Part shown: positions 1 through 64,000 of the stretch, in pieces | Layout: each line of letters begins with the position of its first letter | Numbering within the stretch: the first letter of the stretch is position 1 | Virus record (IMG/VR): IMGVR_UViG_3300027899_000001 | Span: 62,001 to 126,000 of that record | Strand: one strand, 5' to 3' | Length of the DNA: 64,000 nucleotides | Made by a program: the position numbers and the translations under genes | Notes under the pieces: generated by a model | The model's input: the letters and a program-made list of their open reading frames with translations, nothing else | The model's database searches: none | Told to the model about the DNA's origin: nothing

Positions 1-234
1 AAAAAATTGTATAGAACAATTATCAACATTTAATGTTCCATCTAAATTTATTGTTACATAATTCATTACGTCGAAATCATCAAAACCACTACGATCATTG
101 GGTTTAAAATATTTATGTAAACCTGAGTTAATTTGATTTAGCCATTTTTTAATTTTTTGAGCTAAACCAATTCCCATATCCCATACAGGATCTGAATTTT
201 CTACAAATTTTTCAAATACATATTGAGCTTTCAT
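1..234 (-). CDS. Partial ORF running off the window start; tagged putative internal head protein (MKAQYVFEKFVENSDPVWDMGIGLAQKIKKW...TINLDGTLNV)
   Basis: Hand-translated, not in the ORF track. ATG at 234, open frame to position 1. Carries the EKFxExSDPxxDMGIG tag and an INxDGTxDV segment shared with ORF 15642-16172. Late-promoter motif at 247-262. Confidence 0.85.
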   Translation of the reverse strand, partial: MKAQYVFEKFVENSDPVWDMGIGLAQKIKKWLNQINSGLHKYFKPNDRSGFDDFDVMNYVTINLDGTLNVDNCSIQFF

Positions 235-284
235 AGAATGAATTACTTTTATTTATATATTCTTTATGTCTAAATTGAATTGAC

Positions 285-310
285 AAAAAACCCCCACTGA
301 GGCTGGGGGT
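285..310 (-). terminator. Intrinsic terminator ending the tmRNA transcript
   Basis: CCCCCA-GCCTCAG-TGGGGG followed by TTTTTT on the minus strand. Confidence 0.8.
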
Positions 311-334
311 AAATCTCCTACCAACGAGTGCTTC

Positions 335-370
335 TTAAGCAGCCATTTGTAATGCGTAACTATTTTCGCC
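335..370 (-). other. tmRNA tag reading frame (A)GENSYALQMAA*
   Basis: GGC GAA AAT AGT TAC GCA TTA CAA ATG GCT GCT TAA, preceded by GTAAAC. Stop codon lies in a TGCTT/AAGCA hairpin. Resembles Bacteroidota GENNYALAA-type tags. Confidence 0.8.
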
Positions 371-548
371 GTTTACTTGCGTGTTGAGACATTCATTATT
401 TCCCTTAGTATACAATCTAAACCAAATCATCCCCATTAAAAGCAATATCTCTTTTATAAAGATTTGTGGAGATGGTGGGATCCGACCCCACGTCTTGCAT
501 ACCTACTCTATAACTAGCTCTTGCGAGCATTCTCAATATCTTAAAGAA

Positions 549-556
549 CAAATATA
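549..556 (-). promoter_or_regulatory. Bacteroidota-type -7 element (TATATTTG) upstream of tmRNA
   Basis: Matches TAnnTTTG; lies just upstream of the predicted 5' end of the acceptor piece. Confidence 0.55.
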
Positions 557-600
557 ATACAAAATCTTACAATTTGTATCATATCTTTGTTAATTATTTG

Positions 601-951
601 TTAAACTTTAGCTTTTGTTGCTCTTTTTCTTGGAGCTGTAACAGGTTTAACAGTTTCAACTGGTTGTGTTGGAGGTGCTGGAGGTGCTGGAGGATTAACT
701 ACTTGAGGATCTTCAGTAGGCGTATTAAATAATTTATTAAGACCAAAAAATCTCCAAAGTACATAATAAATAACAAATATTGCTAACCAAATTCCTAATA
801 CTCCATGAAGTAATCCTTTAGTAGCTACAAATGCAAAAAATAATATTAATATATTAACATATTGTACCCAATATTTTTTAAATTCCGGCAATGCTGTATT
901 TATTGCCCATCCTTTTAATACTTCCCATAATTTTGTTAAAAAGTTTTTCAT
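601..951 (-). CDS. Hypothetical membrane protein (about 2 TM segments, Pro-rich then basic C-terminus); possibly lysis-related
   Basis: Hydrophobic YVNILILFFAFVA and GVLGIWLAIFVIYYVLW; PPAPPAPP tail. Confidence 0.6.
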   Translation of the reverse strand: MKNFLTKLWEVLKGWAINTALPEFKKYWVQYVNILILFFAFVATKGLLHGVLGIWLAIFVIYYVLWRFFGLNKLFNTPTEDPQVVNPPAPPAPPTQPVETVKPVTAPRKRATKAKV

Positions 952-973
952 AGTTTTAAGTTTATTTTAAAGA

Positions 974-1069
974 TTATTTTTCTGATACTTTATCCCATAT
1001 AATAACTGCTAATAGGATAACTATTATACCCCCTAAGATAATAATAGTTTTTAAAAATGTTGTGTCCAT
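974..1069 (-). CDS. Small single-TM protein, 31 aa (MDTTFLKTIIILGGIIVILLAVIIWDKVSEK)
   Basis: Hand-translated; fills the gap between portal and 601-951 in the same orientation. Confidence 0.55.
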   Translation of the reverse strand: MDTTFLKTIIILGGIIVILLAVIIWDKVSEK

Positions 1070-1086
1070 GCTATTAAATTTTAATT

Positions 1087-2907
1087 TTAAATTCCTAATG
1101 TTGTTCCACCGGCTTCAGGTGCTGTTTCTGTTCCTCCTGTTTCAGTGCCAGGTTCAGTAGGAGCGCCAAGGCCAAGATCTTCTCCCCCGCCACCCATACC
1201 TAAACCGCCGCCAAGATCCATTCCTCCGCCCATTCCACCAGTTGAAGTTCCAGGAACTCCTCCTTCTTCGCCTTGAGCTGCATTAATACGTTTAACATTT
1301 TGAGCAATACGAGTAAGTTGTTCTCTTCTTTCTTTCTTATATCTTTCATTTAATTTCATATCTTCTTCAGTAAAATCCATATATTTTTCAACTAAAAATT
1401 TTGGATCAAAATACATTCCATCTACTGTTATATTTCCTTCAGCATCAACTTCTTGTTGTTTAATATTCATTAATTCACCAACTATACCAGATCCTTGTCT
1501 AGCTATGTCTCTTTTCTTAGCCTCAGTAAATAAGTTTTCTTCAATGAATTCAAGACCAATAGCACCTTTTAATGCTTTATCTTTTGCAAACTCTGGATGT
1601 TTTAAACAAAATTGAATCCAAGTAGGTTTTAATAATATATCTTGAAGTATAGAACGAATACGATTAATAAAATAATTAAATCTTATTTCTTCTCTTGCAA
1701 TGCTTTCTCCGCCAGTTGTCCAATTAGAACCGCCAGATGCACCTTCTTCTCCACTACTTGAAAATCTATCTTTTGGAATTTTTGTTTCAATAATAAATCT
1801 TTTCCAAAAATAATCAAGAGCCATTGTTCCTGTTAAATCAAATCCCTGAGGAGCAAAAGAATCCACTTCAACTTGTCCACCACCTTCTTTTGATGGAAAG
1901 ATATATTGTTTTGCAAATGAAAAATTTGGAGTTCCATTAATTGTTACTTCACCACTGTGATAATCTATTGTAACATCTTCTTTATACATTGCACGTAATT
2001 CAGATAATCGTGTTCTTGCTTTAACTTCTGATTGTGTTCCAATAGGCACAATCATTTTCATACGATATTGAGAATTAATTACATTCCAAATAATACGTGA
2101 ATTTTCCATTGTTCTAAGCATATTAAATGCTCTTACAAGTCTTTCAACATATGATAAACGAGATATAAAATTTCCTCTAGCCCATGAAATATAAATTATA
2201 TTTCCGTCAACTAATTCTCTTTGTTTTTCTGAATCTCCTCTAAATTGAATCCATACTCTAAATTCGTTACCATCTTCATCTTTTCTCATTTCTGGTTCAA
2301 GAGTAACAGGATCAAGTTCTTTAAATCCTAAAACATTTTTTGCAGGGTCAGAGCCTTCACCGTCATATATAATTTCAAATGCAAGAAATCCATCAATTAA
2401 GAATTTTTTACAATAATGCCATCCATCATGTCCAGTATTAAAACCGAATGCATAATAAACTCTTTTAAAAGATTCATTGAGATCATCTACAATTTCTTTT
2501 GCTTTTTCGGCTTTAAGAACTGATTTTAATTTTTTCGTATTAGGATATGCAAAAAAGTTAGCATCATCTTGAATAATTGTTTCATCTGCTATAACTTCTA
2601 TTACATGTTCTATTTCTCCATTCATTGCAAATCTACGAAGAAAATCTCTTCTTGTTGGATATTCTTTATCAAAAAATGCAATAAATTCTTTTTGATTAAT
2701 ATCGGCTCCGGAATATAATTGATGTTGCCCATAAAGACTATAGATTGAGTCTTCAGTTTGTTCACTAATACCAATGGCACGAGATTGCTTTATTACTCGT
2801 TCATCCCATTTCATTCCAAGAACAGAAAGATATCGGATATTTCTTTGTATGTTATCTAAAAAAGATTTAGAATTTCTATCCAAATCTCGAATTGAAAATC
2901 CTGCCAT
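1087..2907 (-). CDS. gp20: Portal protein, T4 gp20-like, with Gly-rich C-terminal tail
   Basis: ERLVRAFNMLRTMENSRIIW, LDYFWKRFIIETKIPKDRF and IAREEIRFNYFINRIR align by eye with gp20 conserved blocks. Confidence 0.85.
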   Translation of the reverse strand: MAGFSIRDLDRNSKSFLDNIQRNIRYLSVLGMKWDERVIKQSRAIGISEQTEDSIYSLYGQHQLYSGADINQKEFIAFFDKEYPTRRDFLRRFAMNGEIEHVIEVIADETIIQDDANFFAYPNTKKLKSVLKAEKAKEIVDDLNESFKRVYYAFGFNTGHDGWHYCKKFLIDGFLAFEIIYDGEGSDPAKNVLGFKELDPVTLEPEMRKDEDGNEFRVWIQFRGDSEKQRELVDGNIIYISWARGNFISRLSYVERLVRAFNMLRTMENSRIIWNVINSQYRMKMIVPIGTQSEVKARTRLSELRAMYKEDVTIDYHSGEVTINGTPNFSFAKQYIFPSKEGGGQVEVDSFAPQGFDLTGTMALDYFWKRFIIETKIPKDRFSSSGEEGASGGSNWTTGGESIAREEIRFNYFINRIRSILQDILLKPTWIQFCLKHPEFAKDKALKGAIGLEFIEENLFTEAKKRDIARQGSGIVGELMNIKQQEVDAEGNITVDGMYFDPKFLVEKYMDFTEEDMKLNERYKKERREQLTRIAQNVKRINAAQGEEGGVPGTSTGGMGGGMDLGGGLGMGGGGEDLGLGAPTEPGTETGGTETAPEAGGTTLGI

Positions 2908-2941
2908 GTTAATTCTTTATTTATTTTATATATTTAATATT

Positions 2942-3646
2942 CTATTTAGTTTTATTTAGATTATTCCAATAAGTTCTATATATCATTTCTAGATTAGCTT
3001 TTTTGAAAGATTGTTTTGAATCAAAAAATGGAATATATTGCCATTCCTCATATTCTATCATTCTTAATTTACGAATATGATTAAGACTATAAGACCTATA
3101 ACCATAATTAAAAAGAGCGTTTTGTTGATCATTAAACATTTTAAAAATAGCAGGATTTTTTCCAGTTATTGCAGCAATTTGATATTCAGCGTTTAGTGCT
3201 AAAACATTGTACTCTGTATCTCTTTCTATATCTTTTAAAAACGGTTTATATAAATCATAATAGGCTTGAAAAAATTTTACTCTTTCGCCTTTAGGTAACA
3301 TATTTAAATTTATGCCTTTAACTAATTTATTAGAATAATCATATCTTGTACAAAATAATATTGGAGTAAAATCATGAAATGTAATAACTTTTCCTGTTTT
3401 TAAATTTTGTAACTCGTTTATATTAGTTTCATTTAAATGAATAAAAGTATATACCATTCCTTCTGCAGGTACTCCTCTCTTTACTCTATTTACAATAGAT
3501 TCTTGATCAGTAGATTCAATGTCTATTAATTTTTTAGAACCCTTTAAATCTAATTTAAGATAATTATCAAATAAACGCTCAAATGCAAGATCATTGATTC
3601 CATCTATTCGTTTTAATTTTTCATGTATTAATTTTGGATCTTCCAT
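2942..3646 (-). CDS. gp2: DNA end protector protein, T4 gp2-like
   Basis: HDFTPILF...GINLNMLPKGERVKF...YSLNHIR...EEWQYIPF; adjacent to gp4-like gene. Confidence 0.65.
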   Translation of the reverse strand: MEDPKLIHEKLKRIDGINDLAFERLFDNYLKLDLKGSKKLIDIESTDQESIVNRVKRGVPAEGMVYTFIHLNETNINELQNLKTGKVITFHDFTPILFCTRYDYSNKLVKGINLNMLPKGERVKFFQAYYDLYKPFLKDIERDTEYNVLALNAEYQIAAITGKNPAIFKMFNDQQNALFNYGYRSYSLNHIRKLRMIEYEEWQYIPFFDSKQSFKKANLEMIYRTYWNNLNKTK

Positions 3647-3648
3647 AT

Positions 3649-4269
3649 CTATGCATTATTTGAGGGCCAAAATCTTCCTATTAATTTTTGAAGAGTATCT
3701 TCTGTGAATACATAAAATTTTACGCCATTTTTTTCAGCATAAGCATTCATAGCAGCAAATTTAGCTTCATTAATTAAAAATTCTTTAGCATCTAAATTAA
3801 ATCTTTTCCATTCTTTTAACGGAGCATTTGGACCAGGAGGCACAGGTTTCTTAAGTTTATTGGCAGGCTTTATATCTAAAAACATTTTTTCTACTTTTCC
3901 TTCGCCTTTATCTATTTCAATCCAGAAATCAGTATTATAGTTTTTAACAACCCAATTTTTTGGATCATTGGGATTTAGTCCATATTTTTTGCATTCTTCA
4001 AGTTTAGATACTCTATCATAATATGGAACTTTAATTGGTTCTGAAGACCAACGTTTAACTGATGGAGAAAAATCACACCATCTACAAAATGATTTCTCCC
4101 AACCTGAACGATATATTACAAGATTAGGATCGCCTAGATATTTATCAGGATTTTGAACTTTATAATATCCTTGATAGGTTTCACCCTTTTTTAATTTTCC
4201 CGCTTCAGTAAAATTATTACGTTTGGGTGTATGCCATAATTTATAATTTTGATTTAGATTATCACTCAT
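3649..4269 (-). CDS. gp4: Head completion nuclease, T4 gp4-like (likely start MSDNLNQ at 4269)
   Basis: GYYKVQNPDKYLGDPNLVIYRSGWEKSFCRWCD...WSSEPIKVPY...YNTDF...DIKP. Confidence 0.85.
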   Translation of the reverse strand: MSDNLNQNYKLWHTPKRNNFTEAGKLKKGETYQGYYKVQNPDKYLGDPNLVIYRSGWEKSFCRWCDFSPSVKRWSSEPIKVPYYDRVSKLEECKKYGLNPNDPKNWVVKNYNTDFWIEIDKGEGKVEKMFLDIKPANKLKKPVPPGPNAPLKEWKRFNLDAKEFLINEAKFAAMNAYAEKNGVKFYVFTEDTLQKLIGRFWPSNNA

Positions 4270-5014
4270 TGCAGATATTTTTATATTTACATTTTTCGCC
4301 ATGCCATTTTCCATAATTGCCGGGGTCAAAATCTTTATTACAATAGTTACAATGTTTATATTTTCTTTTATGTGATGATATACTCAATTTTTCTTTAGTT
4401 TGTGAAGAATGCTTTCGCCCTTTATTAGCTAATTGTAATTTATATTTATATTCTTGTATTTTTATTTTCCCTTGTTCTTCTCCATATTTTTCAATTAAAC
4501 TTTCGCAAACCGATCCCTTAAAGAATGCATTATTTTTAAGTTTTTTTGCATTTGATATACGTTTTTTTGTTTCGATTGAACGCTTATGTCCATAAGTTGC
4601 TTTAGAAATATTATTTTTCCATTCTGTTGTTAATTTAAGTCCTAATCTAGCTTTACCTATTTTTTGTTTTGTTATTTTAGAATGCCCAGTTAATGAAATT
4701 AATTCTTTTACATATTTATAGTCACGAGAAGAAATTTTATAGTTTTCTTTATGTATACCAAATATCATTTTATGAAATGCTAATGTGATTTTTCTGTTTC
4801 CTTTATATATGTATGTAAGCAATTTGTGACAAATATAATGTTCTCTTGCTGTCAATAAAACTAAATTTTCTTTTTCGTTAGTTCCGCCTAAACACAATGG
4901 AATTATATGATGATTTTCATAATAAACATAATCTTCTTGATTTTTTCTTAACTTAATTCTATTTTCAAGTTTTGCTACTTGAATTATAGATTCATAGACT
5001 TTTAGATGATTCAT
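4262..5014 (-). CDS. Free-standing HNH homing endonuclease with NUMOD3-like repeats
   Basis: ENHHIIPLCLGGTNEKENLVLLTAREHYICH; GHKRSIETKKRIS and GRKHSSQTKEKLS repeats; overlaps gp4 start by 8 nt. Confidence 0.85.
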   Translation of the reverse strand: MNHLKVYESIIQVAKLENRIKLRKNQEDYVYYENHHIIPLCLGGTNEKENLVLLTAREHYICHKLLTYIYKGNRKITLAFHKMIFGIHKENYKISSRDYKYVKELISLTGHSKITKQKIGKARLGLKLTTEWKNNISKATYGHKRSIETKKRISNAKKLKNNAFFKGSVCESLIEKYGEEQGKIKIQEYKYKLQLANKGRKHSSQTKEKLSISSHKRKYKHCNYCNKDFDPGNYGKWHGEKCKYKNICNE

Positions 5015-5212
5015 TTATTATCATTATTAGTCATTTTAAAAACTTCCTATATGTACATTTATATAGCCTTCTTTTACTTTCTTTTGAAAAAAATCTGCAT
5101 AAATTTTTACAGAATCGCTTTCTCTACATATATGAAGGCGCCCTTCAGCCATTTCGTTTTCAAGAAATTTTTCAAAAGAACTTTTCTTTTTTCTAAATAT
5201 ACGCATTTTTAT

Positions 5213-5563
5213 TTATATATTATAGATCTTATTACTTGACACCGAAATTTTCTTTGATTTTGGCATATTTCCATATAATTTTCTCCATCCTTTTGCGAAA
5301 CCGTTTTTAATTATTTGTGTAAAATATGCGAATGCATTTTGAGATTTTGCCGGATCATATCCTCGCCAATATTGAAAACAATCCATAACTGCAAATGATA
5401 TACAATCTTCTCGATCTTCAGGATAAATATAGTTTAATTTAGTAGAAAATTTCTTTGCCATTAACATAAACATATCCAAAGCAATTGGAGTTAATTTATC
5501 AGCTTCTTTAGATTTTATTATTTCGTTTCGCAGGTCGGCATTCTTTACATGATGTAGTCCCAT
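5213..5563 (-). CDS. gp55: Late-transcription sigma factor, T4 gp55-like (short)
   Basis: EDREDCISFAVMDCFQYWRGYDPAKSQNAFAYFTQIIKNGF. Confidence 0.8.
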   Translation of the reverse strand: MGLHHVKNADLRNEIIKSKEADKLTPIALDMFMLMAKKFSTKLNYIYPEDREDCISFAVMDCFQYWRGYDPAKSQNAFAYFTQIIKNGFAKGWRKLYGNMPKSKKISVSSNKIYNI

Positions 5564-5652
5564 AATTTCAATTTTAATTAATTTTTAATTTATATGAACA
5601 AAACGCGACATTGTTTTGTCACGTTTAATTTTTAATTAATTTTTAACACTTA

Positions 5653-6153
5653 TCATTCATTTTTTTCCTTTGGTTCAATAGGAGTAATAATAATGTTTGG
5701 GTCTAATTTAGGAGGCTTAATTTTTTCTTCAGGTATTTTAGGAATAAGTTGAAGTTTTAATTCATCCATATATTGTACAAAATCTTTCTTTGTAAGAGAT
5801 TTATCATTAGCAAGATATTTAATCCAAGATTCTTTCATAAAATTTTGATTATCTATTATAAGATTTTGATTTTTTACTACATCATTTGTTTTTAATTTAA
5901 TTTCCCATACAATGACTATCAAAGAATCTAATTTTCTACTATCTGTAAGTTGATTAAATTTTATTTCAGTAACATCTTTTTTAAGAGATATTTTTTCATT
6001 ATCTTTTCTTTCTGACTTTACACCAAGCGTCCATACAAAGGTCACTGCGGTTACTACAGTCATGAAGTAACCCCAATAATTTTTTATAAATTCACCAAAC
6101 GGATTGGTTACTTTAATAGGTATCGTCGGTTTAACCGGTGTTTGTTTAGCCAT
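5653..6153 (-). CDS. Hypothetical protein, N-terminal TM segment plus coiled-coil
   Basis: YWGYFMTVVTAVTFVWTLGV; operon-packed ORF. Confidence 0.55.
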   Translation of the reverse strand: MAKQTPVKPTIPIKVTNPFGEFIKNYWGYFMTVVTAVTFVWTLGVKSERKDNEKISLKKDVTEIKFNQLTDSRKLDSLIVIVWEIKLKTNDVVKNQNLIIDNQNFMKESWIKYLANDKSLTKKDFVQYMDELKLQLIPKIPEEKIKPPKLDPNIIITPIEPKEKNE

Positions 6154-6365
6154 TAGTCTAATGCATCTATTACTTCATCTAAAAGAGCTTTAATAGTAGG
6201 ATCTGTTATTTGATATTTAGCTCTAACTAATTTTTTAATTAATAATTTTTTTCTTCTGAAATCTCCTTTAAAATTAAGAGTTATTCCAAATACAACGCCT
6301 TCAAGATTGTCTCCTTTTTCAAAATCTTCATCTGAATAAATTTCATTAATAGTTTTTGCTCTCAT
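6153..6365 (-). CDS. Hypothetical protein
   Basis: Tightly packed ORF in a minus-strand operon. Confidence 0.55.
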   Translation of the reverse strand: MRAKTINEIYSDEDFEKGDNLEGVVFGITLNFKGDFRRKKLLIKKLVRAKYQITDPTIKALLDEVIDALD

Positions 6366-6366
6366 A

Positions 6367-7011
6367 TTATACTGATAATGTTCTTAACGTTCCTTTAGGC
6401 ATTGTTTGCATTTCTTGTTGTCCATCAGGAGTTTTACGAATGATTTTAACTGCATCTGCATCTCCAATAGCATTTGAATAATCAACAGCGTTAATAAGAA
6501 TATTTTCAAGAGCATCTTCATTGCCCTCATCTATAATGACTCCCGGAACATAGTTGTCTTCATTTGCAAAATCATTAAGATCTTCAAATATTCTAACTTG
6601 TGATTTAGGCATAAATGAAACACTTCCTTCTATAAGAACTTTTACGTTATCATCATCTTTTGCTTTTTGCCACAAGTCATATCTAACAAAACAATCACTA
6701 AGTTTAATAGGAACATTTCCCATATAAACTCCGCATTTAATATATTGTTCAAATAAAAGTTTTTGAGTAACTTCATCAAATTTGAACTGTTTTTCAGGTG
6801 TTATTTCAGGCGTTTCTTGTTTCTCAGTTTTGAGTTTAGAAGGATCAACTAATGATGTGTTTCCTTGAATTTGAACAATAACTTGTCCATTGATTTCTCC
6901 AATCACAAATCCTTTTTGTCCATCAAGTTTTACTTTATCTCCTATTTGGACGCATTCATTAAGTTGTAAATATTCTACTTCTTGTTTTTCTTCATCTAAT
7001 ATATTATCCAT
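6367..7011 (-). CDS. Hypothetical protein (N-terminal KOW/SH3-like segment)
   Basis: IGDKVKLDGQKGFVIGE motif; operon-packed. Confidence 0.55.
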   Translation of the reverse strand: MDNILDEEKQEVEYLQLNECVQIGDKVKLDGQKGFVIGEINGQVIVQIQGNTSLVDPSKLKTEKQETPEITPEKQFKFDEVTQKLLFEQYIKCGVYMGNVPIKLSDCFVRYDLWQKAKDDDNVKVLIEGSVSFMPKSQVRIFEDLNDFANEDNYVPGVIIDEGNEDALENILINAVDYSNAIGDADAVKIIRKTPDGQQEMQTMPKGTLRTLSV

Positions 7012-7035
7012 AGCTTAAAATTTTTATTTTGCTAT

Positions 7036-17276: not shown

Positions 17277-17627
17277 TTACCATCGTCCACCTCGTTCATC
17301 TTCCCATTGTTGTTCTTGTTGTTCTTGCCAATATCTTTCTTGATCTCTTGCAAAATTTTCTTGTTCCTGTTGATGCATTAATTCACCATAACAATCAACA
17401 CACATTGTATGTACAACTCTGTCACTATTTTCACCAAATGTATCTATAATAGCTTTTGATCTTTCTATTTCTTCTGATTTTATAAGTTTTTCACCTTCTA
17501 TATCTATTAAATCTCCGCAATTATGACATTTATATACAGTTCCTTGATGTCCAATACCCATTTTATGAATAGGATCTGCCTCTTCTTCAAATTTTTCATA
17601 TAAATGTTCTTTAACGATTTTCATCAT
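17277..17627 (-). CDS. Tagged protein with Zn-ribbon cargo (start MMKIVKEH)
   Basis: MKIVKEHLYEKFEEEADPIHKMGIG; CHNC...CVDC. Confidence 0.7.
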   Translation of the reverse strand: MMKIVKEHLYEKFEEEADPIHKMGIGHQGTVYKCHNCGDLIDIEGEKLIKSEEIERSKAIIDTFGENSDRVVHTMCVDCYGELMHQQEQENFARDQERYWQEQQEQQWEDERGGRW

Positions 17628-17952
17628 ATAATATAAATACTGTTTCATCTAAATTAGGTTCTTCTTCTACAGTTATTCCAAATTCTTTATTTGCCATTGT
17701 TAAATATTTCGGCCATTCTTTTACGAAAAGTTTAAATCCTTCTTGAGATTTTTGATCCATAAAACCGTCTTCGTAAACATTTAAAAATCCTAAATATCTA
17801 TCATCTGTGCGATCTAATTGATAATCTTCAGCTACACTTTTTAAAAAATGACGAATAAGTTTTTCTTTCCAATTAATTCCTATTCTTAAATCATCAATGG
17901 GATCAGATTCTTCTTCAAATCTCTCGTATAATATTTCTTTAACTAATTTCAC
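17611..17952 (-). CDS. Tagged putative internal head protein
   Basis: MKLVKEILYERFEEESDPIDDLRIG. Confidence 0.75.
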   Translation of the reverse strand: MKLVKEILYERFEEESDPIDDLRIGINWKEKLIRHFLKSVAEDYQLDRTDDRYLGFLNVYEDGFMDQKSQEGFKLFVKEWPKYLTMANKEFGITVEEEPNLDETVFILYDENR

Positions 17953-18464
17953 TTTTGTAGTTTTTGTATAGTTTTTAATAATTCAGAGGATTTACTATTT
18001 AAATGTTTTATATCTCTAATGAAAGATTGATCTACAGGTTTAAATTTACTTGTAAAAATTCCTGATGTGCTGATGTAAGTATTATTAGGTGTTATGAATT
18101 TATCTTTTGTATGAGAATAAACAACAACATCTGTAAATGAGACTTTAGATCCAGAAACTTTTACAATTTTTACAAGTTCTTGAACTAAGTTTGTAGTTAG
18201 TCCGTGATAACCTCCAAATGGACCTCCATATTGCCACCATAATTGATCAGCTCCATTTTTTATTGCGTAATTAGATAATCTTGAAATTCCATACTGAATG
18301 CCTAAAACAAGTTGTTCATTTGCAGACATTAGTTTAAGATTTTTCCCAGTTACTACATGATCAAGTTCTTTTTGAATTTGATTTAATTCTCCAATTCCCA
18401 TATCATGTATAGGATCGCTTTCTTCTGAGAATTTTTCGTTTAGATGTTCTTTAACAAGTTTCAT
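17949..18464 (-). CDS. Tagged putative internal head protein
   Basis: MKLVKEHLNEKFSEESDPIHDMGIG. Confidence 0.75.
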   Translation of the reverse strand: MKLVKEHLNEKFSEESDPIHDMGIGELNQIQKELDHVVTGKNLKLMSANEQLVLGIQYGISRLSNYAIKNGADQLWWQYGGPFGGYHGLTTNLVQELVKIVKVSGSKVSFTDVVVYSHTKDKFITPNNTYISTSGIFTSKFKPVDQSFIRDIKHLNSKSSELLKTIQKLQK

Positions 18465-18946
18465 AGGTCTATTGTGTGCGCTCTATTTTTCTTGCACTTA
18501 TTTTCATTTTCAAGAATAATGTCTTTTAACATTACTTTTTTCATTGTTTTATCTTCAAGTTTAAATAAAAATGCTTCTCCACCACTCAATTTTGCCATAG
18601 GAATTCCTTGATGTAATTTATCAGGATCAGACTTAATACGAAATGTAAGAGCACTTCTATTTATTTCAAGAATTTTAATCTCATTAGTTAATGCAGTTTG
18701 TAATTCATCACTATAATCTTCATCTTTTACATCAATAGTGTCAGTATCGGCCATATCAGATGTGTCAACATCGATGTCTTCTACTTCTTCTTCATCATCT
18801 TCAGCTTTATACCAATTATCTTCCTTTTCATCTTCGTCTTCATCTTCGATGTTTCTTGGTTTTTCAATCGCTTCTACTTTTTTAGGAGCGCCTCTTTTTG
18901 AAAATTCGCTGAGCGATTCTTCTATCATGTATATTCGTTTTTTCAT
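18461..18946 (-). CDS. Hypothetical acidic protein
   Basis: Asp/Glu-rich middle; operon-packed. Confidence 0.55.
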   Translation of the reverse strand: MKKRIYMIEESLSEFSKRGAPKKVEAIEKPRNIEDEDEDEKEDNWYKAEDDEEEVEDIDVDTSDMADTDTIDVKDEDYSDELQTALTNEIKILEINRSALTFRIKSDPDKLHQGIPMAKLSGGEAFLFKLEDKTMKKVMLKDIILENENKCKKNRAHTIDL

Positions 18947-18950
18947 ATGA

Positions 18951-19550
18951 TTAGGGTTTAATTTTTCTACTATTTCTTCTACAAACTCGGCATTTTCCGT
19001 TTTTAATTTTTAATGGGTGAACTTCTTCTCCGCATTCTGTACATTTTATGAAATGATTTTTGTCTGCATCTTCATATTGTATTCTGCTTAAAGGATAACT
19101 TCCAGATATAGGTTGATTTCTTTCTTTATTAGAAAATGGGGTTTGAAAATTTTCTTGTAATTTTGATTTAAGCATAGTTATCAATTTATCGTACTCTTCT
19201 GGCATTAAACATATTTCATAATCCAATACAATGATTATTGGATGTGCTTTTAAAAGTCTAATATCTCCTATTTCTTGACGTAATTCTTCATCATCTGTTG
19301 TTAAAAAATATCTATCGTTAAATTCCATTACTTTAAATTTAGAATCTTTTTCTCCTATTAAATCAATAAAATCTTTTATAGTTTGTTTCATTTCTCTCCA
19401 TTCTTCAAGATCTTCATGTTTTCTACGGGCCCATTTTTTAATATATTGGAATATTTGACTTAATGCAAAGGAAGATAAATACGCTACACTTATATTACCT
19501 AATGCATTTAGATCTTCATTTAAATTTTCTTTTACATATTGTGCTTTCAT
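18951..19550 (-). CDS. Hypothetical protein with leader ending LNE and C-terminal Zn-ribbon
   Basis: MKAQYVKENLNE leader without the DPI tag; CTEC...CRVC. Confidence 0.6.
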   Translation of the reverse strand: MKAQYVKENLNEDLNALGNISVAYLSSFALSQIFQYIKKWARRKHEDLEEWREMKQTIKDFIDLIGEKDSKFKVMEFNDRYFLTTDDEELRQEIGDIRLLKAHPIIIVLDYEICLMPEEYDKLITMLKSKLQENFQTPFSNKERNQPISGSYPLSRIQYEDADKNHFIKCTECGEEVHPLKIKNGKCRVCRRNSRKIKP

Positions 19551-19565
19551 TTCATATCATTATTT

Positions 19566-19898
19566 TTATTCGCTTATGTATATTTTTTCATCTGATCCTA
19601 TTGTGTACATTTCACCATTATTATCTAACAAATTTACTTCGCGTTGATTTTTTCTACCTTTAACTTCCTTTACTTTTATAGTTTGTGTTTTCCATTCATG
19701 TCCACGGTTTCCCCATTTATGCATTTTTCCAGTAACAGTTCTTCCAGTTAAATTATTATCTAAATAACGAAGCCAGTTTTTTCCTGCTTTGTCCATGATT
19801 TCTTCAAACACATAATCAAGATTTACGCCACCAATACCCATATCTGCTATTGGATCAGTTTGATCATCGAATTTTTCGTTAATAAGATGTGCTCTCAA
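19566..19898 (-). CDS. Tagged putative internal head protein (TTG start)
   Basis: MRAHLINEKFDDQTDPIADMGIG; late-promoter motif at 19908-19923. Confidence 0.75.
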   Translation of the reverse strand: MRAHLINEKFDDQTDPIADMGIGGVNLDYVFEEIMDKAGKNWLRYLDNNLTGRTVTGKMHKWGNRGHEWKTQTIKVKEVKGRKNQREVNLLDNNGEMYTIGSDEKIYISE

Positions 19899-19933
19899 AA
19901 TAATTAGTTTATTTTATATATTCAGCAAAGCAA

Positions 19934-19954
19934 AAGGAGAATGTTATTCTCCTT
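19934..19954 (-). terminator. Hairpin, probable intrinsic terminator for minus-strand transcripts
   Basis: AAGGAGAAT-GTT-ATTCTCCTT 9-bp stem; followed by TTGCTTTG on minus. Confidence 0.55.
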
Positions 19955-19971
19955 CGTTAAGTTTTTCAATG

Positions 19972-20053
19972 AATATATAAATAAAGAGGTAAGACTTTAG
20001 TAGAAGTCAGCTGACGATTTGGATAATCAGGTGTCCCTCTTTATTTATATATT
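19972..20053. other. Inverted-repeat-bounded structured element 1 (face-to-face late promoters around a two-hairpin core)
   Basis: Perfect 18-bp IR AATATATAAATAAAGAGG / CCTCTTTATTTATATATT enclosing TAA-[GACTT/AAGTC]-AG-[CTGA/TCAG]-GTGTC. Confidence 0.7.
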
Positions 20054-20079
20054 TTTACTTAAAATAAGATTTGGAAATC

Positions 20080-20979
20080 ATGAAAGAATTTAGAAAAACA
20101 GAAAATTGCTCTTTTATTTGCGAAGAATGCGGAAAAATATATGAAACTCTCAATGGATTAAGAGTACATGTTCAGCGTTCTCATACTACTAAGATATATC
20201 ATGATAAATGGTTAAAAGAAGATTTTGAGGGAAAATGTAAAACATGTGGAAACGAAACAAAATTTAAAGGAATATTGTCAGGATATTATAATTGTTGCTC
20301 TAAAAAATGTGTAGACACATATAGATATGAACAGAATAAAAAAACAAATTTAAAATTTTATGGAGTAGAAAATAATTATCAACGCGTAGATGTAAAAGAA
20401 AAAAACAAAAAACTTTGTAAAGAAAGATATGGGCACGAAAATCCTGCTCATGGAACAAACAAAGAAAAGGTTAAAAAAACTATGCTATCGCGATATAACT
20501 CTGAATATGCTTTTCAAAATAAAAATTGTAGAGAAAAATTTGAAAATACTATGTTATTAAAATATGGTCATATTTATCCTTTACAAAATACCGAAATTTT
20601 TATAAAAGCATCTAAAAGTAATATTAATGTAAACTCATTTAAAAATACAGATATATGGTATCAAGGATCCTATGAATTAGATTTTTTAGAAAAATATTAT
20701 AATATATTTCCAGATATTATCAGAGGGCCATCAATAAAATATATTTATAAAAACGAACAAAAAATTTATTATCCAGATTTTTTAATTCCATCATTAAATT
20801 TAATAGTGGAATGTAAAAATTCTTATTTATTAAAAAGAGATACAGAAATATTAAAAGAAAAGAAAAAGGCAATTATAAATAACGGATATAATTATATTAT
20901 AATTGTAAATAAAGATTATTCTGAATTTAATAATTTTTCTATAGATAAATCAGAAAATCCTGCATTTTTTTCTATTTGA
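20080..20979 (+). CDS. Free-standing endonuclease, family copy 2 (inverted orientation; likely start MKEFRK at 20080)
   Basis: CEECGKIY; YGVENNYQ; YQGSYELDFLEKYY...YYPDFLIPSLNLIVECK. Confidence 0.75.
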   Translation: MKEFRKTENCSFICEECGKIYETLNGLRVHVQRSHTTKIYHDKWLKEDFEGKCKTCGNETKFKGILSGYYNCCSKKCVDTYRYEQNKKTNLKFYGVENNYQRVDVKEKNKKLCKERYGHENPAHGTNKEKVKKTMLSRYNSEYAFQNKNCREKFENTMLLKYGHIYPLQNTEIFIKASKSNINVNSFKNTDIWYQGSYELDFLEKYYNIFPDIIRGPSIKYIYKNEQKIYYPDFLIPSLNLIVECKNSYLLKRDTEILKEKKKAIINNGYNYIIIVNKDYSEFNNFSIDKSENPAFFSI

Positions 20980-22619
20980 ATTTTATAATCAAAGTATTCT
21001 ATTGGTAATGCAGCATGATGTATTATAAATATATTCATATTCAATTCCTTAGTTGTATTTTTTAATACTCCTAACACATCATATATTTTATCATTGTCTA
21101 ATGAAGACAAAACTTCATCTAGCATAAATATGTTTAATCCAGGATATTTACGTTTTAACATTCTTATTATAGATATAAGCACTGCAAGATCAACAGATTT
21201 TTTCTCGCCCGTTGAGAGTGTATCTACTCCAATTTCAATTCCTAAATGATGTAATTCAGGTTCAAAATCTGAATTAAAAGATAAATTATAAGGAAAATGT
21301 AATTCGTGTAATGTAAATGATATTTCTCTATTAAGTGTAGGAAGATAACTTTCAAGAATTTTCTTTTTAATGCCAGCATCTGAATATAATTGTTCAAGAA
21401 TTGCAAGATATTTATATTCTTCATCAAATTTAACTTTATCTTCACTTTTAGATGTAAGAGTAGTAGTATTATCAGAAATTATATTTTGAATACTTGTAAA
21501 TTCTTGAGGCTTATCCATTTTTAATCTATCCATTTCTGATTGAATGGAATTATATGTAGATTGAACCTGAATAATAAAATTATTAATAGTCACAAGTCCT
21601 TGATTAATTTTTTGTAATGCTGATGTATATTTTCCTTCATCAGAATTTACGCCTATTAATTCTTCTTGTTTCTGTTTTAACTCTCCTTGAAGAGCTTCTT
21701 TTATTAAATTAAATCTTGAATCATTAAATGGAGTGGCACAAGTTGGACATTTTTCTTGACGAAATAAATCTAATTGAATATTAACATGCTGAATCTCATG
21801 TTGAATTTTCATTTTTTGTTGTTGAAAAACACTATATGAACGATTTATTTCATCTCGTTTTCCTTCGTATATTGTTTTCTTATTATAACCTTCTAAGAGT
21901 TTAGGTTTATATAATTCTAATTGTTTAGCTAAATTGGCAATTTTTTCTGTATTATCTTGAGTAACTTGTGTTTGAAGTTTTTGAAGTTCTTTAACTGCAA
22001 TATCTATGTTATTTTTAAGAGTCATTATTTCTCTATCAAAAAGATCCATATTTGTTTTAACATCTCTTAAATCTTTTTTAACAAGTTCGTTCATCTTATT
22101 AATAATTTCCATCGCAAATAACTTATCAATGATAATTCTCTTATCATGTGGAGTCATTGAGATAAAGGATTTAAAATCATTAATAGATAAAGAAATAATG
22201 TTCGAGAAGATATGATAGGGTAGTCCAGTAACCTCTAGATCTATATAATCTTGGTAATTTACAATTCCGGCTTTGCCAATATCATTATCATCATTTGTAT
22301 CGTCATCAATATCATTATTCTTAAATACTCTTAAATCTGATGGCGAAAAATTTCTTTCTATTGTTACAAATGTTTCAGGGTTTGTTTCATCAGTGCCTCT
22401 TATCCATCCATGTTTATTCAGACGATTTGCTATTTCATCTTTCTTAAATTTATCAAGTTTTCCATAATAAAGAACTTTAGGAAGATTAACAAAAAAAGAT
22501 TTTCCATTTCCATTTTTTCCAAGAACCATCCAAAGTCCGCCTTCATCGGGCAATTCAAGACTTTGTAATTTATTTCCAAAAGGACCAATATTTCTCCATT
22601 CTATTTTCTTTAATTTCAT
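20916..22619 (-). CDS. gp46: Recombination ATPase, T4 gp46/SbcC/Rad50-like
   Basis: GKNGNGKS Walker A, CPTC zinc hook, LSTGEK signature, LDEV Walker B. Confidence 0.9.
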   Translation of the reverse strand: MKLKKIEWRNIGPFGNKLQSLELPDEGGLWMVLGKNGNGKSFFVNLPKVLYYGKLDKFKKDEIANRLNKHGWIRGTDETNPETFVTIERNFSPSDLRVFKNNDIDDDTNDDNDIGKAGIVNYQDYIDLEVTGLPYHIFSNIISLSINDFKSFISMTPHDKRIIIDKLFAMEIINKMNELVKKDLRDVKTNMDLFDREIMTLKNNIDIAVKELQKLQTQVTQDNTEKIANLAKQLELYKPKLLEGYNKKTIYEGKRDEINRSYSVFQQQKMKIQHEIQHVNIQLDLFRQEKCPTCATPFNDSRFNLIKEALQGELKQKQEELIGVNSDEGKYTSALQKINQGLVTINNFIIQVQSTYNSIQSEMDRLKMDKPQEFTSIQNIISDNTTTLTSKSEDKVKFDEEYKYLAILEQLYSDAGIKKKILESYLPTLNREISFTLHELHFPYNLSFNSDFEPELHHLGIEIGVDTLSTGEKKSVDLAVLISIIRMLKRKYPGLNIFMLDEVLSSLDNDKIYDVLGVLKNTTKELNMNIFIIHHAALPIEYFDYKIQIEKNAGFSDLSIEKLLNSE

Positions 22620-23119
22620 AATTCATTATTATAATTATTTTTATTAACGTCATATTCACTGAAAATATATTTTACTTCATCTATCATATCTTGAATAGAA
22701 TCATAAATTTGTATTTCAGGTCTTGCTAATTTTGTTTGAATAATTACATCTTGTTTACGTTCATATTCTGGATCAGTTCCTACGATTGCAGGTCTATCCA
22801 TAGAATTACACCACATTCCTAATTCATAAAGAACTATAGGATTGAGTGATCCTCTTGAAAACCAAAAGAATACAAGATTTGCATCTTTAAGTTTTTGAAA
22901 TTCCCACGTAATTTGTTCTTCTGTTGCTTTAGGATCATTAATAGAAAAGTTTTTTCTACGTGGTGTATAAATTGTAAGATTAGAAATATCTTTTAATTCA
23001 TCTATAACATATTTTTGCCAGTCTGGACAGTTAGTTATTCCGCCAGCTAAAAACATTTTTACATTTGTGTTATTTTCAACAGAATAAATTTCATGAGGTG
23101 CTTCAATTATTAGAGCCAT
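22616..23119 (-). CDS. Nucleoside 2-deoxyribosyltransferase-like protein
   Basis: MFLAGGITNCPDWQK...EQITWE...LYELG. Confidence 0.7.
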   Translation of the reverse strand: MALIIEAPHEIYSVENNTNVKMFLAGGITNCPDWQKYVIDELKDISNLTIYTPRRKNFSINDPKATEEQITWEFQKLKDANLVFFWFSRGSLNPIVLYELGMWCNSMDRPAIVGTDPEYERKQDVIIQTKLARPEIQIYDSIQDMIDEVKYIFSEYDVNKNNYNNEL

Positions 23120-23565
23120 TATTTTTTCTTTATTCGTGGTGTAGGTAATTTTGGGAATACCTTTTTTCCTTTTATTTTTTCTTCTGACAGTTTTTTACAT
23201 TTAATAATTGCCTTAGCCTTAACGAGTAATTCATCAATAGGTTTATTTTCATATCCAAATCTTGCATCACCTTCCATTAAAATATACAAATCTTCTTCTA
23301 TTTTATCTGCTATATTTTTTAATGCATCAAAATCTAAATTTATATTTAAATCACCATACCAAATTTTACGATGAGTTTTTGTAAGAACATTTGCATTAAA
23401 TATGACTAATTCCCCTTGATGTTCTTGACAATAACTACTTTTAGATGAAGCTATAATCCTTCCTTGTATAAGACCATTAGTTGCAAAAATTACATAACAA
23501 TGTGGATCTGGTTTAAATTCAGATGGAAATTGTTCATCTTCTGGAAAAAAATCTTTTTCTGCCAT
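23119..23565 (-). CDS. Hypothetical protein
   Basis: Operon-packed 148-aa ORF. Confidence 0.55.
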   Translation of the reverse strand: MAEKDFFPEDEQFPSEFKPDPHCYVIFATNGLIQGRIIASSKSSYCQEHQGELVIFNANVLTKTHRKIWYGDLNINLDFDALKNIADKIEEDLYILMEGDARFGYENKPIDELLVKAKAIIKCKKLSEEKIKGKKVFPKLPTPRIKKK

Positions 23566-24677
23566 TATTCTAAATCTTCTTTTGATGCTTTTTCATAGTA
23601 TTTTCTATTCATTAGCTTTAATTTAACAAGCATTTCCATTTGATAACCTAAATCTTTAATACTCATTTCTAATAAAGTTAAAATATCTTTAATATCAACT
23701 CCATTTAGCGCGTCTGAAAGTTCATCCTCTAGTTTCTTTCTTTCTCCTACAGTTTCAATCTTTTTGTATTTACAGTCTCTTAATATATCTATAAACTTTG
23801 TTAAATTAAATAAGTGTATAAATTTATCAGGAACGATAATGTCTGTATAATTATTATTTAATAATTTTATGGTATCTTGTAAAGAAAGTTCTAGAATTCC
23901 TTCTAATAATATTCTTTGGAATATAGGAGAATAATCATTGGGTGTAACTACATAAGAATCTGTAGCAGGATCAAATAGATATAATCCTTTAGTATTTCCA
24001 ATATCTGAACGTTTTGTATGATAAGGAGATCCTATATAAATAAAATTATTTAATTCTTGACGCTTATGAATGTGTCCAGAAAATAATTTCTTGATATTTC
24101 TAAAACTAAGAAAATTTGCTCCTGAGGCTTTTATTTCTCTTCCATTATCATATTTAAATCCAGCAATATCAGCATGAGTAAATATGTAATTAACTTTATT
24201 TGCTCTAACATAATTTTCTTCTGCTTCCTTATTACCTATCCATGGAAGAACAAGAATACTAGATTGTTTATTCGTAATAATTATAGGTTTTTCATAAACA
24301 AATACATTAGGAATAAATTTAAACGCAACTATAGAATTTACGTCAGTATCATATTTTTTATAGATATCATGATTTCCTGTAAGAAAATGAACAGGTAAAA
24401 TTTCTGCAAGTTCAAGAACTAAATCTATTGAAGTATTCATTACATAAATATCCAATAATTGTCTATTATCAAACCAGTCTCCTAAAATAAAGAGTATATC
24501 ACCAGGCTGAACGTTCTGTTTAAGATACGGAATGTAAAAATTTCTAAAGAAATTTTCTTGATTTGTTAACCATTCTAATGAATTCGCTCTAACACCAAAA
24601 TGAAGGTCACTAAGTAGAAATATATGATTGTAATTAATATGTTGCGTCTCTACTTTAAATTGTTTTAAGTCAATCAT
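23565..24677 (-). CDS. gp47: Recombination nuclease, T4 gp47/SbcD/Mre11-like
   Basis: SDLHFG, GDWFD, GNHD, GHIH phosphoesterase motifs; near gp46. Confidence 0.9.
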   Translation of the reverse strand: MIDLKQFKVETQHINYNHIFLLSDLHFGVRANSLEWLTNQENFFRNFYIPYLKQNVQPGDILFILGDWFDNRQLLDIYVMNTSIDLVLELAEILPVHFLTGNHDIYKKYDTDVNSIVAFKFIPNVFVYEKPIIITNKQSSILVLPWIGNKEAEENYVRANKVNYIFTHADIAGFKYDNGREIKASGANFLSFRNIKKLFSGHIHKRQELNNFIYIGSPYHTKRSDIGNTKGLYLFDPATDSYVVTPNDYSPIFQRILLEGILELSLQDTIKLLNNNYTDIIVPDKFIHLFNLTKFIDILRDCKYKKIETVGERKKLEDELSDALNGVDIKDILTLLEMSIKDLGYQMEMLVKLKLMNRKYYEKASKEDLE

Positions 24678-24696
24678 ACAGTTTAATTATTTTATT

Positions 24697-25167
24697 TTAA
24701 AACAATCTTTTAGTTTTAATTTTATGAGTTAGTCCATATTTTTCATTTAATTCTTTTAATAAACTTTCTTTATCAAGAACTCCTACTTCACTATATAATT
24801 GATCATAGTTTACTTGAAAAAATTCTGCAAATGCAATAAAAATTTCCATGTTTGAATATTTCTTTTCTTCTAAAAGTTTTTGTTTGAAATAATAATACAT
24901 TTTTATTCTATCATTTCCGTCAGCTCTTTTAGGTTTCTTATATTTTTCAAAATATGGAGATTTTTCAAATATTGCATACATTTCATCATCTAACATTTTT
25001 AGTGTTCGATTTTCTACAATATTATCTCCCAATTGATCTTCGTAAAGAGAAAATACACTATCATGAACTTTCATAGTTCCAAACTCTTCATACGCTTGTT
25101 CTCCTTGATTGTAAGAGTTATTTATGATTTTATCTTCCCGAAGTTCGTTCTTTTTTTCTTTTTCCAT
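24697..25167 (-). CDS. Hypothetical protein ending KTKRLF
   Basis: Operon-packed between gp41 and gp47. Confidence 0.6.
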   Translation of the reverse strand: MEKEKKNELREDKIINNSYNQGEQAYEEFGTMKVHDSVFSLYEDQLGDNIVENRTLKMLDDEMYAIFEKSPYFEKYKKPKRADGNDRIKMYYYFKQKLLEEKKYSNMEIFIAFAEFFQVNYDQLYSEVGVLDKESLLKELNEKYGLTHKIKTKRLF

Positions 25168-25171
25168 ATAA

Positions 25172-26656
25172 TTAAGTTATGTTAAATAATTCATTTCCAG
25201 TTATTTTAATATCTCCAAAATCTGCATTTGCTGGTGCATCTGGTTCTAATGGAGAAGTCTTTTTACTAATTGCTGCTTCTATAGTTGTTGTAGTTGTTTT
25301 TTGGCCTCTTGGCTGTCTTTGCCCCGCAGTTACAGAGTTAATAAAAAATTCCATATCTTGAATTGGAGCATTTCTATCTTCTTCAATTCTGGCATATTTC
25401 CAATCTATTAAAAATCTTTTTCTTGTATTTTCAAATCCAGCAACTCTATTTGCTAAACATTTAAGAAAATATTCTCCCCTTGCTTTCATTTCAGCATTTG
25501 TAATAATACCAAATAAAATATCAACTGTGTGTAATAAACCTGCTGATTCTGCAACTGATGTAATACTTAAATCATTTGTGTCCCATCCACTTCTATTTGT
25601 TTGTGTTACCGAAATAATAGCCCAGTTATTTTCCTGACCCATTGCTCTTATATCTTCAGATATTTGTTTTATTTTAAGATATGTATTTTCACTATTAGGA
25701 TTTCTCCAATTTTTCATAATGTTAATATAATCTATGAAAATGTTATCAAATTTATATCCTAACATTTCTTGCGCTTTTCTTAAATATGCTGCCATATCAT
25801 TTGCAGAAGCAGTTGAAGATGGAAATTCTTTTACATGTAATTCACCTAATGGCTTTATAGATCTTTGTCTTAAATTTGTAAGTTTTTGTTTAAGAAGTGG
25901 TTGGTCATGTGTAAAAATTTCATAATCATCTAATGGAACATTTAACATATTTGCTCCTATTCTCATATTAACTAATTCTTCTTGTAATTCTAATGTTATA
26001 TAAGCTGTATTATATCCCATCATTGCCGATTTTGCCGCCATATTACACAACCACATTGACTTTCCTGATTTAGGCATACCAAAGAGAACCATAAGAGAAC
26101 CCTTCCAATATCCGCCCTTTGTGCATATATCTATATAATCATAACCTGTTGAAGTTCTTGCTAATCTTGTTTGTAAGTGAGATAATGGGTCAAAGAAGTT
26201 TTTACCCATATTAAATGTAAAATCAACAACAGTTTCTGAAGATAACATGTGTCTTACTTTTTCAACTACTTCATTTGCATTTTCAGCAGTTACTTTAGTA
26301 GTTTTCATGTATGCAATTGCTTTACGCATTACATTATCCAAATTTCTAACTTGAATCCAGGGACCTATATTATTTTCTAGCCAATCATCTTGATATTCTC
26401 CTAATAATTGTTTAGTGTTATATAAACCTGTAATAATATCATCATTAAATTTTTCGCCCAATCCCTTAATTTGAACTAATTGAACCATTTGATCTTTAGT
26501 AGGCGCTTCTTTATATTTTAATGCATGATCTTTTGCAATTTCAAATAATTCTCTTACATTTGAATTTGTAAAAAAATCAGGTTTAGTTGTATTAAGAAAT
26601 AAAGCGTTACCTAAAATGTAATGAAAGAATACTTGTTCCTGAAAAGCGTTAATCAT
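25172..26656 (-). CDS. gp41: Replicative DnaB-like helicase, T4 gp41-like
   Basis: GMPKSGKS, ITLEL, IDYINIM, SVTQTNRSG. Confidence 0.88.
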   Translation of the reverse strand: MINAFQEQVFFHYILGNALFLNTTKPDFFTNSNVRELFEIAKDHALKYKEAPTKDQMVQLVQIKGLGEKFNDDIITGLYNTKQLLGEYQDDWLENNIGPWIQVRNLDNVMRKAIAYMKTTKVTAENANEVVEKVRHMLSSETVVDFTFNMGKNFFDPLSHLQTRLARTSTGYDYIDICTKGGYWKGSLMVLFGMPKSGKSMWLCNMAAKSAMMGYNTAYITLELQEELVNMRIGANMLNVPLDDYEIFTHDQPLLKQKLTNLRQRSIKPLGELHVKEFPSSTASANDMAAYLRKAQEMLGYKFDNIFIDYINIMKNWRNPNSENTYLKIKQISEDIRAMGQENNWAIISVTQTNRSGWDTNDLSITSVAESAGLLHTVDILFGIITNAEMKARGEYFLKCLANRVAGFENTRKRFLIDWKYARIEEDRNAPIQDMEFFINSVTAGQRQPRGQKTTTTTIEAAISKKTSPLEPDAPANADFGDIKITGNELFNIT

Positions 26657-26670
26657 ATATTATTTTTGTA

Positions 26671-26952
26671 TTATATTGAGGTTTCCCATAAATGTTTAAT
26701 AACTCTGTAACTCGAATATTTAAGTTTTTCTAAATATCCCATATCAACTAATTTATCTAAATCATCAGATAATTCGGAATTTATTCTAACTCTTGTTTTG
26801 AAATAAGCGTCTCGGGTTTTGAATTCACCATCGAAACGCCGTTCATCATTCATAAAATTTACGATTTCAAATAAAAGATCTTCATATGTAGGGTTTTCAA
26901 TAATTCCAATTAAGTTTTTTATTTTAACATTTTTTTCATCAATAGACTTCAT
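26671..26952 (-). CDS. Hypothetical small protein between uvsX and gp41
   Basis: 93-aa ORF; LDKLVDMGYL suggests a winged-helix-like fold. Confidence 0.5.
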   Translation of the reverse strand: MKSIDEKNVKIKNLIGIIENPTYEDLLFEIVNFMNDERRFDGEFKTRDAYFKTRVRINSELSDDLDKLVDMGYLEKLKYSSYRVIKHLWETSI

Positions 26953-27030
26953 ATAAAAAGTGTTTATTTTTTTAAAGAAAAAAAGGCCTAAAGTTTCACT
27001 CTAGACCTTTAAGTTTATGTTAATGCGTTT

Positions 27031-28377
27031 TTAGTCTTGGTGTGGAAGACCTAAATCACCTAATTCTATATCAAGTTCATCAGACTCGAGATTAACTTCT
27101 CCTAATTCCGTATCATCTATTAAATCTACAGTTATTTCTGCAAGATCTTCAAGAGATTCTATACTTGGAAGCATAAATGTTTTTTTAATAATATTTTCAT
27201 CAAGTTGAGTTAAAACATCTTGTGTAAATACTTTTTCAGTATATAATTCTGCTATAGGAACTTCTCCACCTAAATGTTTACAAACAAGAGTTCTGGCAGT
27301 ATCTTTAGGATAAGCGTATGCTAATGAAACTCCACTTTTATCTTCTAGAGTTGATACCATTTCATAACATCTCTTTTGTTCAGCTGGTGTTAATTTTGAA
27401 TAATCCTTTGGAGAAAGCAATTTTCCTCTAATTATTCCACAAGTTTCCCATGTTACAAATTTTTCAAGACCTACAAAAGGATTGGGTTTTTTATAGAATG
27501 GAATATGAATTTGAACTTTAATTGGACGAGCAAATCTTTGTTTATACGGGTGAACAGTTACTACAATACCAATTTTAGTTGCTTCAATACCTTGATTTTT
27601 TACATGATCTTCTGAATCTTTATCAGTAAGTTTTGATTTTGTAAGAACAAATATAATAGAAGTGTTATATAAACCGCCACCTCCGCCTGATACAGTATCA
27701 CCAGGGATATATGATCCTATGGAAGCATATACATGATTACATACAATGAATGGAATGCCATTTTTAGCGAAATCGCTACCAATTACTCTAAAAGTTCTAC
27801 GAATAGCTTGTTGTTTTGTCATATCTCGTTTATTATCTCCTGATGTTGTATCAGCTTTTTCTTTTGTTGATGATAAATTTCCAAGAGAATCGAGAACGAC
27901 CATTACTTTTGGCGGAGTTTTTCCTGATTTTTTAATATCTGCAATGGTTTCATTTAACTTAGCAGTTAATGTTGCAAATTCTTCAACTGTATTAACATTC
28001 TCAAGACGAAATTTGCTTGTATCAATACCTAATTTTTTAACAAAATCAACATCAATTGATCCTTCAGAATCATAATAAATTGGAAAATAATCTAACGCTT
28101 GGGCACTTCTAACAATACTTATAGCAAGATATGTTTTTCCCGTTCCTTGTTGTCCTGCAAACATAAGAGATCTTCTATTAGGCATTCCCCCAAATAAAGA
28201 ACCACTCATTGCTGCATTAAGAATATAAGAACCAGTAGGAATCCATTCATCAATTTTAGCATAAATACTATCTTCTATGATAGCACCGTCTGGCGATATT
28301 TTAGTTAATGCGTCGTTAAGTTCTGAAAATGTTGCTTTAGTTGAGGGAGTCTTTTCTGTAGATACTTTTTTGGCCAT
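27031..28377 (-). CDS. uvsX: RecA-like recombinase, UvsX-like
   Basis: WIPTGSYILNAAMSG, AGQQGTGKT, YYDSEGS, VLDSLGNL, GDNKRDMT. Confidence 0.9.
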   Translation of the reverse strand: MAKKVSTEKTPSTKATFSELNDALTKISPDGAIIEDSIYAKIDEWIPTGSYILNAAMSGSLFGGMPNRRSLMFAGQQGTGKTYLAISIVRSAQALDYFPIYYDSEGSIDVDFVKKLGIDTSKFRLENVNTVEEFATLTAKLNETIADIKKSGKTPPKVMVVLDSLGNLSSTKEKADTTSGDNKRDMTKQQAIRRTFRVIGSDFAKNGIPFIVCNHVYASIGSYIPGDTVSGGGGGLYNTSIIFVLTKSKLTDKDSEDHVKNQGIEATKIGIVVTVHPYKQRFARPIKVQIHIPFYKKPNPFVGLEKFVTWETCGIIRGKLLSPKDYSKLTPAEQKRCYEMVSTLEDKSGVSLAYAYPKDTARTLVCKHLGGEVPIAELYTEKVFTQDVLTQLDENIIKKTFMLPSIESLEDLAEITVDLIDDTELGEVNLESDELDIELGDLGLPHQD

Positions 28378-28439
28378 AATTTAATAATTTATTTTATATT
28401 TTATTAAAGAATGGCCAAATAGTTTTAAGTATTTTCTTT

Positions 28440-28772
28440 TTATTTAAAAGAAGGCGGAACAAAGTCTAATGCTCTTTGCATGAATATGTTAGTTACTTCC
28501 CAATCTTCGCCTCCTATATCTCTTGCTGCAAGATATCGTCTATATGCTTTTTGTTTATCTTGAATAAGTTTGCACATTGTACTTGCTAATCTTGCTTCTT
28601 TTGCATGGTCGCCATTTGCTTTTTTAATGATATCTTTGACTCTCATTATATCTTTTGCTTCTGGATGCATCCATTTAGGATAGTGTTCAAGTCTGTGCTT
28701 AACACCAATTTTCATATCCTGAATAGGATCTGATTCTTCAGTAAACTTTTCAAAAACACGCCAGGCTTTCAT
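28440..28772 (-). CDS. Tagged putative internal head protein
   Basis: MKAWRVFEKFTEESDPIQDMKIG; own late-promoter motif at 28783-28798. Confidence 0.75.
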   Translation of the reverse strand: MKAWRVFEKFTEESDPIQDMKIGVKHRLEHYPKWMHPEAKDIMRVKDIIKKANGDHAKEARLASTMCKLIQDKQKAYRRYLAARDIGGEDWEVTNIFMQRALDFVPPSFK

Positions 28773-28810
28773 AGAATATACATTTATTTTATATATTCTA
28801 TTTATTTAAT

Positions 28811-29434
28811 TTACACAGCGCTTTCTGTCCAATCTTTATCTTTTCCTAAAAGTTGTAAATCATTCATTATTTGAATAACTTCATAAAGATTTATTGGACG
28901 AAGCCAAAAAGCAGGATATTGTTTATTATCTATACCTACATCATATGATAAGCCCGTGTTCTGAAATCTTCCATGACAATGCCCGTAAAGATGCCATGCG
29001 CCATGAATTTTTCTATTCCAAGATGCTAGAGGATAATGACATAAAACTATGTGTATATTTAACCCAAATCTTGAGAATACAAAATCTTTAATCTGCGTTA
29101 TTTCAGTCCAGTTTCCAAGATGATCAACACTTTTATCATGATTTCCTGTAATAAGATGTTTATTACCATTTAATCTTGCAACAAATTTCTGAGCATCTAC
29201 ACGCTTTGCCATTGAAGTATCACCAATAATATAAACTTCATGTTTAGGTTTAACATATTTATTGAATACTTCTTTAATAAGCCATTCATCATGTTCTTCT
29301 TTAGATACAGGGCGACCGCATATATCTACAATTTTTGGATGTCCATGATGTAAATCTGCAGTAAACCAGATTTTTTCCATTTCGGCAATTATCTCTGGCG
29401 TTAATTTATCTAATATTTCTGTTTGTATATTCAT
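28811..29434 (-). CDS. Calcineurin-like metallophosphoesterase
   Basis: FTADLHHGH, IGD, GNHD, CHYP, HLYGHCH. Confidence 0.85.
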   Translation of the reverse strand: MNIQTEILDKLTPEIIAEMEKIWFTADLHHGHPKIVDICGRPVSKEEHDEWLIKEVFNKYVKPKHEVYIIGDTSMAKRVDAQKFVARLNGNKHLITGNHDKSVDHLGNWTEITQIKDFVFSRFGLNIHIVLCHYPLASWNRKIHGAWHLYGHCHGRFQNTGLSYDVGIDNKQYPAFWLRPINLYEVIQIMNDLQLLGKDKDWTESAV

Positions 29435-29625
29435 TTTTTCTTTTTTCTTTTTAATTTTATTGTATTCGTCTTATCATCAAATACAATTTTGAATTTATCT
29501 CTTAAATCTTTGGGTATGTAAACATCTTTCCATACTATTCTCCAAAGATATTTTTTCCAATTGGCTTGATTATCATTTTCATCAATCCAAATAATTGGTT
29601 TTTTTAATTTCTTATTCTTTTTCAT
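29431..29625 (-). CDS. Hypothetical basic protein, possibly leaderless
   Basis: ATG lies 4 nt after a TATATTTG element. Confidence 0.55.
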   Translation of the reverse strand: MKKNKKLKKPIIWIDENDNQANWKKYLWRIVWKDVYIPKDLRDKFKIVFDDKTNTIKLKRKKKK

Positions 29626-29629
29626 AATA

Positions 29630-29667
29630 CAAATATAATAAAAAATCCTGATATAAAAAAATCAGGA
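29630..29667 (-). promoter_or_regulatory. Hairpin (terminator-like) directly followed by a TATATTTG promoter element
   Basis: TCCTGAT/ATCAGGA inverted repeat (29646-29667), T-run, then TATTATATTTG on minus. Confidence 0.5.
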
Positions 29668-29907
29668 GTCCTTTTTTTGCGATTCTTTGTAAGATTCTTC
29701 TTCTGCTTCATAACACTTCTCACACCTCTTATACGGTTTTCCTGTATTTTGATTATACATAATTTTCCAAGTATGTGGCTGTAAAGGCATATGATTATCT
29801 GGATGTCCGGCATATGTTGTTTGACATTTTTCACAACCTTTGCAATCTGGAAAACTATCAGTAGTCCATGCTATTGCTTCTCCACATTTACATCTTAATG
29901 TTCTCAT
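29662..29907 (-). CDS. Small Cys-rich Zn-finger protein
   Basis: CKCG, CKGCEKC, CEKC. Confidence 0.6.
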   Translation of the reverse strand: MRTLRCKCGEAIAWTTDSFPDCKGCEKCQTTYAGHPDNHMPLQPHTWKIMYNQNTGKPYKRCEKCYEAEEESYKESQKKDS

Positions 29908-30889
29908 ATTTTTTTATTTTTGTATAATCTTTATCAATGATAATTAAATATGTATAGCCTAATGCTTTAGTATATTTTTCTTTTTTCTTATTTTGTTTTT
30001 CAAATCTATTATAATAATATTTACTTTTACATTCAATTATTAGATTTAACGATGGAATATAAAAATCAGGAAAATATATTTTATTTTTATTTTCATATTT
30101 ATATTTGATTGCTGATCCATTTTGTATGTCAGGATATTTATCATAAAATTTTTCTAAAAAATCCAATTCATATGATCCACGATAATAAATATTTGTATTT
30201 TTAAAATTTTTAGCTTTAAGCCCACTTTTTTGTTGTTTTTCAAATATTTCTTTATTTTGCATTGGATTTTCGACATCATATTTTTTTAAACAACTATTTA
30301 TTTTATGAGTTTTAACAACATTTGATGAATTTGGAGATACTGTACCATATTTTTTTAAAGACGTTTCTTGCTTTTTGGTCTTTATTTTTTTATTTTTTAA
30401 AGGATGTTCACCATATAAATTGATCATAATTTCGTTTCCTTTTTCTCTAATTTTTTTATTACTTAATCCCCATTCGCAGCCATAATTTTTAAATGTTGTT
30501 TCTTTTGATTTTTTTCTATTTGTATAATATTCATCATTGTATTTTTGTTTTTTAATTTTTTTAATTTTATTTTTAATTTTTTTTGATTGAAATACATTTT
30601 TAACACCAAATTTTTTAAAAACTTCTTCTTCTGTTCTAATCTGATTCCATTTTTTTTCGCATTCTCCTTTACAACAAGTTTTATATCCTCCTGCTATATT
30701 ATTAAATACGGTTTCTTTATTGCATATTTTGCATAACCCCTCTTCATTTTCACGTATATATTTATCAAAATATTCTTTAGCTTTATGTTTTCTTACTATA
30801 TGATTTATTATACCATGTTTAGAAATAGATGTTAACCCGCATTCTTCACATATAAAAAAATTATTTTGATTTTGTTGAAACCTTTTCAT
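29888..30889 (-). CDS. Free-standing endonuclease, family copy 3
   Basis: CEECGL..H..RKH; KYDVENPMQ; YRGSYELDFLEKFY...YFPDFYIPSLNLIIECK; late promoter at 30901-30914. Confidence 0.75.
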   Translation of the reverse strand: MKRFQQNQNNFFICEECGLTSISKHGIINHIVRKHKAKEYFDKYIRENEEGLCKICNKETVFNNIAGGYKTCCKGECEKKWNQIRTEEEVFKKFGVKNVFQSKKIKNKIKKIKKQKYNDEYYTNRKKSKETTFKNYGCEWGLSNKKIREKGNEIMINLYGEHPLKNKKIKTKKQETSLKKYGTVSPNSSNVVKTHKINSCLKKYDVENPMQNKEIFEKQQKSGLKAKNFKNTNIYYRGSYELDFLEKFYDKYPDIQNGSAIKYKYENKNKIYFPDFYIPSLNLIIECKSKYYYNRFEKQNKKKEKYTKALGYTYLIIIDKDYTKIKKYENIKM

Positions 30890-30924
30890 GATATAATAGT
30901 TTATTTATATATTCATGAAAAATT

Positions 30925-32094
30925 TTAAAAAAGTGAACGCGCGTATATTAAATTTCCTGGCACTGGATTAAATCCTACTGCCTCTAATATTCTATTAAAA
31001 GGCTCTACTATAGTTTTAGTAAATTGTAAATCATAATCGACTGCTGGCGCAAATTCATATGGAAAGTTTCCCGGTAGGAAACCGAATACTTCATTTTCGT
31101 CTTTTGTATAATAAAATTTAACTTTATCTCCTGTCTTAATTATATTATACTTTGTTTTCCATTTACTATTTAATATAATATGATTATATACTGCTGAAGC
31201 TCTAACATTTTGTCCACACTTTGGAGCTAATCTAACTTGTTTTTTATCTTCTAAACAATATTTTTCATAATCACCAAGAGATTGTGTTTTTGCAACATCT
31301 TCTGGATTTTGCATAACATATTCTTTCTTGTATTCTTTTAATTTTTTTACAACATCTGAATATAAAAGTCCTTTTTCTTTTTCACAAACCAGTTTAATCA
31401 TTTCTTTAAGAACTTTTCTTGCAAATTTTGGAGTTGATCCTTGCATAATTTCTATGCCAACATGTTTAATTTTTTCTTGAGGAGGAAAGAAAACACCAGG
31501 ATCTTTCCATGCTAAATTCAAAATATATTTTTTCTTTGCAACCATTGTTGCGGAATAAGAAATTTTTTCCAATTCTAAGTCTTGTATATTTTTAGTATTA
31601 TATCTTTTAGCGTATTCTTCAAATTTTTCTTTAAGATATAAATTTAATCTCAATTCTTTTATCTTTATTATAAAATCTACTTGACTTCCTGAATAATCAC
31701 AAGATTTTAACATTGAATCAAAGGTTACATATACACTATCAGTATCCATATAAATTGTAACTGTAGGATCATTTATTTTATTTGCATATGTAATTCCTAA
31801 TTGTTTATGTAATTCTTTATCAAGATGCCATTCATTCATAAAGTATTCATCAATAGTACGACTTGCAAATTTTGCTACATCTTGTCCTTGAAGAGTTACT
31901 GCCTCTGCTACATTAATATTAAATCCTACAAAATACTGAGAAGCACATGCACCATAAACTGAGTTCAACCAAATTTTAATTGATTGCTCTAAATTGAAAT
32001 ACTTTTCTTTTTCTAATTTTAGACGTTCAATTTCAGCTTCTAATTCTTCTATTGAACAGGTGTTAGGATTTATTTTTGTGAGAGTAAACTCCAT
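30925..32094 (-). CDS. gp43: Family B DNA polymerase, C-terminal half of a split gp43
   Basis: KIWLNSVYGA (region III), YMDTDSVY (region I), KKKY; no exonuclease or DxxSLYP region. Confidence 0.85.
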   Translation of the reverse strand: MEFTLTKINPNTCSIEELEAEIERLKLEKEKYFNLEQSIKIWLNSVYGACASQYFVGFNINVAEAVTLQGQDVAKFASRTIDEYFMNEWHLDKELHKQLGITYANKINDPTVTIYMDTDSVYVTFDSMLKSCDYSGSQVDFIIKIKELRLNLYLKEKFEEYAKRYNTKNIQDLELEKISYSATMVAKKKYILNLAWKDPGVFFPPQEKIKHVGIEIMQGSTPKFARKVLKEMIKLVCEKEKGLLYSDVVKKLKEYKKEYVMQNPEDVAKTQSLGDYEKYCLEDKKQVRLAPKCGQNVRASAVYNHIILNSKWKTKYNIIKTGDKVKFYYTKDENEVFGFLPGNFPYEFAPAVDYDLQFTKTIVEPFNRILEAVGFNPVPGNLIYARSLF

Positions 32095-32154
32095 ATGTTT
32101 TACTTTTTATATAGAGAATTGAATATAGAGTTTTTGTATTAACATAGATTTAAC

Positions 32155-32565
32155 TTAAAATCCACGTTCTATTATAATAAATCTATTATTGAACATTATT
32201 CGAGAAACTATCATATTATTACCAGGATACCAATTTTTAACAATCTTTTCCGTTTCTTTTAATTCTTCTTTAGCCCTATTTAACAGATCTTTATCTCTGA
32301 ATCTCATAAAATTTATTGTTGTTACAGTCGGGCTATGACGAATAACGTTTGTAACAAGAACATAATGATCAGGAAGTATTTTAAATCCACTATAAAAGGC
32401 AGTAAAAGCACCAGATCGATTATGTGTAACTGCTACTGCTTTTTTCGCTTGTATAATAGCGCCAGGACGAAGAGTTTCAAACGACATTCCACCAATACCC
32501 ATATCATGTATAGGATCAGATTCCTCAGTAAATTTCTCGTTTATATGTTCTCTTACTAGTTTCAT
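32155..32565 (-). CDS. Tagged putative internal head protein (KOW/SH3-like cargo)
   Basis: MKLVREHINEKFTEESDPIHDMGIG. Confidence 0.75.
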   Translation of the reverse strand: MKLVREHINEKFTEESDPIHDMGIGGMSFETLRPGAIIQAKKAVAVTHNRSGAFTAFYSGFKILPDHYVLVTNVIRHSPTVTTINFMRFRDKDLLNRAKEELKETEKIVKNWYPGNNMIVSRIMFNNRFIIIERGF

Positions 32566-34616
32566 GGTTCTAAATCTATTCTTCCATCAATTTGTTTACA
32601 ATATTTACGTACTTTTGCATTAGTAAATTTTCCTGGATTACCTCCAGCATAAAAATTACCAGTTCTGCCGCGTCCTCTGGTTACTATTTTAGGACAACCT
32701 TCTAAAGACATTAATTTATTATCAGAACATCTAAAATATCCATGAACTTCCTTAGGAAATCCTCGTAATGAAGTTAAACCCTGATGTCCAAAATCACACC
32801 ACCCGTCTACAATATTAAAAGTTATATATGATGGTAATTGGTCAATATGAACATCTATTTTTCCTGCTAAATTTCCGTGTACATCAATAGTACCATCTTT
32901 TCTAATTACATATGGCGATTTATAATTTTGATCATCGTTTTGTTCTATTTCTATATTTTTATCAAACCATTCTGCAATTTTTTTCACTATGCCAATTCCC
33001 ATATCATATATAGGATCAGATTCTTCTGTAAATTTTTCATTTATTCTTGGATAATAAGATTCTGTAATTGTATCCATTTTTTCCGGTTTCATAATAGCTA
33101 CACTAACATTAGAAGACATTGTTGTGGGTTTTCTAATATAAACTCTTATTTTATTTAATTCTCCACAAATTTTAGCAAAATACGTTATTTCAATTCCTGT
33201 TGCTGAATTGCTGTCTTTAATTAGAATTCGTCCATCAATATTTTTATTAGATATATTATAAATTGATACACCGCCATTTTGTTCACGTTTAGTTATATCA
33301 ACTTTCTCTGGATTTCCCGTGTCATCTCCAGTAAATATAAAAAATGTTGGATTTTTTCCCAATCCCATAGAATATGATAATAAACCGTTAATGAATAAAT
33401 TATCTTGAGATACTTTAGTTAATAAATAATTAAGTAATTTAAGAGATGCATATTTTATTTTGGCAGAATTAACTTTTTTAAATCCATCAATAGGATCTTC
33501 CTTTGCATATTTATATAAATGGGCTTCTTTTATTTGAGATATATTAATATCAACTTTTTTTCTTTCGTCTATAATTCCTTGTAAAAATCTATTGTTATCC
33601 CAAGTTAATTCTTCTTTTGTAAGATCATATTTATCTTTTACTGTTTCAGATTTACGTAAATATCCTTTTCCCCATCCCGCTTGAGATTTACTTTCTTTTA
33701 ACGATATGCCTAATATGATTTTACTATCATCATATGATTTTAGATCTTCAACAAATATACTATTATAATCTCCTATTTTAAATTCTTCTGTTTGCTTTTC
33801 TTTAGCTTTATTCCAAGTTTCTAATACTTTTGATTCTTGACCGGGCTTAACTAAAATAAAATCCATAGGACACCATTTATCAACTTCTTTCTTAGTAAAT
33901 CCTAAACTTGTTGCTGCTTCTTCTTTAATTTTCTTAAAAAGAGCATTATTTCTATAAGGAATCCAATCTTTATATTCTGTAGTTTTTAATTTTTTTCCAA
34001 CAGCCATAGCATTAAATATGCTAAGAAGAATTTTTTCATTAAAATTTGCAATATCTTTTGCAAGTTCAGCTACAATAGAATCAATTTCTGATTGTTCTAC
34101 TCCTTTAATACCTTTTGTTCCTATATCTTTTATTAATAATCCTAAAAGCTTTTTATATTCTGCTTCGTTTTTATCTTTAATATTAAAGGGTTTATATTGA
34201 TTATCAATATCATCTGTTTCAAAAAAGAAAATAGCAAGCCCTTCTTTAAATTCTGTAGTAGTTCTTGTAGTTTTTCCTCTATAATTGCTATCTGAAAATA
34301 CAAGATTTTTTTCTGTTCCATTAAGATTAAAACTAATAGATTTAAATTTTGATGATATGTCTAAACCTTCTTCACCTTCTTTTGGCTCTAATATCTTAAT
34401 AGTAGTCGGATCTACATTAATATTATATTTTTTAATAACTTCTTTAAAATCATTTACTAATTCATCAATAGTTACAACTCCTTTATTTTTTAAACGAGTA
34501 TCTTTAGAATGAATGCTATATTTCTCAGGAAATTCTGCAAGAATTTTATTTCTTATAGAGCCCACTGTGTTTAATTTGTCTATTTTTTCTAATAATCTGG
34601 GATAAAAAGACATCAT
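32562..34616 (-). CDS. Large protein: possible nuclease-like N-terminal region, internal tag, then LRR-like C-terminal domain
   Basis: KWCPMDFILV...GISLKE; internal RINEKFTEESDPIYDMGIG; LTSLRGFPKEV..LMSLEGCPKIV; late promoter at 34621-34636. Confidence 0.65.
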   Translation of the reverse strand: MMSFYPRLLEKIDKLNTVGSIRNKILAEFPEKYSIHSKDTRLKNKGVVTIDELVNDFKEVIKKYNINVDPTTIKILEPKEGEEGLDISSKFKSISFNLNGTEKNLVFSDSNYRGKTTRTTTEFKEGLAIFFFETDDIDNQYKPFNIKDKNEAEYKKLLGLLIKDIGTKGIKGVEQSEIDSIVAELAKDIANFNEKILLSIFNAMAVGKKLKTTEYKDWIPYRNNALFKKIKEEAATSLGFTKKEVDKWCPMDFILVKPGQESKVLETWNKAKEKQTEEFKIGDYNSIFVEDLKSYDDSKIILGISLKESKSQAGWGKGYLRKSETVKDKYDLTKEELTWDNNRFLQGIIDERKKVDINISQIKEAHLYKYAKEDPIDGFKKVNSAKIKYASLKLLNYLLTKVSQDNLFINGLLSYSMGLGKNPTFFIFTGDDTGNPEKVDITKREQNGGVSIYNISNKNIDGRILIKDSNSATGIEITYFAKICGELNKIRVYIRKPTTMSSNVSVAIMKPEKMDTITESYYPRINEKFTEESDPIYDMGIGIVKKIAEWFDKNIEIEQNDDQNYKSPYVIRKDGTIDVHGNLAGKIDVHIDQLPSYITFNIVDGWCDFGHQGLTSLRGFPKEVHGYFRCSDNKLMSLEGCPKIVTRGRGRTGNFYAGGNPGKFTNAKVRKYCKQIDGRIDLEP

Positions 34617-34651
34617 TAGTTTTATTTTATATATTTAGATATTTACAAGAT

Positions 34652-34678
34652 AAAAAATCCCGGTGATTAGCCGGGATT
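34652..34678 (-). terminator. Intrinsic terminator after the clamp-like gene
   Basis: AATCCCGG-7nt-CCGGGATT followed by a T-run on minus. Confidence 0.75.
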
Positions 34679-34717
34679 GGATTTTCCTTTCGGAATATCG
34701 ATAATGAAAAAGACAGC

Positions 34718-35497
34718 TTATTCAGTATCAGTAGTCATAGATAATACGCAAACAGTATCACTATCTTTTGATTTGAATACTAATCGATCTTCGCCAAGAT
34801 CTACATTGTAATTTTCGATATCAATATTTGCGTATTGATTCTTAAATACACTTAAAGTTGTTGCAGTTCTTCCTATTTCACATATTGTTAATTCAAATGT
34901 TTTTCCAGATACAACTACTTCGTTATCTTTAAATTTAAATTCAATGAACTTATGATCATTATCTATTGCACATAAAGAATTGATCTTTTCTATATTTGCT
35001 TTCACTAATTCAAATGTACCAAGTACACCCATCTTAGCTATTGTATTCATAAATAAATCATCAGGAATATATTTGAAAACTTTAAGAGATGTACATTGAG
35101 TACTCATTTTCAAACTTTTATTCTTAAATTCTAATGTTTCAGCTGCAAAATTTGTAATTTTATCATCGCCTACAAGTTCTTGATAATTTACAATAATTGT
35201 AAATTCCATCTCACTAAACTGATCAATTATTTTAATTAAACGGGGAATATTAAAAATTCCAACTTTAATTCTTTTAGGCTCTTTTGTTCCTTTTGTTAAT
35301 AATCCCGCTTCATCAAAAGCAATAGTGCTCATTTTAACAACAGATCTTTCTGTGTTATATGTTTTTGCTATAAATGTGGAAGTGGTTTCATCTATCTCTA
35401 AAAGTAAAGAGTTATCAATAATAGAGAATTTTTTAAGCCATGCTGTGAATGCCTTAACGTTTTTTGCAGTAAATTCAAGTGTCTTTTTCGAAGCCAT
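34718..35497 (-). CDS. Probable sliding clamp, gp45/PCNA-like
   Basis: Size (259 aa), alternating helix/strand two-domain pattern, acidic C-terminus, replication-gene context; no single diagnostic motif. Confidence 0.5.
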   Translation of the reverse strand: MASKKTLEFTAKNVKAFTAWLKKFSIIDNSLLLEIDETTSTFIAKTYNTERSVVKMSTIAFDEAGLLTKGTKEPKRIKVGIFNIPRLIKIIDQFSEMEFTIIVNYQELVGDDKITNFAAETLEFKNKSLKMSTQCTSLKVFKYIPDDLFMNTIAKMGVLGTFELVKANIEKINSLCAIDNDHKFIEFKFKDNEVVVSGKTFELTICEIGRTATTLSVFKNQYANIDIENYNVDLGEDRLVFKSKDSDTVCVLSMTTDTE

Positions 35498-35563
35498 AAT
35501 TTTATGTATTTAGTATTTATATTTTTATACTGTAATACATAAAAGTTTTAATTTAACAATTTT

Positions 35564-35983
35564 TTAATCATATTTTTTATCTAATAAAATGTTATTTAAA
35601 TAATCTTTTATATCTGGATAATAATTAAAGTAATAATATCTATGAACAGTTTCTTCATATTGTTTTTTCGTTATTTGTAATTCTTTACAAATATTACCAA
35701 TTCTTTTTCGCTTTTTATACCAAATTATAAATGTGTAGATTGCTATCAATGCTAATAAAAATGCATAAAAAATGCTAGTTATGTATAGACAATACATGGG
35801 TAGTCCTAAAAGATGTGAACTTGCAGCCATTAAAAATGGAAAAAATAAACCAAAACAAGAAATTATAACTGGCCATATATTACGAGATAAACTTACTACT
35901 GAAATATATTTTATAAAAAATAATTCACATGAACTAGGAGAGAATTTTCTATATGCTTCTTCAAATTGTTTTTTAGTTATCAT
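35564..35983 (-). CDS. Hypothetical 2-TM membrane protein
   Basis: IWPVIISCFGLFFPFLMAA and YITSIFYAFLLALIAIYTFIIW. Confidence 0.6.
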   Translation of the reverse strand: MITKKQFEEAYRKFSPSSCELFFIKYISVVSLSRNIWPVIISCFGLFFPFLMAASSHLLGLPMYCLYITSIFYAFLLALIAIYTFIIWYKKRKRIGNICKELQITKKQYEETVHRYYYFNYYPDIKDYLNNILLDKKYD

Positions 35984-36025
35984 CTACAAAATACATACTT
36001 TTTATATTTATTCATGATTTTTTAT

Positions 36026-36111
36026 GAATATATAATAAAAGCAGTAATCTTTATCTGTATAATAAAGAAACCGAAGAGGGATCAACGGCTGTCCTGCTAA
36101 ATTATATATTC
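36026..36111. other. Inverted-repeat-bounded structured element 2
   Basis: GAATATATAAT..AGCAG / CTGCT..ATTATATATTC enclosing TAA-[TCTTTAT/ATAAAGA]-AA-[CCG/CGG]-CTGTC; same architecture as 19972-20053. Confidence 0.7.
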
Positions 36112-36131
36112 TTAAAATAATAGGGGGATTC

Positions 36132-36884
36132 ATGGAAAAGAAATTTAATTATGTTTATTTAACAACAAATCTTGTTAATGGTAATCAATATGTTGGTGAT
36201 CGATCTTGTAATTGTAATCCAGAAAATGATAAATATTTAGGTAGTGGTACATATTATAAAAACGCTGAAAAACTATACGGAAAAGTAAATTTTAATAAAC
36301 AAATACTTGAATGTTTTGATACACGTGAAAAAGCTTTTAATGCTCAAGAAAAATATATTAAACAATATAATACATTAGTTCCAAACGGATATAATATAGA
36401 TCCCGTTGGTGGGCATGGAACTTATGGCGGATATTTGTCTGAAGAAACAAAATTAAAAATAGGTAATTCAAATAAAGGAAAAATCCATACAGAAGAAACA
36501 AAAAATTTATGGAAAAAACAAAGAAAAGGAAAAAATAATGGCATGTATGGTAAAGGTTATTTAATTTCTAAAGAAAAAAATGGAAGATATAATGAACCAG
36601 TATCTTCTAAAACGAAAGAAAAAATAAGTAACTCTAAAAAAGGTAAAAATACATGGATGAAAGGAAAAAATCATTCAATAAAAACAAAAGAACAAATTAG
36701 TAAAACAAAATCAAAATTAAGTTTTGAACAAAAACAAGAAATTTTTAATTCAATTAAAAATCGTAATACTAATCAAACAATAGAAGATATAATAAAAATT
36801 TTAATTATTAAATTTAATGTGTCTAGAAATACTATTTATAGAGCATATAATTATATTTACTCAATTTCTTCATTATCTTCTTGA
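36132..36884 (+). CDS. GIY-YIG homing endonuclease with NUMOD3-like repeats (inverted orientation)
   Basis: YVYLTTNLVNGNQYVG, YLGSG, EKYI, GYN; GKIHTEETK repeats. Confidence 0.85.
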   Translation: MEKKFNYVYLTTNLVNGNQYVGDRSCNCNPENDKYLGSGTYYKNAEKLYGKVNFNKQILECFDTREKAFNAQEKYIKQYNTLVPNGYNIDPVGGHGTYGGYLSEETKLKIGNSNKGKIHTEETKNLWKKQRKGKNNGMYGKGYLISKEKNGRYNEPVSSKTKEKISNSKKGKNTWMKGKNHSIKTKEQISKTKSKLSFEQKQEIFNSIKNRNTNQTIEDIIKILIIKFNVSRNTIYRAYNYIYSISSLSS

Positions 36885-38317
36885 TTATCACTATCAAATA
36901 CATCATTACCATCCCATATTATAATACCCTCTTTATCTTCAGTTATATCACCTGTTTCAAACAGATTAACTATATTTGTTTTATGTCCAATTCCACGAGC
37001 CAATGTAGGATCAGGATATTTGTTAAAGGCTTTTTCTGCTTCTTTTAATTCTTTTTCTTTTTCTTTAAGATCTCTTATTAGCGCTCTTATTGTTGCTGCA
37101 GTTGCAAAAAGTTCATCGGTTGTGAACTTTCTTGATGTCATTCTCTCTAATCGTTCAACTATTTCTTTTTCATAGTTTTTAGCTTTAAACCATTCATCGA
37201 TTTCATTATTTGTTCTAATATTAGTTTTAGTTTTTTCTAATATAAATCCTATAAATAGTTCTTTAGCATAACTAAAGTTTAATTCAAAAGATAATTTATC
37301 TCTTTCGTATAAAGTATTCTTTAGTTTTAATCTAACTACTTGCCATTTGTAATCTTCAAGATATTGCTCAATCGAATCATATGTAAGAACTTGTCCATCT
37401 TTAATGAATACTGGATTTTCAGTTACAATTACTGAAAATGCTTTTTGAACAAATCTTATTACTTCTTCCCAATCTTCCTTTGATCTTCCTATATAAGCAA
37501 TTTCTATATTTACTTTATGTTTAGAATCATCTTTAATTCTTATATTACCCTCAAATTTATTAAAAAGATAATCTAATTTTTTAAGAACGGTATCATATTT
37601 AAGAATTGGAGGAATTTCTTTAACTGTAATTTTTTTATTATCAATAGTTACGTTTGAAGAAATTAACCATGCTTTATCAACGCCTTTATATTTTTCTATA
37701 TTTCCATTAAATCCTTCAAAATAAGGTTTAACACTTTTACGAGTTCCTGCTAAAAAATCTTGAATGTCTTTCAATTTACGAGGAAGTATAGTTGTTTTAT
37801 ATCCAACAGCAATACCTACTATAGGTGTAACTAGACCAAGGGGTATATCCATCCAGAACGGATCGTACGGGCCCTCAGGTTCTCTTGTAGTAAGGTAATT
37901 ATACTTATTAAGGATACCATTAGCTGGACCTGAAAGTCTTACAGATGTGTATCTTGCTGCTGCTGGAGAAGGAGATACCTCAGATCCAAAAAATCCATAT
38001 CCTTCAAGAATTTGTAATGCATTACCAAAAGGTCGAGCTAATTTAGAGATAGCTCCTTCTAAAGATGTATTACCGTGATGATAACCATCTTCTATAGATT
38101 TACCAACAACTGTAAGTGTTTTCTGATATGCACCTGGAGAATTTTTAAGTATGAATCTTTGTACAGGAGTAAGTGCATCATAGAAACTGGGAATGCCCCT
38201 AGCTTCTAAGACATACACAGCATAATCTCTAAACTTACTATCTATAAATTTAGAAATTGGAAGACGTATTATTTTTTCTTTTTGTTTAGGCTTTGTTAGA
38301 TCTCGTTTACTCATCAA
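36857..38317 (-). CDS. gp52: Type II topoisomerase A-type subunit, T4 gp52-like
   Basis: RGIPSFYDALTPVQRFIL, YHHGNTS, AAARYT (catalytic Tyr). Confidence 0.9.
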   Translation of the reverse strand: MMSKRDLTKPKQKEKIIRLPISKFIDSKFRDYAVYVLEARGIPSFYDALTPVQRFILKNSPGAYQKTLTVVGKSIEDGYHHGNTSLEGAISKLARPFGNALQILEGYGFFGSEVSPSPAAARYTSVRLSGPANGILNKYNYLTTREPEGPYDPFWMDIPLGLVTPIVGIAVGYKTTILPRKLKDIQDFLAGTRKSVKPYFEGFNGNIEKYKGVDKAWLISSNVTIDNKKITVKEIPPILKYDTVLKKLDYLFNKFEGNIRIKDDSKHKVNIEIAYIGRSKEDWEEVIRFVQKAFSVIVTENPVFIKDGQVLTYDSIEQYLEDYKWQVVRLKLKNTLYERDKLSFELNFSYAKELFIGFILEKTKTNIRTNNEIDEWFKAKNYEKEIVERLERMTSRKFTTDELFATAATIRALIRDLKEKEKELKEAEKAFNKYPDPTLARGIGHKTNIVNLFETGDITEDKEGIIIWDGNDVFDSDNQEDNEEIE

Positions 38318-38609
38318 ATTCTTTCTTAAGTTTAAGATAACTTTCGTAACGTCTTTTCTTCATTTTTTCTTTAAAAAAGTTTTCCTCTTTTTTTCTTTTT
38401 TCAAATTCTTCATCAGTTTCTAAGAATTCTCTTTCAACTTCAAGAAACCAATGAGCATCCCAAGATTCATTTTCAGAATAAAATCCTTCATCAAATCCTG
38501 CACGTATTCTGTCTTCGGGTTGAAGTTCTATTGTTATTTCTTTATATAACACTGGACCGTCCCAGTTTTTAGTGCTGAATACGGTTTTAATTATTTTTTT
38601 CTTTTCCAT
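38307..38609 (-). CDS. Hypothetical protein (start MEKKK at 38609), possibly leaderless
   Basis: ATG lies 4 nt after a TATATTTA element. Confidence 0.6.
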   Translation of the reverse strand: MEKKKIIKTVFSTKNWDGPVLYKEITIELQPEDRIRAGFDEGFYSENESWDAHWFLEVEREFLETDEEFEKRKKEENFFKEKMKKRRYESYLKLKKEFDE

Positions 38610-38610
38610 A

Positions 38611-38660
38611 ATGTAAATATAATACAAATATTTGACAGAAAAAAATATTATGATAAAAAT
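38611..38660 (-). promoter_or_regulatory. Repeated early-promoter module
   Basis: plus-strand atgtaaatataa...tttgacagaaaaaaa shared with 57306 and 58127. Confidence 0.6.
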
Positions 38661-38666
38661 TTTTGA

Positions 38667-38906
38667 TTATTTAAGATCTTTTAAGATATTTGCGTAAGGA
38701 TCTATTTCTTTTACTTCTTCAGTTATTTCTTTTTCAAATCCTGTAAGTTCATTTTCATCTTTATCTTGATCTTTAGCTAAAAGTTTGTGAGTATCAACTT
38801 CTATTTCACCTCCTAAATCTGGTTCTAATTTAGTATTTTCATAGATATATTCACTTTTTGATGGATTATCTTCCCAGGGTCCCCAAATATTAAGTTTCTT
38901 TTTCAT
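38667..38906 (-). CDS. Hypothetical protein
   Basis: Operon-packed ORF. Confidence 0.5.
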   Translation of the reverse strand: MKKKLNIWGPWEDNPSKSEYIYENTKLEPDLGGEIEVDTHKLLAKDQDKDENELTGFEKEITEEVKEIDPYANILKDLK

Positions 38907-38907
38907 G

Positions 38908-39474
38908 TTATTTAATATTGTTTATTAGATCTTTTTTAATTGATTCTATATTTCCTGGATTATTTATATAATTTAATGAACAATAAGTTTCAACTAATTT
39001 ATTAAATACTTTTTTGTTTTCTATTAAATTTTTTCTTGTTACATGATTTTTATCAAGTATTTTGAAAATTTCACTTAAATGTTGTTTTGTATCAAATTCA
39101 TCAGGAATTATAGAAAATGACATTTTAGGTTTAATTTCTTTAGGCTCTTCTAATGATTCGCTTAATTTATTATCAAATTTAACTTCAACCTTTTTAGATA
39201 TATCAGTTGAATATTGACTTTGCCAAGGATGAAATACAGTATCTTCTGCTATAACTTCTAAAGAGATTTTACCCACATAATTTTCTTTAAGAATACCCTT
39301 TAATTTGTTTATAGGAATTTTAACAGTTCCATCGGGATTAATTTCTCCTGTAAATGTTAATGTAAAATTTTCAGTTTCTAACATAAGACGAGCTTCACTT
39401 TCAGTTAAAGATGCTCCTTCTATATTAACATTGCATTGAAAAATTTTGTTTTTATCAAGAAATATTTTGTACAT
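38908..39474 (-). CDS. Hypothetical protein, possibly virion-associated
   Basis: Operon-packed, beta-rich N-terminus. Confidence 0.55.
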   Translation of the reverse strand: MYKIFLDKNKIFQCNVNIEGASLTESEARLMLETENFTLTFTGEINPDGTVKIPINKLKGILKENYVGKISLEVIAEDTVFHPWQSQYSTDISKKVEVKFDNKLSESLEEPKEIKPKMSFSIIPDEFDTKQHLSEIFKILDKNHVTRKNLIENKKVFNKLVETYCSLNYINNPGNIESIKKDLINNIK

Positions 39475-39796
39475 TTACTTCTATTTTATTTTTAAGCATT
39501 TCATTAAGTATTATGTCAATGTGTTCTGCTGTGATCTTTATATCTTCGTTTTTGTATTTATATGATATATATTCATCTTCTCCTGTAATTTTGCATACTA
39601 TTTTTATTATTCTACGTTTCTTTTCTTCTGAAAGTTTATTGAGTTTATCTAGATCATGTTTTCGTACGCCTCCACCTAAAGGCGCTGTAGCAGCAAAAGG
39701 AAGAACCTCGCTAATTAAAAATCCAACTTCTTCCCAATTCATATTAACATTTTCCCAATTAATAAGAACTTCTTCCCAATTATAATACTGAAACAT
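39455..39796 (-). CDS. Hypothetical protein (WEE/WEN repeat N-terminus)
   Basis: NWEEVLINWENVNMNWEEV; divergent from the tail-fibre cassette. Confidence 0.55.
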   Translation of the reverse strand: MFQYYNWEEVLINWENVNMNWEEVGFLISEVLPFAATAPLGGGVRKHDLDKLNKLSEEKKRRIIKIVCKITGEDEYISYKYKNEDIKITAEHIDIILNEMLKNKIEVNVQNIS

Positions 39797-39848
39797 ACGG
39801 TATATTTTATATAGAATATATATTAAAATATATTAAACATCTAATCAT

Positions 39849-40877
39849 ATGAGTTTAGAATTAACAGGAAAATATGTATCTTCCACCTATCTTAATTTAG
39901 TGCAGCATGCCAGCGATAATAATTATTATGATGGCGCTGGTAATTTACTTACAATAGGAAGTGGAATTCAAGGAATTCAGGGAATTCAAGGAATTCAGGG
40001 AATACAGGGAAATGATGGAGCTCAAGGAATTCAGGGAACTCAAGGAATAATTGGAATTCAAGGAACTCAAGGCATACAAGGAATTGATGGTACTCAAGGA
40101 ACTCAAGGTACTCAAGGAATTCAGGGAATTCAGGGTATTCAAGGAATAAATGGAATACAAGGAACTCAAGGTATTCAAGGAATAGATGGGGCTCAAGGAA
40201 CTCAAGGTATACAAGGAATTCAAGGAATAGATGGAACTCAAGGAACTCAAGGGATTCAGGGAACTCAAGGAATTCAAGGAATAACGGGTATTCAAGGTAC
40301 TCAAGGTATTCAAGGAATTCAAGGAATAGATGGAACTCAAGGAACACAAGGTATTCAAGGAATTCAAGGTACTCAAGGTATTCAAGGAATACAAGGGACT
40401 CAAGGAACTCAAGGTATTCAAGGAATTGATGGTGCACAAGGAGCTCAAAGTATTCAAGGAATTCAGGGAATACAAGGAATACAAGGAACAAGCCTTCTTA
40501 ATATAGTTGATGACACTACTCCACAATTAGGAGGAGAATTAGATGCACAAGCCCATTCAATAGGATTTACTCAACAAACTATCACTTATGATGTAACTAC
40601 AACTACAGTTGATTGGAAATTAGGTAATAAAGCTTCGATTACAGCAACAGGAAATATAGGAACATTTGCTTTTACTAATCCTTCTTATGCCTGTAATTTA
40701 TTATTAAAATTCATTCATGATGGAGGAGGCAGAACTGTTACAACTTGGGATACTGATATTAAATGGGCAGGAGCAACTCCGCCTACTTTAAGCACAGGTT
40801 CTGGAAACATAGATATTTTAAGTTTTTACTTTGATGGCACCAATTATTACGGTATGGCATCATTAAATTTTGCATAA
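39849..40877 (+). CDS. Collagen-like (Gly-X-Gln) tail fibre protein
   Basis: About 58 G-X-Y triplets (mostly GIQ/GTQ) then a beta-rich domain ending DILSFYFDGTNYYG. Confidence 0.8.
   Translation: MSLELTGKYVSSTYLNLVQHASDNNYYDGAGNLLTIGSGIQGIQGIQGIQGIQGNDGAQGIQGTQGIIGIQGTQGIQGIDGTQGTQGTQGIQGIQGIQGINGIQGTQGIQGIDGAQGTQGIQGIQGIDGTQGTQGIQGTQGIQGITGIQGTQGIQGIQGIDGTQGTQGIQGIQGTQGIQGIQGTQGTQGIQGIDGAQGAQSIQGIQGIQGIQGTSLLNIVDDTTPQLGGELDAQAHSIGFTQQTITYDVTTTTVDWKLGNKASITATGNIGTFAFTNPSYACNLLLKFIHDGGGRTVTTWDTDIKWAGATPPTLSTGSGNIDILSFYFDGTNYYGMASLNFA
39963..40493 (+). repeat. Degenerate 9-bp tandem repeat (ggaattcaa/ggaactcaa) coding the collagen region
   Basis: Directly visible in sequence. Confidence 0.9.
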
Positions 40878-40880
40878 TAT

Positions 40881-43800
40881 ATGGCAACTATTACTATAAC
40901 AGATTCAGGAGGAACACGAAACTGGAGCGATGCAGCTACTTGGTCTACAGGCGTTAAACCTACTGCAGCGGATGAGATCATAGCTACAGCTACAAGTGGT
41001 AATGTAACTATTAATGAAGCAGCCGTTTGTCGTTCTATGAATTTAACTAATTATACTAGTACTCTTACGCATAATGCATTTTCATTAACAATCGGCGATG
41101 GTACTGCGCCTACTGGACTTTTAGCATTAAAATTAGTTAGTACTTATTCTCCTAATGCAAGTTCATCTATTGTATTTACATCAAGCGCAGTAGGAGTCCA
41201 TACAGTTGATACTGGAGCTAAGACTATACAGGCAATAACATTTAATAATACAGGGTCTTATCAGTTTGTAACAAATACAATTACAGTAACAGGGAGTATA
41301 ACGCACACTAATGGCATAATTGATTTTAATGGATTATCAGCAACTATTGGAGCAAATTTACTTTCAACTGGTACATCTTCTCGTACCTTAACTTTAGGTG
41401 CATCTATTATTACTTTTACGGGTACAAGTTCTCAGCCCACCATTACAGGCTCAAATTTTAACATTACAATAAATTCAGCAACATTTATTTTATCTGGGAT
41501 TAGTACAGGATTTTCAACTGTTGATAGTACTAATTTTAATGGATTGAGTTTAAAAATAACGGGATCTGCAGGATCAATATCCTTTTATAATACTTGTACA
41601 ATTCAGAATTTTATAATTGATCCTACTACAACAAAAACAATTTCAATTACAGTAGGTAAAACTATTACTTTAACAGGTAATTTATATTGTCAACCTACTG
41701 CCGGTCAGGTAAAATTTACTACAGGATCAATATCTAAATCATCAGGAACAGTAAATCTTTATCAAGTTGCTGCATCATCTACTACTACTTTCACAGGAGG
41801 CGCTACATGGAATTTACGTAATAATTGTGATGTTGTTATTGCTGATGCTTCTACTTATGGTTTATCACGTTCATCACCAGGATATTCATACATTGATTAT
41901 GTGAATGGCTCAGATAATTTTTATACAGCTTATGGATTTCATAAAGTAGAGTATACAGATGCTTCAGGTGTTTGCCCTATAGAAGATGAGATAATGTTAG
42001 GAGGAACGAGCGGTAGCAGCGCGAAAGTTTCGTACATACGTCCTTTTGATTGGTCAACTGGTATCGGCACACTATATTTCAAAAGTAAAAGTGCGCCATT
42101 CACTGCTGAAACATTGACAGGACAAACTGGAGGAAGCACTTGTTCAATTGCAAAAGATACTAGTAGTGCTGCTTGGCAAACAATTACATCTGGTGCATTG
42201 GCAGCAAGAATTGCTCCCAATGATATTATATGTATAGCGCAATCTCCAGATTCATCTAGTATGGGAACAGCAGTTTGGACAGATCAATCTACAAATTTAC
42301 CAGCAAGTAAGACAATAACTACTTCAACGAATTCAGGCGGACTAGTCAACATTAATGTTAATGTATCAACTCATGGTTTTACTACTGGCGATGTTGTATA
42401 CATACAAGACCATTTAGGATCTTCAACTGTAAATGGATGTTGGAGTATAACTTCTGTAGATGCAAGTCACTTTACTCTTGATGGAGCAACATATGTTACA
42501 AATGGTACTCAAGGTACAGTAACGTTAGTTAATCGTTCGGCTGTTAAACTTACTACTGCTCAAACGTTAACAATAACAAGAAACGAAAATGCATGGACTG
42601 CTGGAGCATCAGGGGATGCAGTTGCTACTGTAGATGCATATAATCTTGATCGTAAAGAAGGTATGTATAGTACTAGAATAATATTAGATTCTGCAGTTCA
42701 AACAAATAAATTACAGGCATATTTTCCTGTTACTATCGCTGGAGTGACTCTTAACAATTATCAAAAACTTTCATTTTGGTTTAAAAATGATTCAGCAATA
42801 ACATGCGCCAATTCCACTACTTTTATGTGGTATGTTGCATTGTGCTCAGATTCATCTGGAGCAGTGCCAATAGACACATTTCCTATACCTGCTATTCCTT
42901 CATTAAATAGATGGGTTCCATTAACTATTCAACGTTGTGATACTTCTACAAATTCTTTTGTAGCCGGAGGCAATCTTGGTGGTAATACTTCAACTCAAAT
43001 TCAAAGCATTGCTATGTATTCTGGAGCCACTGCTCCTGCAAATAGTAGTAGAATATATATTGATAATTTTGTAGCATGTGTTAGTGCTGGGCTGAATCTG
43101 CAGAGTCTTATAAGTAAAAATGCTTCAACACAAGGTTACGATACTTCAATTAATTATGCAAACGAAGGATGGCATTGTATTCAAAGTATCAGTGAAGACG
43201 GAAAAATATTAAAAATAGATAATGATACAAATGCAATGGCAAATTTAAGCATTACAACAAGAGGAACAGGATATACAGGAACATCAGGTTTATTTACAAC
43301 ATATATGCGAGAGGCAATAAAAACTTCTCTTGCTTCAGGACAAACTACATCTGTTAATACTATTAATGATATTGGATTGGTTGGATTAAATATACAATAT
43401 CAATTTGGTTATAATCTAATTACAGGTTTGCAAACAGGCGAGACTTTCTTTGATGGGCTTAATGGCAATGGATATGGGATAAATTTTACTTCTATATCAT
43501 ATACTACTATTAATTATGCATCTTTCTGTAGATATTATACAGGTATCTTTTCTAATTCTGGTAATAGTAATATATTTTCTACTATTACAAATCTTTGCAG
43601 TAATACGTATGGCATATTTTTTCAATATGGTAATAATAATCTAGTTAATACAATAATTAACAGCAATAATAATGGAATTTATTCTGTATATCTTAGTTAT
43701 TGTAATAGTAATATTTTTAATAAATTAACACATTGTAATAGTAATTATAATTATGGTATTATATTTGTTAGTTCTATTTCAAATATCATAAATTTTGCAA

Positions 43801-44444
43801 GTATTAATAATAGTGGAACTTCAGCTATATATTATCAATATTCATCTGAAAGTATTATTCGAGAAATTAATTCTACTTATAATGCTCTTGCAATAACTAG
43901 TATATATGGCGGAACGCATTATATACAAAATTATATGTTAAATGATAGTATTGATTACCTGAATGGTAGTCCGGGTGTACAAGATAATTCTATGATTTAT
44001 TGTCAAAATTATAGATTAACAGGATATGAAAAAATATTTACAAATTATGCTACTATAGTTAGCCAAGCATCTACATTAACAAATGGTTCTGGAAAAGAAT
44101 GGAAAATAGAAGTTACTAACATTTTTAGAACTAGCGCATACCCTCTTCGTTTTCCTATAGCTAGAGTTGCTGTTGCTGCAAATTCAGTAGTAACAATTAA
44201 ACTTTGGATGAAAAAATCTCATGCAACAAATATTATTGCAAATCTTGTGTGCATGGAAAATCAAGTTGCAGGACTTACAACTCGTAACATAGCAACAAAA
44301 GCTAATAACACAGACGAAGAACAAGTTACACTTACTCTTGATAAACCCACAGAAACAGGAGTTATTGAGATAGAAGTACAAGCATACTGGGGCGGAGCTA
44401 CAGCAAATGTAATCTTTGATAAACTAACAATATCACAAGCATGA
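40881..44444 (+). CDS. Large tail fibre/tailspike-like receptor-binding protein with beta-helix-like repeats
   Basis: 1187 aa, Thr/Ser/Gly/Asn-rich; repeating N-N-x-x-G-I segments near the C-terminus; follows the collagen fibre gene. Confidence 0.6.
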   Translation: MATITITDSGGTRNWSDAATWSTGVKPTAADEIIATATSGNVTINEAAVCRSMNLTNYTSTLTHNAFSLTIGDGTAPTGLLALKLVSTYSPNASSSIVFTSSAVGVHTVDTGAKTIQAITFNNTGSYQFVTNTITVTGSITHTNGIIDFNGLSATIGANLLSTGTSSRTLTLGASIITFTGTSSQPTITGSNFNITINSATFILSGISTGFSTVDSTNFNGLSLKITGSAGSISFYNTCTIQNFIIDPTTTKTISITVGKTITLTGNLYCQPTAGQVKFTTGSISKSSGTVNLYQVAASSTTTFTGGATWNLRNNCDVVIADASTYGLSRSSPGYSYIDYVNGSDNFYTAYGFHKVEYTDASGVCPIEDEIMLGGTSGSSAKVSYIRPFDWSTGIGTLYFKSKSAPFTAETLTGQTGGSTCSIAKDTSSAAWQTITSGALAARIAPNDIICIAQSPDSSSMGTAVWTDQSTNLPASKTITTSTNSGGLVNINVNVSTHGFTTGDVVYIQDHLGSSTVNGCWSITSVDASHFTLDGATYVTNGTQGTVTLVNRSAVKLTTAQTLTITRNENAWTAGASGDAVATVDAYNLDRKEGMYSTRIILDSAVQTNKLQAYFPVTIAGVTLNNYQKLSFWFKNDSAITCANSTTFMWYVALCSDSSGAVPIDTFPIPAIPSLNRWVPLTIQRCDTSTNSFVAGGNLGGNTSTQIQSIAMYSGATAPANSSRIYIDNFVACVSAGLNLQSLISKNASTQGYDTSINYANEGWHCIQSISEDGKILKIDNDTNAMANLSITTRGTGYTGTSGLFTTYMREAIKTSLASGQTTSVNTINDIGLVGLNIQYQFGYNLITGLQTGETFFDGLNGNGYGINFTSISYTTINYASFCRYYTGIFSNSGNSNIFSTITNLCSNTYGIFFQYGNNNLVNTIINSNNNGIYSVYLSYCNSNIFNKLTHCNSNYNYGIIFVSSISNIINFASINNSGTSAIYYQYSSESIIREINSTYNALAITSIYGGTHYIQNYMLNDSIDYLNGSPGVQDNSMIYCQNYRLTGYEKIFTNYATIVSQASTLTNGSGKEWKIEVTNIFRTSAYPLRFPIARVAVAANSVVTIKLWMKKSHATNIIANLVCMENQVAGLTTRNIATKANNTDEEQVTLTLDKPTETGVIEIEVQAYWGGATANVIFDKLTISQA

Positions 44445-44920
44445 TAGTACTTGAAAATAAATTAGAATACGGAAGATATAATGCACTTATACAATTAGAC
44501 GATGGAAATGGTATGAGAATGCAATTCTTTGAGCATTTATCAGATGAAGAAATAATATCTAGAGCTCAAGAAGTTGTTGATTACACTATAGCACAGCAAA
44601 TGTACAACACTATAGAAACGTTTCAATTTAATGTAATCGATAACGCAGAATTATTAAAAGAATTCATATATAAGATTAAAGAAAATCCAAATGTTACACT
44701 TATACAGTATAACAACTGGCTCAATGCAAGAGAATGGTATCAAATAGCGATCATCAAGTATTTTGTGTACACCTTAGCTATTAAACTAGCAGATAAGAAG
44801 GGCATAATGCTAACAGATTTAACAGAAGCTCAAGTGTTACAAAAATTACGAGATTGGATAGTTGCAACAGATTTAAGAACAATAGGAAAAGTAATAGGCT
44901 ATGGCACTCCCAACGATTAA
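44441..44920 (+). CDS. Hypothetical protein, possibly fibre-associated
   Basis: ATGA overlap with the fibre gene. Confidence 0.55.
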   Translation: MIVLENKLEYGRYNALIQLDDGNGMRMQFFEHLSDEEIISRAQEVVDYTIAQQMYNTIETFQFNVIDNAELLKEFIYKIKENPNVTLIQYNNWLNAREWYQIAIIKYFVYTLAIKLADKKGIMLTDLTEAQVLQKLRDWIVATDLRTIGKVIGYGTPND

Positions 44921-45092
44921 TGATGAATATACTCTAAATATTAATTATTTAGGAAAACCTTTTATACGAGTAGCGACAAAAAGTACTACAGATTTGAATA
45001 CTTTAAATACAGTGTATTTAGGTCAACCTTTTTGGGGGCTTTCACCTTCAAGCGAAACTACTAATGCAATATTTTTTGGCACTGAATTTTAA
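44901..45092 (+). CDS. Small hypothetical protein with internal repeat (TLNxxYLGxPF twice)
   Basis: TLNINYLGKPF and TLNTVYLGQPF. Confidence 0.6.
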   Translation: MALPTINDEYTLNINYLGKPFIRVATKSTTDLNTLNTVYLGQPFWGLSPSSETTNAIFFGTEF

Positions 45093-45095
45093 TTA

Positions 45096-45629
45096 CTAAT
45101 TACAATATGCTTTTGAAGAATTATTATTAATTAATATAAAATTAAATATTACTTCAAAAGCAAATTGAGTATGAGCTTCATTGAAATTAGCACCAATTCC
45201 TGCTTTCCACGTTAATCGTTTAAATTGTGGAAACATATAAGATTGAACGCCGATTAAAAATATAACAGAAGGAATAGGTTCATAATGCCAAGGTAATTCA
45301 GATTCATCTAATTTTATAAATCCAGTTGAAGCATATCCTCCTGAAATATAAAAACGTAAATTAATATCTTGTATGCCACTTTCACGAAGATTACTATATG
45401 TAGTAAAAACTGTACTCCATGAACTAATCTTCTCGGACGTATATGGCAAAGAGCCTTGAGGACGCCAGCCTCCACCTAAAGAAAATCTTGAAACATTTAT
45501 TTCTGCTCCGAATAATCCATTTATTTCTGAATCTCCAATATTAATATTTAAAGATATAGGAACTTGCGCATTAAGAGATGTGGATAAGAATATAAGTATT
45601 ATAAATAAACAACTTTTTATGTATTTCAT
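45096..45629 (-). CDS. Secreted outer-membrane beta-barrel-like protein
   Basis: Signal peptide MKYIKSCLFIILIFLSTSLNA-Q; amphipathic strands GAEINV, SLGGGW, YISGGY, LIGVQS, WKAGIG. Confidence 0.55.
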   Translation of the reverse strand: MKYIKSCLFIILIFLSTSLNAQVPISLNINIGDSEINGLFGAEINVSRFSLGGGWRPQGSLPYTSEKISSWSTVFTTYSNLRESGIQDINLRFYISGGYASTGFIKLDESELPWHYEPIPSVIFLIGVQSYMFPQFKRLTWKAGIGANFNEAHTQFAFEVIFNFILINNNSSKAYCN

Positions 45630-45640
45630 GATGCATATTA

Positions 45641-46261
45641 TTAGCGTTTATTTTCTTTCCATCTCATAATATCATAATTTTTATGTTTTTCCCAACATGA
45701 TTTACAAATAGTATAAATCCATCCTTCAGTTTGTCCAACATTAATAGTAGAGCCACAGGTTTCACAAATTTTATAAGATAGACTTTCAGCAAAAGATGTT
45801 ATTCCATAGATAGTATTATCTCCACCATTATAATAAAATCGCAGTCCTCCAAATTTTTCTTTTATTTGAGTAACTTCTATACTTATAGGTGGACGTCCTC
45901 CTCTAGGAGCATTTTTATAAATCCATTCGCCAATGGCTCTAAGAGTTTTTTGTTTTGCAGATGTTCTTATTCTAAGTTTATAACTCAGATTTTTCATCCA
46001 TTTATATTTGAACTCATTAGCTCTATTTCTGTTTTCATTTTCAATATGATTTTTTATTTCGCTCATAAGTTCATCAAGAAGCATAAACCAACCTCGATTA
46101 CATTCAATTCCAAATTGTATCGGGTCAACAATTTCTTTCTGATTAATAAGTTCTGCTACTTCTTCTTTTATAGATTTTTCACTTATATAAATTTTCTTTT
46201 TTACATGAGAGAAAAATTCAGGATATTTATCTAAAAGTTTTCGTTCTAATTCAGCTTCCAT
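45641..46261 (-). CDS. Phage hypothetical protein with C-terminal Zn-ribbon (start MEAEL)
   Basis: GIECNRGWFMLL, QIKEKFGGLRFYY, CETC...CKSC. Confidence 0.65.
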   Translation of the reverse strand: MEAELERKLLDKYPEFFSHVKKKIYISEKSIKEEVAELINQKEIVDPIQFGIECNRGWFMLLDELMSEIKNHIENENRNRANEFKYKWMKNLSYKLRIRTSAKQKTLRAIGEWIYKNAPRGGRPPISIEVTQIKEKFGGLRFYYNGGDNTIYGITSFAESLSYKICETCGSTINVGQTEGWIYTICKSCWEKHKNYDIMRWKENKR

Positions 46262-46265
46262 ATTT

Positions 46266-47228
46266 TTAGCTATTAAGTATAAATTTTGTATAATCTTTAT
46301 CGACAATCATTATATAATTAAAACCTTTAGAAATAGTAGCTTTTTGTTTTGCTTCTATAATTTTTTTATCTTTTTTTATAAGATATGAGTTTTTAATTTC
46401 AATTATAAGATTTAATGAAGGAATATAAAAATCAGGGAAATAAATTTTATTTTTATTATTATATCGATATTTAATCGAGGGCCCGTTTTTTAAATCTGGA
46501 TACATATTTAAAAATTTTTCAAGAAAATCTAATTCGTAAGAACCTCTATAATATATATCAATGTTTAAATATTTATGAGAATAATAAGCGCTTTTTTGTT
46601 GTTTTTCAAATATATTTTTAACTTGCCCAGGATATTCAACACCATATTTTTCTACATATATTTTTTTGATATCTTCTTTTATTTTTTTAGATTGAAATAC
46701 ATTATCTACACCCCATTTTTCTTTACAAGTTTTTTTTACTTTTTCTCTATTTGAATAATATTCATTTCCATATCTTTCTTTTTTTGTTTGTTTTGATTTT
46801 TCTTTTGATTTTTCTAATTGAAATGAATTTTCTACATCATAACGTTCTTTAAGTGTTTTTTTGCAGGTTTCCTGATTCCATCCATTGGGCACACATTTTA
46901 AAGAACAATATTTATTCGGCGCGCCTCTCGTAAAATTTACAGATTTTCCACAAGTTTTACACGTTGGCGTTCCGTATTTTTTAATATAATTTTTCTTTCT
47001 CCATTCTGGTCCTTTATGGCCTACTGCAAAATCATGAAAAATATTATCTCGATATTCGGGCATTTCATCACAATATCCGCATTTGCATTTTGGCGATATT
47101 CCATTTAATACATATTCTATATGATAATTCTTAGAAGATATATGATGGTGTTGTTTTAAATGATTATTAAATTTTCTTAAAGCTAAAAACTCTTCATTAC
47201 AAATTTGACATTTAATGTTTGATTTCAT
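46266..47228 (-). CDS. Free-standing endonuclease, family copy 4
   Basis: CQIC..H...HH; KYGVEYPGQ; YRGSYELDFLEKF...YFPDFYIPSLNLIIEIK; late promoter at 47230-47245. Confidence 0.75.
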   Translation of the reverse strand: MKSNIKCQICNEEFLALRKFNNHLKQHHHISSKNYHIEYVLNGISPKCKCGYCDEMPEYRDNIFHDFAVGHKGPEWRKKNYIKKYGTPTCKTCGKSVNFTRGAPNKYCSLKCVPNGWNQETCKKTLKERYDVENSFQLEKSKEKSKQTKKERYGNEYYSNREKVKKTCKEKWGVDNVFQSKKIKEDIKKIYVEKYGVEYPGQVKNIFEKQQKSAYYSHKYLNIDIYYRGSYELDFLEKFLNMYPDLKNGPSIKYRYNNKNKIYFPDFYIPSLNLIIEIKNSYLIKKDKKIIEAKQKATISKGFNYIMIVDKDYTKFILNS

Positions 47229-47304
47229 TTTTATTTTATATATTCATCTTAATTCAAAAATGTAATGAATGTGGTGTTAATTTTTTGTTAAGATTTTAAT
47301 TTTC

Positions 47305-48141
47305 TTATTGTGTTAAAAAACCTACTTTTTTAGGTACGGGTTTTGCGTGATTATCTGTTCCATAATAATAAATATCTGCAAGAGTCATAGGCTCTGTAAC
47401 ATTAATTTCTTTATGACCAAGTTTAACTAAAAGAGCTTTTGATTTTTCGATTGAAAGTTTTTCAAATTTATAATTCATTAAAAGTCTTCCTTTTCTTGTA
47501 AGAGCTTCATCTATATTCTTAGTTCCTGTGTTAAAGGTTGCTACTATAGAAATATTCAAACAATCTGAAAGTAAACCATCAGTAAGATTAAGAACATTAC
47601 TTACAGCAGAACTTCTTCCCCCATTATTTCTTTTTTCAAGAGCGGGTTCAGCATCTTCAATTATAAGAACTGAATCATTATTTCTCATAAGAAAAGGAAT
47701 AAAGGCTGGATCTGTAATAGAATCAACCATATCAGGAGATATGAAAATGATGTTCTTCTTAAGTTTAGATGTAAGATACCTAATATAAGTAGTATTATGA
47801 CTAATAATATTATTTGTATAATATAATTTATTAGAATCAACATCTAATTCTAAATCATACATATTTTCACGCTCATCTAATTTTATAACTTGTTGAACAT
47901 TTTCATATCCCGTTTTTGTTAAAATTATATCTCCTATTTTTAAGTTTTTTACATATATTTCAACATTATTATTTAATAATACAATGTGATTATCTGCACA
48001 TCTTAATTGATATTTATCTGTTTTTAAAAGATACACATCATATTTAATAGTTTTATGAATAGCATCAATATTAACCCATCCATCCGGAGTTAATACTTCA
48101 TAATCTTCTAATTTTTTAGATTTTATAAATTTTTTATTCAT
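47305..48141 (-). CDS. AAA ATPase C-terminal part, preceded by a 116-aa IntC (split intein)
   Basis: CADNH block B, MYDLEL, IISHN|TTYIRYL; then IIEDAE Walker B, LNLTDG, ALTRKGR. Confidence 0.9.
   Translation of the reverse strand: MNKKFIKSKKLEDYEVLTPDGWVNIDAIHKTIKYDVYLLKTDKYQLRCADNHIVLLNNNVEIYVKNLKIGDIILTKTGYENVQQVIKLDERENMYDLELDVDSNKLYYTNNIISHNTTYIRYLTSKLKKNIIFISPDMVDSITDPAFIPFLMRNNDSVLIIEDAEPALEKRNNGGRSSAVSNVLNLTDGLLSDCLNISIVATFNTGTKNIDEALTRKGRLLMNYKFEKLSIEKSKALLVKLGHKEINVTEPMTLADIYYYGTDNHAKPVPKKVGFLTQ
47794..48141 (-). mobile_element. IntC (116 aa) of an atypically split intein
   Basis: Ends His-Asn before Thr+1. Confidence 0.85.
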
Positions 48142-49039
48142 ATTTTATAAAGTTTATACATTTTAATAAAGTATTTTGATAATTAAATTTATTTAAATCA
48201 TCTTCCCAAATAATTAAAATTTTATATCCAAGAGATTGCAGCATTTCAATTTTAAATTTATCTTTTTGCCATATTTCTTTTGCAGTTAATATTTTAGTTT
48301 TACTTATTGCAATTATAGAATTTTCAAAATAATATTTAGGATTTGCGTGATAAAAATTGCCATTCAATTCTATTATTTTATTTTCATATAAAAGATCAAC
48401 ATAAAATCCTTTATTTTTATTATAACGTATCCATTTTTCTTCTATTCCAAAATAAAGTTTTTTATCTATATTATTTTGTAAATCATTAAAAAATTTTTCG
48501 GATAATTTACTATATCTTCTAAATAAACTGTTTCTTCTTCCTTTACCTCTTTCATGTGATAATATTTTTACTCGTTCCTCTCCAAATTTTTGTGTTAATT
48601 GATCTTTTGTTTTTCCACGAGTTTTATTAATTTCAATTCTTTCACTATCAGATTTTGAATAATATGTATTTTTTCTTTTCTGTAAAATATTATTTTTTTT
48701 CTCTTCAGAAAAATTATCTATAGAAAGTTTAGCCCTAACCCCATCTATCATTTTTTTTATTTCATCTGGATCAGTTATATTCTTTTTTATCCAATATTCT
48801 TTTTCCCATGGCATAAGCATATTTTCATAAGAATCTTTTGATCTTTTTTTTGCATTTTCAGATTGTATTTGTTTAATTTTTTCAATGGCTTCATTTTTAG
48901 AAAACCCGCGTTTAATCCAAAATTCTATGCAAAATCTAGAAGTTTCTTTTCTTTTTTGCAATGCAATATTTTCAGCTTCATTTTCATTGTATCCTTTTTT
49001 TATCCAATATTCTTTATCGTAAATAGTTATTTTTTTCAT
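48134..49039 (-). CDS. Vsr/DUF559-like endonuclease between the split-intein halves of the AAA gene
   Basis: KEYWIKKG repeats; FYVDL..ENKIIELNGNFYHANP...WQKD...IWE; late promoter at 49047-49062. Confidence 0.75.
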   Translation of the reverse strand: MKKITIYDKEYWIKKGYNENEAENIALQKRKETSRFCIEFWIKRGFSKNEAIEKIKQIQSENAKKRSKDSYENMLMPWEKEYWIKKNITDPDEIKKMIDGVRAKLSIDNFSEEKKNNILQKRKNTYYSKSDSERIEINKTRGKTKDQLTQKFGEERVKILSHERGKGRRNSLFRRYSKLSEKFFNDLQNNIDKKLYFGIEEKWIRYNKNKGFYVDLLYENKIIELNGNFYHANPKYYFENSIIAISKTKILTAKEIWQKDKFKIEMLQSLGYKILIIWEDDLNKFNYQNTLLKCINFIKYE

Positions 49040-49091
49040 AAATATTTTTATTTTATATATTCATGATTTTCATTAGCTGGAATACCAAAAA

Positions 49092-50012
49092 CTACATCAA
49101 ATCTGTAATATTTATTTCTTCTATTTTTCCTGTTTTTTTATTACGTATAGTTATTTTAGTATTATAACAAACACACTTACCTGTTCCTGGTTCACCCGGA
49201 AGAATAACGAGATTAGTTTTATCTTTACTATTGAGACCTGTAATTATTTCAGACGATATTTCTTCAAATCCATCATTATAATTTTCTTTTAAGTCTACTT
49301 TTATTTTCTTTACATCGAATCCTATTTTTTCAAATCCATGTTGATTTTTATATACAATATAGATTTTATTCTTTGTGATTTTAGGTTTTTTATGATTTTT
49401 TAATAAACTTAACAGTGTATGAAAAGTAGAATTTTCATTCTTTTCTGCACTTATATCATAATATATTGAGCCTTCATTAATTCCATCAAAAAATAACAAT
49501 AAATCTTTATCAAAGGCAATTAAAAGAGAACTTATTTTAGCTTCATTACTATCTTGAAATGATATCTTAAAAAAGCTATTATCAGGAACATTATAATACT
49601 TAAAAAGATTATTTATAAAATTACTTACATTATAATCTTCGAATCTAAAAATAGCTGGATAAAACCCATTAAGAAGTTGATAACGATATCCAAAATGATT
49701 CGTTTCAGAACAATATGAAAGATATGCTTCATCAGCATCAGCCATTTTTACAAAATCTCCAATAGGATAGAAATTAAGTTTAGGCTTATCTGAAAATTTA
49801 ATAGCTTTTATTTTATTAAAATCTACTGCAATATCTACAGAATCGCTAGTATTTTCTTTAGGTTCAATTTCTTCTCCGAATTCTTCAAATACTGAGTCAT
49901 CTATGTAATTTATATTCATATCTATAGGTTTATAATCTTTTAGTTTTAATTCATCAAAATATTCTTTATTCCAATGTCCATGATCATAGACTTTTATTTT
50001 CCTTCTAGCCAT
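49092..50012 (-). CDS. AAA ATPase N-terminal part ending in a 27-aa IntN
   Basis: ILPGEPGTGK|CVCYNTKITIRNKKTGKIEEINITDLM*. Confidence 0.88.
   Translation of the reverse strand: MARRKIKVYDHGHWNKEYFDELKLKDYKPIDMNINYIDDSVFEEFGEEIEPKENTSDSVDIAVDFNKIKAIKFSDKPKLNFYPIGDFVKMADADEAYLSYCSETNHFGYRYQLLNGFYPAIFRFEDYNVSNFINNLFKYYNVPDNSFFKISFQDSNEAKISSLLIAFDKDLLLFFDGINEGSIYYDISAEKNENSTFHTLLSLLKNHKKPKITKNKIYIVYKNQHGFEKIGFDVKKIKVDLKENYNDGFEEISSEIITGLNSKDKTNLVILPGEPGTGKCVCYNTKITIRNKKTGKIEEINITDLM
49095..49175 (-). mobile_element. IntN (27 aa) of an atypically split intein
   Basis: Cys1 immediately after the Walker A Lys; block A-like CVCYNTKI. Confidence 0.82.
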
Positions 50013-50500
50013 TTTTTTCTTTTTGCCGGTGAATCCCCAAATGCTATTTCAAGAAATCTATCAGCGCTTCTATCATTAATAACTGAGAATAATATCTTAT
50101 TGTTCATTACATTTTCCCAATCTTCTAATGAAAGAGAACCAAGTCCTTTAAGATAATTTACATTTGTTACTTTTGTTTTTTCTATAAATTCTGAATATTC
50201 TTCTAAAGTATAAAAATACTTTCTTTCTTTTCCAACTGTGCAAACTACTAATGGCGTTATTATTCTATAAAGTTTCTTCTTTTCAATTATATGAGGAAAC
50301 CATTTATGAAAGAAACTAATAATAAGAGAACTAATATGCTGTCCATCGCAATTATGTGCTAATATTTTTGTATTTTCATTTAAATAAACATAAAAGGTGT
50401 GACTATCTTTTACTGTTATATCATACATTATTAAATTTTTTCTATATTTTTTAATATTCGCGGGTTGCACTAATTTATATTTTGTTAAATCTATATTCAT
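49994..50500 (-). CDS. Topoisomerase II B-type subunit C-terminal part, preceded by a 50-aa IntC
   Basis: MYDITVKDSHTF...ILAHN|CDGQHISSL...YLKGLGS. Confidence 0.9.
   Translation of the reverse strand: MNIDLTKYKLVQPANIKKYRKNLIMYDITVKDSHTFYVYLNENTKILAHNCDGQHISSLIISFFHKWFPHIIEKKKLYRIITPLVVCTVGKERKYFYTLEEYSEFIEKTKVTNVNYLKGLGSLSLEDWENVMNNKILFSVINDRSADRFLEIAFGDSPAKRKKWLEGK
50351..50500 (-). mobile_element. IntC (50 aa) of a split intein
   Basis: YDI block F; ends His-Asn before Cys+1. Confidence 0.88.
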
Positions 50501-51489
50501 ATTTCTATTATTATATTTCTGTGTTTAATTTCATCTAATATTTGTAATAAATATTCTTCTGTAAGTTTTGTTGATTCCCATATAATTAATATTGCAATAT
50601 TTTTTTTGAATTCATGATTAAATAAATAATTAATTCTATTTTTATCTTTTTCCCAAATTTCATATGCAAATCTTTTCATTATTTTATGAAAATAATCTTT
50701 TGGATAATATTTAGAATTACAGTGCCAATAATCGCCATAAAATTCTATTATGATATTTAAATCCGGTATATAAAAATCTATTGCTCCATTTTTTCCAATT
50801 TCATTTTCATATTTATATTCTTCTACATAATAAATATTACATTTATTAAGAATATCACCAACTATTTTAGATTTAATAGATTTATTAGGCCCAAACGCGG
50901 AATGTTTCTTTTTTCTAAAAATATCATATTTTTCTAGGCCTTCAATTTCTCCATATTTTTCAATATACCATGATAATGTATTAGCTTTAGATATTTTAGC
51001 ATTTCGTTTTTCATATTTTTTAATACCTTCTTCTTTACCATATTTTTTAACATAATTTTCTAAATTAGCTCTCCATGTAAGCTCCCTAAATCCTTTACTT
51101 TTATCATGTTTAACATCAGTAATATTTTTTTTATGTAATAAACTTAAGTATAGAGAATTTGCGCCAATATGTTCAAATCTTTTTTTATCATACGGTTCAT
51201 TAAATATTTTTTGACTAATATTTTCTTTACATTGTAATGTATGACAAAAATATCCATCGTTATAACTTACTTTATACAATTTATTTTTATGATCAATTTC
51301 AAACGTTGGAATAGCATATTTATTGCAAAATCCGCATATTTCTAATTTAAAATTTGGAGTTAAATTTTTATAATATTTTTTAACATACTCATTAAGTAAT
51401 AAGTCGTGCACGCGTTTTACATGGGATCCTATATAAGTTCCATTATTAGTAACCTCTTTTCCGCAAATTAAACATCTAATCTTTTCCAT
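50497..51489 (-). CDS. Vsr/DUF559-like endonuclease between the split-intein halves of the topoisomerase gene
   Basis: CLICG; KKYGKEEG repeats; IDFYIPDLNIIIEFYGDYWHCN...IWE; late promoter at 51502-51517. Confidence 0.75.
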   Translation of the reverse strand: MEKIRCLICGKEVTNNGTYIGSHVKRVHDLLLNEYVKKYYKNLTPNFKLEICGFCNKYAIPTFEIDHKNKLYKVSYNDGYFCHTLQCKENISQKIFNEPYDKKRFEHIGANSLYLSLLHKKNITDVKHDKSKGFRELTWRANLENYVKKYGKEEGIKKYEKRNAKISKANTLSWYIEKYGEIEGLEKYDIFRKKKHSAFGPNKSIKSKIVGDILNKCNIYYVEEYKYENEIGKNGAIDFYIPDLNIIIEFYGDYWHCNSKYYPKDYFHKIMKRFAYEIWEKDKNRINYLFNHEFKKNIAILIIWESTKLTEEYLLQILDEIKHRNIIIEI

Positions 51490-51533
51490 ATGCTTTCCAT
51501 CTTTATTTTATATATTCATGACGGTTTTCATGT

Positions 51534-53267
51534 TTATTCTTTTTTAAGAAGTAAAAAATCAGTTTTTTTCAAATCTTTAGCAAAAATTTCTTGTAATTTT
51601 TCATTTCTACATACTATTAAAATATGATTTTCTGAACAAATTAATTTTTCATTATTAATTTCTATTTCAATATATTTTTCTTTTTTTGTTTTTATTATTT
51701 TTTCGATAGTTTTATATTCATTGGTGTGTGTTAAAATTTCATCATTATAGGTTAAATCTTTAATTTTTTTAAATCCATCTTTTGTAATAATTAAATGGTC
51801 TTCATCAAGACAATCTTCATCTGTAGCAATTATTATTTTGTCATAAACTGGTAATTTATCTTTGCCGGGTTCTATTTCAAGAATGCTCATTATATCTAAC
51901 CATTCAGCATTTCCTGTTAAATCTGATAATTTTCTTGCATTTTTAACCTTTCCTTTAAGAGCATATACTGCGTCAGTTTCAGAATCTCTTGCTTGTTTTA
52001 CTGAACCTGCTGCTGAAAGTCCTTCAGTAATATATATGCATCCCTTGTATTTTGAAGCAGGACTAAATTTATCAGATATCTTTCTTTTCGATTGCTTCTG
52101 AGCCTTTCTAATCTTAACTAAATTTTCATTATGGAGTCTATCTTCTATAGATTTTTCGATGCTTCTTGCTATATCAGATTTACTCAAGAATCTTATTAAC
52201 TTACTATGAAAAGATTCTTTCATCAATTCTTCTATTTCTCCACGACCTGTTGCAAATTTTGTTTTATTTTGGTCTGCAAATCTCATTAATTGCGACGGAA
52301 GATTAAGAGATATAAGAGTTTCATAGAAATGGTGAGCTAAATTATACTTAAAATATTCATTACCCCAATCATTAACTACTTTCTGATGTATTCCTGTACA
52401 GTTAGATCCATTAACAAATGATAAAGAACAAGAATTTTCATATGCTTCCCAAAGATATATTGTCCCCATATTGTTAGTTACAGTTATATGATCTTTAGGA
52501 ATAAAATCTGTCGTTATATCTATATCAAATTGTTTTCCTTCTTTTATAAAATATCCTTTGAAATCTAATTTATTAATAATAGGATCGTTCTTTATTAAGA
52601 AGTATTTGAATGAAAGATAAGTTGTTATTAAATCTATATCCCATTTAAGATCTAGAAATATTTTCTTTGATGGAATAAAGGTTATTTTAGTTCCAAGTTT
52701 ATCTGAAGATTCTTTTTTTCTTATTTCTTCATTTACTACTACGAAATCATCCCATGTAAATTTTACATAATGAGTTTTATTAACAGTAGTTACTGCGAAT
52801 TTCTCAGATAAAATATTAGTTACGGCAGCACCTAAACCAAAAGTTCCAAGTATATTAGTTGATGTATCAGTAAAATTAGAACCTGCGTGAAGTTCTTCAA
52901 GAGCAGTTCTTACTACATTTTTCTTTGTTTTACTATGTTTTTTAGCTGCATCATGAAATCCTAAACCTTCATCTATCACAATTATTTCATTATTATCAAG
53001 ATTAACTTTAACTGTAACATTTTTCATTTTACCCTTACATCGTTTAGCTTCATCTAAAGAATTTTCTAAAATTTCATAAAATAATTGATAAAATCCAGGT
53101 GAATATTTTTTTTCTAATGAAATTAATTTATTATTAATAACAAGCGGATATTTACTATCTTCTATTTCAGATATTTGCCCAACATAAAGAGTAGGCCTTA
53201 ATCGTATAGCGGTAAAATTATCTAACGCTATTATTTCTTTTGAATTTCCTGTATTATTTTTTAACAT
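51534..53267 (-). CDS. Topoisomerase II B-type (gp39/GyrB-like) N-terminal part ending in a 92-aa IntN
   Basis: EILENSLDE, DEGLG, GTFGLGA (GHKL), TEGLSA, ALKGKV, IIIATDED|CLDEDH. Confidence 0.9.
   Translation of the reverse strand: MLKNNTGNSKEIIALDNFTAIRLRPTLYVGQISEIEDSKYPLVINNKLISLEKKYSPGFYQLFYEILENSLDEAKRCKGKMKNVTVKVNLDNNEIIVIDEGLGFHDAAKKHSKTKKNVVRTALEELHAGSNFTDTSTNILGTFGLGAAVTNILSEKFAVTTVNKTHYVKFTWDDFVVVNEEIRKKESSDKLGTKITFIPSKKIFLDLKWDIDLITTYLSFKYFLIKNDPIINKLDFKGYFIKEGKQFDIDITTDFIPKDHITVTNNMGTIYLWEAYENSCSLSFVNGSNCTGIHQKVVNDWGNEYFKYNLAHHFYETLISLNLPSQLMRFADQNKTKFATGRGEIEELMKESFHSKLIRFLSKSDIARSIEKSIEDRLHNENLVKIRKAQKQSKRKISDKFSPASKYKGCIYITEGLSAAGSVKQARDSETDAVYALKGKVKNARKLSDLTGNAEWLDIMSILEIEPGKDKLPVYDKIIIATDEDCLDEDHLIITKDGFKKIKDLTYNDEILTHTNEYKTIEKIIKTKKEKYIEIEINNEKLICSENHILIVCRNEKLQEIFAKDLKKTDFLLLKKE
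51537..51812 (-). mobile_element. IntN (92 aa) of a split intein
   Basis: CLDEDHLI block A; CSENH block B. Confidence 0.88.
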
Positions 53268-54198
53268 AATTTTCTATAAATTCTTTATAGTTTTTATTTA
53301 AGATAAGAATATAATTATATCCTAATTTTTTTGTTGCTTTTTCTTTTTCAAAAATTTCATTTTCATTCATTTTTAAGGTATAAGATCCTTTTATTTCTAT
53401 TACTAAATTTTCAGATGGTAGATAAAAATCAGAATGATATACTCTATTTTTTCCATCAAGGTTATATTTTATAGACGGCCCATTTTGCATATCATTAAAT
53501 AAAGTATAAAAATTTTCTAAAAAGTCAAATTCATATGACGCTTGATACGTTAAATTACTATCTTTATATTGATGTAATAGCATCCTAGTTTTAAATGCTT
53601 TATCATATATTCCTTTATCTTGTAAAGGATTTTCGACTCCATATTTTTTTAAATAATGTTGTTTTAAATTATTTTGAATAATTTTGCTAGAATATGGATT
53701 TTTTGTTCCATAATTTTTTTTACATGTTTTTTCTGCTTTTAATTTAACATCTTTATTAGCTAATGTACATGCAGTTCCATATTTTTTTATATTAGTATTT
53801 TCAAGTTTATCTCTAACTATTTTTGATTTATTTGGATTATCTACTCCATAATTTTCTTTCCACGTTTCTTTCATTTTATTTTTACAATCTTCTCTTTGAA
53901 AATTGTTTTCTACTCCATAAGTGTGTAATAATGTTTCTTTTCGAGTTTCATTTGCAATTTTTATACTATGATTATTACAACAACCTTTAATATATCCATA
54001 AGCTAAACTTTTAAACTTAGTTTGTTTATTACATATTTTACATAATTCTTCGTTATCTTCTTTTAACCATTTATCAAAATATATTTTAGTGTTATCGTGC
54101 TTTCGTTGAATATGTTTACTTAAAGACATTAAATTTTTACATATTTTTTGGCATTCTTCACAAATATAAAAATCATTTTCTTGTTTAAATTTTTTCAT
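53254..54198 (-). CDS. Free-standing endonuclease, family copy 5
   Basis: CEECQK..H..RKH; YGVENNFQ; YQASYEFDFLENFY...YHSDFYLPSENLVIEIK. Confidence 0.75.
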   Translation of the reverse strand: MKKFKQENDFYICEECQKICKNLMSLSKHIQRKHDNTKIYFDKWLKEDNEELCKICNKQTKFKSLAYGYIKGCCNNHSIKIANETRKETLLHTYGVENNFQREDCKNKMKETWKENYGVDNPNKSKIVRDKLENTNIKKYGTACTLANKDVKLKAEKTCKKNYGTKNPYSSKIIQNNLKQHYLKKYGVENPLQDKGIYDKAFKTRMLLHQYKDSNLTYQASYEFDFLENFYTLFNDMQNGPSIKYNLDGKNRVYHSDFYLPSENLVIEIKGSYTLKMNENEIFEKEKATKKLGYNYILILNKNYKEFIENYVKK

Positions 54199-54306
54199 AA
54201 ATATATTTTTAATTTATATATCTATGAGTGCCAAAAGTTTTTGTTATATTTAGAGTTCTTCTGTTCTATCGCCATATGTTTTTTGTATATTATATAAGGT
54301 TTATAA

Positions 54307-54534
54307 TTAAAGTTTTATGAAACGATTCATGCCTGCTATTATTGATAACCAATCATAGTATTCATCTCGTTCTTCTTCTGTATCAAACCAATAGCATATA
54401 TTTCCATGATTAAATGTAAAATCTATTCCATACTGAAATACTTGAGTACCTTTAACTCCTTCATATAATGTTTTGTTAAAATAATCTACTTGATTTAAAT
54501 TAATGCTAGCACAATTTTCTTTAGTTATCCACAT
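54307..54534 (-). CDS. Hypothetical protein
   Basis: Small ORF in an accessory cluster. Confidence 0.55.
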   Translation of the reverse strand: MWITKENCASINLNQVDYFNKTLYEGVKGTQVFQYGIDFTFNHGNICYWFDTEEERDEYYDWLSIIAGMNRFIKL

Positions 54535-54538
54535 AGCT

Positions 54539-54814
54539 TTATTTTTTTAAATGTTTGCTTATTTTACTTAAATCTGGTTCTTTTTGTTCATAATAAACTA
54601 TTCTTCTTCTTTTTCTTGGTTTAGTTTGAGTAATAGATTCTTTACCATTTTCAATTATACTAAAATAATTGAGTATTCCTACAAAGGCACTAAATCCTGT
54701 TGCCCAACCTATAAAATTCATATCGTTTTTAAAGAAAAGTATAGTCATAATTATTAAAGCTATTACGACTATTAGATAAAGAGTTCTTGTTAATGACATA
54801 TTACTTTGTTTCAA
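54539..54814 (-). CDS. Small 2-TM membrane protein
   Basis: LYLIVVIALIIMTILFF and IGWATGFSAFVGILNYF. Confidence 0.6.
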   Translation of the reverse strand: MKQSNMSLTRTLYLIVVIALIIMTILFFKNDMNFIGWATGFSAFVGILNYFSIIENGKESITQTKPRKRRRIVYYEQKEPDLSKISKHLKK

Positions 54815-54836
54815 TAATTATTATATAATTCTATTT

Positions 54837-54956
54837 TTAATTCGTTCTTTCATGTTTATGTTCTTTTTTATGTTTAACTAATAAAATTATAAATCCCACA
54901 CATAATCCTATTGCTGTTATCATCATTGCCATTAAAAAAGTGTCAATAGTTTCCAT
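54837..54956 (-). CDS. Small single-TM protein, 39 aa (METIDTFLMAMMITAIGLCVGFIILLVKHKKEHKHERTN)
   Basis: Hand-translated; 1-nt overlap with the stop of 54956-55249. Confidence 0.55.
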   Translation of the reverse strand: METIDTFLMAMMITAIGLCVGFIILLVKHKKEHKHERTN

Positions 54957-55249
54957 TATTTTATAGGTTTAAGTTTCTTATAAGTTTCGATATTTCTTTC
55001 ACACCCATCTTTATATGAACTCCAACTATCATCTCTATAAATATTTCCATTATAAGAACTTGCGAAAAAAGGAGTCCATCCAAAATATTTACGATAAACT
55101 TCTGAACGATAAAATATAATTTCACCTTTGATTTTTTCTCTTATTCTAAATTCTTCTGATTTAGGAAACCAATTTTTATGAAGTCTATTAAGAATTCCTA
55201 TACCTATGAATATAAAAAGAATTATTAAAATAGTTATAAACTGTGTCAT
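54956..55249 (-). CDS. Small protein with N-terminal TM segment
   Basis: FITILIILFIFIGIGIL. Confidence 0.55.
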   Translation of the reverse strand: MTQFITILIILFIFIGIGILNRLHKNWFPKSEEFRIREKIKGEIIFYRSEVYRKYFGWTPFFASSYNGNIYRDDSWSSYKDGCERNIETYKKLKPIK

Positions 55250-55312
55250 TTTTTTAAATTTTAAGTTAGAAATTAATTAATTATTTTTCATAAATTATTA
55301 AAAGTTTTGTTT

Positions 55313-56353
55313 TCATATATTTAGAAGTTTATTAAATTGTGCATACTGTTTATCTAAAATTAAAATATAGTTATATCCTTCTTTTTTTACTGCGTATTCT
55401 TTCTCTTTAATTTTTTCATCTTTTTTAAAAAAATAGTTGCTTTTTATTTCTATTATTAAGTTTAAATCGGAAATAAAAAAATCGGGAAAATAAACGTGAT
55501 TATTATTTTCATATACATAATTTATTTTTGGCCCATTTAATATATTAACTTTTTCATAATAATTTTCTAAAAAATCTAATTCATATGTACCTTGATAATT
55601 TAAACTAGTATCTTTATATTGGTTAATTTGTAATCCTGATTTGAACCATTTTAAGCGTATTTCATCACTTTGAAATACATTTTCTACTCCGTATCTTTCT
55701 AAACATGTTTGTTTTATTTTATTTCTTACATCTTTTGATTTAAAGGGTGTATCTGTTCCATAATGTTTTAAACAAGTTTGTCTTGATTTTTCTTTAACAC
55801 TTTTAGACTGTATATGATGTTTATTACCATAACGTATTAACGATGTATTTTCTCCTTTTTCTCTAACTTCTTTATTTTTCCAAGGATGATTTTTGCCATA
55901 TCTTTTTTTATTTGTTTCTTCTGTTTTATTTCTTATTTCTTTTGATTTAAATGGGGTATCAACTCCAAATTTTTTTATACAAGTTTGTTTTGATTTTTCT
56001 CTATTACTATAATTTTCATCGCCGTATTTTTTGTTTTTTGTTTCTTTGCATTTATTTTTTATTAAATCATTCTGAAATACGTTTTCTACTCCATAAATTT
56101 TTAAATTCGTTTCCTTTTTTGTTTTTTCTTTTAATATTTTTAAACATCTTTTGTTTTTACATGTTAATTGATAACCTTTTTGAATAGATATAAATACTGT
56201 TTCTTTTCCACAAATTTTACATATACCATCACTATTATTTTTTATATACTTATCATAATAATGTTTTCCATTATGGCATTTTCTAATATGATGACTAAAA
56301 GATCTCCATGAATATAAAATTTTATTACATTCTTTACATTTAAAGTTTTCCAT
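55313..56353 (-). CDS. Free-standing endonuclease, family copy 6
   Basis: CKEC..HH.RKCH; YGVENVFQ repeats; YQGTYELDFLENYY...YFPDFFISDLNLIIEIK. Confidence 0.75.
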   Translation of the reverse strand: MENFKCKECNKILYSWRSFSHHIRKCHNGKHYYDKYIKNNSDGICKICGKETVFISIQKGYQLTCKNKRCLKILKEKTKKETNLKIYGVENVFQNDLIKNKCKETKNKKYGDENYSNREKSKQTCIKKFGVDTPFKSKEIRNKTEETNKKRYGKNHPWKNKEVREKGENTSLIRYGNKHHIQSKSVKEKSRQTCLKHYGTDTPFKSKDVRNKIKQTCLERYGVENVFQSDEIRLKWFKSGLQINQYKDTSLNYQGTYELDFLENYYEKVNILNGPKINYVYENNNHVYFPDFFISDLNLIIEIKSNYFFKKDEKIKEKEYAVKKEGYNYILILDKQYAQFNKLLNI

Positions 56354-56415
56354 AAATAGTTTATTATATATATTATAGAAAACTAAGATATTCTGCTATA
56401 TTCCAAAGAATTTTG

Positions 56416-57273
56416 TTAAATTGAAGAAAAATAACTTTCAGCTATTGTCCAAAGAGTCTTATTAAATTCTATATTACGAGTGGCATTTGTTATTCCACGA
56501 GGTCTTGTTCTACGACCATTTACAGTATGTCTTTCGAATTCACCTTTAACCAATCTTTCCTGAACTATATTAAATACTGTCCAAAGATCTTCTTTTTTAT
56601 CTTCTCCTCTTAAAGGCTCAACTATCTGTGTTGGATTCATTATTGCAGTAACTTTCTTAAAATCTACAGTTCCATCAGGCTGTATAAAAACATGAGGTTC
56701 ACGATTAGCTATAGCCTTTATAACGAATTCTTCTCTCTGATCGTTATTAAGAACTACTTGTTGCATATCACTTATATGCTTACCTATTATAGAATACTGT
56801 TCTGCTACCACAGACATAAGTTGTTTAAGTTCTTCAACGTCTATTCCAACGTGACGAAGTTTAACTGAGGTGAACATTCCAGGCATCGCCACTATAAGTC
56901 CATTGGTGCAAACTAAACGGAAAATACCCATATGCCCCATTGCAGGAGATCCTCCATTATGAGAGTTGTCAAGGATAAACTGTGGTTTAACGTTATCTCC
57001 TTTAAGATTCATAAAATCAAAGCCAAGATCGGGGTTGAAGAAACGTATCATATGACGGGCATATGGGCTTACACCATTCTGTTTGGCAAATGCAGGAAGC
57101 CAACCAGTTTTTTCAAAAGCGGCAATAAGTTCATCTGTTGGAACAAATGAATATCGAGTTGAAAGTTTAGGACTTTCATGAGTAGAAAAAGCTGCGGGAA
57201 CACGAATTTTTAATTCGTCAATACTTGTTGCTTTGTAACCAATCGATGTTAAGGGATTTTCAATGTGTGCCAT
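56416..57273 (-). CDS. DUF932-family protein
   Basis: RYSFVPT, RHMIRF, NSHNGG...GIFRLVCTNGLI. Confidence 0.75.
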   Translation of the reverse strand: MAHIENPLTSIGYKATSIDELKIRVPAAFSTHESPKLSTRYSFVPTDELIAAFEKTGWLPAFAKQNGVSPYARHMIRFFNPDLGFDFMNLKGDNVKPQFILDNSHNGGSPAMGHMGIFRLVCTNGLIVAMPGMFTSVKLRHVGIDVEELKQLMSVVAEQYSIIGKHISDMQQVVLNNDQREEFVIKAIANREPHVFIQPDGTVDFKKVTAIMNPTQIVEPLRGEDKKEDLWTVFNIVQERLVKGEFERHTVNGRRTRPRGITNATRNIEFNKTLWTIAESYFSSI

Positions 57274-57305
57274 GACTTTATGTATTAATGTTTTAACTTC
57301 TATAG

Positions 57306-57368
57306 TGTAAATATAATACTTTAATTTGACAGAAAAAAATTATTTACAGATTATTTTCAAATTATTTT
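57306..57368 (-). promoter_or_regulatory. Repeated early-promoter module
   Basis: tgtaaatataa...tttgacagaaaaaaa..tttac.gattattttcaaattatttt, near-identical to 58127-58190. Confidence 0.65.
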
Positions 57369-58101
57369 AATAATCTTTTACACAACGAACTGACATACCT
57401 GCTTCTTTAGGATATGGATAATCTGTTTCAAAGGATCCATATAAATTTTTAAAATATTTATGCAATATGATATTCCATCCTTTATTTTCTACTGGTGCAA
57501 ATCCATTTTGTGTTACATATTCCGTTGATGTCCACCAAAAACCAATACGTTCAAAATTAAGAAATTCTCCTGTATAATCTATAAAACCTCCAGGAAGCGC
57601 AGTAAACCCACTTTCATTAGTTGCTCCAACGTTTGGTTCTTCCCAATGCTCAAATCCCGCCTCTTTTAACTTACCGCCTGCAATACTGTCACCACCCAAA
57701 TAATCTGCTAATTGCATCCATTCATTATATGAAGGAACATGCCAACCTGTCGGACATAATTTTCCAGTATTAACTGCATGCCAATTATATAATTTTCCAT
57801 ATGTTTCTGAATTGATAATGTTTCCATTACATTCAGTATATGCAGGAGTAATAGAAGTACTCCAGATTTCCGCATTGTTGACAAAAGGAATAGGCGTTCC
57901 ATCATTGAAAGTTGTTGTTTTCAAATTTTCTACCATCCATATTTGATAGCCTATTGTTTTTTTAGTATAGTTATTACCATCAATATCAACTATTGACGAA
58001 TCAATTGGTTTAACATATACAATTTCTATTTTCGTACAGCTAATTAACAAAATAAAAACTATTGTTAATAAACTGATGACAAATAAATTTAATTTTTTCA
58101 T
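57367..58101 (-). CDS. FISUMP-domain (Fibrobacter succinogenes major paralogous domain) lipoprotein
   Basis: Lipobox LISC; DIDGNNY..IG.QIWM.ENL, YGKLYNW, LCP.GWHVPS, GF.ALPGG, WWTST, SVRCVKD. Confidence 0.85.
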   Translation of the reverse strand: MKKLNLFVISLLTIVFILLISCTKIEIVYVKPIDSSIVDIDGNNYTKKTIGYQIWMVENLKTTTFNDGTPIPFVNNAEIWSTSITPAYTECNGNIINSETYGKLYNWHAVNTGKLCPTGWHVPSYNEWMQLADYLGGDSIAGGKLKEAGFEHWEEPNVGATNESGFTALPGGFIDYTGEFLNFERIGFWWTSTEYVTQNGFAPVENKGWNIILHKYFKNLYGSFETDYPYPKEAGMSVRCVKDY

Positions 58102-58126
58102 ATCAATAATTTTAAGTTAATCTGTA

Positions 58127-58190
58127 ATGTAAATTTAATCATAATTTTTGACAGAAAAAAATCTTTTACGGATTATTTTCAAATTATTTT
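58127..58190 (-). promoter_or_regulatory. Repeated early-promoter module
   Basis: atgtaaatttaa...tttgacagaaaaaaa...gattattttcaaattatttt. Confidence 0.65.
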
Positions 58191-58215
58191 TTAAAATATA
58201 TAAAATAAAAGAGCT

Positions 58216-58593
58216 ATGATACTACCTGGCAATGAAGAAAACACCCTTCCACAAATTGTATATGAAGAAATGGATGGAACTATATCAATTAAAGGAAGAT
58301 CAATTTCTCCTGAAGTTGAAGATTATTTTTCTGATTTTTTACCTTACTTAAAGGATTGTATTGAAAAGAAACCAATGGATATGAAAATCAGTTTTGATTT
58401 CGAATACTTTAATACAAAAACTAGTAAGTTATTAATGCAGCTACTTTATACTGTCAAACCTTTAGAAGAACAAGGATTTAAGATTGATATTACATGGACG
58501 TATGAAGAAGGCGATGATGATATGAAGGACATCGGTGAAGATTATGAAGATCTTGCACAGATTAAATTCACATTTATTGAAAAGCCCGAATAG
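58216..58593 (+). CDS. SiaC/DUF1987-family protein
   Basis: ISIKGRSISPE..DYF, FEYFNTKTSK.L..L, ITW.YEEGDDDM.D.GED; late promoter at 58194-58210. Confidence 0.75.
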   Translation: MILPGNEENTLPQIVYEEMDGTISIKGRSISPEVEDYFSDFLPYLKDCIEKKPMDMKISFDFEYFNTKTSKLLMQLLYTVKPLEEQGFKIDITWTYEEGDDDMKDIGEDYEDLAQIKFTFIEKPE

Positions 58594-58599
58594 GGCTTT
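58581..58599. terminator. Bidirectional terminator hairpin
   Basis: AAAGCCC-GAATA-GGGCTTT between convergent genes. Confidence 0.65.
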
Positions 58600-58607
58600 T
58601 CCTTTTA

Positions 58608-59030
58608 TTAGAAAAGAGCTTTAGCTTTACATTTTGTAGATTTCCAATTTTCATAATCCCATGTGAGTGCATCATGACACACAATATTATGATTTAATAT
58701 ATCTTTAGCAGTAATAATATCCTCATCTGAAAGAGACGGGAGGAGCTCTAGAAGACGTTGCCTCATTTCCTTCACATTATCTTCTTGCAATTCAACTGCA
58801 AAAATAGTAGATAAGGCTTGTAAAGAATCATGACCTTTTTCTAATTTTCGAGATAAAATCTGCACTAAAAAATTTCCGTTGCCACCTGCTGGATCTATAA
58901 AAGTTTTCAACGGATTATCCCAAATTTCCTGTGGGATTTTATCAAGCATTTCGTTTATAAGTTCAGGACACGTAAATTCTTCTGCTGTTGATTTTTTTCT
59001 TTGTTTTCGTTTTAATTCAAGATCTGTCAT
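58608..59030 (-). CDS. N6-adenine methyltransferase fragment with SAM-binding motif I only; ends KAKALF
   Basis: EEFTCPELINEML, FIDPAGGNGNFL, IFAVEL..DNV; no NPPY. Confidence 0.75.
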   Translation of the reverse strand: MTDLELKRKQRKKSTAEEFTCPELINEMLDKIPQEIWDNPLKTFIDPAGGNGNFLVQILSRKLEKGHDSLQALSTIFAVELQEDNVKEMRQRLLELLPSLSDEDIITAKDILNHNIVCHDALTWDYENWKSTKCKAKALF

Positions 59031-59032
59031 TA

Positions 59033-59197
59033 TTATTTTACATCATTTACGTCAACATAAAACAATTCATTGTGATTATCTTTATCATATATGTATAGTA
59101 TACCATTTTTTATTTTTATATAATAAACTGTATTTCCGTTATTAACATCATATACATAATAATGTTTTTCTTCTTTAATAGTAACTGAGTTTTCCAT
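59033..59197 (-). CDS. Small hypothetical protein, 54 aa (MENSVTIKEEKHYYVYDV...)
   Basis: Hand-translated; fills the gap between the two methyltransferase ORFs. Confidence 0.5.
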   Translation of the reverse strand: MENSVTIKEEKHYYVYDVNNGNTVYYIKIKNGILYIYDKDNHNELFYVDVNDVK

Positions 59198-59207
59198 ATT
59201 AAAATTT

Positions 59208-60404
59208 TTAATAATATTTAGGTATATTTTTTTCTATAAATTCTATTTCTTCTTTTTTTAGCTCAAAGCTGTTATATAGTTTTTCATCTGTCCATTCTTG
59301 AGAAAAATCTAACCAAGGAATAGAAGACAATTCACTTCCTTCTTGAGACATTGCTATCTTATATATTGATAATGAAAATCTTGCAAAATTAGTTTTCATA
59401 TAATTCAAAAGATTTTCTGCTTCTTTTTTTGTTTTAAATCCAAAATATACTTTTTCTTTTTTTCTTGTTACTATTGTATTTTGATCGAAAAAAGTATAAA
59501 AATCATCAGCAACCCATTTATTTGTAGTTTTAGAAGTATTTCCACGAAATCTAGGAATATTAACATAATATTTCCCGTTTTCTCTTATATGTTGGCTTAA
59601 ATTATTAGTTTTACAATATAACAAAATTTTATTTCGTAATGATATAAAATCTGATGTTACATCATGCATGTGCACATCTTTTATATCATTAATTTTATGA
59701 GTAGTTTTAAAAATGTCGTTATATAATATTACTTCAGTATTATTTTTTTCTTTATCAAAAAAGGATATTGACATAGGAGCCTGTAAATTTATATCTTTAA
59801 AATATTTAATAGAATTAAATAAGTCTATTTTAATTATTTTACTAAATATGCTATAATAAAACAATTCATTTGTTCTTTTATTTACTGCTCGTTGATTTAA
59901 GTATATTGTAGCGGGATGCACAGCAATAACATATTTTTTTGATATATTATATGCAATATTTAAAAAATCTATATAAAGTTTTCCTTTGTATGGAGGGTTT
60001 AAAATTACAACATCAAATTTTGGCATCTTTTCTTCTCCTTCTATTTGTTTAGTATTATATGAATATATAACTACTTTGTTTTGATCTATACCCATTCCAA
60101 TTGCTGCTTTTTTCTTTAATTCACACGGTGTCATAAACCAAACATTTTTTAAATCTCTTATTTTTTCTTTAATTGTCCATATAAATTCTAAATTGAACAT
60201 AACCATAATATTCATATCACTATTTAATTCTGGAAGTTTATTTATCATTTCTTCACAAAGTTCAAAAGGAGTATACACATTATGAGTATCTGTACTTCTT
60301 TTTAGAATTTCTTTAATTCTTAATATAACTTCTTTTCTTTCCATGTTTATGTAAATAAAATTAACCAAATTATAGTCCAAATTACATATATAATGGGTAA
60401 CCAA
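59208..60404 (-). CDS. Eco57I/TaqI-like gamma N6-adenine methyltransferase with NPPY and TRD-like C-terminus but degenerate motif I
   Basis: VYTPFELCEEM, KFDVVILNPPY, LYIDFL, VIAVHP; start may be MERKE at 60344. Confidence 0.75.
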   Translation of the reverse strand: MVTHYICNLDYNLVNFIYINMERKEVILRIKEILKRSTDTHNVYTPFELCEEMINKLPELNSDMNIMVMFNLEFIWTIKEKIRDLKNVWFMTPCELKKKAAIGMGIDQNKVVIYSYNTKQIEGEEKMPKFDVVILNPPYKGKLYIDFLNIAYNISKKYVIAVHPATIYLNQRAVNKRTNELFYYSIFSKIIKIDLFNSIKYFKDINLQAPMSISFFDKEKNNTEVILYNDIFKTTHKINDIKDVHMHDVTSDFISLRNKILLYCKTNNLSQHIRENGKYYVNIPRFRGNTSKTTNKWVADDFYTFFDQNTIVTRKKEKVYFGFKTKKEAENLLNYMKTNFARFSLSIYKIAMSQEGSELSSIPWLDFSQEWTDEKLYNSFELKKEEIEFIEKNIPKYY

Positions 60405-60410
60405 AAAAAT

Positions 60411-61952
60411 TTAAGAAAATTTAATAACTTCTTCATCACTCATATTTTTTATTTTTTCCTCTAATCTAAAGTCTTCTATCGCTATTTTATCTGCAATTTC
60501 TTTTTCTTCTATATTATGCTGTATACTAACAAAAACGTCAAATAATGCTTTTACTTTAATATCAGCAACATTTGTTCCTGCCAATGGTATTTTAACTGTA
60601 TGCCCATTATTGTATGTTATTTCAACATCTTCACTGGCATCAAATCCAGTTTCTCGCAAAGCTTCTATAATTGATTGAATTTTTTCAGTTAAATCTTCTC
60701 CTATTATGCCATAACAAGGAACTATTATCCAAGCATATGGTTTCTTAAAGTCTTCAAGATCATCATATTTTATAACTCCTGAATACAAGTTTTTCCTGTC
60801 ATCTTTTTGTAATCTACTTGCTCTTCCTAATGTTTGTAAAAATTTACCCGTTGTCATAGTGTTCATTGGCATAATTCCTGTTATACCTGGAACATCTATG
60901 CCTTCAGATAATATATTTATGTGAAAAATGATTGCGTCATCTTTATCATCCATACCTTGTAATTCTTCAAGAAATTTTTCACGTCTAACAACTTCTCCAT
61001 TAATACGTGGGCTAAATGCTGAAGATATATCAAATATTTTTAAATTGTCTCTTAATGCTAAAAATTTCTGCATCTTCGGATGTGTCACGTACTTATTCAG
61101 ATCTTCTGAACCGCCAGTAACAACAAGTAATTTTGCTCCATTATTACAATTCATTTTATGTTTAATGAAAGCATCTTTAATAGCATTCACATCTATATCT
61201 ATCTTATCGTATACGTCTTCATCATTTTTGTTTTCAAGGTCTGTAAATTGTAATCTCGGACGTAATATTTCACCAGCGATAATCATTTCTAATGGAGTTT
61301 TTTCATAAATGATAGGACCAAATAGATCGCTGTTATTCATTCCTAATCCTTTATCTGAAAAAGTTTCTTTCAATGTTGCAGTGAAATAATATTTACGTAA
61401 TGAGTTGAATTGTTTCACTGCGTTTACTTCATTTTCTAAACATATCCAACTAAATTCCTTTGAAACTAAGTATTGTGCTTCATCACATAAAGTCATATAA
61501 ACTGGAATTTGTGCATCCATAATTCTTTCTGAAGAATCATAAGTACCAAAAATAATCAAAGGAACGTTTTCAAGTCTTGCTTTTTCATATTCTTCAGCTA
61601 TTTTTATATATGAAGTCGTTGATGTTAATTGTCTAAATGGCAAATCAACTGTCCACATTCTTTTTGTATCATCAACTGTTTTTCCTGAATGTACTATAAG
61701 ATAATGGCAATCCTTTTTTTGTAATAATAATGTTTCTTTTATAACATTATAAAGTTGATTACATAAAATAATTCTTGGTGCCAAAATAACAAAAACTGGA
61801 ATTTCTTGATGTTTAAATCCAGCATCAATATTATTAGAAATAGCATATGATTCTATATATGTTTTTCCTGATCCTGTTGGAAGATGAATAATGCCTTCAT
61901 TACTATTTTCAATAGCATTAAGTGCTTCTATTTGATGTTGTCTAAGTTTCAT
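60411..61952 (-). CDS. SF2 helicase-like ATPase (restriction-enzyme Res/Type ISP-like)
   Basis: LRQHQ, LPTGSGKT, CDEAQ, FTAT, LSEGIDVP, QTLGRASR. Confidence 0.85.
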   Translation of the reverse strand: MKLRQHQIEALNAIENSNEGIIHLPTGSGKTYIESYAISNNIDAGFKHQEIPVFVILAPRIILCNQLYNVIKETLLLQKKDCHYLIVHSGKTVDDTKRMWTVDLPFRQLTSTTSYIKIAEEYEKARLENVPLIIFGTYDSSERIMDAQIPVYMTLCDEAQYLVSKEFSWICLENEVNAVKQFNSLRKYYFTATLKETFSDKGLGMNNSDLFGPIIYEKTPLEMIIAGEILRPRLQFTDLENKNDEDVYDKIDIDVNAIKDAFIKHKMNCNNGAKLLVVTGGSEDLNKYVTHPKMQKFLALRDNLKIFDISSAFSPRINGEVVRREKFLEELQGMDDKDDAIIFHINILSEGIDVPGITGIMPMNTMTTGKFLQTLGRASRLQKDDRKNLYSGVIKYDDLEDFKKPYAWIIVPCYGIIGEDLTEKIQSIIEALRETGFDASEDVEITYNNGHTVKIPLAGTNVADIKVKALFDVFVSIQHNIEEKEIADKIAIEDFRLEEKIKNMSDEEVIKFS

Positions 61953-62539
61953 ATTTTTATGGTATTTAAACTTTTTTTAACTAAATCTCTAAATGAATTC
62001 CAAAAAAGAATATTATTATCAACTAATTCTCTAAGATTTTCATATCCTAAACATCTTACTTTTTTTGTAAACATTTCATCTTCTGTAAAATAATGTAAGC
62101 CTTCTGCTGTCGTAATAATAAGCATATTATTTTTACTTTTAGGATCTACATCATATCTTAATACAGATGCTGAAGTAAAATTACTTAAATGATCTTGGTT
62201 AGCTGTTAATAACACTCTATTATTTGAACGATATTTAACTTGTACTGTAGCGGGTTTTCCGTCTATTCCTATACCTTTTCCATCTACTCCAGTATCATCA
62301 CTTGTAATGGGAATATATTTTCCTATAGCTATGCGATTATCTGCAGGAGATAATTTAATTAATGCTTCTACAAATAATTCAAATCCATCTCCTTTATATT
62401 TTTCAGGCTCATATCTATTAGGAAATAATAATGATTGTTGTTCAAGACGAGTACAAAAAGTTGAAAGCTTTTTTACATTTACTAGTAATCCATTTATATC
62501 ATGTGAATTAAATAAAAAAGGATGAATTAAGGTTTCCAT
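61949..62539 (-). CDS. Mrr-like PD-(D/E)xK restriction endonuclease
   Basis: KGDGFELFVE, DDTGVDG, VQVKY; ATGA-coupled to the helicase. Confidence 0.7.
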   Translation of the reverse strand: METLIHPFLFNSHDINGLLVNVKKLSTFCTRLEQQSLLFPNRYEPEKYKGDGFELFVEALIKLSPADNRIAIGKYIPITSDDTGVDGKGIGIDGKPATVQVKYRSNNRVLLTANQDHLSNFTSASVLRYDVDPKSKNNMLIITTAEGLHYFTEDEMFTKKVRCLGYENLRELVDNNILFWNSFRDLVKKSLNTIKI

Positions 62540-62565
62540 TGTTTATGTTTTTAACTTATTCTGTA

Positions 62566-62636
62566 ATGTAAATATAAACAAAATATCCGAAACAAAAAAA
62601 TTATTTCGGATATATTTTAACAATTTCTTAATTTTT
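62566..62636 (-). promoter_or_regulatory. Repeated early-promoter module with 10-bp inverted repeat
   Basis: atgtaaatataa; ATATCCGAAA/TTTCGGATAT (62583-62613); attttaacaatttcttaattttt shared with 63005-63027. Confidence 0.65.
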
Positions 62637-62640
62637 TTCT

Positions 62641-62937
62641 TTATTTAAGTCTCAATGACATCTTTGCAGCTGCCAAATACGTGTTTGTTACGAATTTCTG
62701 CATCATATTAAGATTGTAAATTCTTGCCATATCATCCTTATATCTATTTGCTGCCATAGGACTTACATGAGTAGCAGGGTCATCAAGAATTCGAGTCACT
62801 TCAGCTTTTAACTGAATAAGATTATACTTAGTAATGTTTTTAATAAGTGTTTCAAGCTGAGCTCCTACACTTTTCGATGCCGTTACTGTTCTAGTAAGGT
62901 CCGGCATGTTTCGATTTAATTTTTTATCTTTATACAT
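62641..62937 (-). CDS. Hypothetical protein (start MYKDKK)
   Basis: Downstream of the promoter module at 62957. Confidence 0.55.
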   Translation of the reverse strand: MYKDKKLNRNMPDLTRTVTASKSVGAQLETLIKNITKYNLIQLKAEVTRILDDPATHVSPMAANRYKDDMARIYNLNMMQKFVTNTYLAAAKMSLRLK

Positions 62938-62956
62938 AATCTTATTTTTAATTACA

Positions 62957-63027
62957 ATGTAAATATAAAACAAAAATCCGACAAATAAAAATATTTATCG
63001 GATTATTTTAACAATTTCTTAATTTTT
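62957..63027 (-). promoter_or_regulatory. Repeated early-promoter module with inverted repeat
   Basis: atgtaaatataa; AATCCGAcAAATA/TATTTaTCGGATT; 23-nt block identical to 62614-62636. Confidence 0.65.
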
Positions 63028-63517
63028 ATTCTATAATATACATTTTTACAGAATCTCCAAAGAAATCTGAATGTTCTTTCACGTAATCAAGTATTCTTAA
63101 AAATTTACTTTTATTATTAGGTTTATATGAATCCTCTAATTCAAACTCATATTTTTCTCTACATTTTTTCAACATTTTTACACTTATCCACCATAACTCT
63201 TCTGGATTTTTAGAATTATTTATTATTAAATACTTTGCTTTACTTTGTTCTAAAGAATCGTTTTTATTATTATCTATTACAGTATATGTACTTCCATATT
63301 TTACATCTACAGGAAGTATTAATTTGCCTAAAAACGGTGTTAATTCATCAAATATAAAATAATAATCTATTTTATCATTCATATCTTCTTGCAAAGTTGC
63401 TTCTTCGCTATGAACTATATAACCTCTTTTTCTTAAAAGTTCAATAGCTCTTTTAGCAACTAATGGCTGATTATAAATTCCAAGCTGTTGATCTGCAGTG
63501 CTTCCGTATGTTGACAT
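63026..63517 (-). CDS. Hypothetical protein, possible PD-(D/E)xK nuclease fold
   Basis: EDMNDKIDY...VDVKY. Confidence 0.45.
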   Translation of the reverse strand: MSTYGSTADQQLGIYNQPLVAKRAIELLRKRGYIVHSEEATLQEDMNDKIDYYFIFDELTPFLGKLILPVDVKYGSTYTVIDNNKNDSLEQSKAKYLIINNSKNPEELWWISVKMLKKCREKYEFELEDSYKPNNKSKFLRILDYVKEHSDFFGDSVKMYIIE

Positions 63518-63524
63518 TTTATGT

Positions 63525-63746
63525 TTATTTGTGAGTACTAAATAATTCTTTTAACATTTCCATAGCGCAATTGTTACAAAATAATACCTTTGTCTTTCCT
63601 CTTATTTCGTCCCATGTAAGATTTTCCTTTACAATCACTCTACACTTATGACATAAGATAGCACCACGCCCACCATTGAATTTAATGATAGGCTTTAACT
63701 TTTTCTTAGTTACAGGATCGTATCTTAATTTGGATAACATAAACAT
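63525..63746 (-). CDS. Small Zn-finger protein
   Basis: CHKC...CNNC. Confidence 0.55.
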   Translation of the reverse strand: MFMLSKLRYDPVTKKKLKPIIKFNGGRGAILCHKCRVIVKENLTWDEIRGKTKVLFCNNCAMEMLKELFSTHK

Positions 63747-63764
63747 CTAATCTTTATATTATAT

Positions 63765-64000
63765 TTATACGCATAAGTTTTTTCGTTTTATAATTAAATC
63801 TGAAAGTTCTTTTTCAAAATTTGTATTTACTTCTCTTGCCATTGGCAAAACATATTTCTCTGTTTGTTCAAGATACTCTAATATTTTACCAGCAGTATGT
63901 GTATCTAAATGTAAATCAGTAAGGTTACTTATTCTATCTGCACACTTAAGAATTTTTGCATTCTTTGAACCTTTTTCTAACAATCTTTGAAGATATTCTT
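63765..64000 (-). CDS. HD-domain (RelA/SpoT-type hydrolase-like) protein, C-terminal part; 5' end outside the window
   Basis: EYLQRL...AKILKCADRISNL resembles the KLADRxxN motif; frame open to the window end. Confidence 0.6.
   Translation of the reverse strand, partial: EYLQRLLEKGSKNAKILKCADRISNLTDLHLDTHTAGKILEYLEQTEKYVLPMAREVNTNFEKELSDLIIKRKNLCV

What the first reader, a model, noticed from the sequence alone, without database searches (positions are those of the whole stretch)
1..34616. Shared capsid-targeting-like leader plus conserved 15-aa tag on 12 ORFs with unrelated cargo
Seen: 17 copies of xxE-(K/R)FxExxDPxxxxxIG (consensus EKFTEESDPIHDMGIG) in 12 ORFs (<1-234, six in 11584-13848, 15642, 16162, 16656, 17277, 17611, 17949, 19566, 28440, 32155, one internal in 32562). 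N-terminal copies usually follow a 10-aa leader such as MKLVREHINE. Codons vary synonymously between copies, which points to protein-level selection. Cargo differs: ankyrin repeats, LRR-like, Zn-ribbon, KOW/SH3-like, unknown. Several copies sit right behind late-promoter motifs. Known: T4 internal proteins share a 10-aa capsid targeting sequence (MKTYQEFIAE in IPIII) removed by gp21 after (I/L)xE; M1, K2, E6, I8 and E10 match here. Inference: a modular system for loading many effectors into the head and injecting them with the DNA. The KF...GIG part would remain on the mature proteins and is unexplained (docking, ejection or localisation signal).
Basis: partly seen in the sequence, partly recalled or inferred. 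Interest (0 to 1): 0.9.

Follow-up and report, generated by a model that had tools for sequence, protein, structure and literature searches.

The report
Shared address tag on megaphage proteins
A giant uncultivated T4-like phage puts the same 25-residue tag on at least 60 otherwise unrelated small proteins, often strung together as beads on one chain. The tag most likely marks them for loading into the virus head and delivery into the host, but that is not yet shown.

Summary
In detail: 17 copies of the motif lie in 12 minus-strand ORFs, against 0.0004 expected by chance. Synonymous codon variation shows that selection acts on the protein.

The window is part of a 405-kb uncultivated T4-like megaphage that encodes a gp20-family portal and a gp55-like late sigma factor.

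The tag is about 25 residues long: a leader MK(L/I)V(R/K)E(H/Y)(I/L)NE, then KFxEExDPIxD(M/L)GIG. Internal copies keep the pattern φ-K-E-x-φ-N-E before KF.

- at least 82 tags in at least 60 ORFs in about 300 kb of this genome;
- 1,610 protein clusters in metagenomes, with up to 10 tags per protein;
- none in 185,579 prokaryote genomes, cultured phages, Pfam or the literature.

The unit is a tag plus a domain of about 100 residues (ankyrin, LRR-like and about 100 other clusters). One unit is a separate gene in one phage and a bead of a polyprotein in another. AlphaFold2 places the tags in low-confidence linkers.

Best reading (about 0.4): a tag for capsid targeting and maturation cleavage on a library of ejected proteins.
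- For: 5/10 in-register match to the T4 IPII/IPIII leader, a late-promoter-like motif, conserved position beside the portal, and a D(M/L)GIG core like encapsulin targeting peptides.
- Against: no prohead protease was found and there is no proteomics.

The main rival is an in-cell docking motif.

The parts
1..234 (-). 5' part of tagged ORF A. The full gene is 276 aa and runs past the window start. The tag is at 163-234 (leader MKAQYVFE, then KF..GIG). The cargo is an LRR-like domain.
247..260 (-). Late-promoter-like motif ATATATAAATAAAA in front of ORF A.
11584..13848 (-). ORF B, a 754-aa six-tag polyprotein. Tags are at 13771-13848, 13366-13443, 12976-13053, 12640-12717, 12298-12375 and 11965-12042. 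The beads are ankyrin, helical, unknown, two near-identical small domains, and LRR-like.
   Evidence: Ank_2 1e-11; AF2: confident domains at residues 50-135, 215-270 and 660-754, with every tag in a segment of pLDDT below 50
13857..13870 (-). Late-promoter-like motif (1 mismatch) in front of ORF B.
15642..16172 (-). ORF C, 176 aa, GTG start. The tag is at 16098-16172. The cargo is an LRR-like domain.
   Evidence: (AF2 pTM 0.79; tag residues 1-16 have pLDDT below 50)
16162..16659 (-). ORF D, 165 aa. The tag is at 16582-16659. The cargo is unknown; it belongs to an 8-member cluster.
16656..17261 (-). ORF E, 201 aa. The tag is at 17184-17261. The cargo is ankyrin repeats.
   Evidence: Ank_2 8.5e-13
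17277..17624 (-). ORF F. The start judged likeliest from the tag is the ATG at 17624 (MKIVKEHLYEKF); the ORF listing begins it at 17648. The tag is at 17547-17624. The cargo is a CxxC...CxxC zinc-ribbon-like domain with a Q/E-rich tail.
17611..17952 (-). ORF G, 113 aa, GTG start. The tag is at 17875-17952. The cargo is unknown.
17949..18464 (-). ORF H, 171 aa. The tag is at 18387-18464. The cargo is unknown.
18951..19550 (-). An ORF in the same operon with a leader-like N-terminus only (MKAQYVKENLNE) and no KF..GIG part.
   Evidence: leader-only proteins in related loci
19566..19898 (-). ORF I, 110 aa, TTG start, first gene of the 19.9-15.6 kb tagged operon. The tag is at 19827-19898.
19908..19921 (-). 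Exact ATATATAAAATAAA motif in front of ORF I, preceded by a terminator-like hairpin.
28440..28772 (-). ORF J, 110 aa. The tag is at 28701-28772 (leader MKAWRVFE).
28783..28796 (-). Exact promoter-like motif in front of ORF J.
32155..32565 (-). ORF K, 136 aa. The tag at 32488-32565 is the consensus MKLVREHINEKFTEESDPIHDMGIG. The gene is translationally coupled to ORF L.
32562..34616 (-). ORF L, 684 aa. It has an untagged N-terminal part of about 510 aa, an internal tag at 32988-33065, and then an LRR-like domain.
34621..34634 (-). Exact promoter-like motif in front of ORF L.
1087..2907 (-). Context: T4-type portal protein (gp20 family). The same promoter-like motif lies at 2920-2933. Tagged genes follow the portal in three related genomes.
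   Evidence: (Portal_T4 3e-50)
5213..5563 (-). Context: gp55-like late sigma factor, which would read TATAAATA-type late promoters.
   Evidence: phrog_234 4.1e-17

Best explanation
The motif is a portable tag of about 25 residues that marks small late-expressed proteins, and each bead of multi-bead polyproteins, for incorporation into the assembling head of a T4-like megaphage.

Proposed mechanism, all of it inferred:
1. The leader, φ-(K/R)-E-x-φ-N-E, works like the T4 capsid targeting sequence and ends in a T4-type maturation site (I/L/V-x-Glu, cut after Glu).
2. The following KFxEExDP-I-x-D-(M/L)-G-I-G stays on the mature unit. It is the docking element for a single conserved partner inside the prohead: the scaffold core, or the inner face of the HK97-fold shell. 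The docking would use a hydrophobic-Gly-hydrophobic hook like that of encapsulin targeting peptides.
3. The prohead protease cuts polyproteins at each tag, so separate genes and fused beads give the same products.
4. The units (ankyrin, LRR-like, Zn-ribbon and about 100 other small domains) leave the head with the DNA and act early on host proteins.

Shown: the tag, its protein-level conservation, its modular and linker position, its scale, its restriction to viral contigs, and its late-type promoter and structural-gene neighbourhood.

Not shown: packaging, cleavage, ejection, the partner, and any cargo function.
For: - The leader matches the T4 IPII/IPIII leader at 5 of 10 positions in register, including the final I-x-E. 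One related leader-only protein starts MKIVKEYIAE, a 6/10 match. Among ORFs scored as untagged, only 1 of 297 reaches 5/10, and that one is a tag variant the regex missed.
- In 409 internal copies the residue before KF is Glu in 99%, and position -3 is L/V/I in 94%. This is the T4-type cleavage context. T4 CTS biology is described in PMC3012670 and PMC5694885.
- The phage has a T4-type portal and a gp55-like late sigma. All five heads of tagged transcription units in the window carry the same TATAAA(A)TA motif as the portal gene.
- Tagged genes lie immediately downstream of the portal in three diverged genomes, where T4 has its core proteins and protease. Four more lie inside a gp13-neck/gp25-baseplate operon.
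- The same unit is a single-tag gene in two genomes and bead 4 of a four-tag protein in a third, at 48% and 42% identity. This is as expected if beads are separated after translation.
- AF2 puts tags in low-confidence linkers outside the folded domains.
- D(M/L)GIG equals the core of encapsulin targeting peptides: native NTGGDLGIRK, consensus DGSLGIGSLKG. There, L-G-I inserts into a pocket of an HK97-fold shell (PMC7925596).
- Cargo units are more basic than untagged proteins: median pI 8.8 against 7.0, p=0.01.
- Precedent: diverged SPN3US ejection-protein paralogues share an identical 15-residue N-terminus that carries the cleavage motif.
Against: - No gp21-type (or any) prohead protease was seen. 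It is absent from the Pfam lists of the regions walked and from phmmer searches with T4 gp21 over about 300 kb of the genome (20, 60, 64, 74, 86-89, 93, 94). About 100 kb was not inspected.
- The best-conserved part lies after the proposed cut. That has no T4 precedent, where the leader is removed.
- The load would be very large: at least 60 tagged ORFs, about one ORF in five.
- Per gene, the promoter motif is not enriched on tagged ORFs (12/57 against 38/252, p=0.32). It also precedes homing-endonuclease genes, uvsX and a SiaC-like gene.
- The leader is not measurably amphipathic.
- The encapsulin resemblance is five residues.
- The only Gp23-family protein found (308 aa) lies far away in a sugar-metabolism cluster.
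- There are no proteomic, structural or expression data.
Confidence: 0.4

Rival explanations
1. An in-cell docking motif. The tag is a short linear motif that plugs many interchangeable binding domains (ankyrin, LRR-like and others) into one hub inside the infected cell. The hub could be a protease or unfoldase, a transcription or replication factory, or a compartment. This would resemble the F-box, PRANC or BTB adaptor families of large eukaryotic viruses. The proteins would not be packaged.
For: - The recognisable cargo is made of protein-binding repeats.
- The family takes about a fifth of the ORFs, as adaptor families do in giant viruses.
- The tag is disordered on its own, as for a motif that folds on a partner.
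- The conserved part extends well beyond any cleavage site.
- No prohead protease was found.
Against: - One copy per protein would do, yet up to 10 well-kept copies occur per polypeptide, each before its own domain.
- It does not explain the in-register likeness to the T4 leader, the invariant Glu, or the conserved place next to the portal.
- No candidate hub was identified.
Confidence: 0.25
2. A polyprotein junction only. The tag is the recognition site of a processing protease that is not the head protease, for instance one of the phage's papain-like peptidases. Alternatively it is a structural spacer between beads. On single-unit genes it would be a relic of fission.
For: - Tags sit in linkers between domains at a regular spacing, median 124 residues.
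- Fusion and fission of the same units occur between genomes.
- A Peptidase_C1 gene is present in the genome.
Against: - N-terminal copies (255 in the sampled set) are as conserved as internal ones. They add a conserved MK(L/I)V start that has no role in a junction.
- A relic would decay.
- A site of 22 conserved residues is far longer than known viral protease sites.
Confidence: 0.12
3. An anchor for surface display. The tag binds the outside of the capsid or another virion surface and displays varied binding domains, like Hoc-type decoration.
For: - The promoter is of late type, and tagged genes lie among neck, baseplate and portal genes.
- The cargo consists of varied binding modules.
Against: - Ankyrin and zinc-ribbon domains are typical of the cytoplasm.
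- Decoration proteins usually carry Ig-like folds, and none was detected.
- Many tags per chain and about 60 different proteins are hard to fit on a regular lattice.
Confidence: 0.08
4. A DNA- or RNA-level element. The repeat would be conserved for recombination (cassette shuffling) or for translation initiation on near-leaderless mRNAs, not for the peptide.
For: - Starts lie only 5-20 nt behind the promoter-like motif, with no Shine-Dalgarno sequence.
- Units are shuffled between genomes.
- A few copy pairs share exact runs of 20-25 nt.
Against: - Invariant residues use synonymous codons, including TCN and AGY for Ser, and the third position is the least conserved.
- The median longest shared run is 11 nt.
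- Internal copies are always in frame and far from any start.
Confidence: 0.03

Closest known systems
T4 capsid targeting sequence (CTS) of internal proteins IPI/IPII/IPIII and Alt
   Same: A conserved N-terminal leader of about 10 residues sits on otherwise unrelated small proteins. The leader ends in I-x-E. It matches the IPII/IPIII leader from the T4 record at 5 of 10 positions in register. The phage has a T4-type portal and a gp55-type late sigma. [quoted passage not shown]
   Different: Here a further 15 strongly conserved residues (KFxEExDPIxD[ML]GIG) follow the putative cut. The tag also occurs inside proteins, up to 10 times. There are at least 60 tagged ORFs instead of about 4. No gp21 homologue was found, and there is no evidence of packaging.
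Propeptide-bearing ejection and inner-body protein paralogues of giant phages (phiKZ, SPN3US)
   Same: These are large phages with many head-internal proteins. Diverged paralogues keep identical N-termini that contain the maturation cleavage motif ending in Glu (PMC5694885).
   Different: Their motif is (S/A/G)-x-E and their propeptides are often longer than 100 residues. Here position -3 is I/L/V, as in T4. The tag is short, repeated, and attached to unrelated folds. There is no sequence similarity and no chimallivirus context.
Encapsulin cargo targeting peptides
   Same: A short peptide loads unrelated cargo into an HK97-fold shell. The core is two hydrophobic residues separated by Gly (L-G-I): native ...GDLGIRK, consensus ...SLGIGSL... 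(PMC7925596). The tag has D-(M/L)-G-I-G.
   Different: Encapsulin peptides are usually C-terminal and about 10 residues long. The likeness here is five residues and was not tested structurally. The phage's shell protein was not securely identified.
Polyvalent proteins of phages and conjugative elements (Iyer et al. 2017)
   Same: One polypeptide carries 2-15 disparate domains. It is predicted to be injected with the DNA and to be cut into pieces (PMC5512222).
   Different: Polyvalent proteins carry enzymatic effector domains and built-in zincin-like peptidases, and no repeated junction tag. Here the beads are small non-enzymatic domains. Pfam recognises only ankyrin. Each bead is preceded by the same tag.
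Adaptor multigene families of large eukaryotic viruses (ankyrin-PRANC/F-box, BTB)
   Same: One short conserved module is joined to many variable protein-binding repeat domains, and the family takes up a large share of the genome.
   Different: There is no sequence or fold relation. The tag is N-terminal and repeated within chains. This is a resemblance in logic only.

Membership tests
T4-type CTS / internal head proteins | N-terminal leader of 10-20 residues ending in (L/I)-x-E | tested here: met
   The leader is MK(L/I)V(R/K)E(H/Y)(I/L)NE. Glu at -1 occurs in 95% of N-terminal and 99% of internal copies; I/L/V at -3 in 98% and 94%. It is 5/10 identical to the IPII/IPIII leader of the T4 record.
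T4-type CTS / internal head proteins | Conserved leader on otherwise unrelated, fast-evolving cargo | tested here: met
   302 distinct cargo units fall into 105 BLASTP clusters, 72 of them singletons.
T4-type CTS / internal head proteins | gp21-family prohead protease encoded by the same phage | tested here: inconclusive
   phmmer with T4 gp21 found no hit in any held sequence. No protease family of that kind appears in the Pfam lists. About 100 kb of the 405-kb contig was not seen, and the phmmer search is not sensitive.
T4-type CTS / internal head proteins | Late (or early plus late) expression, timed with head assembly | tested here: inconclusive
   A gp55-like sigma is present. A TATAAA(A)TA motif precedes all five tagged unit heads and the portal gene. 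It also precedes other gene classes, and it is not enriched per gene. There are no transcript data.
T4-type CTS / internal head proteins | Protein present in virions, with the leader removed | not testable with these tools
   The phage is uncultivated, and no proteome is available.
Encapsulin targeting peptides | Short peptide with a hydrophobic-Gly-hydrophobic core next to a flexible linker | tested here: met
   D-(M/L)-G-I-G occurs in 74-95% of copies, position by position. The tag lies in low-pLDDT segments. The reference motifs come from PMC7925596.
Encapsulin targeting peptides | Binds the luminal pocket of an HK97-fold shell protein | not testable with these tools
   Only single-chain prediction was available, and chimeric inputs are not accepted.
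Encapsulin targeting peptides | Cargo gene adjacent to the shell gene | tested here: not met
   The only Gp23-family gene found (L074 12408-13334, Pfam 1.5e-21) has glycosyltransferase neighbours and no tagged genes next to it.
Polyvalent proteins | Several disparate domains in one polypeptide | tested here: met
   There are 2-10 tags (units) per protein. ORF B combines ankyrin, helical, small beta and LRR-like beads.
Polyvalent proteins | Enzymatic effector domains and a zincin-like processing peptidase | tested here: not met
   Pfam on 65 cluster representatives and 10 long multi-tag proteins gave ankyrin, one DUF6267, and marginal single-member hits (best: Helicase_C, 3.9e-4).
phiKZ/SPN3US-type propeptides | Cleavage motif (S/A/G)-x-E | tested here: not met
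   Position -3 is I/L/V, not S/A/G.

The most novel reading that the evidence does not exclude
A clade of T4-like megaphages carries a programmable protein-loading system. One 25-residue tag combines a T4-like maturation site with an encapsulin-like hook for the HK97-fold shell. It loads on the order of a hundred different small binding domains into the head. These are made either singly or as cleavable beads-on-a-string polyproteins, and are injected as a diversified anti-host arsenal. The tag would then be a natural, transferable address for packing arbitrary proteins into a phage capsid.
Probability: 0.3. Interest if true: 0.9.

Novelty: new variant of a known kind. Interest (0 to 1): 0.77.

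Why it matters
If the tag is a head-loading address, it shows that very large phages can carry dozens of different proteins into the cell under one short code. It would also link T4 capsid targeting with encapsulin cargo loading, and offer a compact tag for packing chosen proteins into capsids.

Even if the function is different, this is an unreported tag. It is nearly invariant, found only in viral sequence, present in about 1,600 protein clusters, and takes about a fifth of the ORFs of a 405-kb phage. It gives a handle on a large block of unannotated ('dark') megaphage genes and on how such genomes build and reshuffle small domains.

Tried and rejected
- Pfam and PHROGs have no model of the tag. 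The only overlapping models are two PHROGs of unknown function: phrog_9262 at 6.1e-11 (driven mainly by the ankyrin part) and phrog_15000 at 0.009.
- tblastn of a 40-aa tag against 50,697 cultured or deposited phage genomes, including Lak megaphages, gave no match at E<=1.
- The scan of 185,579 prokaryote species genomes found no relative.
- Full-text search for the peptide strings found nothing relevant. A search for ankyrin or multigene families in huge phages also found nothing.
- A region-restricted homologue search from ORF L returned only itself, so one search was wasted.
- The hunt for the head protease and major capsid protein used phmmer with T4 gp20/21/22/23/24/67/68/18/19 on all loci and found only the portal. 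Ten contig walks turned up neck, baseplate and fibre genes, giant ORFs, and one 308-aa Gp23-family protein, but no protease.
- tblastn of T4 gp21 against the phage collection was not informative for megaphages.
- The idea that the leader is an amphipathic helix was tested and not supported: hydrophobic moment 0.24 against a shuffle mean of 0.28.
- Per-gene enrichment of the promoter motif on tagged ORFs was not significant.
- Fold searches with the LRR-like cargo model gave no significant match in PDB or BFVD.
- Adenovirus, ASFV and poxvirus protease motifs (GG-X, AG-X, (M/I/L)XGX-G) were compared with the tag by eye and do not fit.
- An RNA- or DNA-level explanation was rejected on codon evidence.

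Full report
**What the window is.** The portal protein of the window is encoded on JGI metagenome contig Ga0209668_10000002 (405,016 bp), and the window is record positions 62,001-126,000 of it. G+C is about 27%. Genes are densely packed, mostly on the minus strand.

It is a T4-like phage. Pfam finds a T4-type portal (gp20 family, 3e-50), gp46/gp47-like nuclease subunits, a DnaB/gp41-like helicase, UvsX/RecA and a family-B polymerase fragment. PHROGs finds a gp55-like late sigma factor at 5213-5563 (4.1e-17). The nearest portals in deposited phages are those of Lak megaphages and other huge uncultivated phages, at 38-40% identity. No similar DNA exists in the phage collection.

**The observation.** Composition predicts 0.0004 copies, and 200 Markov resamples gave none. 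Invariant residues use synonymous codons (Ser TCN/AGY; Gly GGA/GGT/GGC; Ile ATA/ATT). Mean nucleotide identity is 70%, and the third codon position is the least conserved. So the peptide is what is selected.

**Anatomy of the tag.** I used 255 N-terminal and 409 internal copies from metagenome proteins.
- The N-terminal form is M-K-(L/I)-V-(R/K)-E-(H/Y)-I-N-E-K-F-x-E-(D/E)-S-D-P-I-x-D-(M/L)-G-I-G.
- Internal copies lack only M-K-L. They keep φ(-7), K(-6), E(-5), φ(-3; L/V/I 94%), N(-2; 72%) and E(-1; 99%), then K-F (F 99%), D-P, D, I-G.
- The module is therefore about 22-25 residues long and does not depend on position.
- A few proteins carry the leader alone, without KF..GIG. Examples are MKIVKEYIAE... 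on a 533-aa protein and LKLVREHINEE... on a lysozyme-domain protein. In the window, 18951-19550 starts MKAQYVKENLNE. This suggests two sub-modules.
- The leader is not measurably amphipathic.

**Scale and distribution.**
- A profile of the 17 copies finds 1,610 cluster representatives (E<=0.001) among 1.84 billion proteins. Of these, 598 score at E<=1e-10, and one 1,203-aa protein has 10 tags.
- A word-based search found 175 small proteins with a near-invariant N-terminal tag and unrelated remainders.
- In IMG/VR, 118 stretches were confirmed; the best 80 give 63 distinct loci, which come from at least 15 metagenomes.
- In about 300 kb of this one phage there are 82 distinct tags in 60 ORFs. 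In a census of about 208 kb of that sequence, tagged ORFs make up about one ORF in five (57 of 309).
- One related contig has 47 tags in 25 consecutive ORFs within 20 kb.
- The tag is absent from 185,579 prokaryote species genomes, from deposited phage genomes, from Pfam and from the searchable literature.

**The unit.** Tags are spaced by a median of 124 residues, and the cargo between them has a median length of 104. The 302 distinct cargo units fall into 105 BLASTP clusters. The largest are ankyrin (45), an unknown helical family (44), an LRR-like family (40) and a small beta family (12); 72 are singletons. Pfam recognises almost nothing except ankyrin.

AlphaFold2 of ORF C gives a confident cargo domain (pTM 0.79), with tag residues 1-16 below pLDDT 50. 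The fold has no significant match in PDB or BFVD. AlphaFold2 of the six-tag ORF B gives three confident domains, with every tag in a low-confidence linker. Cargo units are somewhat basic: median pI 8.8 against 7.0 for untagged proteins of the window, p=0.01.

**Fusion and fission.** Downstream of the portal, this phage has three single-tag genes. One relative has two genes carrying one and two tags. Another has a single four-tag protein of 488 aa. The third gene here is 48% identical to bead 4 of that polyprotein and 43% identical to the first gene of the other relative. Units therefore work both as separate genes and as beads. This is most simply explained if beads are separated after translation, or if each acts independently.

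**Expression and neighbourhood.** A motif (G)AATATATAAAATAAA lies 5-20 nt before the start codon, with no Shine-Dalgarno sequence. It contains or nearly matches the T4 late -10 element TATAAATA. It precedes the portal gene and the heads of all five tagged transcription units in the window. With a gp55-like sigma present, a late promoter is the natural reading.

It is not specific to tagged genes, however. It also precedes homing-endonuclease genes, uvsX and a SiaC-like gene, and per-gene enrichment is not significant. A different, sigma-70-like motif precedes other genes at 56-63 kb.

Elsewhere in the genome, four tagged genes sit inside an operon with gp13-like neck and gp25-like baseplate genes. 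The portal, membrane-protein, tagged-genes order is conserved in three diverged genomes. In T4 that position holds gp67, gp68, gp21 and gp22.

**Comparison with T4.** Read from the T4 record, IPII and IPIII begin MKTYQEFIAE. Among 297 ORFs of this genome scored as untagged, only one reaches 5/10, and that one is a tag variant the regex missed. Among tagged ORFs, 14 of 42 do. In T4 the leader directs internal proteins to the scaffolding core and is removed by gp21. Foreign proteins fused to it are packaged (PMC3012670; PMC5694885). SPN3US offers a precedent for diverged ejection-protein paralogues with identical N-termini that carry the cleavage motif.

**The part that stays.** KFxEExDPIxD(M/L)GIG has no T4 counterpart. 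Its end, D-(M/L)-G-I-G, equals the core of encapsulin targeting peptides: native NTGGDLGIRK, consensus DGSLGIGSLKG. In those, two hydrophobic residues separated by Gly enter a pocket on the inside of an HK97-fold shell (PMC7925596). This is a five-residue likeness and only a lead, because I could not run a peptide-shell prediction.

**What I could not find.** No head-maturation protease turned up, neither by phmmer with T4 gp21 nor in the Pfam lists of ten contig walks. The only Gp23-family protein found is a 308-aa ORF (Pfam 1.5e-21) inside a large sugar-biosynthesis and glycosyltransferase cluster. About 100 kb of the contig remained unseen.

**Verdict.** The head-loading interpretation is the best single explanation (about 0.4). 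It rests on resemblance and context, not on any direct evidence of packaging or cleavage.
- The main rival (about 0.25) is an in-cell docking motif for a family of adaptor-like binding proteins.
- A pure polyprotein-junction role (0.12) and a surface-display anchor (0.08) are weaker.
- A nucleic-acid-level element is disfavoured by the codon evidence.

Whatever its role, the tag defines a large, unreported, virus-restricted protein family with an unusual beads-on-a-string architecture.

Noticed in passing
window 335-516 (-) (ARAGORN span 244-556): A phage-encoded permuted (two-piece) tmRNA with tag peptide GENSYALQMAA. It lies between the portal operon and tagged ORF A. Rfam tmRNA_permuted scores 64.5 bits (gathering threshold 47).
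   Followed up: partly
window, 5-20 nt upstream of many starts (e.g. 2920-2933, 19908-19921, 28783-28796, 34621-34634, 47230-47243, 49047-49060, 51502-51515, 58196-58209): The late-promoter-like motif ATATATAAAATAAA sits so close to the ATG, with no Shine-Dalgarno sequence, that these mRNAs would be leaderless or nearly so.
   Followed up: partly
window 57300-57312, 58122-58134, 62561-62573 (-): A second promoter-like class, TTTCTGTCAAA...ATTTACAYTAYAG, lies in front of genes at 56-63 kb (DUF932, a Fib_succ_major-domain protein and others). It may be the early class.
   Followed up: partly
window 46266-53267 (-): The topoisomerase II large-subunit ORF (51534-53267) ends in an intein-splicing segment. 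It is followed by homing-endonuclease-like ORFs (50497-51489, 48134-49039, 46266-47228) and by another ORF with a weak intein hit (47305-48141). The gene looks broken up by inteins and homing elements.
   Followed up: no
window 29888-32094 (-): The family-B DNA polymerase ORF is only 389 aa and covers Pfam positions 152-413 of 453. It lies next to a DUF7487 homing-endonuclease-like gene, so the polymerase gene may be split. DUF7487 genes recur at 10643-11524, 29888-30889, 46266-47228, 53254-54198 and 55313-56353.
   Followed up: no
window 39849-44920 (+): A plus-strand island with higher G+C (0.31-0.35). It holds a collagen-repeat protein (342 aa), an ORF of 1,187 aa with no family match, and a 159-aa ORF. 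It is probably a fibre module.
   Followed up: no
L074 12408-13334 and L076 1-20303 (same phage, record about 277-296 kb): A short (308 aa) Gp23-family capsid-like protein lies inside a cluster of about 20 kb. The cluster holds glycosyltransferases, a T4 AGT-like enzyme, deoxysugar synthesis genes, methyltransferases and an acetyltransferase. This hints at glycosylation of the virion or the DNA.
   Followed up: partly
L072 / L073 (same phage, record about 194-219 kb): A run of giant ORFs without any family match (1,751, 5,002, 1,341 and 1,578 aa) on one strand. It ends in a tagged ankyrin gene.
   Followed up: no
L001 14444-15076 (+), just outside the window start; orthologues at L031 10504-11121 and L046 11494-12069: A conserved protein that always follows the portal-proximal tagged genes. 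Its N-terminus, ...DYLEKLYEES..., resembles a degenerate tag (compare ...HINEKFTEES...). The rest is rich in K, E, G and P. It is a candidate core or scaffold protein, or a partner of the tag.
   Followed up: partly
L046 18476-19372 (+): In a related phage, a lysozyme-domain protein with a membrane-anchor-like segment starts with the leader only (LKLVREHINEE), directly behind the promoter-like motif. The orthologue in this phage (L069 11605-12573) has a different N-terminus.
   Followed up: partly
window 58216-58593 (+): A SiaC-family regulatory phosphoprotein homologue (Pfam 4.6e-25) lies behind an exact copy of the late-promoter-like motif.
   Followed up: no

What the first reader, a model, noticed from the sequence alone, without database searches (positions are those of the whole stretch)
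19972..20053. Element 1: perfect 18-bp inverted repeats made of late promoters enclosing a structured core
Seen: AATATATAAATAAAGAGG...CCTCTTTATTTATATATT around P1-UAA-[hairpin]-AG-[hairpin with GGAU in the loop]-GUGUC-P1'. Loop GGAUA can pair with UGUCC as a pseudoknot. Both ends read as the late-promoter motif pointing inward. A terminator at 19934-19954 would bound a minus-strand RNA of about 110 nt. The element lies just upstream of an endonuclease gene that is inverted relative to its neighbours. It matches no riboswitch or ribozyme core I recognise (hammerhead, twister and pistol checked by eye).
Basis: partly seen in the sequence, partly recalled or inferred. Interest (0 to 1): 0.8.

Follow-up and report, generated by a model that had tools for sequence, protein, structure and literature searches.

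The report
Structured control element of backwards endonuclease cassettes
The 82-base inverted repeat belongs to a widespread, uncatalogued family of three-armed nucleic-acid structures that sit in front of homing-endonuclease genes inserted backwards into phage operons, and one of its loops carries an exact copy of that gene's own ribosome-binding site.

Summary
There is a perfect 18-bp inverted repeat (19972-19989 / 20036-20053) around a 46-nt core. It is not a one-off: I found 105-108 distinct homologues in viral and metagenome contigs. A second copy lies in this window at 36023-36111. All fold as a three-way junction (P1, P2, P3), with 97.7% of cells paired and compensatory changes in 15 of 16 pairs. 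The junction bases U-A and UGUC are invariant.

[quoted passage not shown] That gene is almost always inverted relative to both neighbours. Alleles of the gp46 locus without the endonuclease also lack the element, so it belongs to the mobile cassette. The left arm is the phage's own promoter motif.

The P3 loop repeats the 7-11 nt just upstream of the endonuclease start codon, in more than 35 co-varying variants. The only complement of this sequence lies on the opposite strand. My best explanation, inferred and not shown, is cassette-specific sense/antisense control of endonuclease translation.

There is no match in Rfam, GenBank phages or cellular genomes. The nearby hairpin is the native gp46 terminator.

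The parts
19959..19971 (+). Outer end of the mobile cassette (AAGTTTTTCAATG). A T-rich tract lies just outside the left arm and is conserved in the family.
   Evidence: Absent from endonuclease-free gp46 alleles, where the terminator follows the gp46 stop directly. T-run conserved in 66-80 of 105 elements.
19972..19989 (+). Left arm, the 5' strand of P1. It carries the phage promoter motif AATATATAAATAAA pointing right, towards the endonuclease gene. The inner 7 nt (19983-19989) form the covarying part of P1.
   Evidence: The AATATATA block is kept in 89-101 of 105 elements. The motif is over-represented in the window, 17 matches against 1.5 expected, with 16 on the gene strand.
19990..19992 (+). 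Junction J1/2 (UAA; the family has U-W-A, with U and A invariant).
   Evidence: Invariant columns.
19993..20008 (+). P2 hairpin (GACTTT / GAAGTC, loop AGTA).
   Evidence: All 6 pairs show compensatory changes across 40 elements.
20011..20030 (+). P3 hairpin (CTGA / TCAG) with a 12-nt loop.
   Evidence: All 3 modelled pairs covary.
20016..20023 (+). R1: GATTTGGA in the P3 loop, an exact copy of the sequence just upstream of the endonuclease start codon.
   Evidence: (repeat D3).
20031..20035 (+). Junction J3/1 (GUGUC here; CUGUC in about 90% of the family; UGUC is invariant).
20036..20053 (-). Right arm, the 3' strand of P1. Read on the minus strand it is the same promoter motif, pointing left into the core.
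   Evidence: The family right arms match AATATATA at 7-8 of 8 positions in 80 of 94 elements, but are less conserved by position than the left arms.
20060..20067 (+). Conserved TAAAATAA spacer between the right arm and R2. It is complementary to the T-run outside the left arm.
20068..20075 (+). R2: GATTTGGA at -12 to -5 of the ATG. This is the ribosome-binding region of the endonuclease gene.
20080..20979 (+). Free-standing homing endonuclease gene. It has an N-terminal C2H2-like zinc finger and DUF7487 with a PD-(D/E)xK-like C-terminal motif. It is inverted, and its 3' end overlaps the 3' end of the gp46-like gene by 64 nt.
   Evidence: Pfam DUF7487 E 1.2e-27; PHROG endonuclease and homing endonuclease families. 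Six paralogues in the window.
19934..19954 (-). Native intrinsic terminator of the gp46-like gene. It is not part of the cassette. At this locus it would end any minus-strand RNA that crosses the element, giving about 115 nt if the RNA starts at the right arm.
   Evidence: The same hairpin follows the gp46 stop in endonuclease-free alleles L219 and L221.
36023..36111 (+). Second copy of the element (80.7 bits with the family model). It lies upstream of an inverted GIY-YIG/NUMOD3 Seg-like endonuclease gene (36132-36884). R1 is AGAGGGAT at 36075-36082 and R2 is AGGGGGAT at 36122-36129.

Best explanation
What it is (shown): the 5' control module of a mobile homing-endonuclease cassette that has inserted in the opposite orientation to the surrounding phage genes. 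It consists of two inward-facing copies of the phage promoter motif, which form the arms (P1), around a core that folds as a three-way junction. The P3 loop repeats the endonuclease's own translation-initiation region.

How it most likely works (inferred): both strands of the core are transcribed. The plus strand, started at the left-arm promoter, is the leader of the endonuclease mRNA. The minus strand is made from the right-arm promoter, by transcription coming from the upstream host gene, or both. At this locus it ends at the gp46 terminator (19934-19954). It folds into the mirror-image junction, and its P3 loop is then the exact complement of the endonuclease's ribosome-binding region. That loop pairs with the ribosome-binding site, and with the identical loop in the mRNA leader. 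This keeps translation of the endonuclease low, in a way specific to each cassette. The logic resembles the antisense loops of IS10 or plasmid R1, which address only their own target.
For: Family and structure: 40 model hits of 56-95 bits and 105-108 distinct elements after the metagenome scan. 97.7% of cells are paired, 15 of 16 pairs show compensatory changes, 0 of 500 shuffles reach this, and slid controls give 34-54%.

Cassette membership: the element is absent from endonuclease-free alleles of the same locus. It is always followed by an endonuclease gene of one of three families.

Inversion: the left neighbour is on the other strand in 94 of 95 cases and the right neighbour in 71 of 73. 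Within the DUF7487 set, 21 of 21 element-bearing genes are inverted and 0 of 19 co-oriented genes carry the element. In the window the figures are 2 of 2 inverted against 0 of 5 co-oriented.

Loop equals ribosome-binding region: the mean longest shared string is 7.4 nt, against 5.04 +/- 0.10 when partners are permuted (maximum 5.41 in 2000 permutations). There are 39 distinct shared strings, including ones without a Shine-Dalgarno core.

No complement of this string lies on the same strand within kilobases, so the opposite strand is the only base-pairing partner.

The same string type occurs with all three endonuclease families, so it does not reflect protein specificity. Elements within one phage carry different strings (and L023), as expected for regulators that must not cross-talk.

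The stems are almost purely Watson-Crick: 617 Watson-Crick pairs, 7 G-U and 6 C-A. This is expected if both strands must fold.

Minus-strand transcription across the element must occur in many loci. In 30 of 94 the downstream host gene starts 25 nt or less beyond the left arm, and 28 of those have no promoter-like motif of their own.

The right arm keeps a 7-8 of 8 match to the promoter core in 80 of 94 elements.

The predicted minus-strand RNA of this locus has the junction, a 27-nt spacer and then the terminator.
Against: No transcript data exist for either strand, so start sites, timing and RNA ends are all inferred. The right arm is less conserved than the left, so it may be mainly a pairing partner. 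Where host transcription reads through the whole cassette, it already produces a full antisense of the endonuclease mRNA; an extra anti-ribosome-binding-site loop then seems redundant. Three tests for a functional strand were uninformative: wobble pairs, GNRA loops, and the direction of mismatches between loop and ribosome-binding region. The invariant junction bases are not explained by this model. The promoter motif is called 'late' only because it contains the T4 late consensus TATAAATA.
Confidence: 0.38

Rival explanations
1. A purely cis-acting mRNA leader. The three-way junction at the 5' end of the endonuclease mRNA displays a mimic of the gene's own ribosome-binding site, followed 2-4 nt further away than in the real site by a start-like NUG in J3/1. 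Ribosomes bind the mimic. It acts either as a decoy that lowers initiation at the real site, or as a standby or coupling site.
For: The loop copy includes the Shine-Dalgarno-like part and the spacer. It is followed by CUG, AUG, GUG or UUG at a workable distance. The left-arm promoter is the best-conserved part. T4-type endonuclease genes are known to be held down at translation (PMC2988022).
Against: A decoy or standby site does not need to be identical to the real site, and variants without any Shine-Dalgarno core also co-vary. The NUG is CUG in about 90% of elements. The reading frame it opens has no conserved length or phase, with phases split 15:13:12. The Watson-Crick-only stems and the restriction to inverted genes are left unexplained. 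Predicted accessibility of the start region changes little with or without P1 (0.48-0.65).
Confidence: 0.2
2. A transcript-architecture module. The long hairpin (T-run, arm, branched core, arm, A-run) works on both strands as a processing site (for example for RNase III), a stabilising end structure or a partial bidirectional terminator. It insulates host-gene transcripts from the backwards cassette, and its two promoters restart transcription outward. On this view the loop identity is secondary.
For: The element is restricted to inverted cassettes. The stems are Watson-Crick only. The inverted repeat extends beyond any likely start site into a T-run and an A-run. The layout is an A-rich tract, a G+C-rich inner stem and a U-rich tract. 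The cassette sits between the gp46 stop and its terminator. The downstream host gene often starts 14-15 nt beyond the element.
Against: It does not explain the co-varying identity of loop and ribosome-binding region, or the invariant junction bases. A strong terminator would silence downstream host genes that have no promoter of their own. Most family members have an imperfect outer P1.
Confidence: 0.17
3. A DNA-level element. It would be a cruciform or single-strand hairpin used in homing or recombination, as a hairpin promoter, or as a miniature transposable element with terminal inverted repeats.
For: Near-absence of wobble pairs. Perfect terminal inverted repeats in this copy. It travels with a mobile gene.
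Against: No target-site duplication flanks the arms. The element is never found away from an endonuclease gene. One repeat copy lies exactly on the ribosome-binding region, which points to RNA. Three unrelated nuclease families are unlikely to share a DNA signal.
Confidence: 0.08
4. A self-cleaving ribozyme or a ligand-sensing riboswitch in the endonuclease leader.
For: It is a three-way junction with invariant unpaired bases (U-A, UGUC) and a size of about 60-85 nt.
Against: No Rfam family reaches E < 1 on either strand of either copy. The junction does not match the hammerhead core as known (CUGANGA, GAA). One loop is hypervariable and tracks the ribosome-binding site rather than being conserved. 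No expression platform overlaps the start site.
Confidence: 0.05

Closest known systems
Translational-control hairpins of T4-type homing endonuclease genes (I-TevI, I-TevII, I-TevIII, segB, Aeh1 mobE), reviewed in PMC2988022
   Same: A hairpin lies directly upstream of a phage homing endonuclease gene, with a late-type promoter embedded in its 5' arm. The presumed purpose, limiting endonuclease synthesis, is the same.
   Different: Those hairpins sequester the ribosome-binding site and act on sense read-through transcripts of co-oriented genes. Here the site lies 15-27 nt outside the hairpin and is not sequestered. The genes are inverted. The structure is a branched junction whose loop copies the site instead of pairing with it.
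Hairpin upstream of seg43(25), a segD-like gene of Aeromonas phage 25 (described in PMC2988022)
   Same: A very stable hairpin lies immediately upstream of the ribosome-binding site and does not sequester it. Its function is unknown.
   Different: I did not compare the sequences. No promoter inverted repeat, three-way junction or loop copy is reported for it.
Hairpins with TATAAATA in the stem upstream of Vsr-like and GIY-YIG endonuclease genes in 'fractured genes' of ocean metagenomes (Dassa et al. 2009, PMC2677866)
   Same: The hairpins are in the 5' untranslated region of free-standing endonuclease genes of more than one family. The late-promoter motif and two mutually complementary conserved motifs lie on the stem. 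One hairpin was retained after endonuclease loss.
   Different: Those genes are co-oriented inside split host genes, and the hairpins were read as sequestering the ribosome-binding site. No branched core, covariation analysis or loop copy was reported. Their sequences (figure and supplement) were not available to me, so homology is untested.
Antisense control of mobile and selfish genes: IS10 RNA-OUT/RNA-IN and plasmid R1 CopA/CopT
   Same: Face-to-face promoters. A small stem-loop RNA whose loop is complementary to the target's translation-initiation region or leader. Loop sequences differ between co-resident elements, so each addresses only its own target.
   Different: In those systems the antisense gene overlaps the target site itself. 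Here the complementarity to the ribosome-binding site comes from a separate copy about 48 nt away, inside a three-way junction. No transcripts have been shown.
PeSL mobile promoter/stem-loop cassettes of T4-type phages (Arbiol et al. 2010; recalled from memory, not checked here)
   Same: Short promoter-plus-stem-loop modules that move with accessory genes in T4-type genomes.
   Different: PeSLs carry early promoters and simple stem-loops, and they are not tied to endonuclease genes.

Membership tests
T4-type RBS-sequestering hairpin with embedded late promoter | Late-type promoter inside the 5' arm of the hairpin | tested here: met
   The left arm carries AATATATAAATAAA, which contains TATAAATA. 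The motif occurs 17 times against 1.5 expected in the window, 16 of them on the gene strand. Timing was not tested.
T4-type RBS-sequestering hairpin with embedded late promoter | The hairpin pairs with the Shine-Dalgarno sequence or start codon | tested here: not met
   R2 and the ATG lie 15-27 nt 3' of the right arm. Mean unpaired probability of the start region is 0.48-0.65 for all 5' ends tried.
T4-type RBS-sequestering hairpin with embedded late promoter | Gene co-oriented with the upstream operon, so that sense read-through RNA carries the whole hairpin | tested here: not met
   The left neighbour is on the opposite strand in 94 of 95 elements.
Dassa 2009 endonuclease 5' UTR hairpins | Hairpin upstream of the start codon with TATAAATA and two complementary conserved motifs on the stem | tested here: met
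   This matches the description in PMC2677866 section 14.
Dassa 2009 endonuclease 5' UTR hairpins | Sequence homology to their motifs 1 and 2 | not testable with these tools
   The figure and supplement are not held.
Known self-cleaving ribozymes and riboswitches (Rfam 15) | Match to a curated covariance model | tested here: not met
   No hit at gathering score in the window apart from a tmRNA. The best local hits have E 1.2-8 and are microRNA or sRNA models.
Cis-encoded antisense RNA control (IS10 / R1 type) | Convergent promoters giving overlapping sense and antisense RNAs | tested here: inconclusive
   Promoter motifs are present on both arms, but the right arm is less conserved and there are no transcript data.
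Cis-encoded antisense RNA control (IS10 / R1 type) | Antisense stem-loop whose loop is complementary to the target's initiation region | tested here: met
   Met at sequence level. The minus-strand P3 loop is the complement of R2 in essentially all elements.
Miniature inverted-repeat transposable element | Target-site duplication and dispersed copies independent of any one gene | tested here: not met
   No duplication at the arm ends. Every copy precedes an endonuclease gene.
Bidirectional intrinsic terminator | A-tract, G+C-rich hairpin and T-tract placed between convergent genes | tested here: inconclusive
   The tract and stem layout is present. However, the element lies between divergent genes, its hairpin is branched, and host genes often start 14-15 nt beyond it.

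The most novel reading that the evidence does not exclude
Each backwards-inserted endonuclease cassette carries its own programmable RNA 'address'. This is a three-way-junction RNA whose P3 loop is rewritten in step with the cassette's ribosome-binding site. Many cassettes in one phage genome would then each be regulated by their own orthogonal sense/antisense pair. That would be a new, modular class of phage RNA regulators dedicated to selfish nuclease genes. A still more exotic reading is not excluded. The two identical 7-11-nt strings are about the length of a transcription RNA:DNA hybrid and lie 43-53 nt apart. They could be take-off and landing sites for a polymerase or ribosome skip over the right arm.
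Probability: 0.3. Interest if true: 0.85.

Novelty: new variant of a known kind. Interest (0 to 1): 0.7.

Why it matters
How free-standing homing endonuclease genes live inside dense phage operons without harming them is an open question. For genes inserted backwards (T4 segD is the textbook case) nothing is known about their control. This family gives that question a concrete and testable object. It is a covariation-proven structure with more than 100 natural variants. It is shared by three unrelated nuclease families. Its variable loop tracks the ribosome-binding site, so compensatory-mutation experiments are already laid out by nature. If the loop acts by base pairing, it is a compact, naturally orthogonal set of translational regulators. 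It also gives a sequence signature for finding inverted endonuclease cassettes in metagenomes, and it is a candidate new RNA family for Rfam.

Tried and rejected
- Sequence searches for a second copy inside the window found nothing: the core with 3 mismatches, the arm motif, and inward-facing TATAAATA pairs. The second copy differs too much. It was found by listing promoter motifs and with the covariance model.
- The exact arm pattern in viral contigs returned only the source phage.
- A single-protein search for related loci returned only the source phage. An alignment of the six paralogues was needed.
- GenBank phages gave no match to either element or to the locus.
- The pattern scan of one genome for each of 185,579 bacterial and archaeal species gave one hit, which the model does not confirm.
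- Strand tests were uninformative: wobble against C-A counts (7 against 6), GNRA loops in P2, and direction of mismatches between loop and ribosome-binding region (4 cases).
- No complement of the repeated string lies on the same strand. An alternative-pairing switch within the mRNA is therefore rejected.
- A small reading frame from the NUG in J3/1 has no conserved length or phase, so it is rejected as a conserved coding feature.
- Sequestration of the start region by the freed right arm gives only a weak effect.
- A structure-database search with the endonuclease family found only the zinc finger.

Full report
**1. The observation**

The window is part of a 405-kb, roughly 28% G+C uncultured phage contig (IMGVR_UViG_3300027899_000001). 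At 19972-19989 and 20036-20053 there are two 18-nt arms that are 100% complementary, with 46 nt between them. No other perfect spaced inverted repeat of this length occurs in the window.

Both strands fold much better than dinucleotide shuffles. The z-scores are -4.9 and -5.6, and 0 of 200 shuffles reach either energy.

The element lies between two genes:
- a small minus-strand gene (19566-19898);
- a plus-strand gene (20080-20979) that matches Pfam DUF7487 (E 1.2e-27) and PHROG endonuclease and homing-endonuclease families, and has an N-terminal zinc finger.

The plus-strand gene is inverted relative to its neighbours. Its 3' end overlaps the 3' end of a gp46/SbcC-like gene (20916-22619, minus strand; PHROG 77, E 1.3e-65) by 64 nt.

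**2. It is a family**

Exact copies exist only in the source phage. I aligned the six DUF7487 paralogues of the window and used the alignment to fetch 79 related endonuclease loci. Several of these carry a recognisably similar element directly upstream of the gene.

Further searches gave:
- a pattern built from the conserved parts: 33 stretches in viral contigs;
- the same pattern in metagenome contigs: 103 stretches;
- after removing duplicates: 105-108 distinct elements.

A covariance model built from 35 sequences scores 40 elements at 56-95 bits. In the window it finds exactly two: this one (78.5 bits) and a second at 36023-36111 (80.7 bits). A third copy lies in the same phage just beyond the window end (L023). 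A contig that appears to be another assembly of the same phage carries a fourth (L032).

Nothing similar turned up elsewhere:
- Rfam 15 has no match;
- 50,697 GenBank phage records have no match;
- the scan of one genome for each of 185,579 bacterial and archaeal species gave a single pattern hit, which the model does not confirm.

**3. Structure**

RNAalifold predicts a three-way junction, and 13 of its 16 pairs show compensatory changes. On the model-based alignment of 40 elements:
- 97.7% of cells form standard pairs;
- 15 of 16 pairs show changes on both sides;
- no shuffle out of 500 reaches the observed pairing or covariation score;
- sliding the partners by 1-3 columns drops pairing to 34-54%.

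That alignment was fitted to the model, which favours the structure. The independent MAFFT/RNAalifold result agrees with it.

The consensus, in order, is:
- promoter-like arm ending in AAAG-NNG;
- U-W-A;
- P2 (6-9 bp, variable loop);
- A or AA;
- P3 (3-5 bp, loop of 9-14 nt);
- (C)UGUC;
- CNN-CUUU and the rest of the right arm.

U and A of the first junction and UGUC of the last are invariant. The perfect 18-bp P1 of this copy is the extreme case. In most members only the inner 7 bp pair perfectly.

The stems are almost purely Watson-Crick: 617 Watson-Crick pairs, 7 G-U and 6 C-A. There is therefore no sign that only one strand needs to fold.

**4. Context**

[quoted passage not shown] Three unrelated kinds occur:
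- the zinc-finger/DUF7487 type;
- the GIY-YIG Seg-like type (the window's second copy; NUMOD3 E 8.7e-16, with Seg-like relatives in T4-type phages);
- an HNH-like type (I assigned the types other than the window's own genes from N-terminal motifs only).

*Orientation.* Using a crude ORF-based neighbour call, the left neighbour is on the opposite strand in 94 of 95 cases and the right neighbour in 71 of 73. In the DUF7487 set, all 21 element-bearing genes are inverted relative to both neighbours. None of the 19 co-oriented genes has the element. In the window, the two inverted endonuclease genes have it and the five co-oriented ones do not. These counts include related sequences and are not independent.

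*Cassette boundaries.* Relatives whose gp46 is 74-80% identical lack both the endonuclease gene and the element. In them, the gp46 stop codon is followed at once by three things:
- a terminator hairpin;
- a promoter motif;
- the TTG-start small gene.

In the window the same terminator (19934-19954), promoter (19908-19922) and small gene are present. About 1 kb has been inserted between gp46 and its terminator, and it rewrites the last gp46 codons. The element is therefore part of the mobile cassette, whose outer end is near 19959.

**5. The arms as promoters**

The motif AATATATAAA(A)TAAA occurs 17 times in the window against 1.5 expected. Sixteen of these are on the strand that carries nearly all genes, usually 10-30 nt before a start codon. 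It contains the T4 late-promoter consensus TATAAATA (established knowledge); I did not test timing.

The left arm keeps this motif almost invariantly, at 89-101 of 105 per position. The right arm is less conserved by position. With a small shift allowed, it still matches the 8-nt core at 7-8 positions in 80 of 94 elements. A right-arm variant (GAATAAATAT..) also occurs as an apparent promoter of a host gene at 35998-36013.

In 30 of 94 loci the downstream host gene starts 25 nt or less (most often 14-15 nt) beyond the left arm, and 28 of these have no promoter-like motif of their own. Minus-strand RNA must therefore cross or start within the element in those loci.

**6. The loop copies the ribosome-binding region**

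In this element GATTTGGA occurs in the P3 loop (20016-20023) and again at -12 to -5 of the ATG (20068-20075). The same holds across the family, with different strings. Examples are AAGGTTAA, AGAGTTAA, ACGATTAA, ATCGGT, AGAGGGA, AGAGAGA, GGATAGA, AAGGAAAGA, AGATAGAC and AAGGACGT.

The numbers are:
- the mean longest shared string between a loop region and its own start region is 7.4 nt;
- with permuted partners it is 5.04 +/- 0.10, with a maximum of 5.41 in 2000 permutations. This test is conservative, because related elements share strings;
- there are 39 distinct shared strings;
- the two copies are 43-53 nt apart.

Three further points bear on interpretation:
- some variants have no Shine-Dalgarno core, so pairing with 16S rRNA alone cannot explain the match;
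- the same string type is found with all three nuclease families, so it is not a protein operator;
- elements of one phage carry different strings (and L023).

No complement of the string lies on the same strand within the fetched kilobases. The only complementary sequence is the opposite strand of the loop and of the start region.

**7. Mechanism**

*Shown:* the structure, the cassette membership, the association with inversion, the promoter motif, and the identity of loop and start region.

*Inferred:* that both strands are transcribed, and that the minus-strand copy acts on the endonuclease mRNA. Its P3 loop is the exact complement of the endonuclease's initiation region. I propose that it pairs with that region, and with the identical loop of the mRNA leader, to limit translation in a cassette-specific way.

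This reading accounts for four features:
- the identity of arbitrary strings;
- their diversity within one genome;
- the Watson-Crick-only stems;
- the restriction to inverted cassettes, where host transcription supplies the opposite strand.

For this locus the predicted minus-strand RNA has the junction, a 27-nt spacer and then the gp46 terminator, about 115 nt in all. I give this explanation a probability of about 0.4.

Its weak points are:
- there are no transcript data;
- the right arm is less conserved than the left;
- the extra loop is redundant wherever a full antisense RNA already exists;
- the invariant junction bases remain unexplained.

*Rivals:*
- **Sense-strand mimic.** The loop acts on ribosomes as a mimic of the ribosome-binding site. 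This is plausible, since a start-like NUG follows the loop. But identity is not needed for that role, and the small frame is not conserved.
- **Architectural role.** The element serves as a processing site, end structure or terminator on both strands. This fits the context but not the loop.
- **DNA-level role.** No target-site duplication is present, and the element is never found away from an endonuclease gene.
- **Ribozyme or riboswitch.** No model match and no expression platform.

**8. Comparison with what is known**

T4-type endonuclease genes are known to be controlled by hairpins that hide the ribosome-binding site in read-through RNA, with a late promoter inside the hairpin (PMC2988022). 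Here the promoter is inside the arm, but the site is not hidden and the genes are inverted. Two defining features of that class are therefore not met.

The same review describes an unexplained hairpin just upstream of, but not covering, the ribosome-binding site of seg43(25). It also notes that nothing is known about expression of the inverted segD.

Dassa et al. 2009 (PMC2677866) reported hairpins with TATAAATA and complementary motifs on the stem upstream of Vsr-like and GIY-YIG endonuclease genes in ocean metagenomes. Those genes are co-oriented, and neither a branched core nor the loop copy was described.

The closest functional analogues are the antisense systems of IS10 and plasmid R1.

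**9. Verdict**

The element is a member of a large family that is not in Rfam and, as far as my searches of the literature show, is undescribed in this form. I class it as a new variant of a known kind, namely endonuclease 5' control hairpins with an embedded promoter. Its new and testable feature is a loop that tracks the ribosome-binding site.

Noticed in passing
window 244-556 (-): A phage-encoded permuted tmRNA gene (Rfam RF04321, 64.5 bits, E 3.7e-10). ARAGORN predicts the tag peptide GENSYALQMAA.
   Followed up: no
window 11.9-19.9 kb, 28.6 kb, 32.5-33.1 kb (-): At least 15 paralogous small genes share a conserved N-terminus (roughly MKLVKEHL.EKF.E.SDPI.DMGIG). No Pfam or PHROG match for those tested. 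The gene next to the element (19566-19898) belongs to this family and starts with TTG in both the endonuclease-bearing and endonuclease-free alleles.
   Followed up: partly
window 10643-11524, 20080-20979, 29888-30889, 36132-36884, 46266-47228, 53254-54198, 55313-56353: Seven free-standing homing endonuclease genes lie in 64 kb: six DUF7487 paralogues (42-44% identical to the first) and one GIY-YIG. More copies occur elsewhere in the 405-kb contig. This is an unusually heavy load.
   Followed up: partly
window 20916-20979: The endonuclease gene and the gp46-like gene overlap tail to tail by 64 nt. The cassette replaces the last native gp46 codons, as seen by comparison with endonuclease-free alleles L219 and L221. 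Tail-to-tail overlaps of 3-66 nt recur at most element-bearing loci.
   Followed up: partly
window 47228-47245, 5204-5221 and others (-): The promoter motif often ends only 4-8 nt before the ATG, with no Shine-Dalgarno sequence. These genes may be expressed from leaderless or near-leaderless mRNAs.
   Followed up: no
window 38605-38674, 57299-57368, 58121-58190, 62560-62629, 62951-63020: A second family of roughly 70-nt intergenic repeats (TGTAAATATAAT .. TTTGACAGAAAAAAAT ..). Similar sequences precede some endonuclease genes that lack the element in other contigs (L014, L016, L036, L048, L078). This is possibly another promoter class.
   Followed up: no
window 39891-40400, within ORF 39849-40877 (+): A long run of 9-nt periodic repeats (49 overlapping copies), consistent with a collagen-like Gly-X-Y protein. 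It is followed by an 1187-aa ORF on the same, minority strand.
   Followed up: no
window 35998-36013 (-): Ten nt outside the left arm of the second element lies a lone sequence identical to the common right-arm variant (GAATAAATATAAAAAG). It is placed as the promoter of the host gene 35564-35983.
   Followed up: partly
L093 419-504 (-): An element with no intact endonuclease gene downstream (stop after two codons). It has a G-U in P1, and an insertion separates its loop string from the start-region string. It looks like a decaying copy after endonuclease loss.
   Followed up: partly

Follow-up and report, generated by a model that had tools for sequence, protein, structure and literature searches.

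Two homing-endonuclease genes in an uncultured giant phage are each preceded by a branched inverted repeat, and the question raised by this locus is whether these repeats constitute a conserved regulatory element and, if so, how it could act on the gene that follows. The window analysed here is a 64,000-nucleotide stretch of IMGVR_UViG_3300027899_000001, a 405,016-bp AT-rich uncultured phage for which a blastn search of GenBank phages found no close relative. A first-pass annotation had described the repeat at 36026-36111 (element 2) as a three-stem structure sharing its architecture, but not its stem sequences, with a second repeat upstream (element 1, 19970-20056). We found the sequence to be exactly as described. 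The arm GAATATATAAT (36026-36036) faces ATTATATATTC (36101-36111); P1 is GCAG/CUGC (36041-44 with 36094-97), extending to AAAGCAG at 36038-36044, which pairs with 36094-36100; UAA is at 36045-47; P2 is UCUUUAU/AUAAAGA (36048-54 with 36062-68) closing a CUGUAUA loop; AA is at 36069-70; P3 is CCG/CGG (36071-73 with 36086-88) with a 12-nt loop; and CUGUC is at 36089-93. Element 1, at 19969-20053 (+) in our annotation, has the same order of arm, P1 (19983-89 with 20036-42), UAA, P2 (19993-20008), AR, P3 (20011-20030), (C/G)UGUC (GUGUC here, 20031-35), P1' and inverted arm, while all three stems differ in sequence. Shuffled controls had been proposed beforehand as a way to reject the structure; both strands of both elements folded better than all 200 dinucleotide shuffles, with z from -3.6 to -6.8.

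Next, we asked whether the two elements belong to a wider family. Pattern scans of viral contigs and metagenomes, together with protein-anchored loci, yielded at least 36 distinct copies (retrieved loci are denoted by L and a number) of a conserved 65-base three-stem element that travels with homing-endonuclease genes in a group of giant AT-rich phages. A first scan with an arm-only pattern gave mostly chance hits. The metagenome scan recovered at least 7 new copies, and most of it was absorbed by an unrelated, highly repeated G+C-rich palindromic element of about 98 nt, flanked by AATATATAAGG / CCTTATATATT, at L174, L215, L260 and about 40 other human-gut metagenome loci. All copies come from uncultured sequences, most were found with patterns that required parts of the element, and the metagenome and cellular-genome scans were not exhaustive. 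A covariance model built from 14 copies scored the two window copies at 69 and 62 bits (62 bits for element 1), with the next best site in the window at 14.9 bits. In cellular genomes, the loci returned by the downstream pattern (at least 120) were all chance matches: a regular expression found nothing in the 120, and the covariance model gave no hit at E<=0.01 in the 100 loci on which it was run, in 737 kb of cellular DNA.

Across the 36 distinct copies in a model-based alignment, 91.6% of cells are paired against 37-56% when partners are slid, 18 of 19 pairs change on both sides, and none of 500 shuffles reaches the observed covariation score. In P1, the three junction-proximal variable pairs co-vary (CG/UA/GC/AU, AU/GC/UA and GC/AU), while the closing G-C is invariant in 36 of 36 copies. 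All 7 modelled pairs of P2 (36048-36068) change on both sides, with 94.3% of cells paired, and all 3 pairs of P3 (36071-36088) are compensatory. The junction bases are nearly fixed: J1/2 (36045-36047) is U-N-A rather than UAA (UUA 24, UAA 11, UGA 1), J2/3 (36069-36070) is AA in 34 of 36 copies, and J3/1 (36089-36093) is CUGUC (GACAG on the minus strand) in 35 of 36 copies. Thus the observation made in the first-pass annotation is real and far from chance. The GGAU that it listed as conserved is, however, not a conserved motif, but part of a loop that varies with the downstream ribosome-binding site.

No family of Rfam 15 matches the element. At the gathering thresholds, the whole window gave only a permuted tmRNA at 335-516, and local scans at E<=10 gave only chance-level hits, the best being cow-rumen-4 at 21.3 bits against a threshold of 48.5, matching the outer hairpin of element 1 only. 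Hammerhead, twister, pistol, hatchet, purine and other three-way-junction riboswitches and C4 were among the families covered. ARAGORN likewise detected no tRNA or tRNA-like cloverleaf, but only the tmRNA at 244-556 (-), a permuted, two-piece-type tmRNA (Rfam RF04321, 64.5 bits) with tag peptide GENSYALQMAA*. Literature searches found no description of the element. A self-cleaving ribozyme, one of the alternatives raised beforehand, or a ligand-sensing RNA in the leader could be suggested by the compact three-way junction with about 10 conserved junction bases and by the fact that small ribozymes are often found near phage genes. Nothing supports it, though: no ribozyme or riboswitch model is similar even at E<=10, a variable, gene-matched loop is not expected of a catalytic or ligand-binding core, and no expression platform is evident. 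Cleavage and ligand binding were not assayed, and we consider this reading very unlikely. A hammerhead reading was rejected by eye, since element 1 has CUGACGA but there is no GAAA, and element 2 lacks the motif. Resemblances to integron attC sites, tRNA-like elements, MITEs, the I-TevI cleavage motif and T7 primase sites were considered and dropped for lack of the defining partner features.

We then examined the genomic context of the copies. Every copy lies 18-30 nt upstream of a homing-endonuclease gene from one of three unrelated families: zinc finger plus DUF7487 (18 copies), GIY-YIG-like plus NUMOD3 (9) and HNH-like (7), with two further genes decayed or cut. The element is retained next to decayed endonuclease genes in L332 (a 25-codon remnant), L326 (76 aa) and L272 (frameshifted). 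The gene following element 2 (36132-36884 (+), 250 aa) carries NUMOD3 (Pfam, 8.7e-16) and matches the PHROG 314 homing endonuclease (3.7e-35); its N-terminal YVY...YVG is GIY-YIG-like by eye, although Pfam did not call the GIY-YIG domain itself at E<=0.001, and no related solved structure was found. The gene following element 1 (20080-20979 (+)) encodes a zinc finger plus DUF7487 (Pfam, 1.2e-27) and matches PHROG endonuclease families. As had been claimed, both plus-strand endonuclease genes of the window carry the element. In 25 of the 26 copies with both flanks readable, both neighbours lie on the opposite strand, and the 3' end of the gene overlaps the convergent neighbour. The gene at 36132-36884 is divergent from its left neighbour (35564-35983 (-)), which has its own promoter-like motif at 36000-36017 (minus strand), and overlaps by 28 nt its right neighbour, a topoisomerase II subunit gene (36857-38317 (-); DNA_topoisoIV, Pfam 1.8e-36). 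The exception, L297, also in the 405-kb genome, is co-oriented with both neighbours. Whether inverted endonuclease genes elsewhere in this genome carry the element had been suggested as a check: the genome holds five copies, with several different loop/ribosome-site sequences, which argues for RNA-RNA specificity rather than one protein. At L159 (4027-4760), two elements in opposite orientation flank one 179-aa gene, each leading outward into its own endonuclease gene.

To determine what had been inserted, we compared the locus with relatives. In L029 and L030, the topoisomerase gene is followed after about 30 nt by the homologue of 35564-35983, an empty site indicating that element plus endonuclease gene is one inserted cassette. 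Moreover, the same element and loop/ribosome-site class precedes GIY-YIG-like, DUF7487 and HNH-like genes, so the module boundary is the start codon. The cassette at 36000-36884 is flanked by two copies of a promoter-like target, GA(A/G)TAAATATA. The element does not behave as a miniature inverted-repeat transposable element, since all 36 copies occupy one position relative to an endonuclease start codon and the window has no other copy.

The outer inverted repeat had been read as a simple RNA stem, which our analysis does not support. The left arm (36024-36041 (+), ATGAATATATAATAAAAG) is a promoter-like motif pointing towards the endonuclease gene. Including an ATG prefix that takes no part in pairing, the motif (consensus ATGAATATATAAAATAAA) lies 4-15 nt before the ATG of many window genes, including the portal gene and three co-oriented DUF7487 endonuclease genes at 29888-30889, 46266-47228 and 53254-54198 (all -). 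The window is dense in co-oriented genes of this type, also including 48134-49039 and 50497-51489 (-; PHROG 22677, function unknown). These carry the motif alone, 4-12 nt before an ATG and with no Shine-Dalgarno sequence, which suggests near-leaderless mRNAs, and co-oriented homologues elsewhere also have only this motif. Left arms average 12.9 bits on a matrix built from the window sites, which is the top 0.01% of window 18-mers. The motif is called a promoter only from its position and its likeness to the T4 late promoter TATAAATA, which it contains or resembles. The right arm, which with the P1 3' strand spans 36094-36111, is an inverted copy of the left-arm motif, U-rich on both strands after P1. 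Read on the minus strand it is AAGAATATATAATTTAGC (10.4 bits). Right arms average only 8.7 bits and could simply be pairing partners; however, read on the minus strand they match the motif or a resident variant, GAATAAATAT, at the cost of mismatches with the left arm. In copies found without using the arms they often read GAATAAATAT, a variant seen upstream of resident genes. Between the right arm and the ribosome site lies a conserved box, TTAAAATAA (36112-36120), which is present in nearly all copies and equals the 3' half of the simple promoter-like motif. A short conserved AAAAGTTTT (plus strand), of unknown role, lies just outside the left arm of element 1, L160, L149, L151, L203, L301 and L303. 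The arm pair is a more general module than the three-way junction, since the same inverted arms flank plain G+C, terminator-like hairpins in the viral contigs L058/L086 and L099, and a different, longer core in L055. A second recurring upstream motif, TTTTTTTCTGTCAAA, then about 16 nt, then TTTACAYTACAGA, precedes the genes at 38307-38627, 56416-57273, 57367-58101 and 61949-62539 (-); it may be another promoter class, and it shares CTGTC with the junction of the element.

The new finding concerns the P3 loop, which, together with the 3' strand, carries a copy of the Shine-Dalgarno-to-AUG region of the cassette's own gene and co-varies with it. In element 2, the loop is AAGAGGGAUCAA followed by CGG, against the real site AUAGGGGGAUUCAUGG, which with the start codon spans 36121-36134. 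In element 1, the ribosome site GAUUUGGAAAUC (20068-79) is copied in the P3 loop at 20016-20030, the pair being GAUUUGGAUAAUCAG and GAUUUGGAAAUCAUG. Other classes include AGAGUUAA, AAGGUUUAA, GAUAGAC, GGAAAGA and GGAUAGA. Loops matched their own sites better than those of other classes (p=0.0005). To test the rule prospectively, we searched with TGTCC...TAAAATAA...ATCATGAA, a pattern that uses neither the arms nor the loop. The 12 new distinct copies all obeyed the rule, including new classes (AGAGAGA, ACUGUUA, AAGGUAAA, AAGGUGAA, GGGUAGA, GGAUAAG): the own site ranked first in 11 of 12, and 0 of 200,000 permutations reached the observed mean. Close relatives also differ by the same single change in both places: L334 against L329 (A/G), L325 against L315 (A/G), L320 against L322 (A/G) and L166 against L159b (UUU/UU).

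One could explain the paired sequences at the DNA level, with the inverted repeat acting as a recombination or cruciform module that moves or shuffles endonuclease cassettes, and the two ribosome-site copies being direct repeats kept alike by gene conversion. In favour of this, no credible G.U pair occurs on the plus strand, the same element class is joined to different gene families at the ATG, the cassette is flanked by the promoter-like targets described above, and PeSL cassettes offer a precedent (PMC4122927). However, conversion between 8-12-bp repeats 45 bp apart is unlikely to explain at least four independent coordinated changes, conserved unpaired junction bases and a strand-asymmetric fold point to RNA, and all copies sit in one fixed position relative to a gene start, unlike a free mobile repeat. 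We regard this explanation as improbable.

If the loop copy acts through RNA, the next question is on which strand. On the plus strand, no complementary partner of the ribosome site exists at a consistent place, and the real site is mostly unpaired in the folds of 24 copies. Pairing of CUGUCC with the loop as a pseudoknot, or its use as a general anti-Shine-Dalgarno, works only for the GGAUAG/GGGUAG classes and not for the AAGGUU classes. CUGUCC plus TAAAAT as a sigma-70 promoter was rejected because the spacing, by our count, varies from 18 to 24, and translational bypass as in T4 gene 60 was rejected because no upstream reading frame enters the element. The only complementary sequence in the cassette is the minus strand of P3. 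The predicted duplex of the minus-strand P3 hairpin with its own site averages -12.6 kcal/mol, against -7.1 for foreign sites (p=0.0002), and covers positions -14 to +4; for element 2 it is -19.9 kcal/mol. Complementarity of an exposed loop to the target's ribosome site, a feature of antisense RNAs of the IS10 or type I toxin-antitoxin kind, is therefore present in prediction. The minus-strand minimum-energy fold reproduces all three helices in 27 of 36 copies, against 6 of 36 for the plus strand, giving a candidate minus-strand RNA at 36036-36102 (-) with the same three-way junction read in reverse. On this strand, the conserved AA and CU become an A-U and a G.U pair, the UU of J2/3 pairing with the AG of GACAG, which lengthens P3. 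These strand arguments are suggestive, not decisive: the energy advantage of the minus strand is small (0.9 kcal/mol, p=0.08), and substitution types between loop copy and real site did not clearly favour G.U-tolerated changes (21 against 14), a result that leaves the strand undecided. Downstream of element 1 on the minus strand, a terminator-like hairpin (AAGGAGAAT...ATTCTCCTT, 19934-19954) lies before the next gene's own promoter-like motif (19913-19923), and would end an RNA of about 110 nt that starts at the right arm.

Alternatively, the plus-strand leader may act in cis, with the three-way junction in the endonuclease mRNA using the copy as a decoy or standby site for 30S subunits, or as the start of a short leader reading frame, to tune or time translation. 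The element is always in the same orientation as the gene, whatever the neighbours do, including in L297, and the left arm is the strongest promoter-like site. In 8 of 36 copies (L127, L303, L297, L320, L322, L324, L337 and L318), the loop copy keeps an AUG. By our reading, it opens a 5-17-codon frame (M-L-S...) that ends in the TTAAAATAA box or overlaps the endonuclease AUG (AUCAUGA; L318, L337). Against this, binding a ribosome needs only a Shine-Dalgarno sequence, not base-for-base identity at non-SD positions such as GAUAGAC or ACUGUUA; 28 of 36 copies have lost the AUG; the plus strand rarely folds into the conserved structure; and the real site is already unpaired. This alternative seems unlikely.

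Taken together, the first-pass interpretation is partly supported. It had proposed a conserved RNA structure rather than a simple duplication, acting as a cis-regulatory RNA, a ribozyme, a sense/antisense switch controlling toxic nucleases or a small mobile promoter cassette. The conserved structure with compensatory changes holds, and the element behaves as a small mobile regulatory cassette attached to nuclease genes of unrelated families. Of the alternatives, the sense/antisense switch fits best, owing to the ribosome-site copy in the P3 loop and the better fold of the minus strand. Our analysis demonstrates the structure, the cassette (promoter-like motif, three-way junction, inverted copy of the motif, TTAAAATAA box, ribosome site and endonuclease gene, in this order) and the copy rule, whereas the promoters, the transcripts and the repression are inferences. 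In the model that we tentatively favour, while holding it less likely than not, the two arms act as face-to-face promoters about 65 bp apart. The left one would make the endonuclease mRNA, and the right one, or read-through from the surrounding minus-strand operon, would make a minus-strand RNA that folds into the same three-way junction and displays, in a 10-14-nt hairpin loop, a sequence complementary to the Shine-Dalgarno-to-AUG region of the mRNA. Pairing of that loop, with the ribosome site 45 nt downstream and, perfectly, with the leader, would block ribosome binding and keep the toxic nuclease low, which is the logic of IS10 RNA-OUT or of type I toxin-antitoxin pairs. Because the target site and its complement both lie upstream of the ATG, the cassette would work with any endonuclease gene, which would explain why the same element class is joined to three gene families. 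P1 and the arms would form only in transcripts that start outside the element, where the branched hairpin, followed by a U-rich tract on either strand, probably terminates or processes incoming transcripts, so that the gene depends on its own promoter. No transcript, start site or promoter activity has been observed, and no expression data exist. In addition, with T4-like or sigma-70-like spacing, the start would fall in the last bases of P1's 5' strand, so self-initiated RNAs would lack P1; a minus-strand RNA is perfectly complementary to the leader, so pairing there would compete with the imperfect ribosome-site pairing; and the model does not explain why nearly all copies sit with inverted genes, while one cassette (L297) is co-oriented with both neighbours.

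Another view is that the element is only an insulator and timing device: a branched hairpin flanked by A-rich and U-rich tracts, acting as a two-way terminator that stops incoming transcripts, while transcripts starting at the embedded promoter lack the 5' arm and pass, the loop copy being a relic. This is the idea of the T4 late promoter in a hairpin, without ribosome-site sequestration (PMC2988022). If the start site is where T4 spacing predicts, P1 and the arms can pair only in read-through RNAs. U-rich tracts follow P1 on both strands, simple hairpins flanked by the same arms occur in other contigs, and for inverted genes the element lies between the two diverging transcription units. Nevertheless, this view explains neither the invariant junction bases nor the coordinated evolution of loop and ribosome site, the terminator scan does not call the element, and a plain G+C hairpin would do the job. 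We consider it as unlikely as the plus-strand alternative.

Among known systems, the element would work most like the hairpins that control T4-type homing endonucleases (I-TevI, I-TevII, I-TevIII, segB, Aeh1 mobE and seg43 of phage 25; PMC2988022). These also lie directly upstream of a phage homing-endonuclease gene, and, as with seg43(25), the hairpin stops just short of the ribosome site. The T4-type hairpins have a late-type promoter inside the 5' arm, so that the full structure exists only on transcripts that start further upstream. In our copies, however, the 3' arm does not pair with the Shine-Dalgarno sequence or AUG, as the real site lies 10-35 nt beyond the hairpin and is not sequestered; the centre is a conserved three-way junction with invariant junction bases; one loop holds a co-varying copy of the ribosome site; and the 3' arm is an inverted copy of the promoter-like motif. 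As for the embedded late promoter, the left arm carries the motif, with an exact TATAAATA in element 1, but no start site has been mapped, so that the match does not settle whether late transcripts fail to form the hairpin. The element spreads like the PeSL/PmSL promoter-stem-loop cassettes of T4-like phages (PMC2839356, PMC4122927), which are small composite modules that recur in one genome and mark points where unrelated genes are exchanged, as our element does. A PeSL is a simple terminator stem-loop followed by a sigma-70-type early promoter (TTGACA-N17-TATAAT-like) next to ORFan genes, whereas here the promoter-like motif is of late type and lies inside the stem, the core is branched and the partner is always an endonuclease gene; a consensus scan found no sigma-70 promoter placed after the hairpin and no terminator on the element.

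The element would also work like IS10-type antisense control. In IS10 RNA-IN/RNA-OUT and in type I toxin-antitoxin or restriction-modification antisense control, the harmful nuclease of a mobile element is held down by a small structured antisense RNA made from a face-to-face promoter, and a hairpin loop starts pairing over the ribosome site. A review of the topic is PMC3874152. There, the overlap contains the ribosome site itself, while here it lies upstream and contains a copy, so the proposed antisense RNA would act on a site that it does not overlap. None of this was shown experimentally, and the evidence for an opposite-strand promoter giving a discrete small RNA consists of the right-arm motif scores and the hairpin following element 1, activity not having been measured. 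P1/P7 c4 RNA (Rfam C4 family) is a phage regulatory RNA whose loops match a ribosome site a short distance away in the same transcription unit, but c4 lies on the same strand as its target and is processed from the same transcript, and there is no sequence or structure similarity.

Homing endonucleases are selfish and potentially toxic, and how free-standing ones are kept harmless, especially when inserted against the flow of transcription, is known for only a few T4 genes. This family offers a compact regulatory module with clean covariation and a built-in rule, that the loop equals the ribosome site, and appears to be exchanged among three nuclease families. A bolder reading, which we consider possible but less likely than not, is that of a natural, portable and 'programmable' translational regulator: a new class of phage antisense RNA built on a conserved three-way-junction scaffold, whose one variable loop is matched to the ribosome site of whatever nuclease gene the cassette carries, with several mutually orthogonal versions coexisting in one 405-kb genome. 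If the rule reflects RNA-RNA control, the family is a ready-made set of orthogonal translational switches, and a marker for finding endonuclease cassettes in uncultured giant phages. Even if the mechanism differs, a structured element whose loop tracks a nearby ribosome site is an unusual and well-supported observation.

In three relatives (L029:3626-3868 and 5001-6242; L030:165-416 and 1606-2763; L031:5001-5231 and 5929-7083), the topoisomerase gene homologous to 36857-38317 is split near residue 84 by a 0.7-1.2-kb insert, which could be another endonuclease, intron or intein site, while the copy in the window is uninterrupted.

What the first reader, a model, noticed from the sequence alone, without database searches (positions are those of the whole stretch)
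47305..50012. AAA ATPase fractured at Walker A by an atypically split intein (27-aa IntN, 116-aa IntC)
Seen: GEPGTGK|C... ends one ORF and ...SHN|TTYIRYL starts the extein of another, with a Vsr-like endonuclease gene in between; trans-splicing would restore GEPGTGKT. Known: fractured genes with split inteins and a free-standing endonuclease are described from environmental phages, and atypically split inteins with very short IntN (e.g. AceL-TerL) are rare and valued for protein chemistry, mostly from terminases. Inference: a new atypical split intein in a new host protein, with Thr+1.
Basis: partly seen in the sequence, partly recalled or inferred. Interest (0 to 1): 0.75.

Follow-up and report, generated by a model that had tools for sequence, protein, structure and literature searches.

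The report
Atypically split intein in phage ATPase
A jumbo phage from a freshwater metagenome carries an AAA+ ATPase gene cut in two inside its ATP-binding loop by a split intein with an unusually short 27-residue first half and a homing-endonuclease gene in between; it is a new member of a known but rarely described kind that is useful for protein chemistry.

Summary
On the minus strand, ORF 49092-50012 ends ...GEPGTGK|C plus 26 residues (27-aa IntN). ORF 47305-48141 starts with a 116-aa IntC ending SHN|TTYIRYL. A 301-aa Vsr-like endonuclease gene (48134-49039) lies between them.

About 56 contiguous, intein-free homologues read ...G(E)xGTGK-TTYIRYL... across the junction. At least 23 N-fragments carry an IntN tail (27 aa in 21 of them), and 57 C-fragments from other metagenomic contigs show the same fracture. 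All class-1 splicing residues are conserved and dN/dS is below 1. A complex model docks IntN into IntC (score 0.80, best control 0.01).

The closest solved relative of IntC is CatC, the engineered consensus of the AceL/GOS TerL atypical split inteins (E 3e-8). This is therefore a relative of the known atypical inteins, in a different host protein and with Cys1/Thr+1.

IntC alone finds 1090 protein clusters. They are mostly N-terminal, meaning split, and they sit in P-loop NTPases after GK. Some relatives are contiguous. One lineage is split without any endonuclease.

It is a new member of a known kind. Splicing itself is untested.

The parts
49176..50012 (-). N-extein of the AAA+ ATPase (residues 1-279 of the 306-aa ORF). 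It comprises an N-terminal domain of unknown function plus the first part of Walker A, ending GEPGTGK.
   Evidence: It aligns with the N-terminal 270-290 residues of contiguous 400-455-aa homologues that carry PF00004.
49095..49175 (-). IntN, 27 aa (CVCYNTKITIRNKKTGKIEEINITDLM). It contains only block A (N1) with the Cys1 nucleophile. The stop codon lies at 49092-49094.
   Evidence: 23 N-fragments from other contigs carry the tail, all starting with Cys. 21 are 27 aa and end in DLM; the other two are 29 and 26 aa. The shared pattern is C-[VI]-x-x-x-[TS]-[KR]-[IV]-x-[IV]-R-N-K-K-T. dN/dS is 0.14-0.27. IntN docks onto IntC in the complex model.
49044..49064 (-). Promoter-like 21-mer ATGAATATATAAAATAAAAAT, 5 nt upstream of the endonuclease start.
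   Evidence: there are 37 matches (up to 3 mismatches) in the 405-kb genome, and 35 sit directly upstream of an ORF start on the same strand. These include all three Vsr-like endonuclease genes and several DUF7487 genes. Promoter function is inferred.
48134..49039 (-). Free-standing Vsr-like (I-Bth0305I / EDxHD-type) homing endonuclease gene, 301 aa. Its stop overlaps the IntC start (ATGAATAA at 48134-48141).
   Evidence: It hits phrog_22677. Its profile aligns to Vsr with Asp/Glu/His/Asp in register. Invariant residues are E224, H231, D260 and W278-E279. Among relatives, 15/20 hit PF18741 and 7/20 hit DUF559. The AF2 model has pLDDT 84, and its top four PDB fold matches are 3R3P (I-Bth0305I) and Vsr 1CW0/1VSR, all with prob 1.00. 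NCBI names one homologue 'very short patch repair endonuclease'.
47794..48141 (-). IntC, 116 aa. It contains block B (C48-A49-D50-N51-H52), block F (N-M94-Y-D96-L-E-L) and block G (I-I-S114-H115-N116).
   Evidence: Invariant residues across 92 relatives are T31, A49, H52, M94 and D96; nearly invariant are C48, D50, S114, H115 and N116. PDB sequence hits: 6DSL_B CatC E 3e-8, gp41-1 E 7e-7, VidaL E 3.4e-6.
47308..47793 (-). C-extein of the AAA+ ATPase (162 aa). It starts with Thr+1, which is the Walker A Thr. It carries Walker B (VLIIEDAE), sensor-1 (ATFNT) and RKGR. The stop codon lies at 47305-47307.
   Evidence: Searches give the sequence. It is 76-86% identical to the C-terminal parts of most listed contiguous PF00004 homologues. 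It hits phrog_14322, phrog_33861 and phrog_7485. It is 42-49% identical to the 'ATPase' genes of the listed Pseudomonas and Xanthomonas jumbo phages, including PA5oct and XacN1.

Best explanation
The locus is a 'fractured gene'. A single phage AAA+ ATPase gene has been broken inside its Walker A loop (GEPGTGK|T) by a class-1 mini-intein. That intein is itself split at an atypical site, after block A, in the linker that follows the first small helix. A free-standing Vsr-like homing-endonuclease gene occupies the break.

The likely sequence of events is as follows. The two ATPase pieces are translated separately. The C-piece start overlaps the endonuclease stop. The 27-residue IntN tail of the first piece inserts into the incomplete 116-residue IntC at the head of the second piece and completes a HINT fold. 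Cys1 makes the thioester. Thr+1, which is the Walker A threonine, takes over the N-extein. Asn116 cyclises. The result is a 441-residue ATPase with an intact GEPGTGKT loop.

Before splicing neither piece can work. The P-loop lysine is on one polypeptide. The P-loop Thr, Walker B, sensor-1 and the Arg finger are on the other.

The endonuclease is the mobility engine of the cassette and is dispensable for splicing.

What is shown: the gene anatomy, the homology, the conservation of catalytic residues, the reconstitution of the junction in intein-free homologues, and the predicted docking. What is inferred: actual trans-splicing, the timing of expression, and homing.
For: - Anatomy and exact junctions.
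- About 56 contiguous intein-free homologues read through the junction without a gap or extra residue.
- The ATPase N- and C-exteins occur once only in the 405-kb genome, so there is no intact back-up copy.
- The same fracture is seen in at least 23 N-fragments and 57 C-fragments. Partners lie on the same contigs, judged by matching contig lengths, and directly in L002-L007.
- Cys1, block B His52, block F Asp96, His115-Asn116 and Thr/Ser+1 are conserved. The junction is HN in 146 of 150 relatives. The +1 residue is T (72) or S (40) in 112 of the 115 split-type ones.
- dN/dS against relatives: IntN 0.14-0.27, IntC 0.28-0.45, exteins 0.13-0.54.
- The complex model of IntC(1-130) with the N-ORF tail (266-306) scores 0.80 against a best control of 0.01. 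That mark was reached by 51 of 78 solved complexes and 2 of 108 mismatched pairs. The interface comprises residues 277-293 and 302-306 of the N piece against blocks B (46-53), F (92-97) and G (114-116) of IntC.
- IntC is homologous to the experimentally active atypical inteins CatC (AceL/GOS TerL consensus) and VidaL, and to gp41-1.
- Contiguous relatives have a variable 16-30-aa linker exactly where this intein is split. One of them, P0204, is in a GEPGTGK ATPase.
- The L006/L007 lineage keeps the split with only a 36-nt spacer and no endonuclease.
Against: - No experiment or proteomic datum shows the ligated product.
- The complex model may score high partly from memory of solved intein complexes. 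It shows likeness, not activity.
- Block B has Ala where most inteins have Thr/Ser (TxxH). This Ala is invariant in the family, so it is unlikely to be a defect.
- dS is near saturation, so the dN/dS values are rough.
- The function of the ATPase is unknown.
Confidence: 0.82

Rival explanations
1. The intein halves only hold the two ATPase pieces together non-covalently, like the HEG-derived interaction domains of the split Aeromonas phage NrdA. No peptide bond is formed.
For: Non-covalent assembly of an endonuclease-fractured phage gene is documented (PMC3045599, listed). The complex model speaks to binding only, not to chemistry.
Against: The break lies between Lys and Thr of the P-loop, with 143 intein residues in between, and an unspliced complex would leave these in the active site. 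Mere association would not need the conserved nucleophile and catalytic residues: Cys1 in 23/23 N-fragments, H52 and D96 invariant, HN in 146/150, and +1 Thr or Ser in 112 of the 115 split-type relatives.
Confidence: 0.07
2. The gene is a decaying relic. The endonuclease and intein invasion inactivated a dispensable ATPase, and the pieces are no longer functional.
For: The genome is heavily colonised by selfish endonuclease genes: 3 Vsr-like and 12 DUF7487. The ATPase function is unknown.
Against: Both pieces are full-length ORFs with no frameshifts. The exteins show dN/dS of 0.13-0.54 and 72-82% C-extein identity to the fractured relatives L002 and L004. The fractured arrangement is maintained over lineages that have diverged to 48% identity.
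Confidence: 0.05
3. This is an assembly or gene-calling artefact. In reality it would be a contiguous intein with an embedded endonuclease domain, or a chimeric contig.
For: The window is a metagenome-assembled virus record.
Against: The endonuclease has its own start and stop, a promoter-like motif, and a different frame. IntN ends in a stop that is conserved in all 23 N-fragments. Independent contigs from JGI, ENA and Logan samples show the same three-ORF layout. A second assembler reproduces the stretch with 0 differences.
Confidence: 0.01

Closest known systems
AceL TerL / GOS TerL atypically split inteins and their consensus Cat (PDB 6DSL). Sources: Thiel 2014 and Bachmann & Mootz 2015 as cited in PMC13014065 and PMC11766414, and the 'Terminase' locus of Dassa 2009, PMC2677866.
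   Same: - The IntN is short (25-37 aa there, 27 aa here) and carries only motif N1/block A.
- The IntC is long (104-122 aa there, 116 aa here) and carries all other motifs.
- The split lies at the 'S2' position after the first helix.
- The origin is phage or metagenomic.
- There is direct sequence homology: IntC residues 12-116 align to CatC 15-112 with E 3e-8.
   Different: - The host is an AAA+ ATPase, not a terminase.
- The insertion is after GK of Walker A, with Thr+1. AceL has Cys1/Cys+1 and GOS has Ser1/Cys+1 (table in PMC11766414).
- Block B reads CADNH, against CSDNH in CatC (alignment).
- This intein has not been characterised biochemically.
Fractured genes with a split intein and a free-standing Vsr-like or GIY-YIG endonuclease (Dassa et al. 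2009, PMC2677866).
   Same: The layout is identical: N-part plus IntN, then an endonuclease ORF, then IntC plus C-part, all on one strand. The endonuclease is of the Vsr-like family with Glu at the Vsr Phe62 position. The origin is phage. Gene-control elements come with the endonuclease.
   Different: The eight host types listed there do not include an AAA+ ATPase (0 occurrences of 'ATPase' or 'AAA'). All but the terminase locus are split at the canonical site between N4 and C2. Here the split is the atypical one.
VidaL and PolB16 OarG atypically split inteins (PMC13014065, PMC10189870).
   Same: They are naturally split, with a very short IntN (15-16 aa) and a long IntC. VidaL is detectably homologous to this IntC (E 3.4e-6).
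   Different: They are split at the S1 site (after strand beta2), one element earlier than here. The hosts are different. PolB16 is Ser1/Ser+1.
P-loop inteins of DnaB, MCM, RFC and phage terminases (Novikova et al. 2016, PMC4760082).
   Same: [quoted passage not shown]
   Different: Those described are contiguous inteins of cellular genomes or prophages. This one is split, atypically, and sits in a jumbo-phage AAA+ ATPase.

Membership tests
Class-1 intein (HINT splicing domain) | Nucleophile Cys/Ser at position 1 directly after the N-extein | tested here: met
   Cys follows GEPGTGK. Cys is present in 23/23 homologous N-fragments.
Class-1 intein (HINT splicing domain) | Block B TxxH with conserved His | tested here: met
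   The motif is C48-A49-D50-N51-H52. His52 is invariant in 92 relatives. The Thr position is an invariant Ala, a family-wide variant.
Class-1 intein (HINT splicing domain) | Block F Asp, and block G penultimate His plus terminal Asn, followed by Cys/Ser/Thr +1 | tested here: met
   The motifs are M94-Y-D96-L-E-L and S114-H115-N116|T. HN occurs in 146/150 relatives. The +1 residue is T (72) or S (40) in 112 of the 115 split-type relatives.
Class-1 intein (HINT splicing domain) | Sequence or fold homology to solved inteins | tested here: met
   phmmer against the PDB gives CatC 3e-8, gp41-1 7e-7 and VidaL 3.4e-6. Pfam Intein_splicing is only weak (E 1.9e-4, below the cut-off).
Class-1 intein (HINT splicing domain) | Catalyses protein splicing | not testable with these tools
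   This needs expression of both ORFs and detection of the ligated product.
Atypically split intein, S2 type (AceL/GOS TerL-like) | IntN of about 25-37 aa with only motif N1, and IntC of more than 100 aa with the remaining motifs, encoded by separate ORFs | tested here: met
   The halves are 27 aa and 116 aa, on separate ORFs 906 nt apart. IntC begins at the position equivalent to the CatC start. The break falls in the variable linker of contiguous relatives.
Atypically split intein, S2 type (AceL/GOS TerL-like) | The two halves associate to complete the fold | tested here: inconclusive
   The complex model scores 0.80 against a best control of 0.01. That mark was reached by 51 of 78 solved complexes and 2 of 108 mismatches. 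This supports binding but is a prediction and may reflect memory of solved inteins.
Fractured gene (Dassa 2009) | One host gene in two same-strand ORFs that together match contiguous homologues, with intein halves at the break and a free-standing endonuclease ORF between | tested here: met
Vsr-like / EDxHD homing endonuclease (I-Bth0305I family) | Vsr-type catalytic core with Asp, His and Asp equivalent to Vsr D51, H69 and D97, and Glu at the Vsr F62 position | tested here: met
   The alignment to Vsr puts D215, E224, H231 and D260 in those columns. E224, H231 and D260 are invariant and D215 is nearly invariant in 20 relatives. The E-values are weak (0.03-0.26).
Vsr-like / EDxHD homing endonuclease (I-Bth0305I family) | Fold like I-Bth0305I / Vsr | tested here: met
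   Foldseek on the AF2 model (pLDDT 84) ranks 3R3P_A and 3R3P_B first and second, and 1CW0 and 1VSR third and fourth. All have prob 1.00, TM by target 0.53-0.64 and E 5e-3 to 3e-2.
Vsr-like / EDxHD homing endonuclease (I-Bth0305I family) | Site-specific cleavage of the endonuclease-less allele, and homing | not testable with these tools
   The only support is indirect: presence/absence polymorphism (L006/L007 lack it).
AAA+ ATPase (PF00004) | Walker A, Walker B, sensor-1 and Arg finger in one polypeptide | tested here: not met
   As encoded, GEPGTGK is on the N-ORF. T, VLIIEDAE, ATFNT and RKGR are on the C-ORF. The feature would be met only after splicing. Contiguous homologues carry PF00004.

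The most novel reading that the evidence does not exclude
The atypical (S2) split may not be a rarity. It may be the prevailing state of a very large, essentially undescribed family of phage inteins that home to the GK|S/T position of P-loops in unrelated NTPases: T4-type terminases, DnaB-like helicases, AAA+/ClpB-like ATPases, ABC, PIF1, KaiC and clamp loader. In this reading the linker after block A is a second natural site for endonuclease insertion and intein breakage. The split state persists after the endonuclease is lost. The window's ATPase intein (Cys1/Thr+1, 27-aa IntN) would be one of hundreds of natural, mutually diverged short-IntN inteins available for protein semisynthesis.
Probability: 0.6. 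Interest if true: 0.6.

Novelty: new member of a known kind. Interest (0 to 1): 0.5.

Why it matters
- Protein chemistry: naturally split inteins with an IntN short enough for peptide synthesis are valued for protein semisynthesis and labelling. As of 2026 the literature names only a handful: AceL TerL, GOS TerL, VidaL and PolB16 (PMC13014065). This locus adds a Cys1/Thr+1 member in a new host. Dozens of natural sequence variants of both halves already exist, which makes consensus design possible.
- A wider reservoir: the search points to more than 1000 clusters of related P-loop inteins, most of them apparently split in the same way.
- Biology: the ATP-binding loop of a phage ATPase exists only after protein splicing, so activity depends on the two halves meeting.
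- Evolution: the contiguous, split-with-endonuclease and split-without-endonuclease states are all found among relatives. This gives a readable series for how inteins break.

Tried and rejected
- Pfam on the three ORFs gave only a sub-threshold Intein_splicing hit for the C-ORF. It gave nothing for the N-ORF or the endonuclease.
- PHROGs named none of the three ORFs functionally.
- phmmer of the 37-residue N-tail against the PDB found nothing meaningful, so CatN and AceL IntN were not retrieved. The IntN-to-AceL IntN likeness therefore rests on IntC homology and position, not on a direct IntN alignment.
- PMC4661395 (Bachmann & Mootz) is not held. I could not read the TerL insertion site of the GOS/AceL inteins.
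- The sigma-70 and terminator scan of 47000-53500 was no better than shuffles. The 91-nt region upstream of the endonuclease has no significant hairpin, with z -1.5. The hairpins Dassa 2009 saw upstream of endonuclease genes are not evident here.
- The lower dS of IntN, HEG and IntC (0.40-0.73) than of the exteins (1.15-1.31) against L002 hints that the cassette is younger than its host gene. The effect is weak against L004 and dS is near saturation, so I do not rely on it.
- Only one public run (freshwater metagenome, kept as contigs) holds the stretch. Population polymorphism for the endonuclease could not be examined.
- No GenBank phage record holds IntC joined to this ATPase: 0 of 331 matching records cover at least 80% of the C-ORF.
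Full report
**Observation.** The window is bases 62001-126000 of a 405,016-bp IMG/VR virus record with direct terminal repeats. It is a jumbo phage of about 27% G+C. One public run of a freshwater metagenome holds the stretch. Three consecutive minus-strand ORFs lie at 47305-50012.

- ORF 49092-50012 (306 aa) ends ...LVILPGEPGTGK. A 27-residue tail beginning with Cys (CVCYNTKITIRNKKTGKIEEINITDLM) follows, then a stop.
- ORF 48134-49039 (301 aa) is a separate gene.
- ORF 47305-48141 (278 aa) begins with 116 residues ending ...NNIISHN, followed by TTYIRYLTSKLKK....
- The lengths are N-extein 279, IntN 27, IntC 116 and C-extein 162.
- The endonuclease stop and the IntC start overlap (ATGAATAA).

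**Is it one gene in two pieces?** Searches of 5.8 billion proteins with either ORF give two kinds of relatives.

- About 56 are contiguous proteins of 400-455 aa that carry PF00004 (AAA). They match the N-ORF over its first ~280 residues and the C-ORF from residue 117 onward. They read straight through the junction. P0079, for example, has '...LVILPGETGTGKTTYIRYLTSKLKKNIIFISPDMV'. Removing IntN and IntC and joining Lys279 to Thr117 reproduces the homologues' sequence with no gap and no extra residue.
- The others are fragments with the same fracture. There are 23 N-fragments, all with a tail that starts with Cys. In 21 the tail is 27 aa and ends in DLM; the other two are 29 and 26 aa. There are 57 C-fragments of about 238-301 aa with a conserved IntC.
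- Partners lie on the same contigs. This follows from equal contig lengths, and is seen directly in L002-L007.
- The phage has only one copy of either extein. It has no intact back-up gene.
- As encoded, GEPGTGK is on one polypeptide. The Walker A Thr, Walker B (VLIIEDAE), sensor-1 (ATFNT) and RKGR are on the other.

**Are the flanks an intein?**

- IntC gives a sub-threshold Pfam Intein_splicing hit.
- It gives clear sequence matches to solved inteins: CatC, the consensus of the atypically split AceL/GOS TerL inteins (6DSL_B, E 3e-8, IntC 12-116 aligned to CatC 15-112); gp41-1 (E 7e-7); and VidaL (E 3.4e-6).
- The class-1 splicing residues are all present and conserved: Cys1 (23/23), block B C-A-D-x-H with invariant His52, block F M-Y-D96, and block G S-H115-N116 followed by Thr.
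- The usual block B Thr is an invariant Ala in this family.
- Pairwise dN/dS against three relatives is 0.14-0.27 for IntN and 0.28-0.45 for IntC. The values are rough because dS is near saturation.
- A complex model of IntC(1-130) with the last 41 residues of the N-ORF scores 0.80 against 0.01 for the best control. That mark was reached by 51 of 78 solved complexes and 2 of 108 mismatched pairs. The IntN N-terminus lies against blocks B, F and G.
- The model supports binding and likeness to known inteins. It does not show splicing.

**The split site.**

- IntN holds only block A, and IntC holds everything else. Dassa et al. noted the same arrangement as the single exception, the terminase locus, among their fractured genes (PMC2677866). 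It was later exploited as AceL TerL (25/104 aa) and GOS TerL (37/115 aa) (PMC11766414).
- A 2026 paper lists the natural atypical split inteins as AceL TerL, GOS TerL, VidaL and PolB16. Their split sites are S1 (after beta2) or S2 (after alpha1) (PMC13014065).
- This IntC starts at the position equivalent to CatC.
- In an alignment with contiguous relatives, the break falls in a variable 16-30-residue linker after the ...I-x-D-[LF] segment. This is the S2 type.

**The intervening gene.**

- A four-sequence profile aligns its C-terminal ~75 residues to E. coli Vsr. D215, E224, H231 and D260 fall in the columns of Vsr D51, F62, H69 and D97. This is the pattern Dassa et al. gave for their Vsr-like homing endonucleases, including Glu at the F62 position.
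- E224, H231 and D260 are invariant and D215 is nearly invariant in 20 relatives.
- Of those relatives, 15 hit PF18741 and 7 hit DUF559.
- The profile also touches 3HRL, Vsr and I-Bth0305I weakly.
- An AlphaFold2 model has mean pLDDT 84. Its four best PDB fold matches are I-Bth0305I (3R3P A and B) and Vsr (1CW0, 1VSR), all with probability 1.00.
- NCBI names one homologue 'very short patch repair endonuclease'.
- The gene is preceded by a 21-mer (ATGAATATATAAAATAAAAAT) that recurs directly upstream of about 35 genes of this phage, including all its endonuclease genes. This is a likely phage promoter; that function is an inference.

**Relatives elsewhere.**

- In L002/L003 and L004/L005 the layout is the same: N-piece, Vsr-like gene, C-piece. 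It lies next to an intact topoisomerase II gene.
- In L006/L007 (a 344-kb contig) the N-piece ends ...GDPGTGK|CVEGKS...EDLM. The IntC gene follows after a 36-nt spacer with no endonuclease. The split state therefore does not depend on the endonuclease.
- A profile-free search with IntC alone against 1.84 billion cluster representatives found 1090 clusters at E <= 1e-3 and 515 at E <= 1e-10.
- Among the best 150, the domain sits at the very N-terminus in 115, which means they are split in the same atypical way.
- It is internal in 35. Several of these are contiguous mini-inteins that follow ...GK|C. Examples are terminases with SRQxGK|C, and P0204, a GEPGTGK|C ATPase with C-extein TTLIRKL.
- The junction is HN|T or HN|S throughout.
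- Of 92 scanned, 52 carry Terminase_6N, 13 DnaB_C and 5 AAA. Single cases carry ClpB-like AAA_2, ABC_tran, PIF1, KaiC and a gp44 clamp-loader lid.
- The window's intein is thus one branch of a large family that sits after GK of P-loops. P-loops are a known intein hot spot (PMC4760082).
- In GenBank phages the IntC-like domain occurs in terminases. It is contiguous in Vibrio phage Kuja. In Salicola phage SCTP-2 it lies at the start of a terminase piece.
- No deposited phage has it joined to this ATPase.

**Mechanism proposed.**

1. The two precursors are made separately.
2. IntN folds onto IntC.
3. Cys1 undergoes an N-S acyl shift.
4. Thr+1 attacks the thioester.
5. Asn116 cyclises and an O-N shift gives the peptide bond.
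6. The product is a 441-aa AAA+ ATPase with an intact GEPGTGKT loop.

These steps follow the established class-1 pathway and are inferred here. The endonuclease presumably cuts endonuclease-free alleles and spreads the cassette. The only support for that is the presence/absence polymorphism and a weak hint of lower dS for the cassette.

**Rivals.** All three are unlikely.

- Non-covalent assembly only. The conserved catalytic residues would not be needed, and 143 intein residues would stay inside the P-loop.
- A decaying gene. The ORFs are intact, the exteins are under purifying selection, and the arrangement persists over deep divergence.
- An artefact. The layout is reproduced on many contigs and by a second assembler.

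**Novelty and score.**

- The fractured-gene layout, the Vsr-like endonuclease, P-loop insertion and the S2 atypical split are all known.
- New here are the host protein (an AAA+ ATPase of unknown role, called 'ATPase' or 'AAA+ ATPase and BCS1 domain protein' in jumbo phages), the Cys1/Thr+1 pairing in an S2-type split, and the size of the family behind it.
- I rate it a new member of a known kind, with interest 0.5. It has real practical value for intein engineering and is a tidy evolutionary series, but it would not surprise a specialist.

Noticed in passing
window 49994-53267 (-): The neighbouring topoisomerase II large-subunit gene is also fractured, but by a canonical split intein. The N-part (51534-53267) ends ...ATDED|C plus about 92 aa of IntN. 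A second Vsr-like endonuclease gene lies at 50497-51489. The C-part (49994-50500) starts with a 50-aa IntC ending AHN|C. The same gene is intact (601-602 aa) in relatives L002 and L004. An atypical and a canonical split intein therefore sit side by side.
   Followed up: partly
L010 (G000:C1:131000-142500, outside the window) 1321-3899 and 7523-10987: There is a third fractured gene. An IMPDH/GMP-reductase-like N-part ends ...IGTG|C, a Vsr-like endonuclease lies at 1984-3015, and the C-part starts with an IntC ending VHN|S. An 1154-aa ribonucleotide reductase carries a contiguous intein (Pfam Intein_splicing 53.6 bits). The phage has at least four inteins.
   Followed up: partly
window 46266-47228, 53254-54198, 55313-56353 (-) and nine more in the genome: There are twelve paralogous DUF7487 / phrog_3339 'homing endonuclease' genes in the 405-kb genome. 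Three flank the fractured genes in this window.
   Followed up: partly
window 49044-49064, 47227-47247, 51499-51519 (-) and about 34 other sites genome-wide: A conserved 21-mer, ATGAATATATAAAATAAAAAT, has 37 matches at up to 3 mismatches. Of these, 35 lie immediately upstream of an ORF start on the same strand. It is probably a phage promoter class and precedes every endonuclease gene checked.
   Followed up: partly
window 335-516 (-): The phage encodes a permuted tmRNA. Rfam RF04321 scores 64.5 bits (gathering threshold 47). ARAGORN calls a tmRNA at 244-556 with tag peptide GENSYALQMAA.
   Followed up: no
L006 3294-4834 (ENA contig of 344,710 bp): In a distant relative the same ATPase is split by the same intein, but the two halves are adjacent genes separated by 36 nt with no endonuclease. 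The first bases after the IntN stop (TAGTTTTT..CCAG) resemble those in the window.
   Followed up: partly
window 39849-44444 (+): A collagen-like tail-fibre gene (342 aa, many PHROG tail-fibre hits) is followed by an 1187-aa ORF with no PHROG hit. They lie on the opposite strand to most genes, in a local G+C-rich island (0.33-0.35 against about 0.27).
   Followed up: no

Follow-up and report, generated by a model that had tools for sequence, protein, structure and literature searches.

Genes fractured by split inteins have been known since 2009. Dassa (2009; PMC2677866) described such loci in ocean metagenomes for gp41-1 to gp41-8, NrdJ-1, NrdA-2, IMPDH-1, DnaE, ligase and TerL. The loci, mostly from phages, have co-oriented host-gene pieces, each fused to one intein half, overlapping reading frames and, between the halves, a free-standing GIY-YIG or Vsr-like endonuclease ORF. 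Eight kinds of enzyme for the synthesis and repair of DNA are covered in that study; neither topoisomerase nor gyrase is mentioned. Among type IIA topoisomerase subunits, GyrB and GyrA of bacteria and archaea are known to carry inteins, which are contiguous and cellular (PMC4760082). The literature search yielded no natural split intein in a topoisomerase II gene.

In phage T4, the large subunit of topoisomerase II is also interrupted by a homing-endonuclease element in the TOPRIM domain. A preprint (10.1101/2022.08.31.505936) and PMC11461880 describe a cassette of gene 39, mobA and gene 60 with a 50-nt translational bypass. The subunit, split in TOPRIM, works without covalent rejoining. T4 relies on an endonuclease of the HNH type, on extra tails at the C- and N-termini for non-covalent assembly and on ribosome hopping, and has no intein. 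According to the preprint (10.1101/2022.08.31.505936), insertions of MobA are always in Toprim and divide the metal site. A single mention in the same preprint concerns the metagenomic sequence MGS5, with a Vsr gene flanked by Hint and HintC in a phage Topo2L gene. ORF1 holds this element, which is upstream of a MobA-type bypass cassette; the preprint passage does not give the exact site.

Here, we describe the topoisomerase II large-subunit locus of a T4-like, 405-kb freshwater jumbo phage. The arrangement is a well-supported new example of the fractured genes, not a new kind. It very probably represents a mobile element that combines a split class-1 intein with a free-standing Vsr-like (EDxHD-type) homing endonuclease. 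It shares with the Dassa 2009 loci the co-oriented pieces, the overlapping frames and the Vsr-like ORF between the halves. It differs in the host protein, which is new to this group, in the freshwater habitat and in the availability of empty, contiguous, split with endonuclease and split without endonuclease alleles for one site. A T4-type MobA bypass cassette was ruled out: the endonuclease is Vsr-like, a coding gap is absent and the tails at the junction are intein halves. In the alignment, the T4 bypass gap after ...TDADHDG is three codons downstream of the intein site.

Anatomy of the fractured gene

All coordinates refer to the window, the analysed stretch of 64,000 nt corresponding to positions 62,001 to 126,000 of the IMG/VR record IMGVR_UViG_3300027899_000001. 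The initial annotation had placed two gene pieces with an endonuclease gene between them at 49994-53267, and the ORF list reproduced the limits to the base with three minus-strand ORFs. The first ORF (51534..53267, 577 aa) reads ...IIIATDED and continues with a 92-aa tail, CLDEDH...LLLKKE, before its stop codon at 51534-51536. A 44-nt spacer (51490..51533, minus strand) separates this stop from the start of the second ORF (50497..51489, 330 aa), the gene of the free-standing endonuclease. In the third ORF (49994..50500, 168 aa), the first 50 aa end with ...ILAHN and are followed by CDGQHI. Each of the three ORFs uses a different frame and a start codon of its own. The start ATG of the third ORF and the endonuclease stop codon share an ATGA overlap, and translation of the C-fragment is probably coupled to the endonuclease via this overlap. 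Identical DNA is also present in the form of a 111-kb IMG/VR contig (L001). The order of N-fragment, endonuclease and C-fragment recurs in L009 and L011, two relatives with assemblies of their own. No match was obtained by Megablast of the locus to 50,697 phage records. A search of sequencing runs gave one DNA run from freshwater, the probable source, and no RNA run; contigs of the DNA run matched in fragments only and held no usable variant information. Promoter and terminator scans of the locus gave counts equal to those for shuffled sequence, and the spacer folded no better than its shuffles (z = -0.21). Hairpin control elements as in Dassa 2009 are therefore unsupported here.

The host gene encodes a B-type subunit of topoisomerase II, as initially annotated. 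With Pfam, the first ORF matched HATPase_c, Toprim and Intein_splicing, and the third matched TOPRIM_C (4.7e-11). Based on Pfam and the alignment with empty alleles, the N-extein (51813..53267, minus strand, 485 aa) of the large (GyrB/gp39-like) subunit comprises the GHKL ATPase, the transducer and the initial portion of TOPRIM, which ends with ...ATDED. The C-extein (49994..50350, minus strand, 118 aa plus stop) starts with Cys+1 and contains the remaining TOPRIM (…DGQHI…) and the TOPRIM_C tail. GHKL ATPase, TOPRIM, TOPRIM_C and a separate A subunit characterise a type IIA topoisomerase of the T4 gp39 plus gp60 type. The closest named phage Topo2L genes share just 26-28% identity with the subunit. 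Its metal-site motifs are EGLSAAG, with the Glu, and TDED|CDG, the DxDxD motif. The ORF ends and the truncated Toprim profile (aa 411-485 match profile positions 2-66 of 96) placed the break inside the DxDxD motif, in agreement with the earlier claim of a TDED | CDGQHI junction. The insertion codon is located between the second and third Asp. The small (GyrA/gp52-like) subunit, encoded intact at 36857..38317 (minus strand; DNA_topoisoIV, 1.8e-36), is the partner of the rejoined large subunit. A genome search found a single Toprim gene and a single A-subunit gene in the 405-kb genome. Therefore, a phage-encoded topoisomerase II activity needs the pieces rejoined or at least assembled.

Intein halves and endonuclease

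The ORFs, motifs and conservation upheld the view that the tails of 92 and 50 aa are split-intein halves. In IntN (51537..51812, minus strand), Cys1 comes immediately after ...TDED, and 19/19 N-fragments have it. Block B is C-S-E-N-H; Ser60 and His63 of the S-E-N-H motif occur in all 19 N-fragments, with the Ser at the position of the usual Thr (T-x-x-H). IntC (50351..50500, minus strand) has block F MYDITVKDSHTF and block G ...LAHN. The junction is HN|C in 47 of the 48 IntC-type C-fragments, which were compared at 42-83% identity, and SN|C in one. The best PDB sequence match of IntN and its closest solved relative is gp41-1 (6QAZ, E 6e-4), an intein of the Dassa 2009 loci. Pfam scores of IntN were below the cut-off for Intein_splicing (27.3 bits, cut-off 35.8) and Hint_2 (20.9, cut-off 28.4); as the halves are short, this lowers the sequence-model support only.

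The HINT fold was modelled on the contiguous intein of a relative (L013:4576-5031, 54% identical to IntN), and the window's own halves were modelled as a complex only. The contiguous model (pLDDT 86.6) matched AceL NrdHF (6ZGQ, TM 0.75) and gp41-1 (6QAZ, TMt 0.81). It had 61 structure matches at E ≤ 0.001, mainly to inteins and other HINT domains. For IntN and IntC, an ipSAE of 0.88 was obtained in three runs, with 0.01 for the best control, a contact agreement of at least 94% and a partner pLDDT of at least 83. Of 78 solved complexes, 51 attained the ipSAE mark, as did 2 of 108 mismatched pairs. Binding between the two halves is predicted; the score may reflect likeness, because similar split-intein complexes have already been solved.

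Expression of the locus would give three products: an N-fragment of 577 aa, an endonuclease of 330 aa and a C-fragment of 168 aa. IntN and IntC would associate to a HINT fold. For trans-splicing, they would use Cys1, the Ser-x-x-His of block B, the His-Asn at the end of the intein and Cys+1. Splicing would free the intein and yield a large subunit reading TDED-C-DG, with 603 aa as the arithmetic sum of 485 and 118. This subunit would join the gp52-like subunit encoded at 36857..38317. In contrast to T4, the chain is expected to be covalently rejoined.

The middle gene had been called Vsr-like, and sequence profile and fold gave the same answer. Pfam and a single-sequence PDB search had no match for the endonuclease; a profile of 39 sequences was needed before PDB matches appeared. 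This profile matched the Vsr structures 1ODG, 1VSR and 1CW0 (E 3e-4) over the catalytic core. With the structural model (pLDDT 90.9), Foldseek retrieved Vsr 1CW0 first (E 5.8e-4, TMt 0.62) and I-Bth0305I 3R3P with a TMt of 0.58. The identity to the solved Vsr and I-Bth0305I structures is 19-22%. The Vsr-like nuclease domain of the EDxHD type is C-terminal (about aa 220-330, 50500-50832). D238, E249, G252, H256 and E305 are invariant in the 39 sequences, and D282 is present in at least 90%. D238, E249, H256 and D282 align to Vsr D51, F62, H69 and D97. The EDxHD family has an invariant Glu at the Vsr Phe62 position (PMC3239194), the same alignment as found here. The C-terminal Vsr-type core with Asp, Glu, His and Asp is shared with the I-Bth0305I/EDxHD family and E. 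coli Vsr. Differences to the I-Bth0305I family are the length of 330 aa, the N-terminal C2H2-like zinc finger and the helical repeat region in the middle. The location also differs: between intein halves in the window, in a group I intron for the I-Bth0305I type. In a mixed infection, we expect cleavage of intein-free alleles by the endonuclease in the vicinity of the site, and repair would copy the whole element in (homing). Candidate targets with an element-free allele are L002, L003 and L004.

Allelic states and alternative explanations

The initial annotation had suggested a comparison with intein-free alleles. These account for 93 of the 120 best matches, have 597-611 aa, are gapless across the junction and are colinear with the sum of both exteins. 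They read TDED-x-DG, consistent with the claimed restoration of TDEDCDG by splicing. The x is P, A, F, S, E, G, V or N and never C, which identifies the Cys as the +1 nucleophile of the intein. Four relatives (P0067, P0092, P0043 and P0048) have contiguous mini-inteins at the same site, and the linker of these mini-inteins is where the split falls. Split alleles are represented by about 19 N-fragments and 48 C-fragments in separate clusters. In one lineage (L007/L008), both split genes are kept without an endonuclease. On the extein tree, which was built by a quick method, the split state is scattered: it requires no fewer than 15 changes, of which 9 are imposed by branches with good support. 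Recombination near a homing site can scramble such a tree.

Among the alternatives, a frozen relic survives best, although it is unlikely. The intein would splice, the endonuclease would be inactive or otherwise employed, and inheritance would be vertical. The lineage without endonuclease fits this explanation and indicates that a split intein can persist without one. Several observations argue against a relic. The catalytic residues of the endonuclease are invariant and its dN/dS is 0.165. The element is patchily distributed, with empty alleles close by; at 84% identity, the nearest relative (P0009) is an empty allele. In comparison to L011, the dS of IntN plus endonuclease (0.36-0.44) is lower than the dS of the exteins (0.84-1.05), a contrast between short segments. 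The same intein (L005, IntN 60% identical) is located at the same motif of a topoisomerase IIA gene with exteins of only 31% identity. The middle ORF of L005 appeared GIY-YIG-like by eye; this label was dropped, as Pfam detected nothing and PHROGs only an unnamed family.

It is improbable that the halves are only a non-covalent clamp for fragments that are active unspliced, similar to T4 gp39 and gp60 with their added tails. The same subunit of T4, split within TOPRIM, works as separate chains, and the tight binding predicted for the intein halves would serve a clamp as well. However, a clamp needs no Cys1, Ser-x-x-His, His-Asn and Cys+1, and these were kept in 19/19 and 47/48 diverged alleles. 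The Cys at the x position is exclusive to intein-bearing alleles. An unspliced HINT domain of 142 aa would be lodged in the metal site, between its second Asp and its third.

Host enzymes can partly replace topoisomerase II in some phages, as in T4 DNA-delay mutants. This would agree with a dead gene, with decaying pieces in a phage that uses host gyrase or topoisomerase IV, but such a decay is very improbable: here, as in many relatives, none of the three ORFs is disrupted, the dN/dS of the exteins is 0.11-0.19, and the partner A subunit is intact. Contiguous inteins are real at this site in relatives, yet an assembly or sequencing artefact, a stop or frameshift in one ORF for an intein with a nested endonuclease domain, has a negligible probability in view of the three frames with own start codons, the spacer, the ATGA overlap, the identical contig L001, the repeated layout in L009 and L011 and the 48 C-fragment clusters.

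Neighbouring elements and wider meaning

A second fractured gene, an AAA/P-loop ATPase (47305..50012, minus strand; ORF list and Pfam), is located directly downstream of the topoisomerase gene. Its first piece (49092..50012) joins the ATPase N-part to a 27-aa IntN, and its last (47305..48141) joins a 116-aa IntC to the ATPase C-part. The gene of a Vsr-like endonuclease (48134..49039) lies in between, and all three are on the minus strand. The break is within Walker A (GEPGTGK|T), and the split intein is atypical with 27 + 116 aa and Thr+1. A free-standing gene for a DUF7487 (PD-(D/E)xK-type) nuclease, detected by Pfam (53254..54198, minus strand), overlaps the start of the topoisomerase N-fragment by 14 nt. 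A second DUF7487 copy (46266..47228) closes the block. The genome also has a fractured IMPDH gene.

A joint reading of these elements is tentative and, though plausible, somewhat short of probable. Unrelated homing endonucleases may repeatedly use the DNA for the TOPRIM metal motif of viral topoisomerase II large subunits as a landing pad; possible examples are the HNH MobA of T-even phages, the Vsr-like enzyme of this locus and, in L005, an ORF of a third type. The host gene may be rescued in different ways, in T4 through ribosome hopping plus non-covalent tails, at this locus through a split intein. At one site, alleles that are empty, that carry a contiguous mini-intein, that are split with an endonuclease or that are split after its loss may represent the complete life cycle of the element in living populations. 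The ATGA coupling might tie the function of the host gene to the retention of the endonuclease.

For the origin and persistence of split inteins, the locus offers a good test case in nature, because all four allele states are found at the same codon in close relatives. If the joint reading is true, an origin of split inteins by endonuclease invasion of a mini-intein and later endonuclease loss would be directly testable by phylogeny. The gp41-1-like split inteins (92 + 50 aa, Cys1/Cys+1) and the one with 27 + 116 aa and Thr+1 could be orthogonal tools for protein ligation. With the subunit described here, topoisomerase II would join the proteins known from natural protein trans-splicing. The intein site is only three codons from the T4 gene 60 bypass, and these two phage oddities may have one cause, endonucleases that target the most conserved stretch of the gene.

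Anatomy of the fractured topoisomerase gene

The initial annotation placed a type II topoisomerase B subunit, broken within the metal-binding motif of TOPRIM by a split intein, at 49994-53267. The ORF listing matches these limits exactly. Three ORFs lie on the minus strand in three different frames. The first (51534-53267, 577 aa) encodes the N-fragment, with Pfam matches to HATPase_c, Toprim and intein. The Toprim match ends at profile position 66 of 96 and the intein match comes next. The N-fragment sequence runs to IIIATDED and continues with 92 residues (IntN) starting with a cysteine. After a 44-nt spacer follows an endonuclease ORF (50497-51489, 330 aa), joined by a 4-nt ATGA overlap to the C-fragment ORF (49994-50500, 168 aa), which matches TOPRIM_C. 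The opening 50 residues of the C-fragment (IntC) end with LAHN, and CDGQHI comes next. Identical DNA is also present on a 111-kb IMG/VR contig. The order N-fragment, endonuclease, C-fragment recurs in L009 (NCBI metagenome assembly) and L011, both separately assembled loci of relatives. This confirmed that the fractured locus is real and not an artefact.

Relatives were gathered by a word search with the N-fragment; the family is large and the best 120 were examined. Among these, 93 are empty alleles of 597-611 aa with an uninterrupted D-x-D-x-DG. The closest relative, P0009, is 84% identical and empty, with TDEDPDGQHI. Subtracting both extra segments leaves, by arithmetic only, 485 + 118 = 603 aa, and the window protein without them is therefore colinear with the empty alleles. 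Removal of the intein segments would thus restore the TOPRIM motif, as had been proposed. The x position in empty alleles is occupied by P, A, F, S, E, G, V or N. Since it is never a cysteine, the Cys at this position is part of the element.

Identity of the intein halves

In four relatives (P0067, P0092, P0043 and P0048), a contiguous insert of 140-152 aa occupies the codon at which the window gene is split. The window IntN and IntC align to its two ends, and the split point corresponds to the short linker of the insert. All 19 N-fragments have Cys1 together with the Ser and His of block B. The junction is HN/C in 47 of the 48 C-fragments with an IntC and SN/C in the remaining one, at 42-83% identity to the window. 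In the 743-aa proteins P0043 and P0048, the contiguous mini-intein at DxDxD has neither the His of block B (SSNS and SLDN) nor the penultimate His (LSN and TKN); Cys1, the terminal Asn and Cys+1 are present. This points either to decay or to non-canonical splicing. A second TOPRIM intein site of relatives lies at the catalytic EG/SAAG motif and is occupied by split and contiguous forms. It is split in P0058, P0082 and P0100, and the locus L014:473-4154 has a 242-aa middle ORF. P0092 has a contiguous intein there (L013:3853-4371), so that this 928-aa protein carries inteins at both TOPRIM sites.

By sequence, the best solved relative of IntN is the gp41-1 intein (E 6e-4). The intein of a contiguous relative (L013:4576-5031) matches the AceL NrdHF intein (E 2.5e-6). 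Its structural model (pLDDT 86.6) matches AceL NrdHF (TM 0.75) and gp41-1 (TMt 0.81); further matches are the split inteins Aes123 PolB1 and NrdJ-1 and dozens more inteins. The window IntN and IntC, with five or six extein residues kept on each half, were predicted to bind: all three runs scored 0.88, compared with 0.01 for the best control. Contacts agreed to at least 94%, and the partner pLDDT was at least 83. Among solved complexes, 51 of 78 attain the mark for this score; among mismatched pairs, 2 of 108 do. Because similar complexes are already solved, the score shows likeness to solved complexes and is not proof of binding. Pfam intein models scored under their curated cut-offs on the window halves; this failed sequence-model test does not outweigh the remaining intein evidence. 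The conserved splicing residues and the HINT-type model matches support the proposed split-intein halves, and the locus is very probably a trans-splicing fractured gene.

Endonuclease and probable mobility of the element

The 330-aa endonuclease had no match in Pfam and none in a single-sequence PDB search. A profile of 39 homologues matched Escherichia coli Vsr over the catalytic core (E 3e-4). Foldseek with the AlphaFold model (pLDDT 90.9) placed Vsr 1CW0 first (E 5.8e-4, TMt 0.62) and also found the catalytic domain of I-Bth0305I (TMt 0.58). Invariant amino acids of the family (n = 39) are D238, E249, G252, H256 and E305; W255, D282 and W304 are nearly so. E249 aligns with Vsr Phe62, a position with a family-specific Glu (Dassa et al. 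2009, PMC2677866). The N-terminus has a C2H2-like finger, and dN/dS against L011 is 0.165. Profile and fold agree with the earlier Vsr-like label and place the middle gene in the Vsr-like (EDxHD) homing endonuclease family (PMC3239194).

In a quick tree built on the first 405 residues of the extein, which recombination may blur, split alleles are interspersed with empty ones, a distribution that requires at least 15 changes, nine of them forced by well-supported branches. The dS values against L011 are 0.36-0.44 for IntN and endonuclease, whereas the exteins have 0.84-1.05. The loci L005 and L006 (L005:4284-9199) encode a fused B+A type IIA topoisomerase (596 + 630 aa). Its IntN is 60% identical to that of the window at the same motif (GDAD/CDG), whereas the exteins are only 31% identical, which suggests an intein transfer between very different topoisomerase genes. 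Between these halves lies a different 390-aa ORF of an unnamed PHROG family. In L007 and L008 the topoisomerase gene is split at the same place without an endonuclease, and the two fragments, which are in different frames, share 8 nt. The N-fragment protein of the L007 lineage (P0008) is on record on five contigs. These loci show a split intein persisting without its endonuclease. Taken together, the scattered split states, the dS contrast and both pairs of loci fit repeated homing and loss.

Directly downstream, an AAA/P-loop ATPase gene is also fractured (47305-50012, minus strand). The break is located in Walker A, GEPGTGK/T. This split intein has an atypical break point, with a 27-aa IntN and a 116-aa IntC ending with SHN, followed by Thr+1. 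A second Vsr-like endonuclease (301 aa) lies between the halves. L011 and L009 have empty alleles, of 442 and 406 aa respectively, which confirm the junction. In the L007 (L007:6001-10041) and L008 lineage, this gene is likewise split by intein halves without an endonuclease. A third fractured gene, outside the window, encodes an IMPDH/GMP-reductase (L012:1821-4399, equal to 132320-134898 of the whole record C1), with an N-part plus IntN of 277 aa, a third Vsr-like endonuclease of 343 aa and an IntC plus C-part of 219 aa. The fracture divides the Pfam IMPDH profile precisely at position 178. IMPDH-1 of Dassa et al. (2009, PMC2677866) is a similar locus.

The genome also encodes a ribonucleotide reductase of 1154 aa, outside the window (L012:8023-11487, C1:138522-141986), with a contiguous intein of ~280 aa (Intein_splicing, 50 bits) and an HNH-like insert seen by eye. 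DUF7487 nuclease genes form a large free-standing family of ~14 copies genome-wide, in the window at 10643-11524, 20071-20979, 29888-30889, 46266-47228, 53254-54198 and 55313-56353. The family has a zinc finger, a PD-(D/E)xK-like core and matches to PHROG 'homing endonuclease'. Two of the genes flank the fractured-gene block on both sides, and one overlaps the start of the topoisomerase N-fragment by 14 nt.

Phage setting and comparison with known systems

The virus record, from a freshwater metagenome, has 405,016 bp and direct terminal repeats and is rated complete; the window covers bases 62001-126000 at ~27% G+C and encodes a T4-type portal protein. These features mark the source as a tailed jumbo phage and a distant relative of T4. 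ARAGORN called a tmRNA-like gene (244-556, minus strand) with the tag peptide GENSYALQMAA. A 754-aa phage protein (11584-13848, minus strand) has N-terminal ankyrin repeats (Ank_2, 1e-11).

Toprim and DNA_topoisoIV genes are each present once in the genome, the latter at 36857-38317, so the phage topoisomerase II would depend on reuniting the two fragments. T4 topoisomerase mutants are DNA-delay and not lethal; 'essential', as the initial annotation called the enzyme, is therefore unproven for the phage topoisomerase. T4 topoisomerase II is important for replication initiation (PMC11461880).

The arrangement is the same as in the fractured genes of Dassa et al. (2009, PMC2677866), who listed eight host enzyme types and named neither topoisomerase nor gyrase. 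The only precedent for a split-intein Topo2L in the literature searched was a single sentence about the metagenomic Topo2L MGS5 in a preprint (10.1101/2022.08.31.505936). Contiguous GyrB inteins are known in cells, whereas that of the window is split and in a phage. In the T4 gp39/gp60 alignment, the 50-nt bypass gap comes after TDADHDG and lies three codons further downstream than the window intein site. According to the same preprint, every MobA insertion lies in Toprim and divides the metal site. Two unrelated endonuclease elements, in T4 and in the window, have therefore hit the same conserved stretch, with a different rescue. The split-intein topoisomerase II gene is a real and well-supported new case within the known fractured-gene arrangement.
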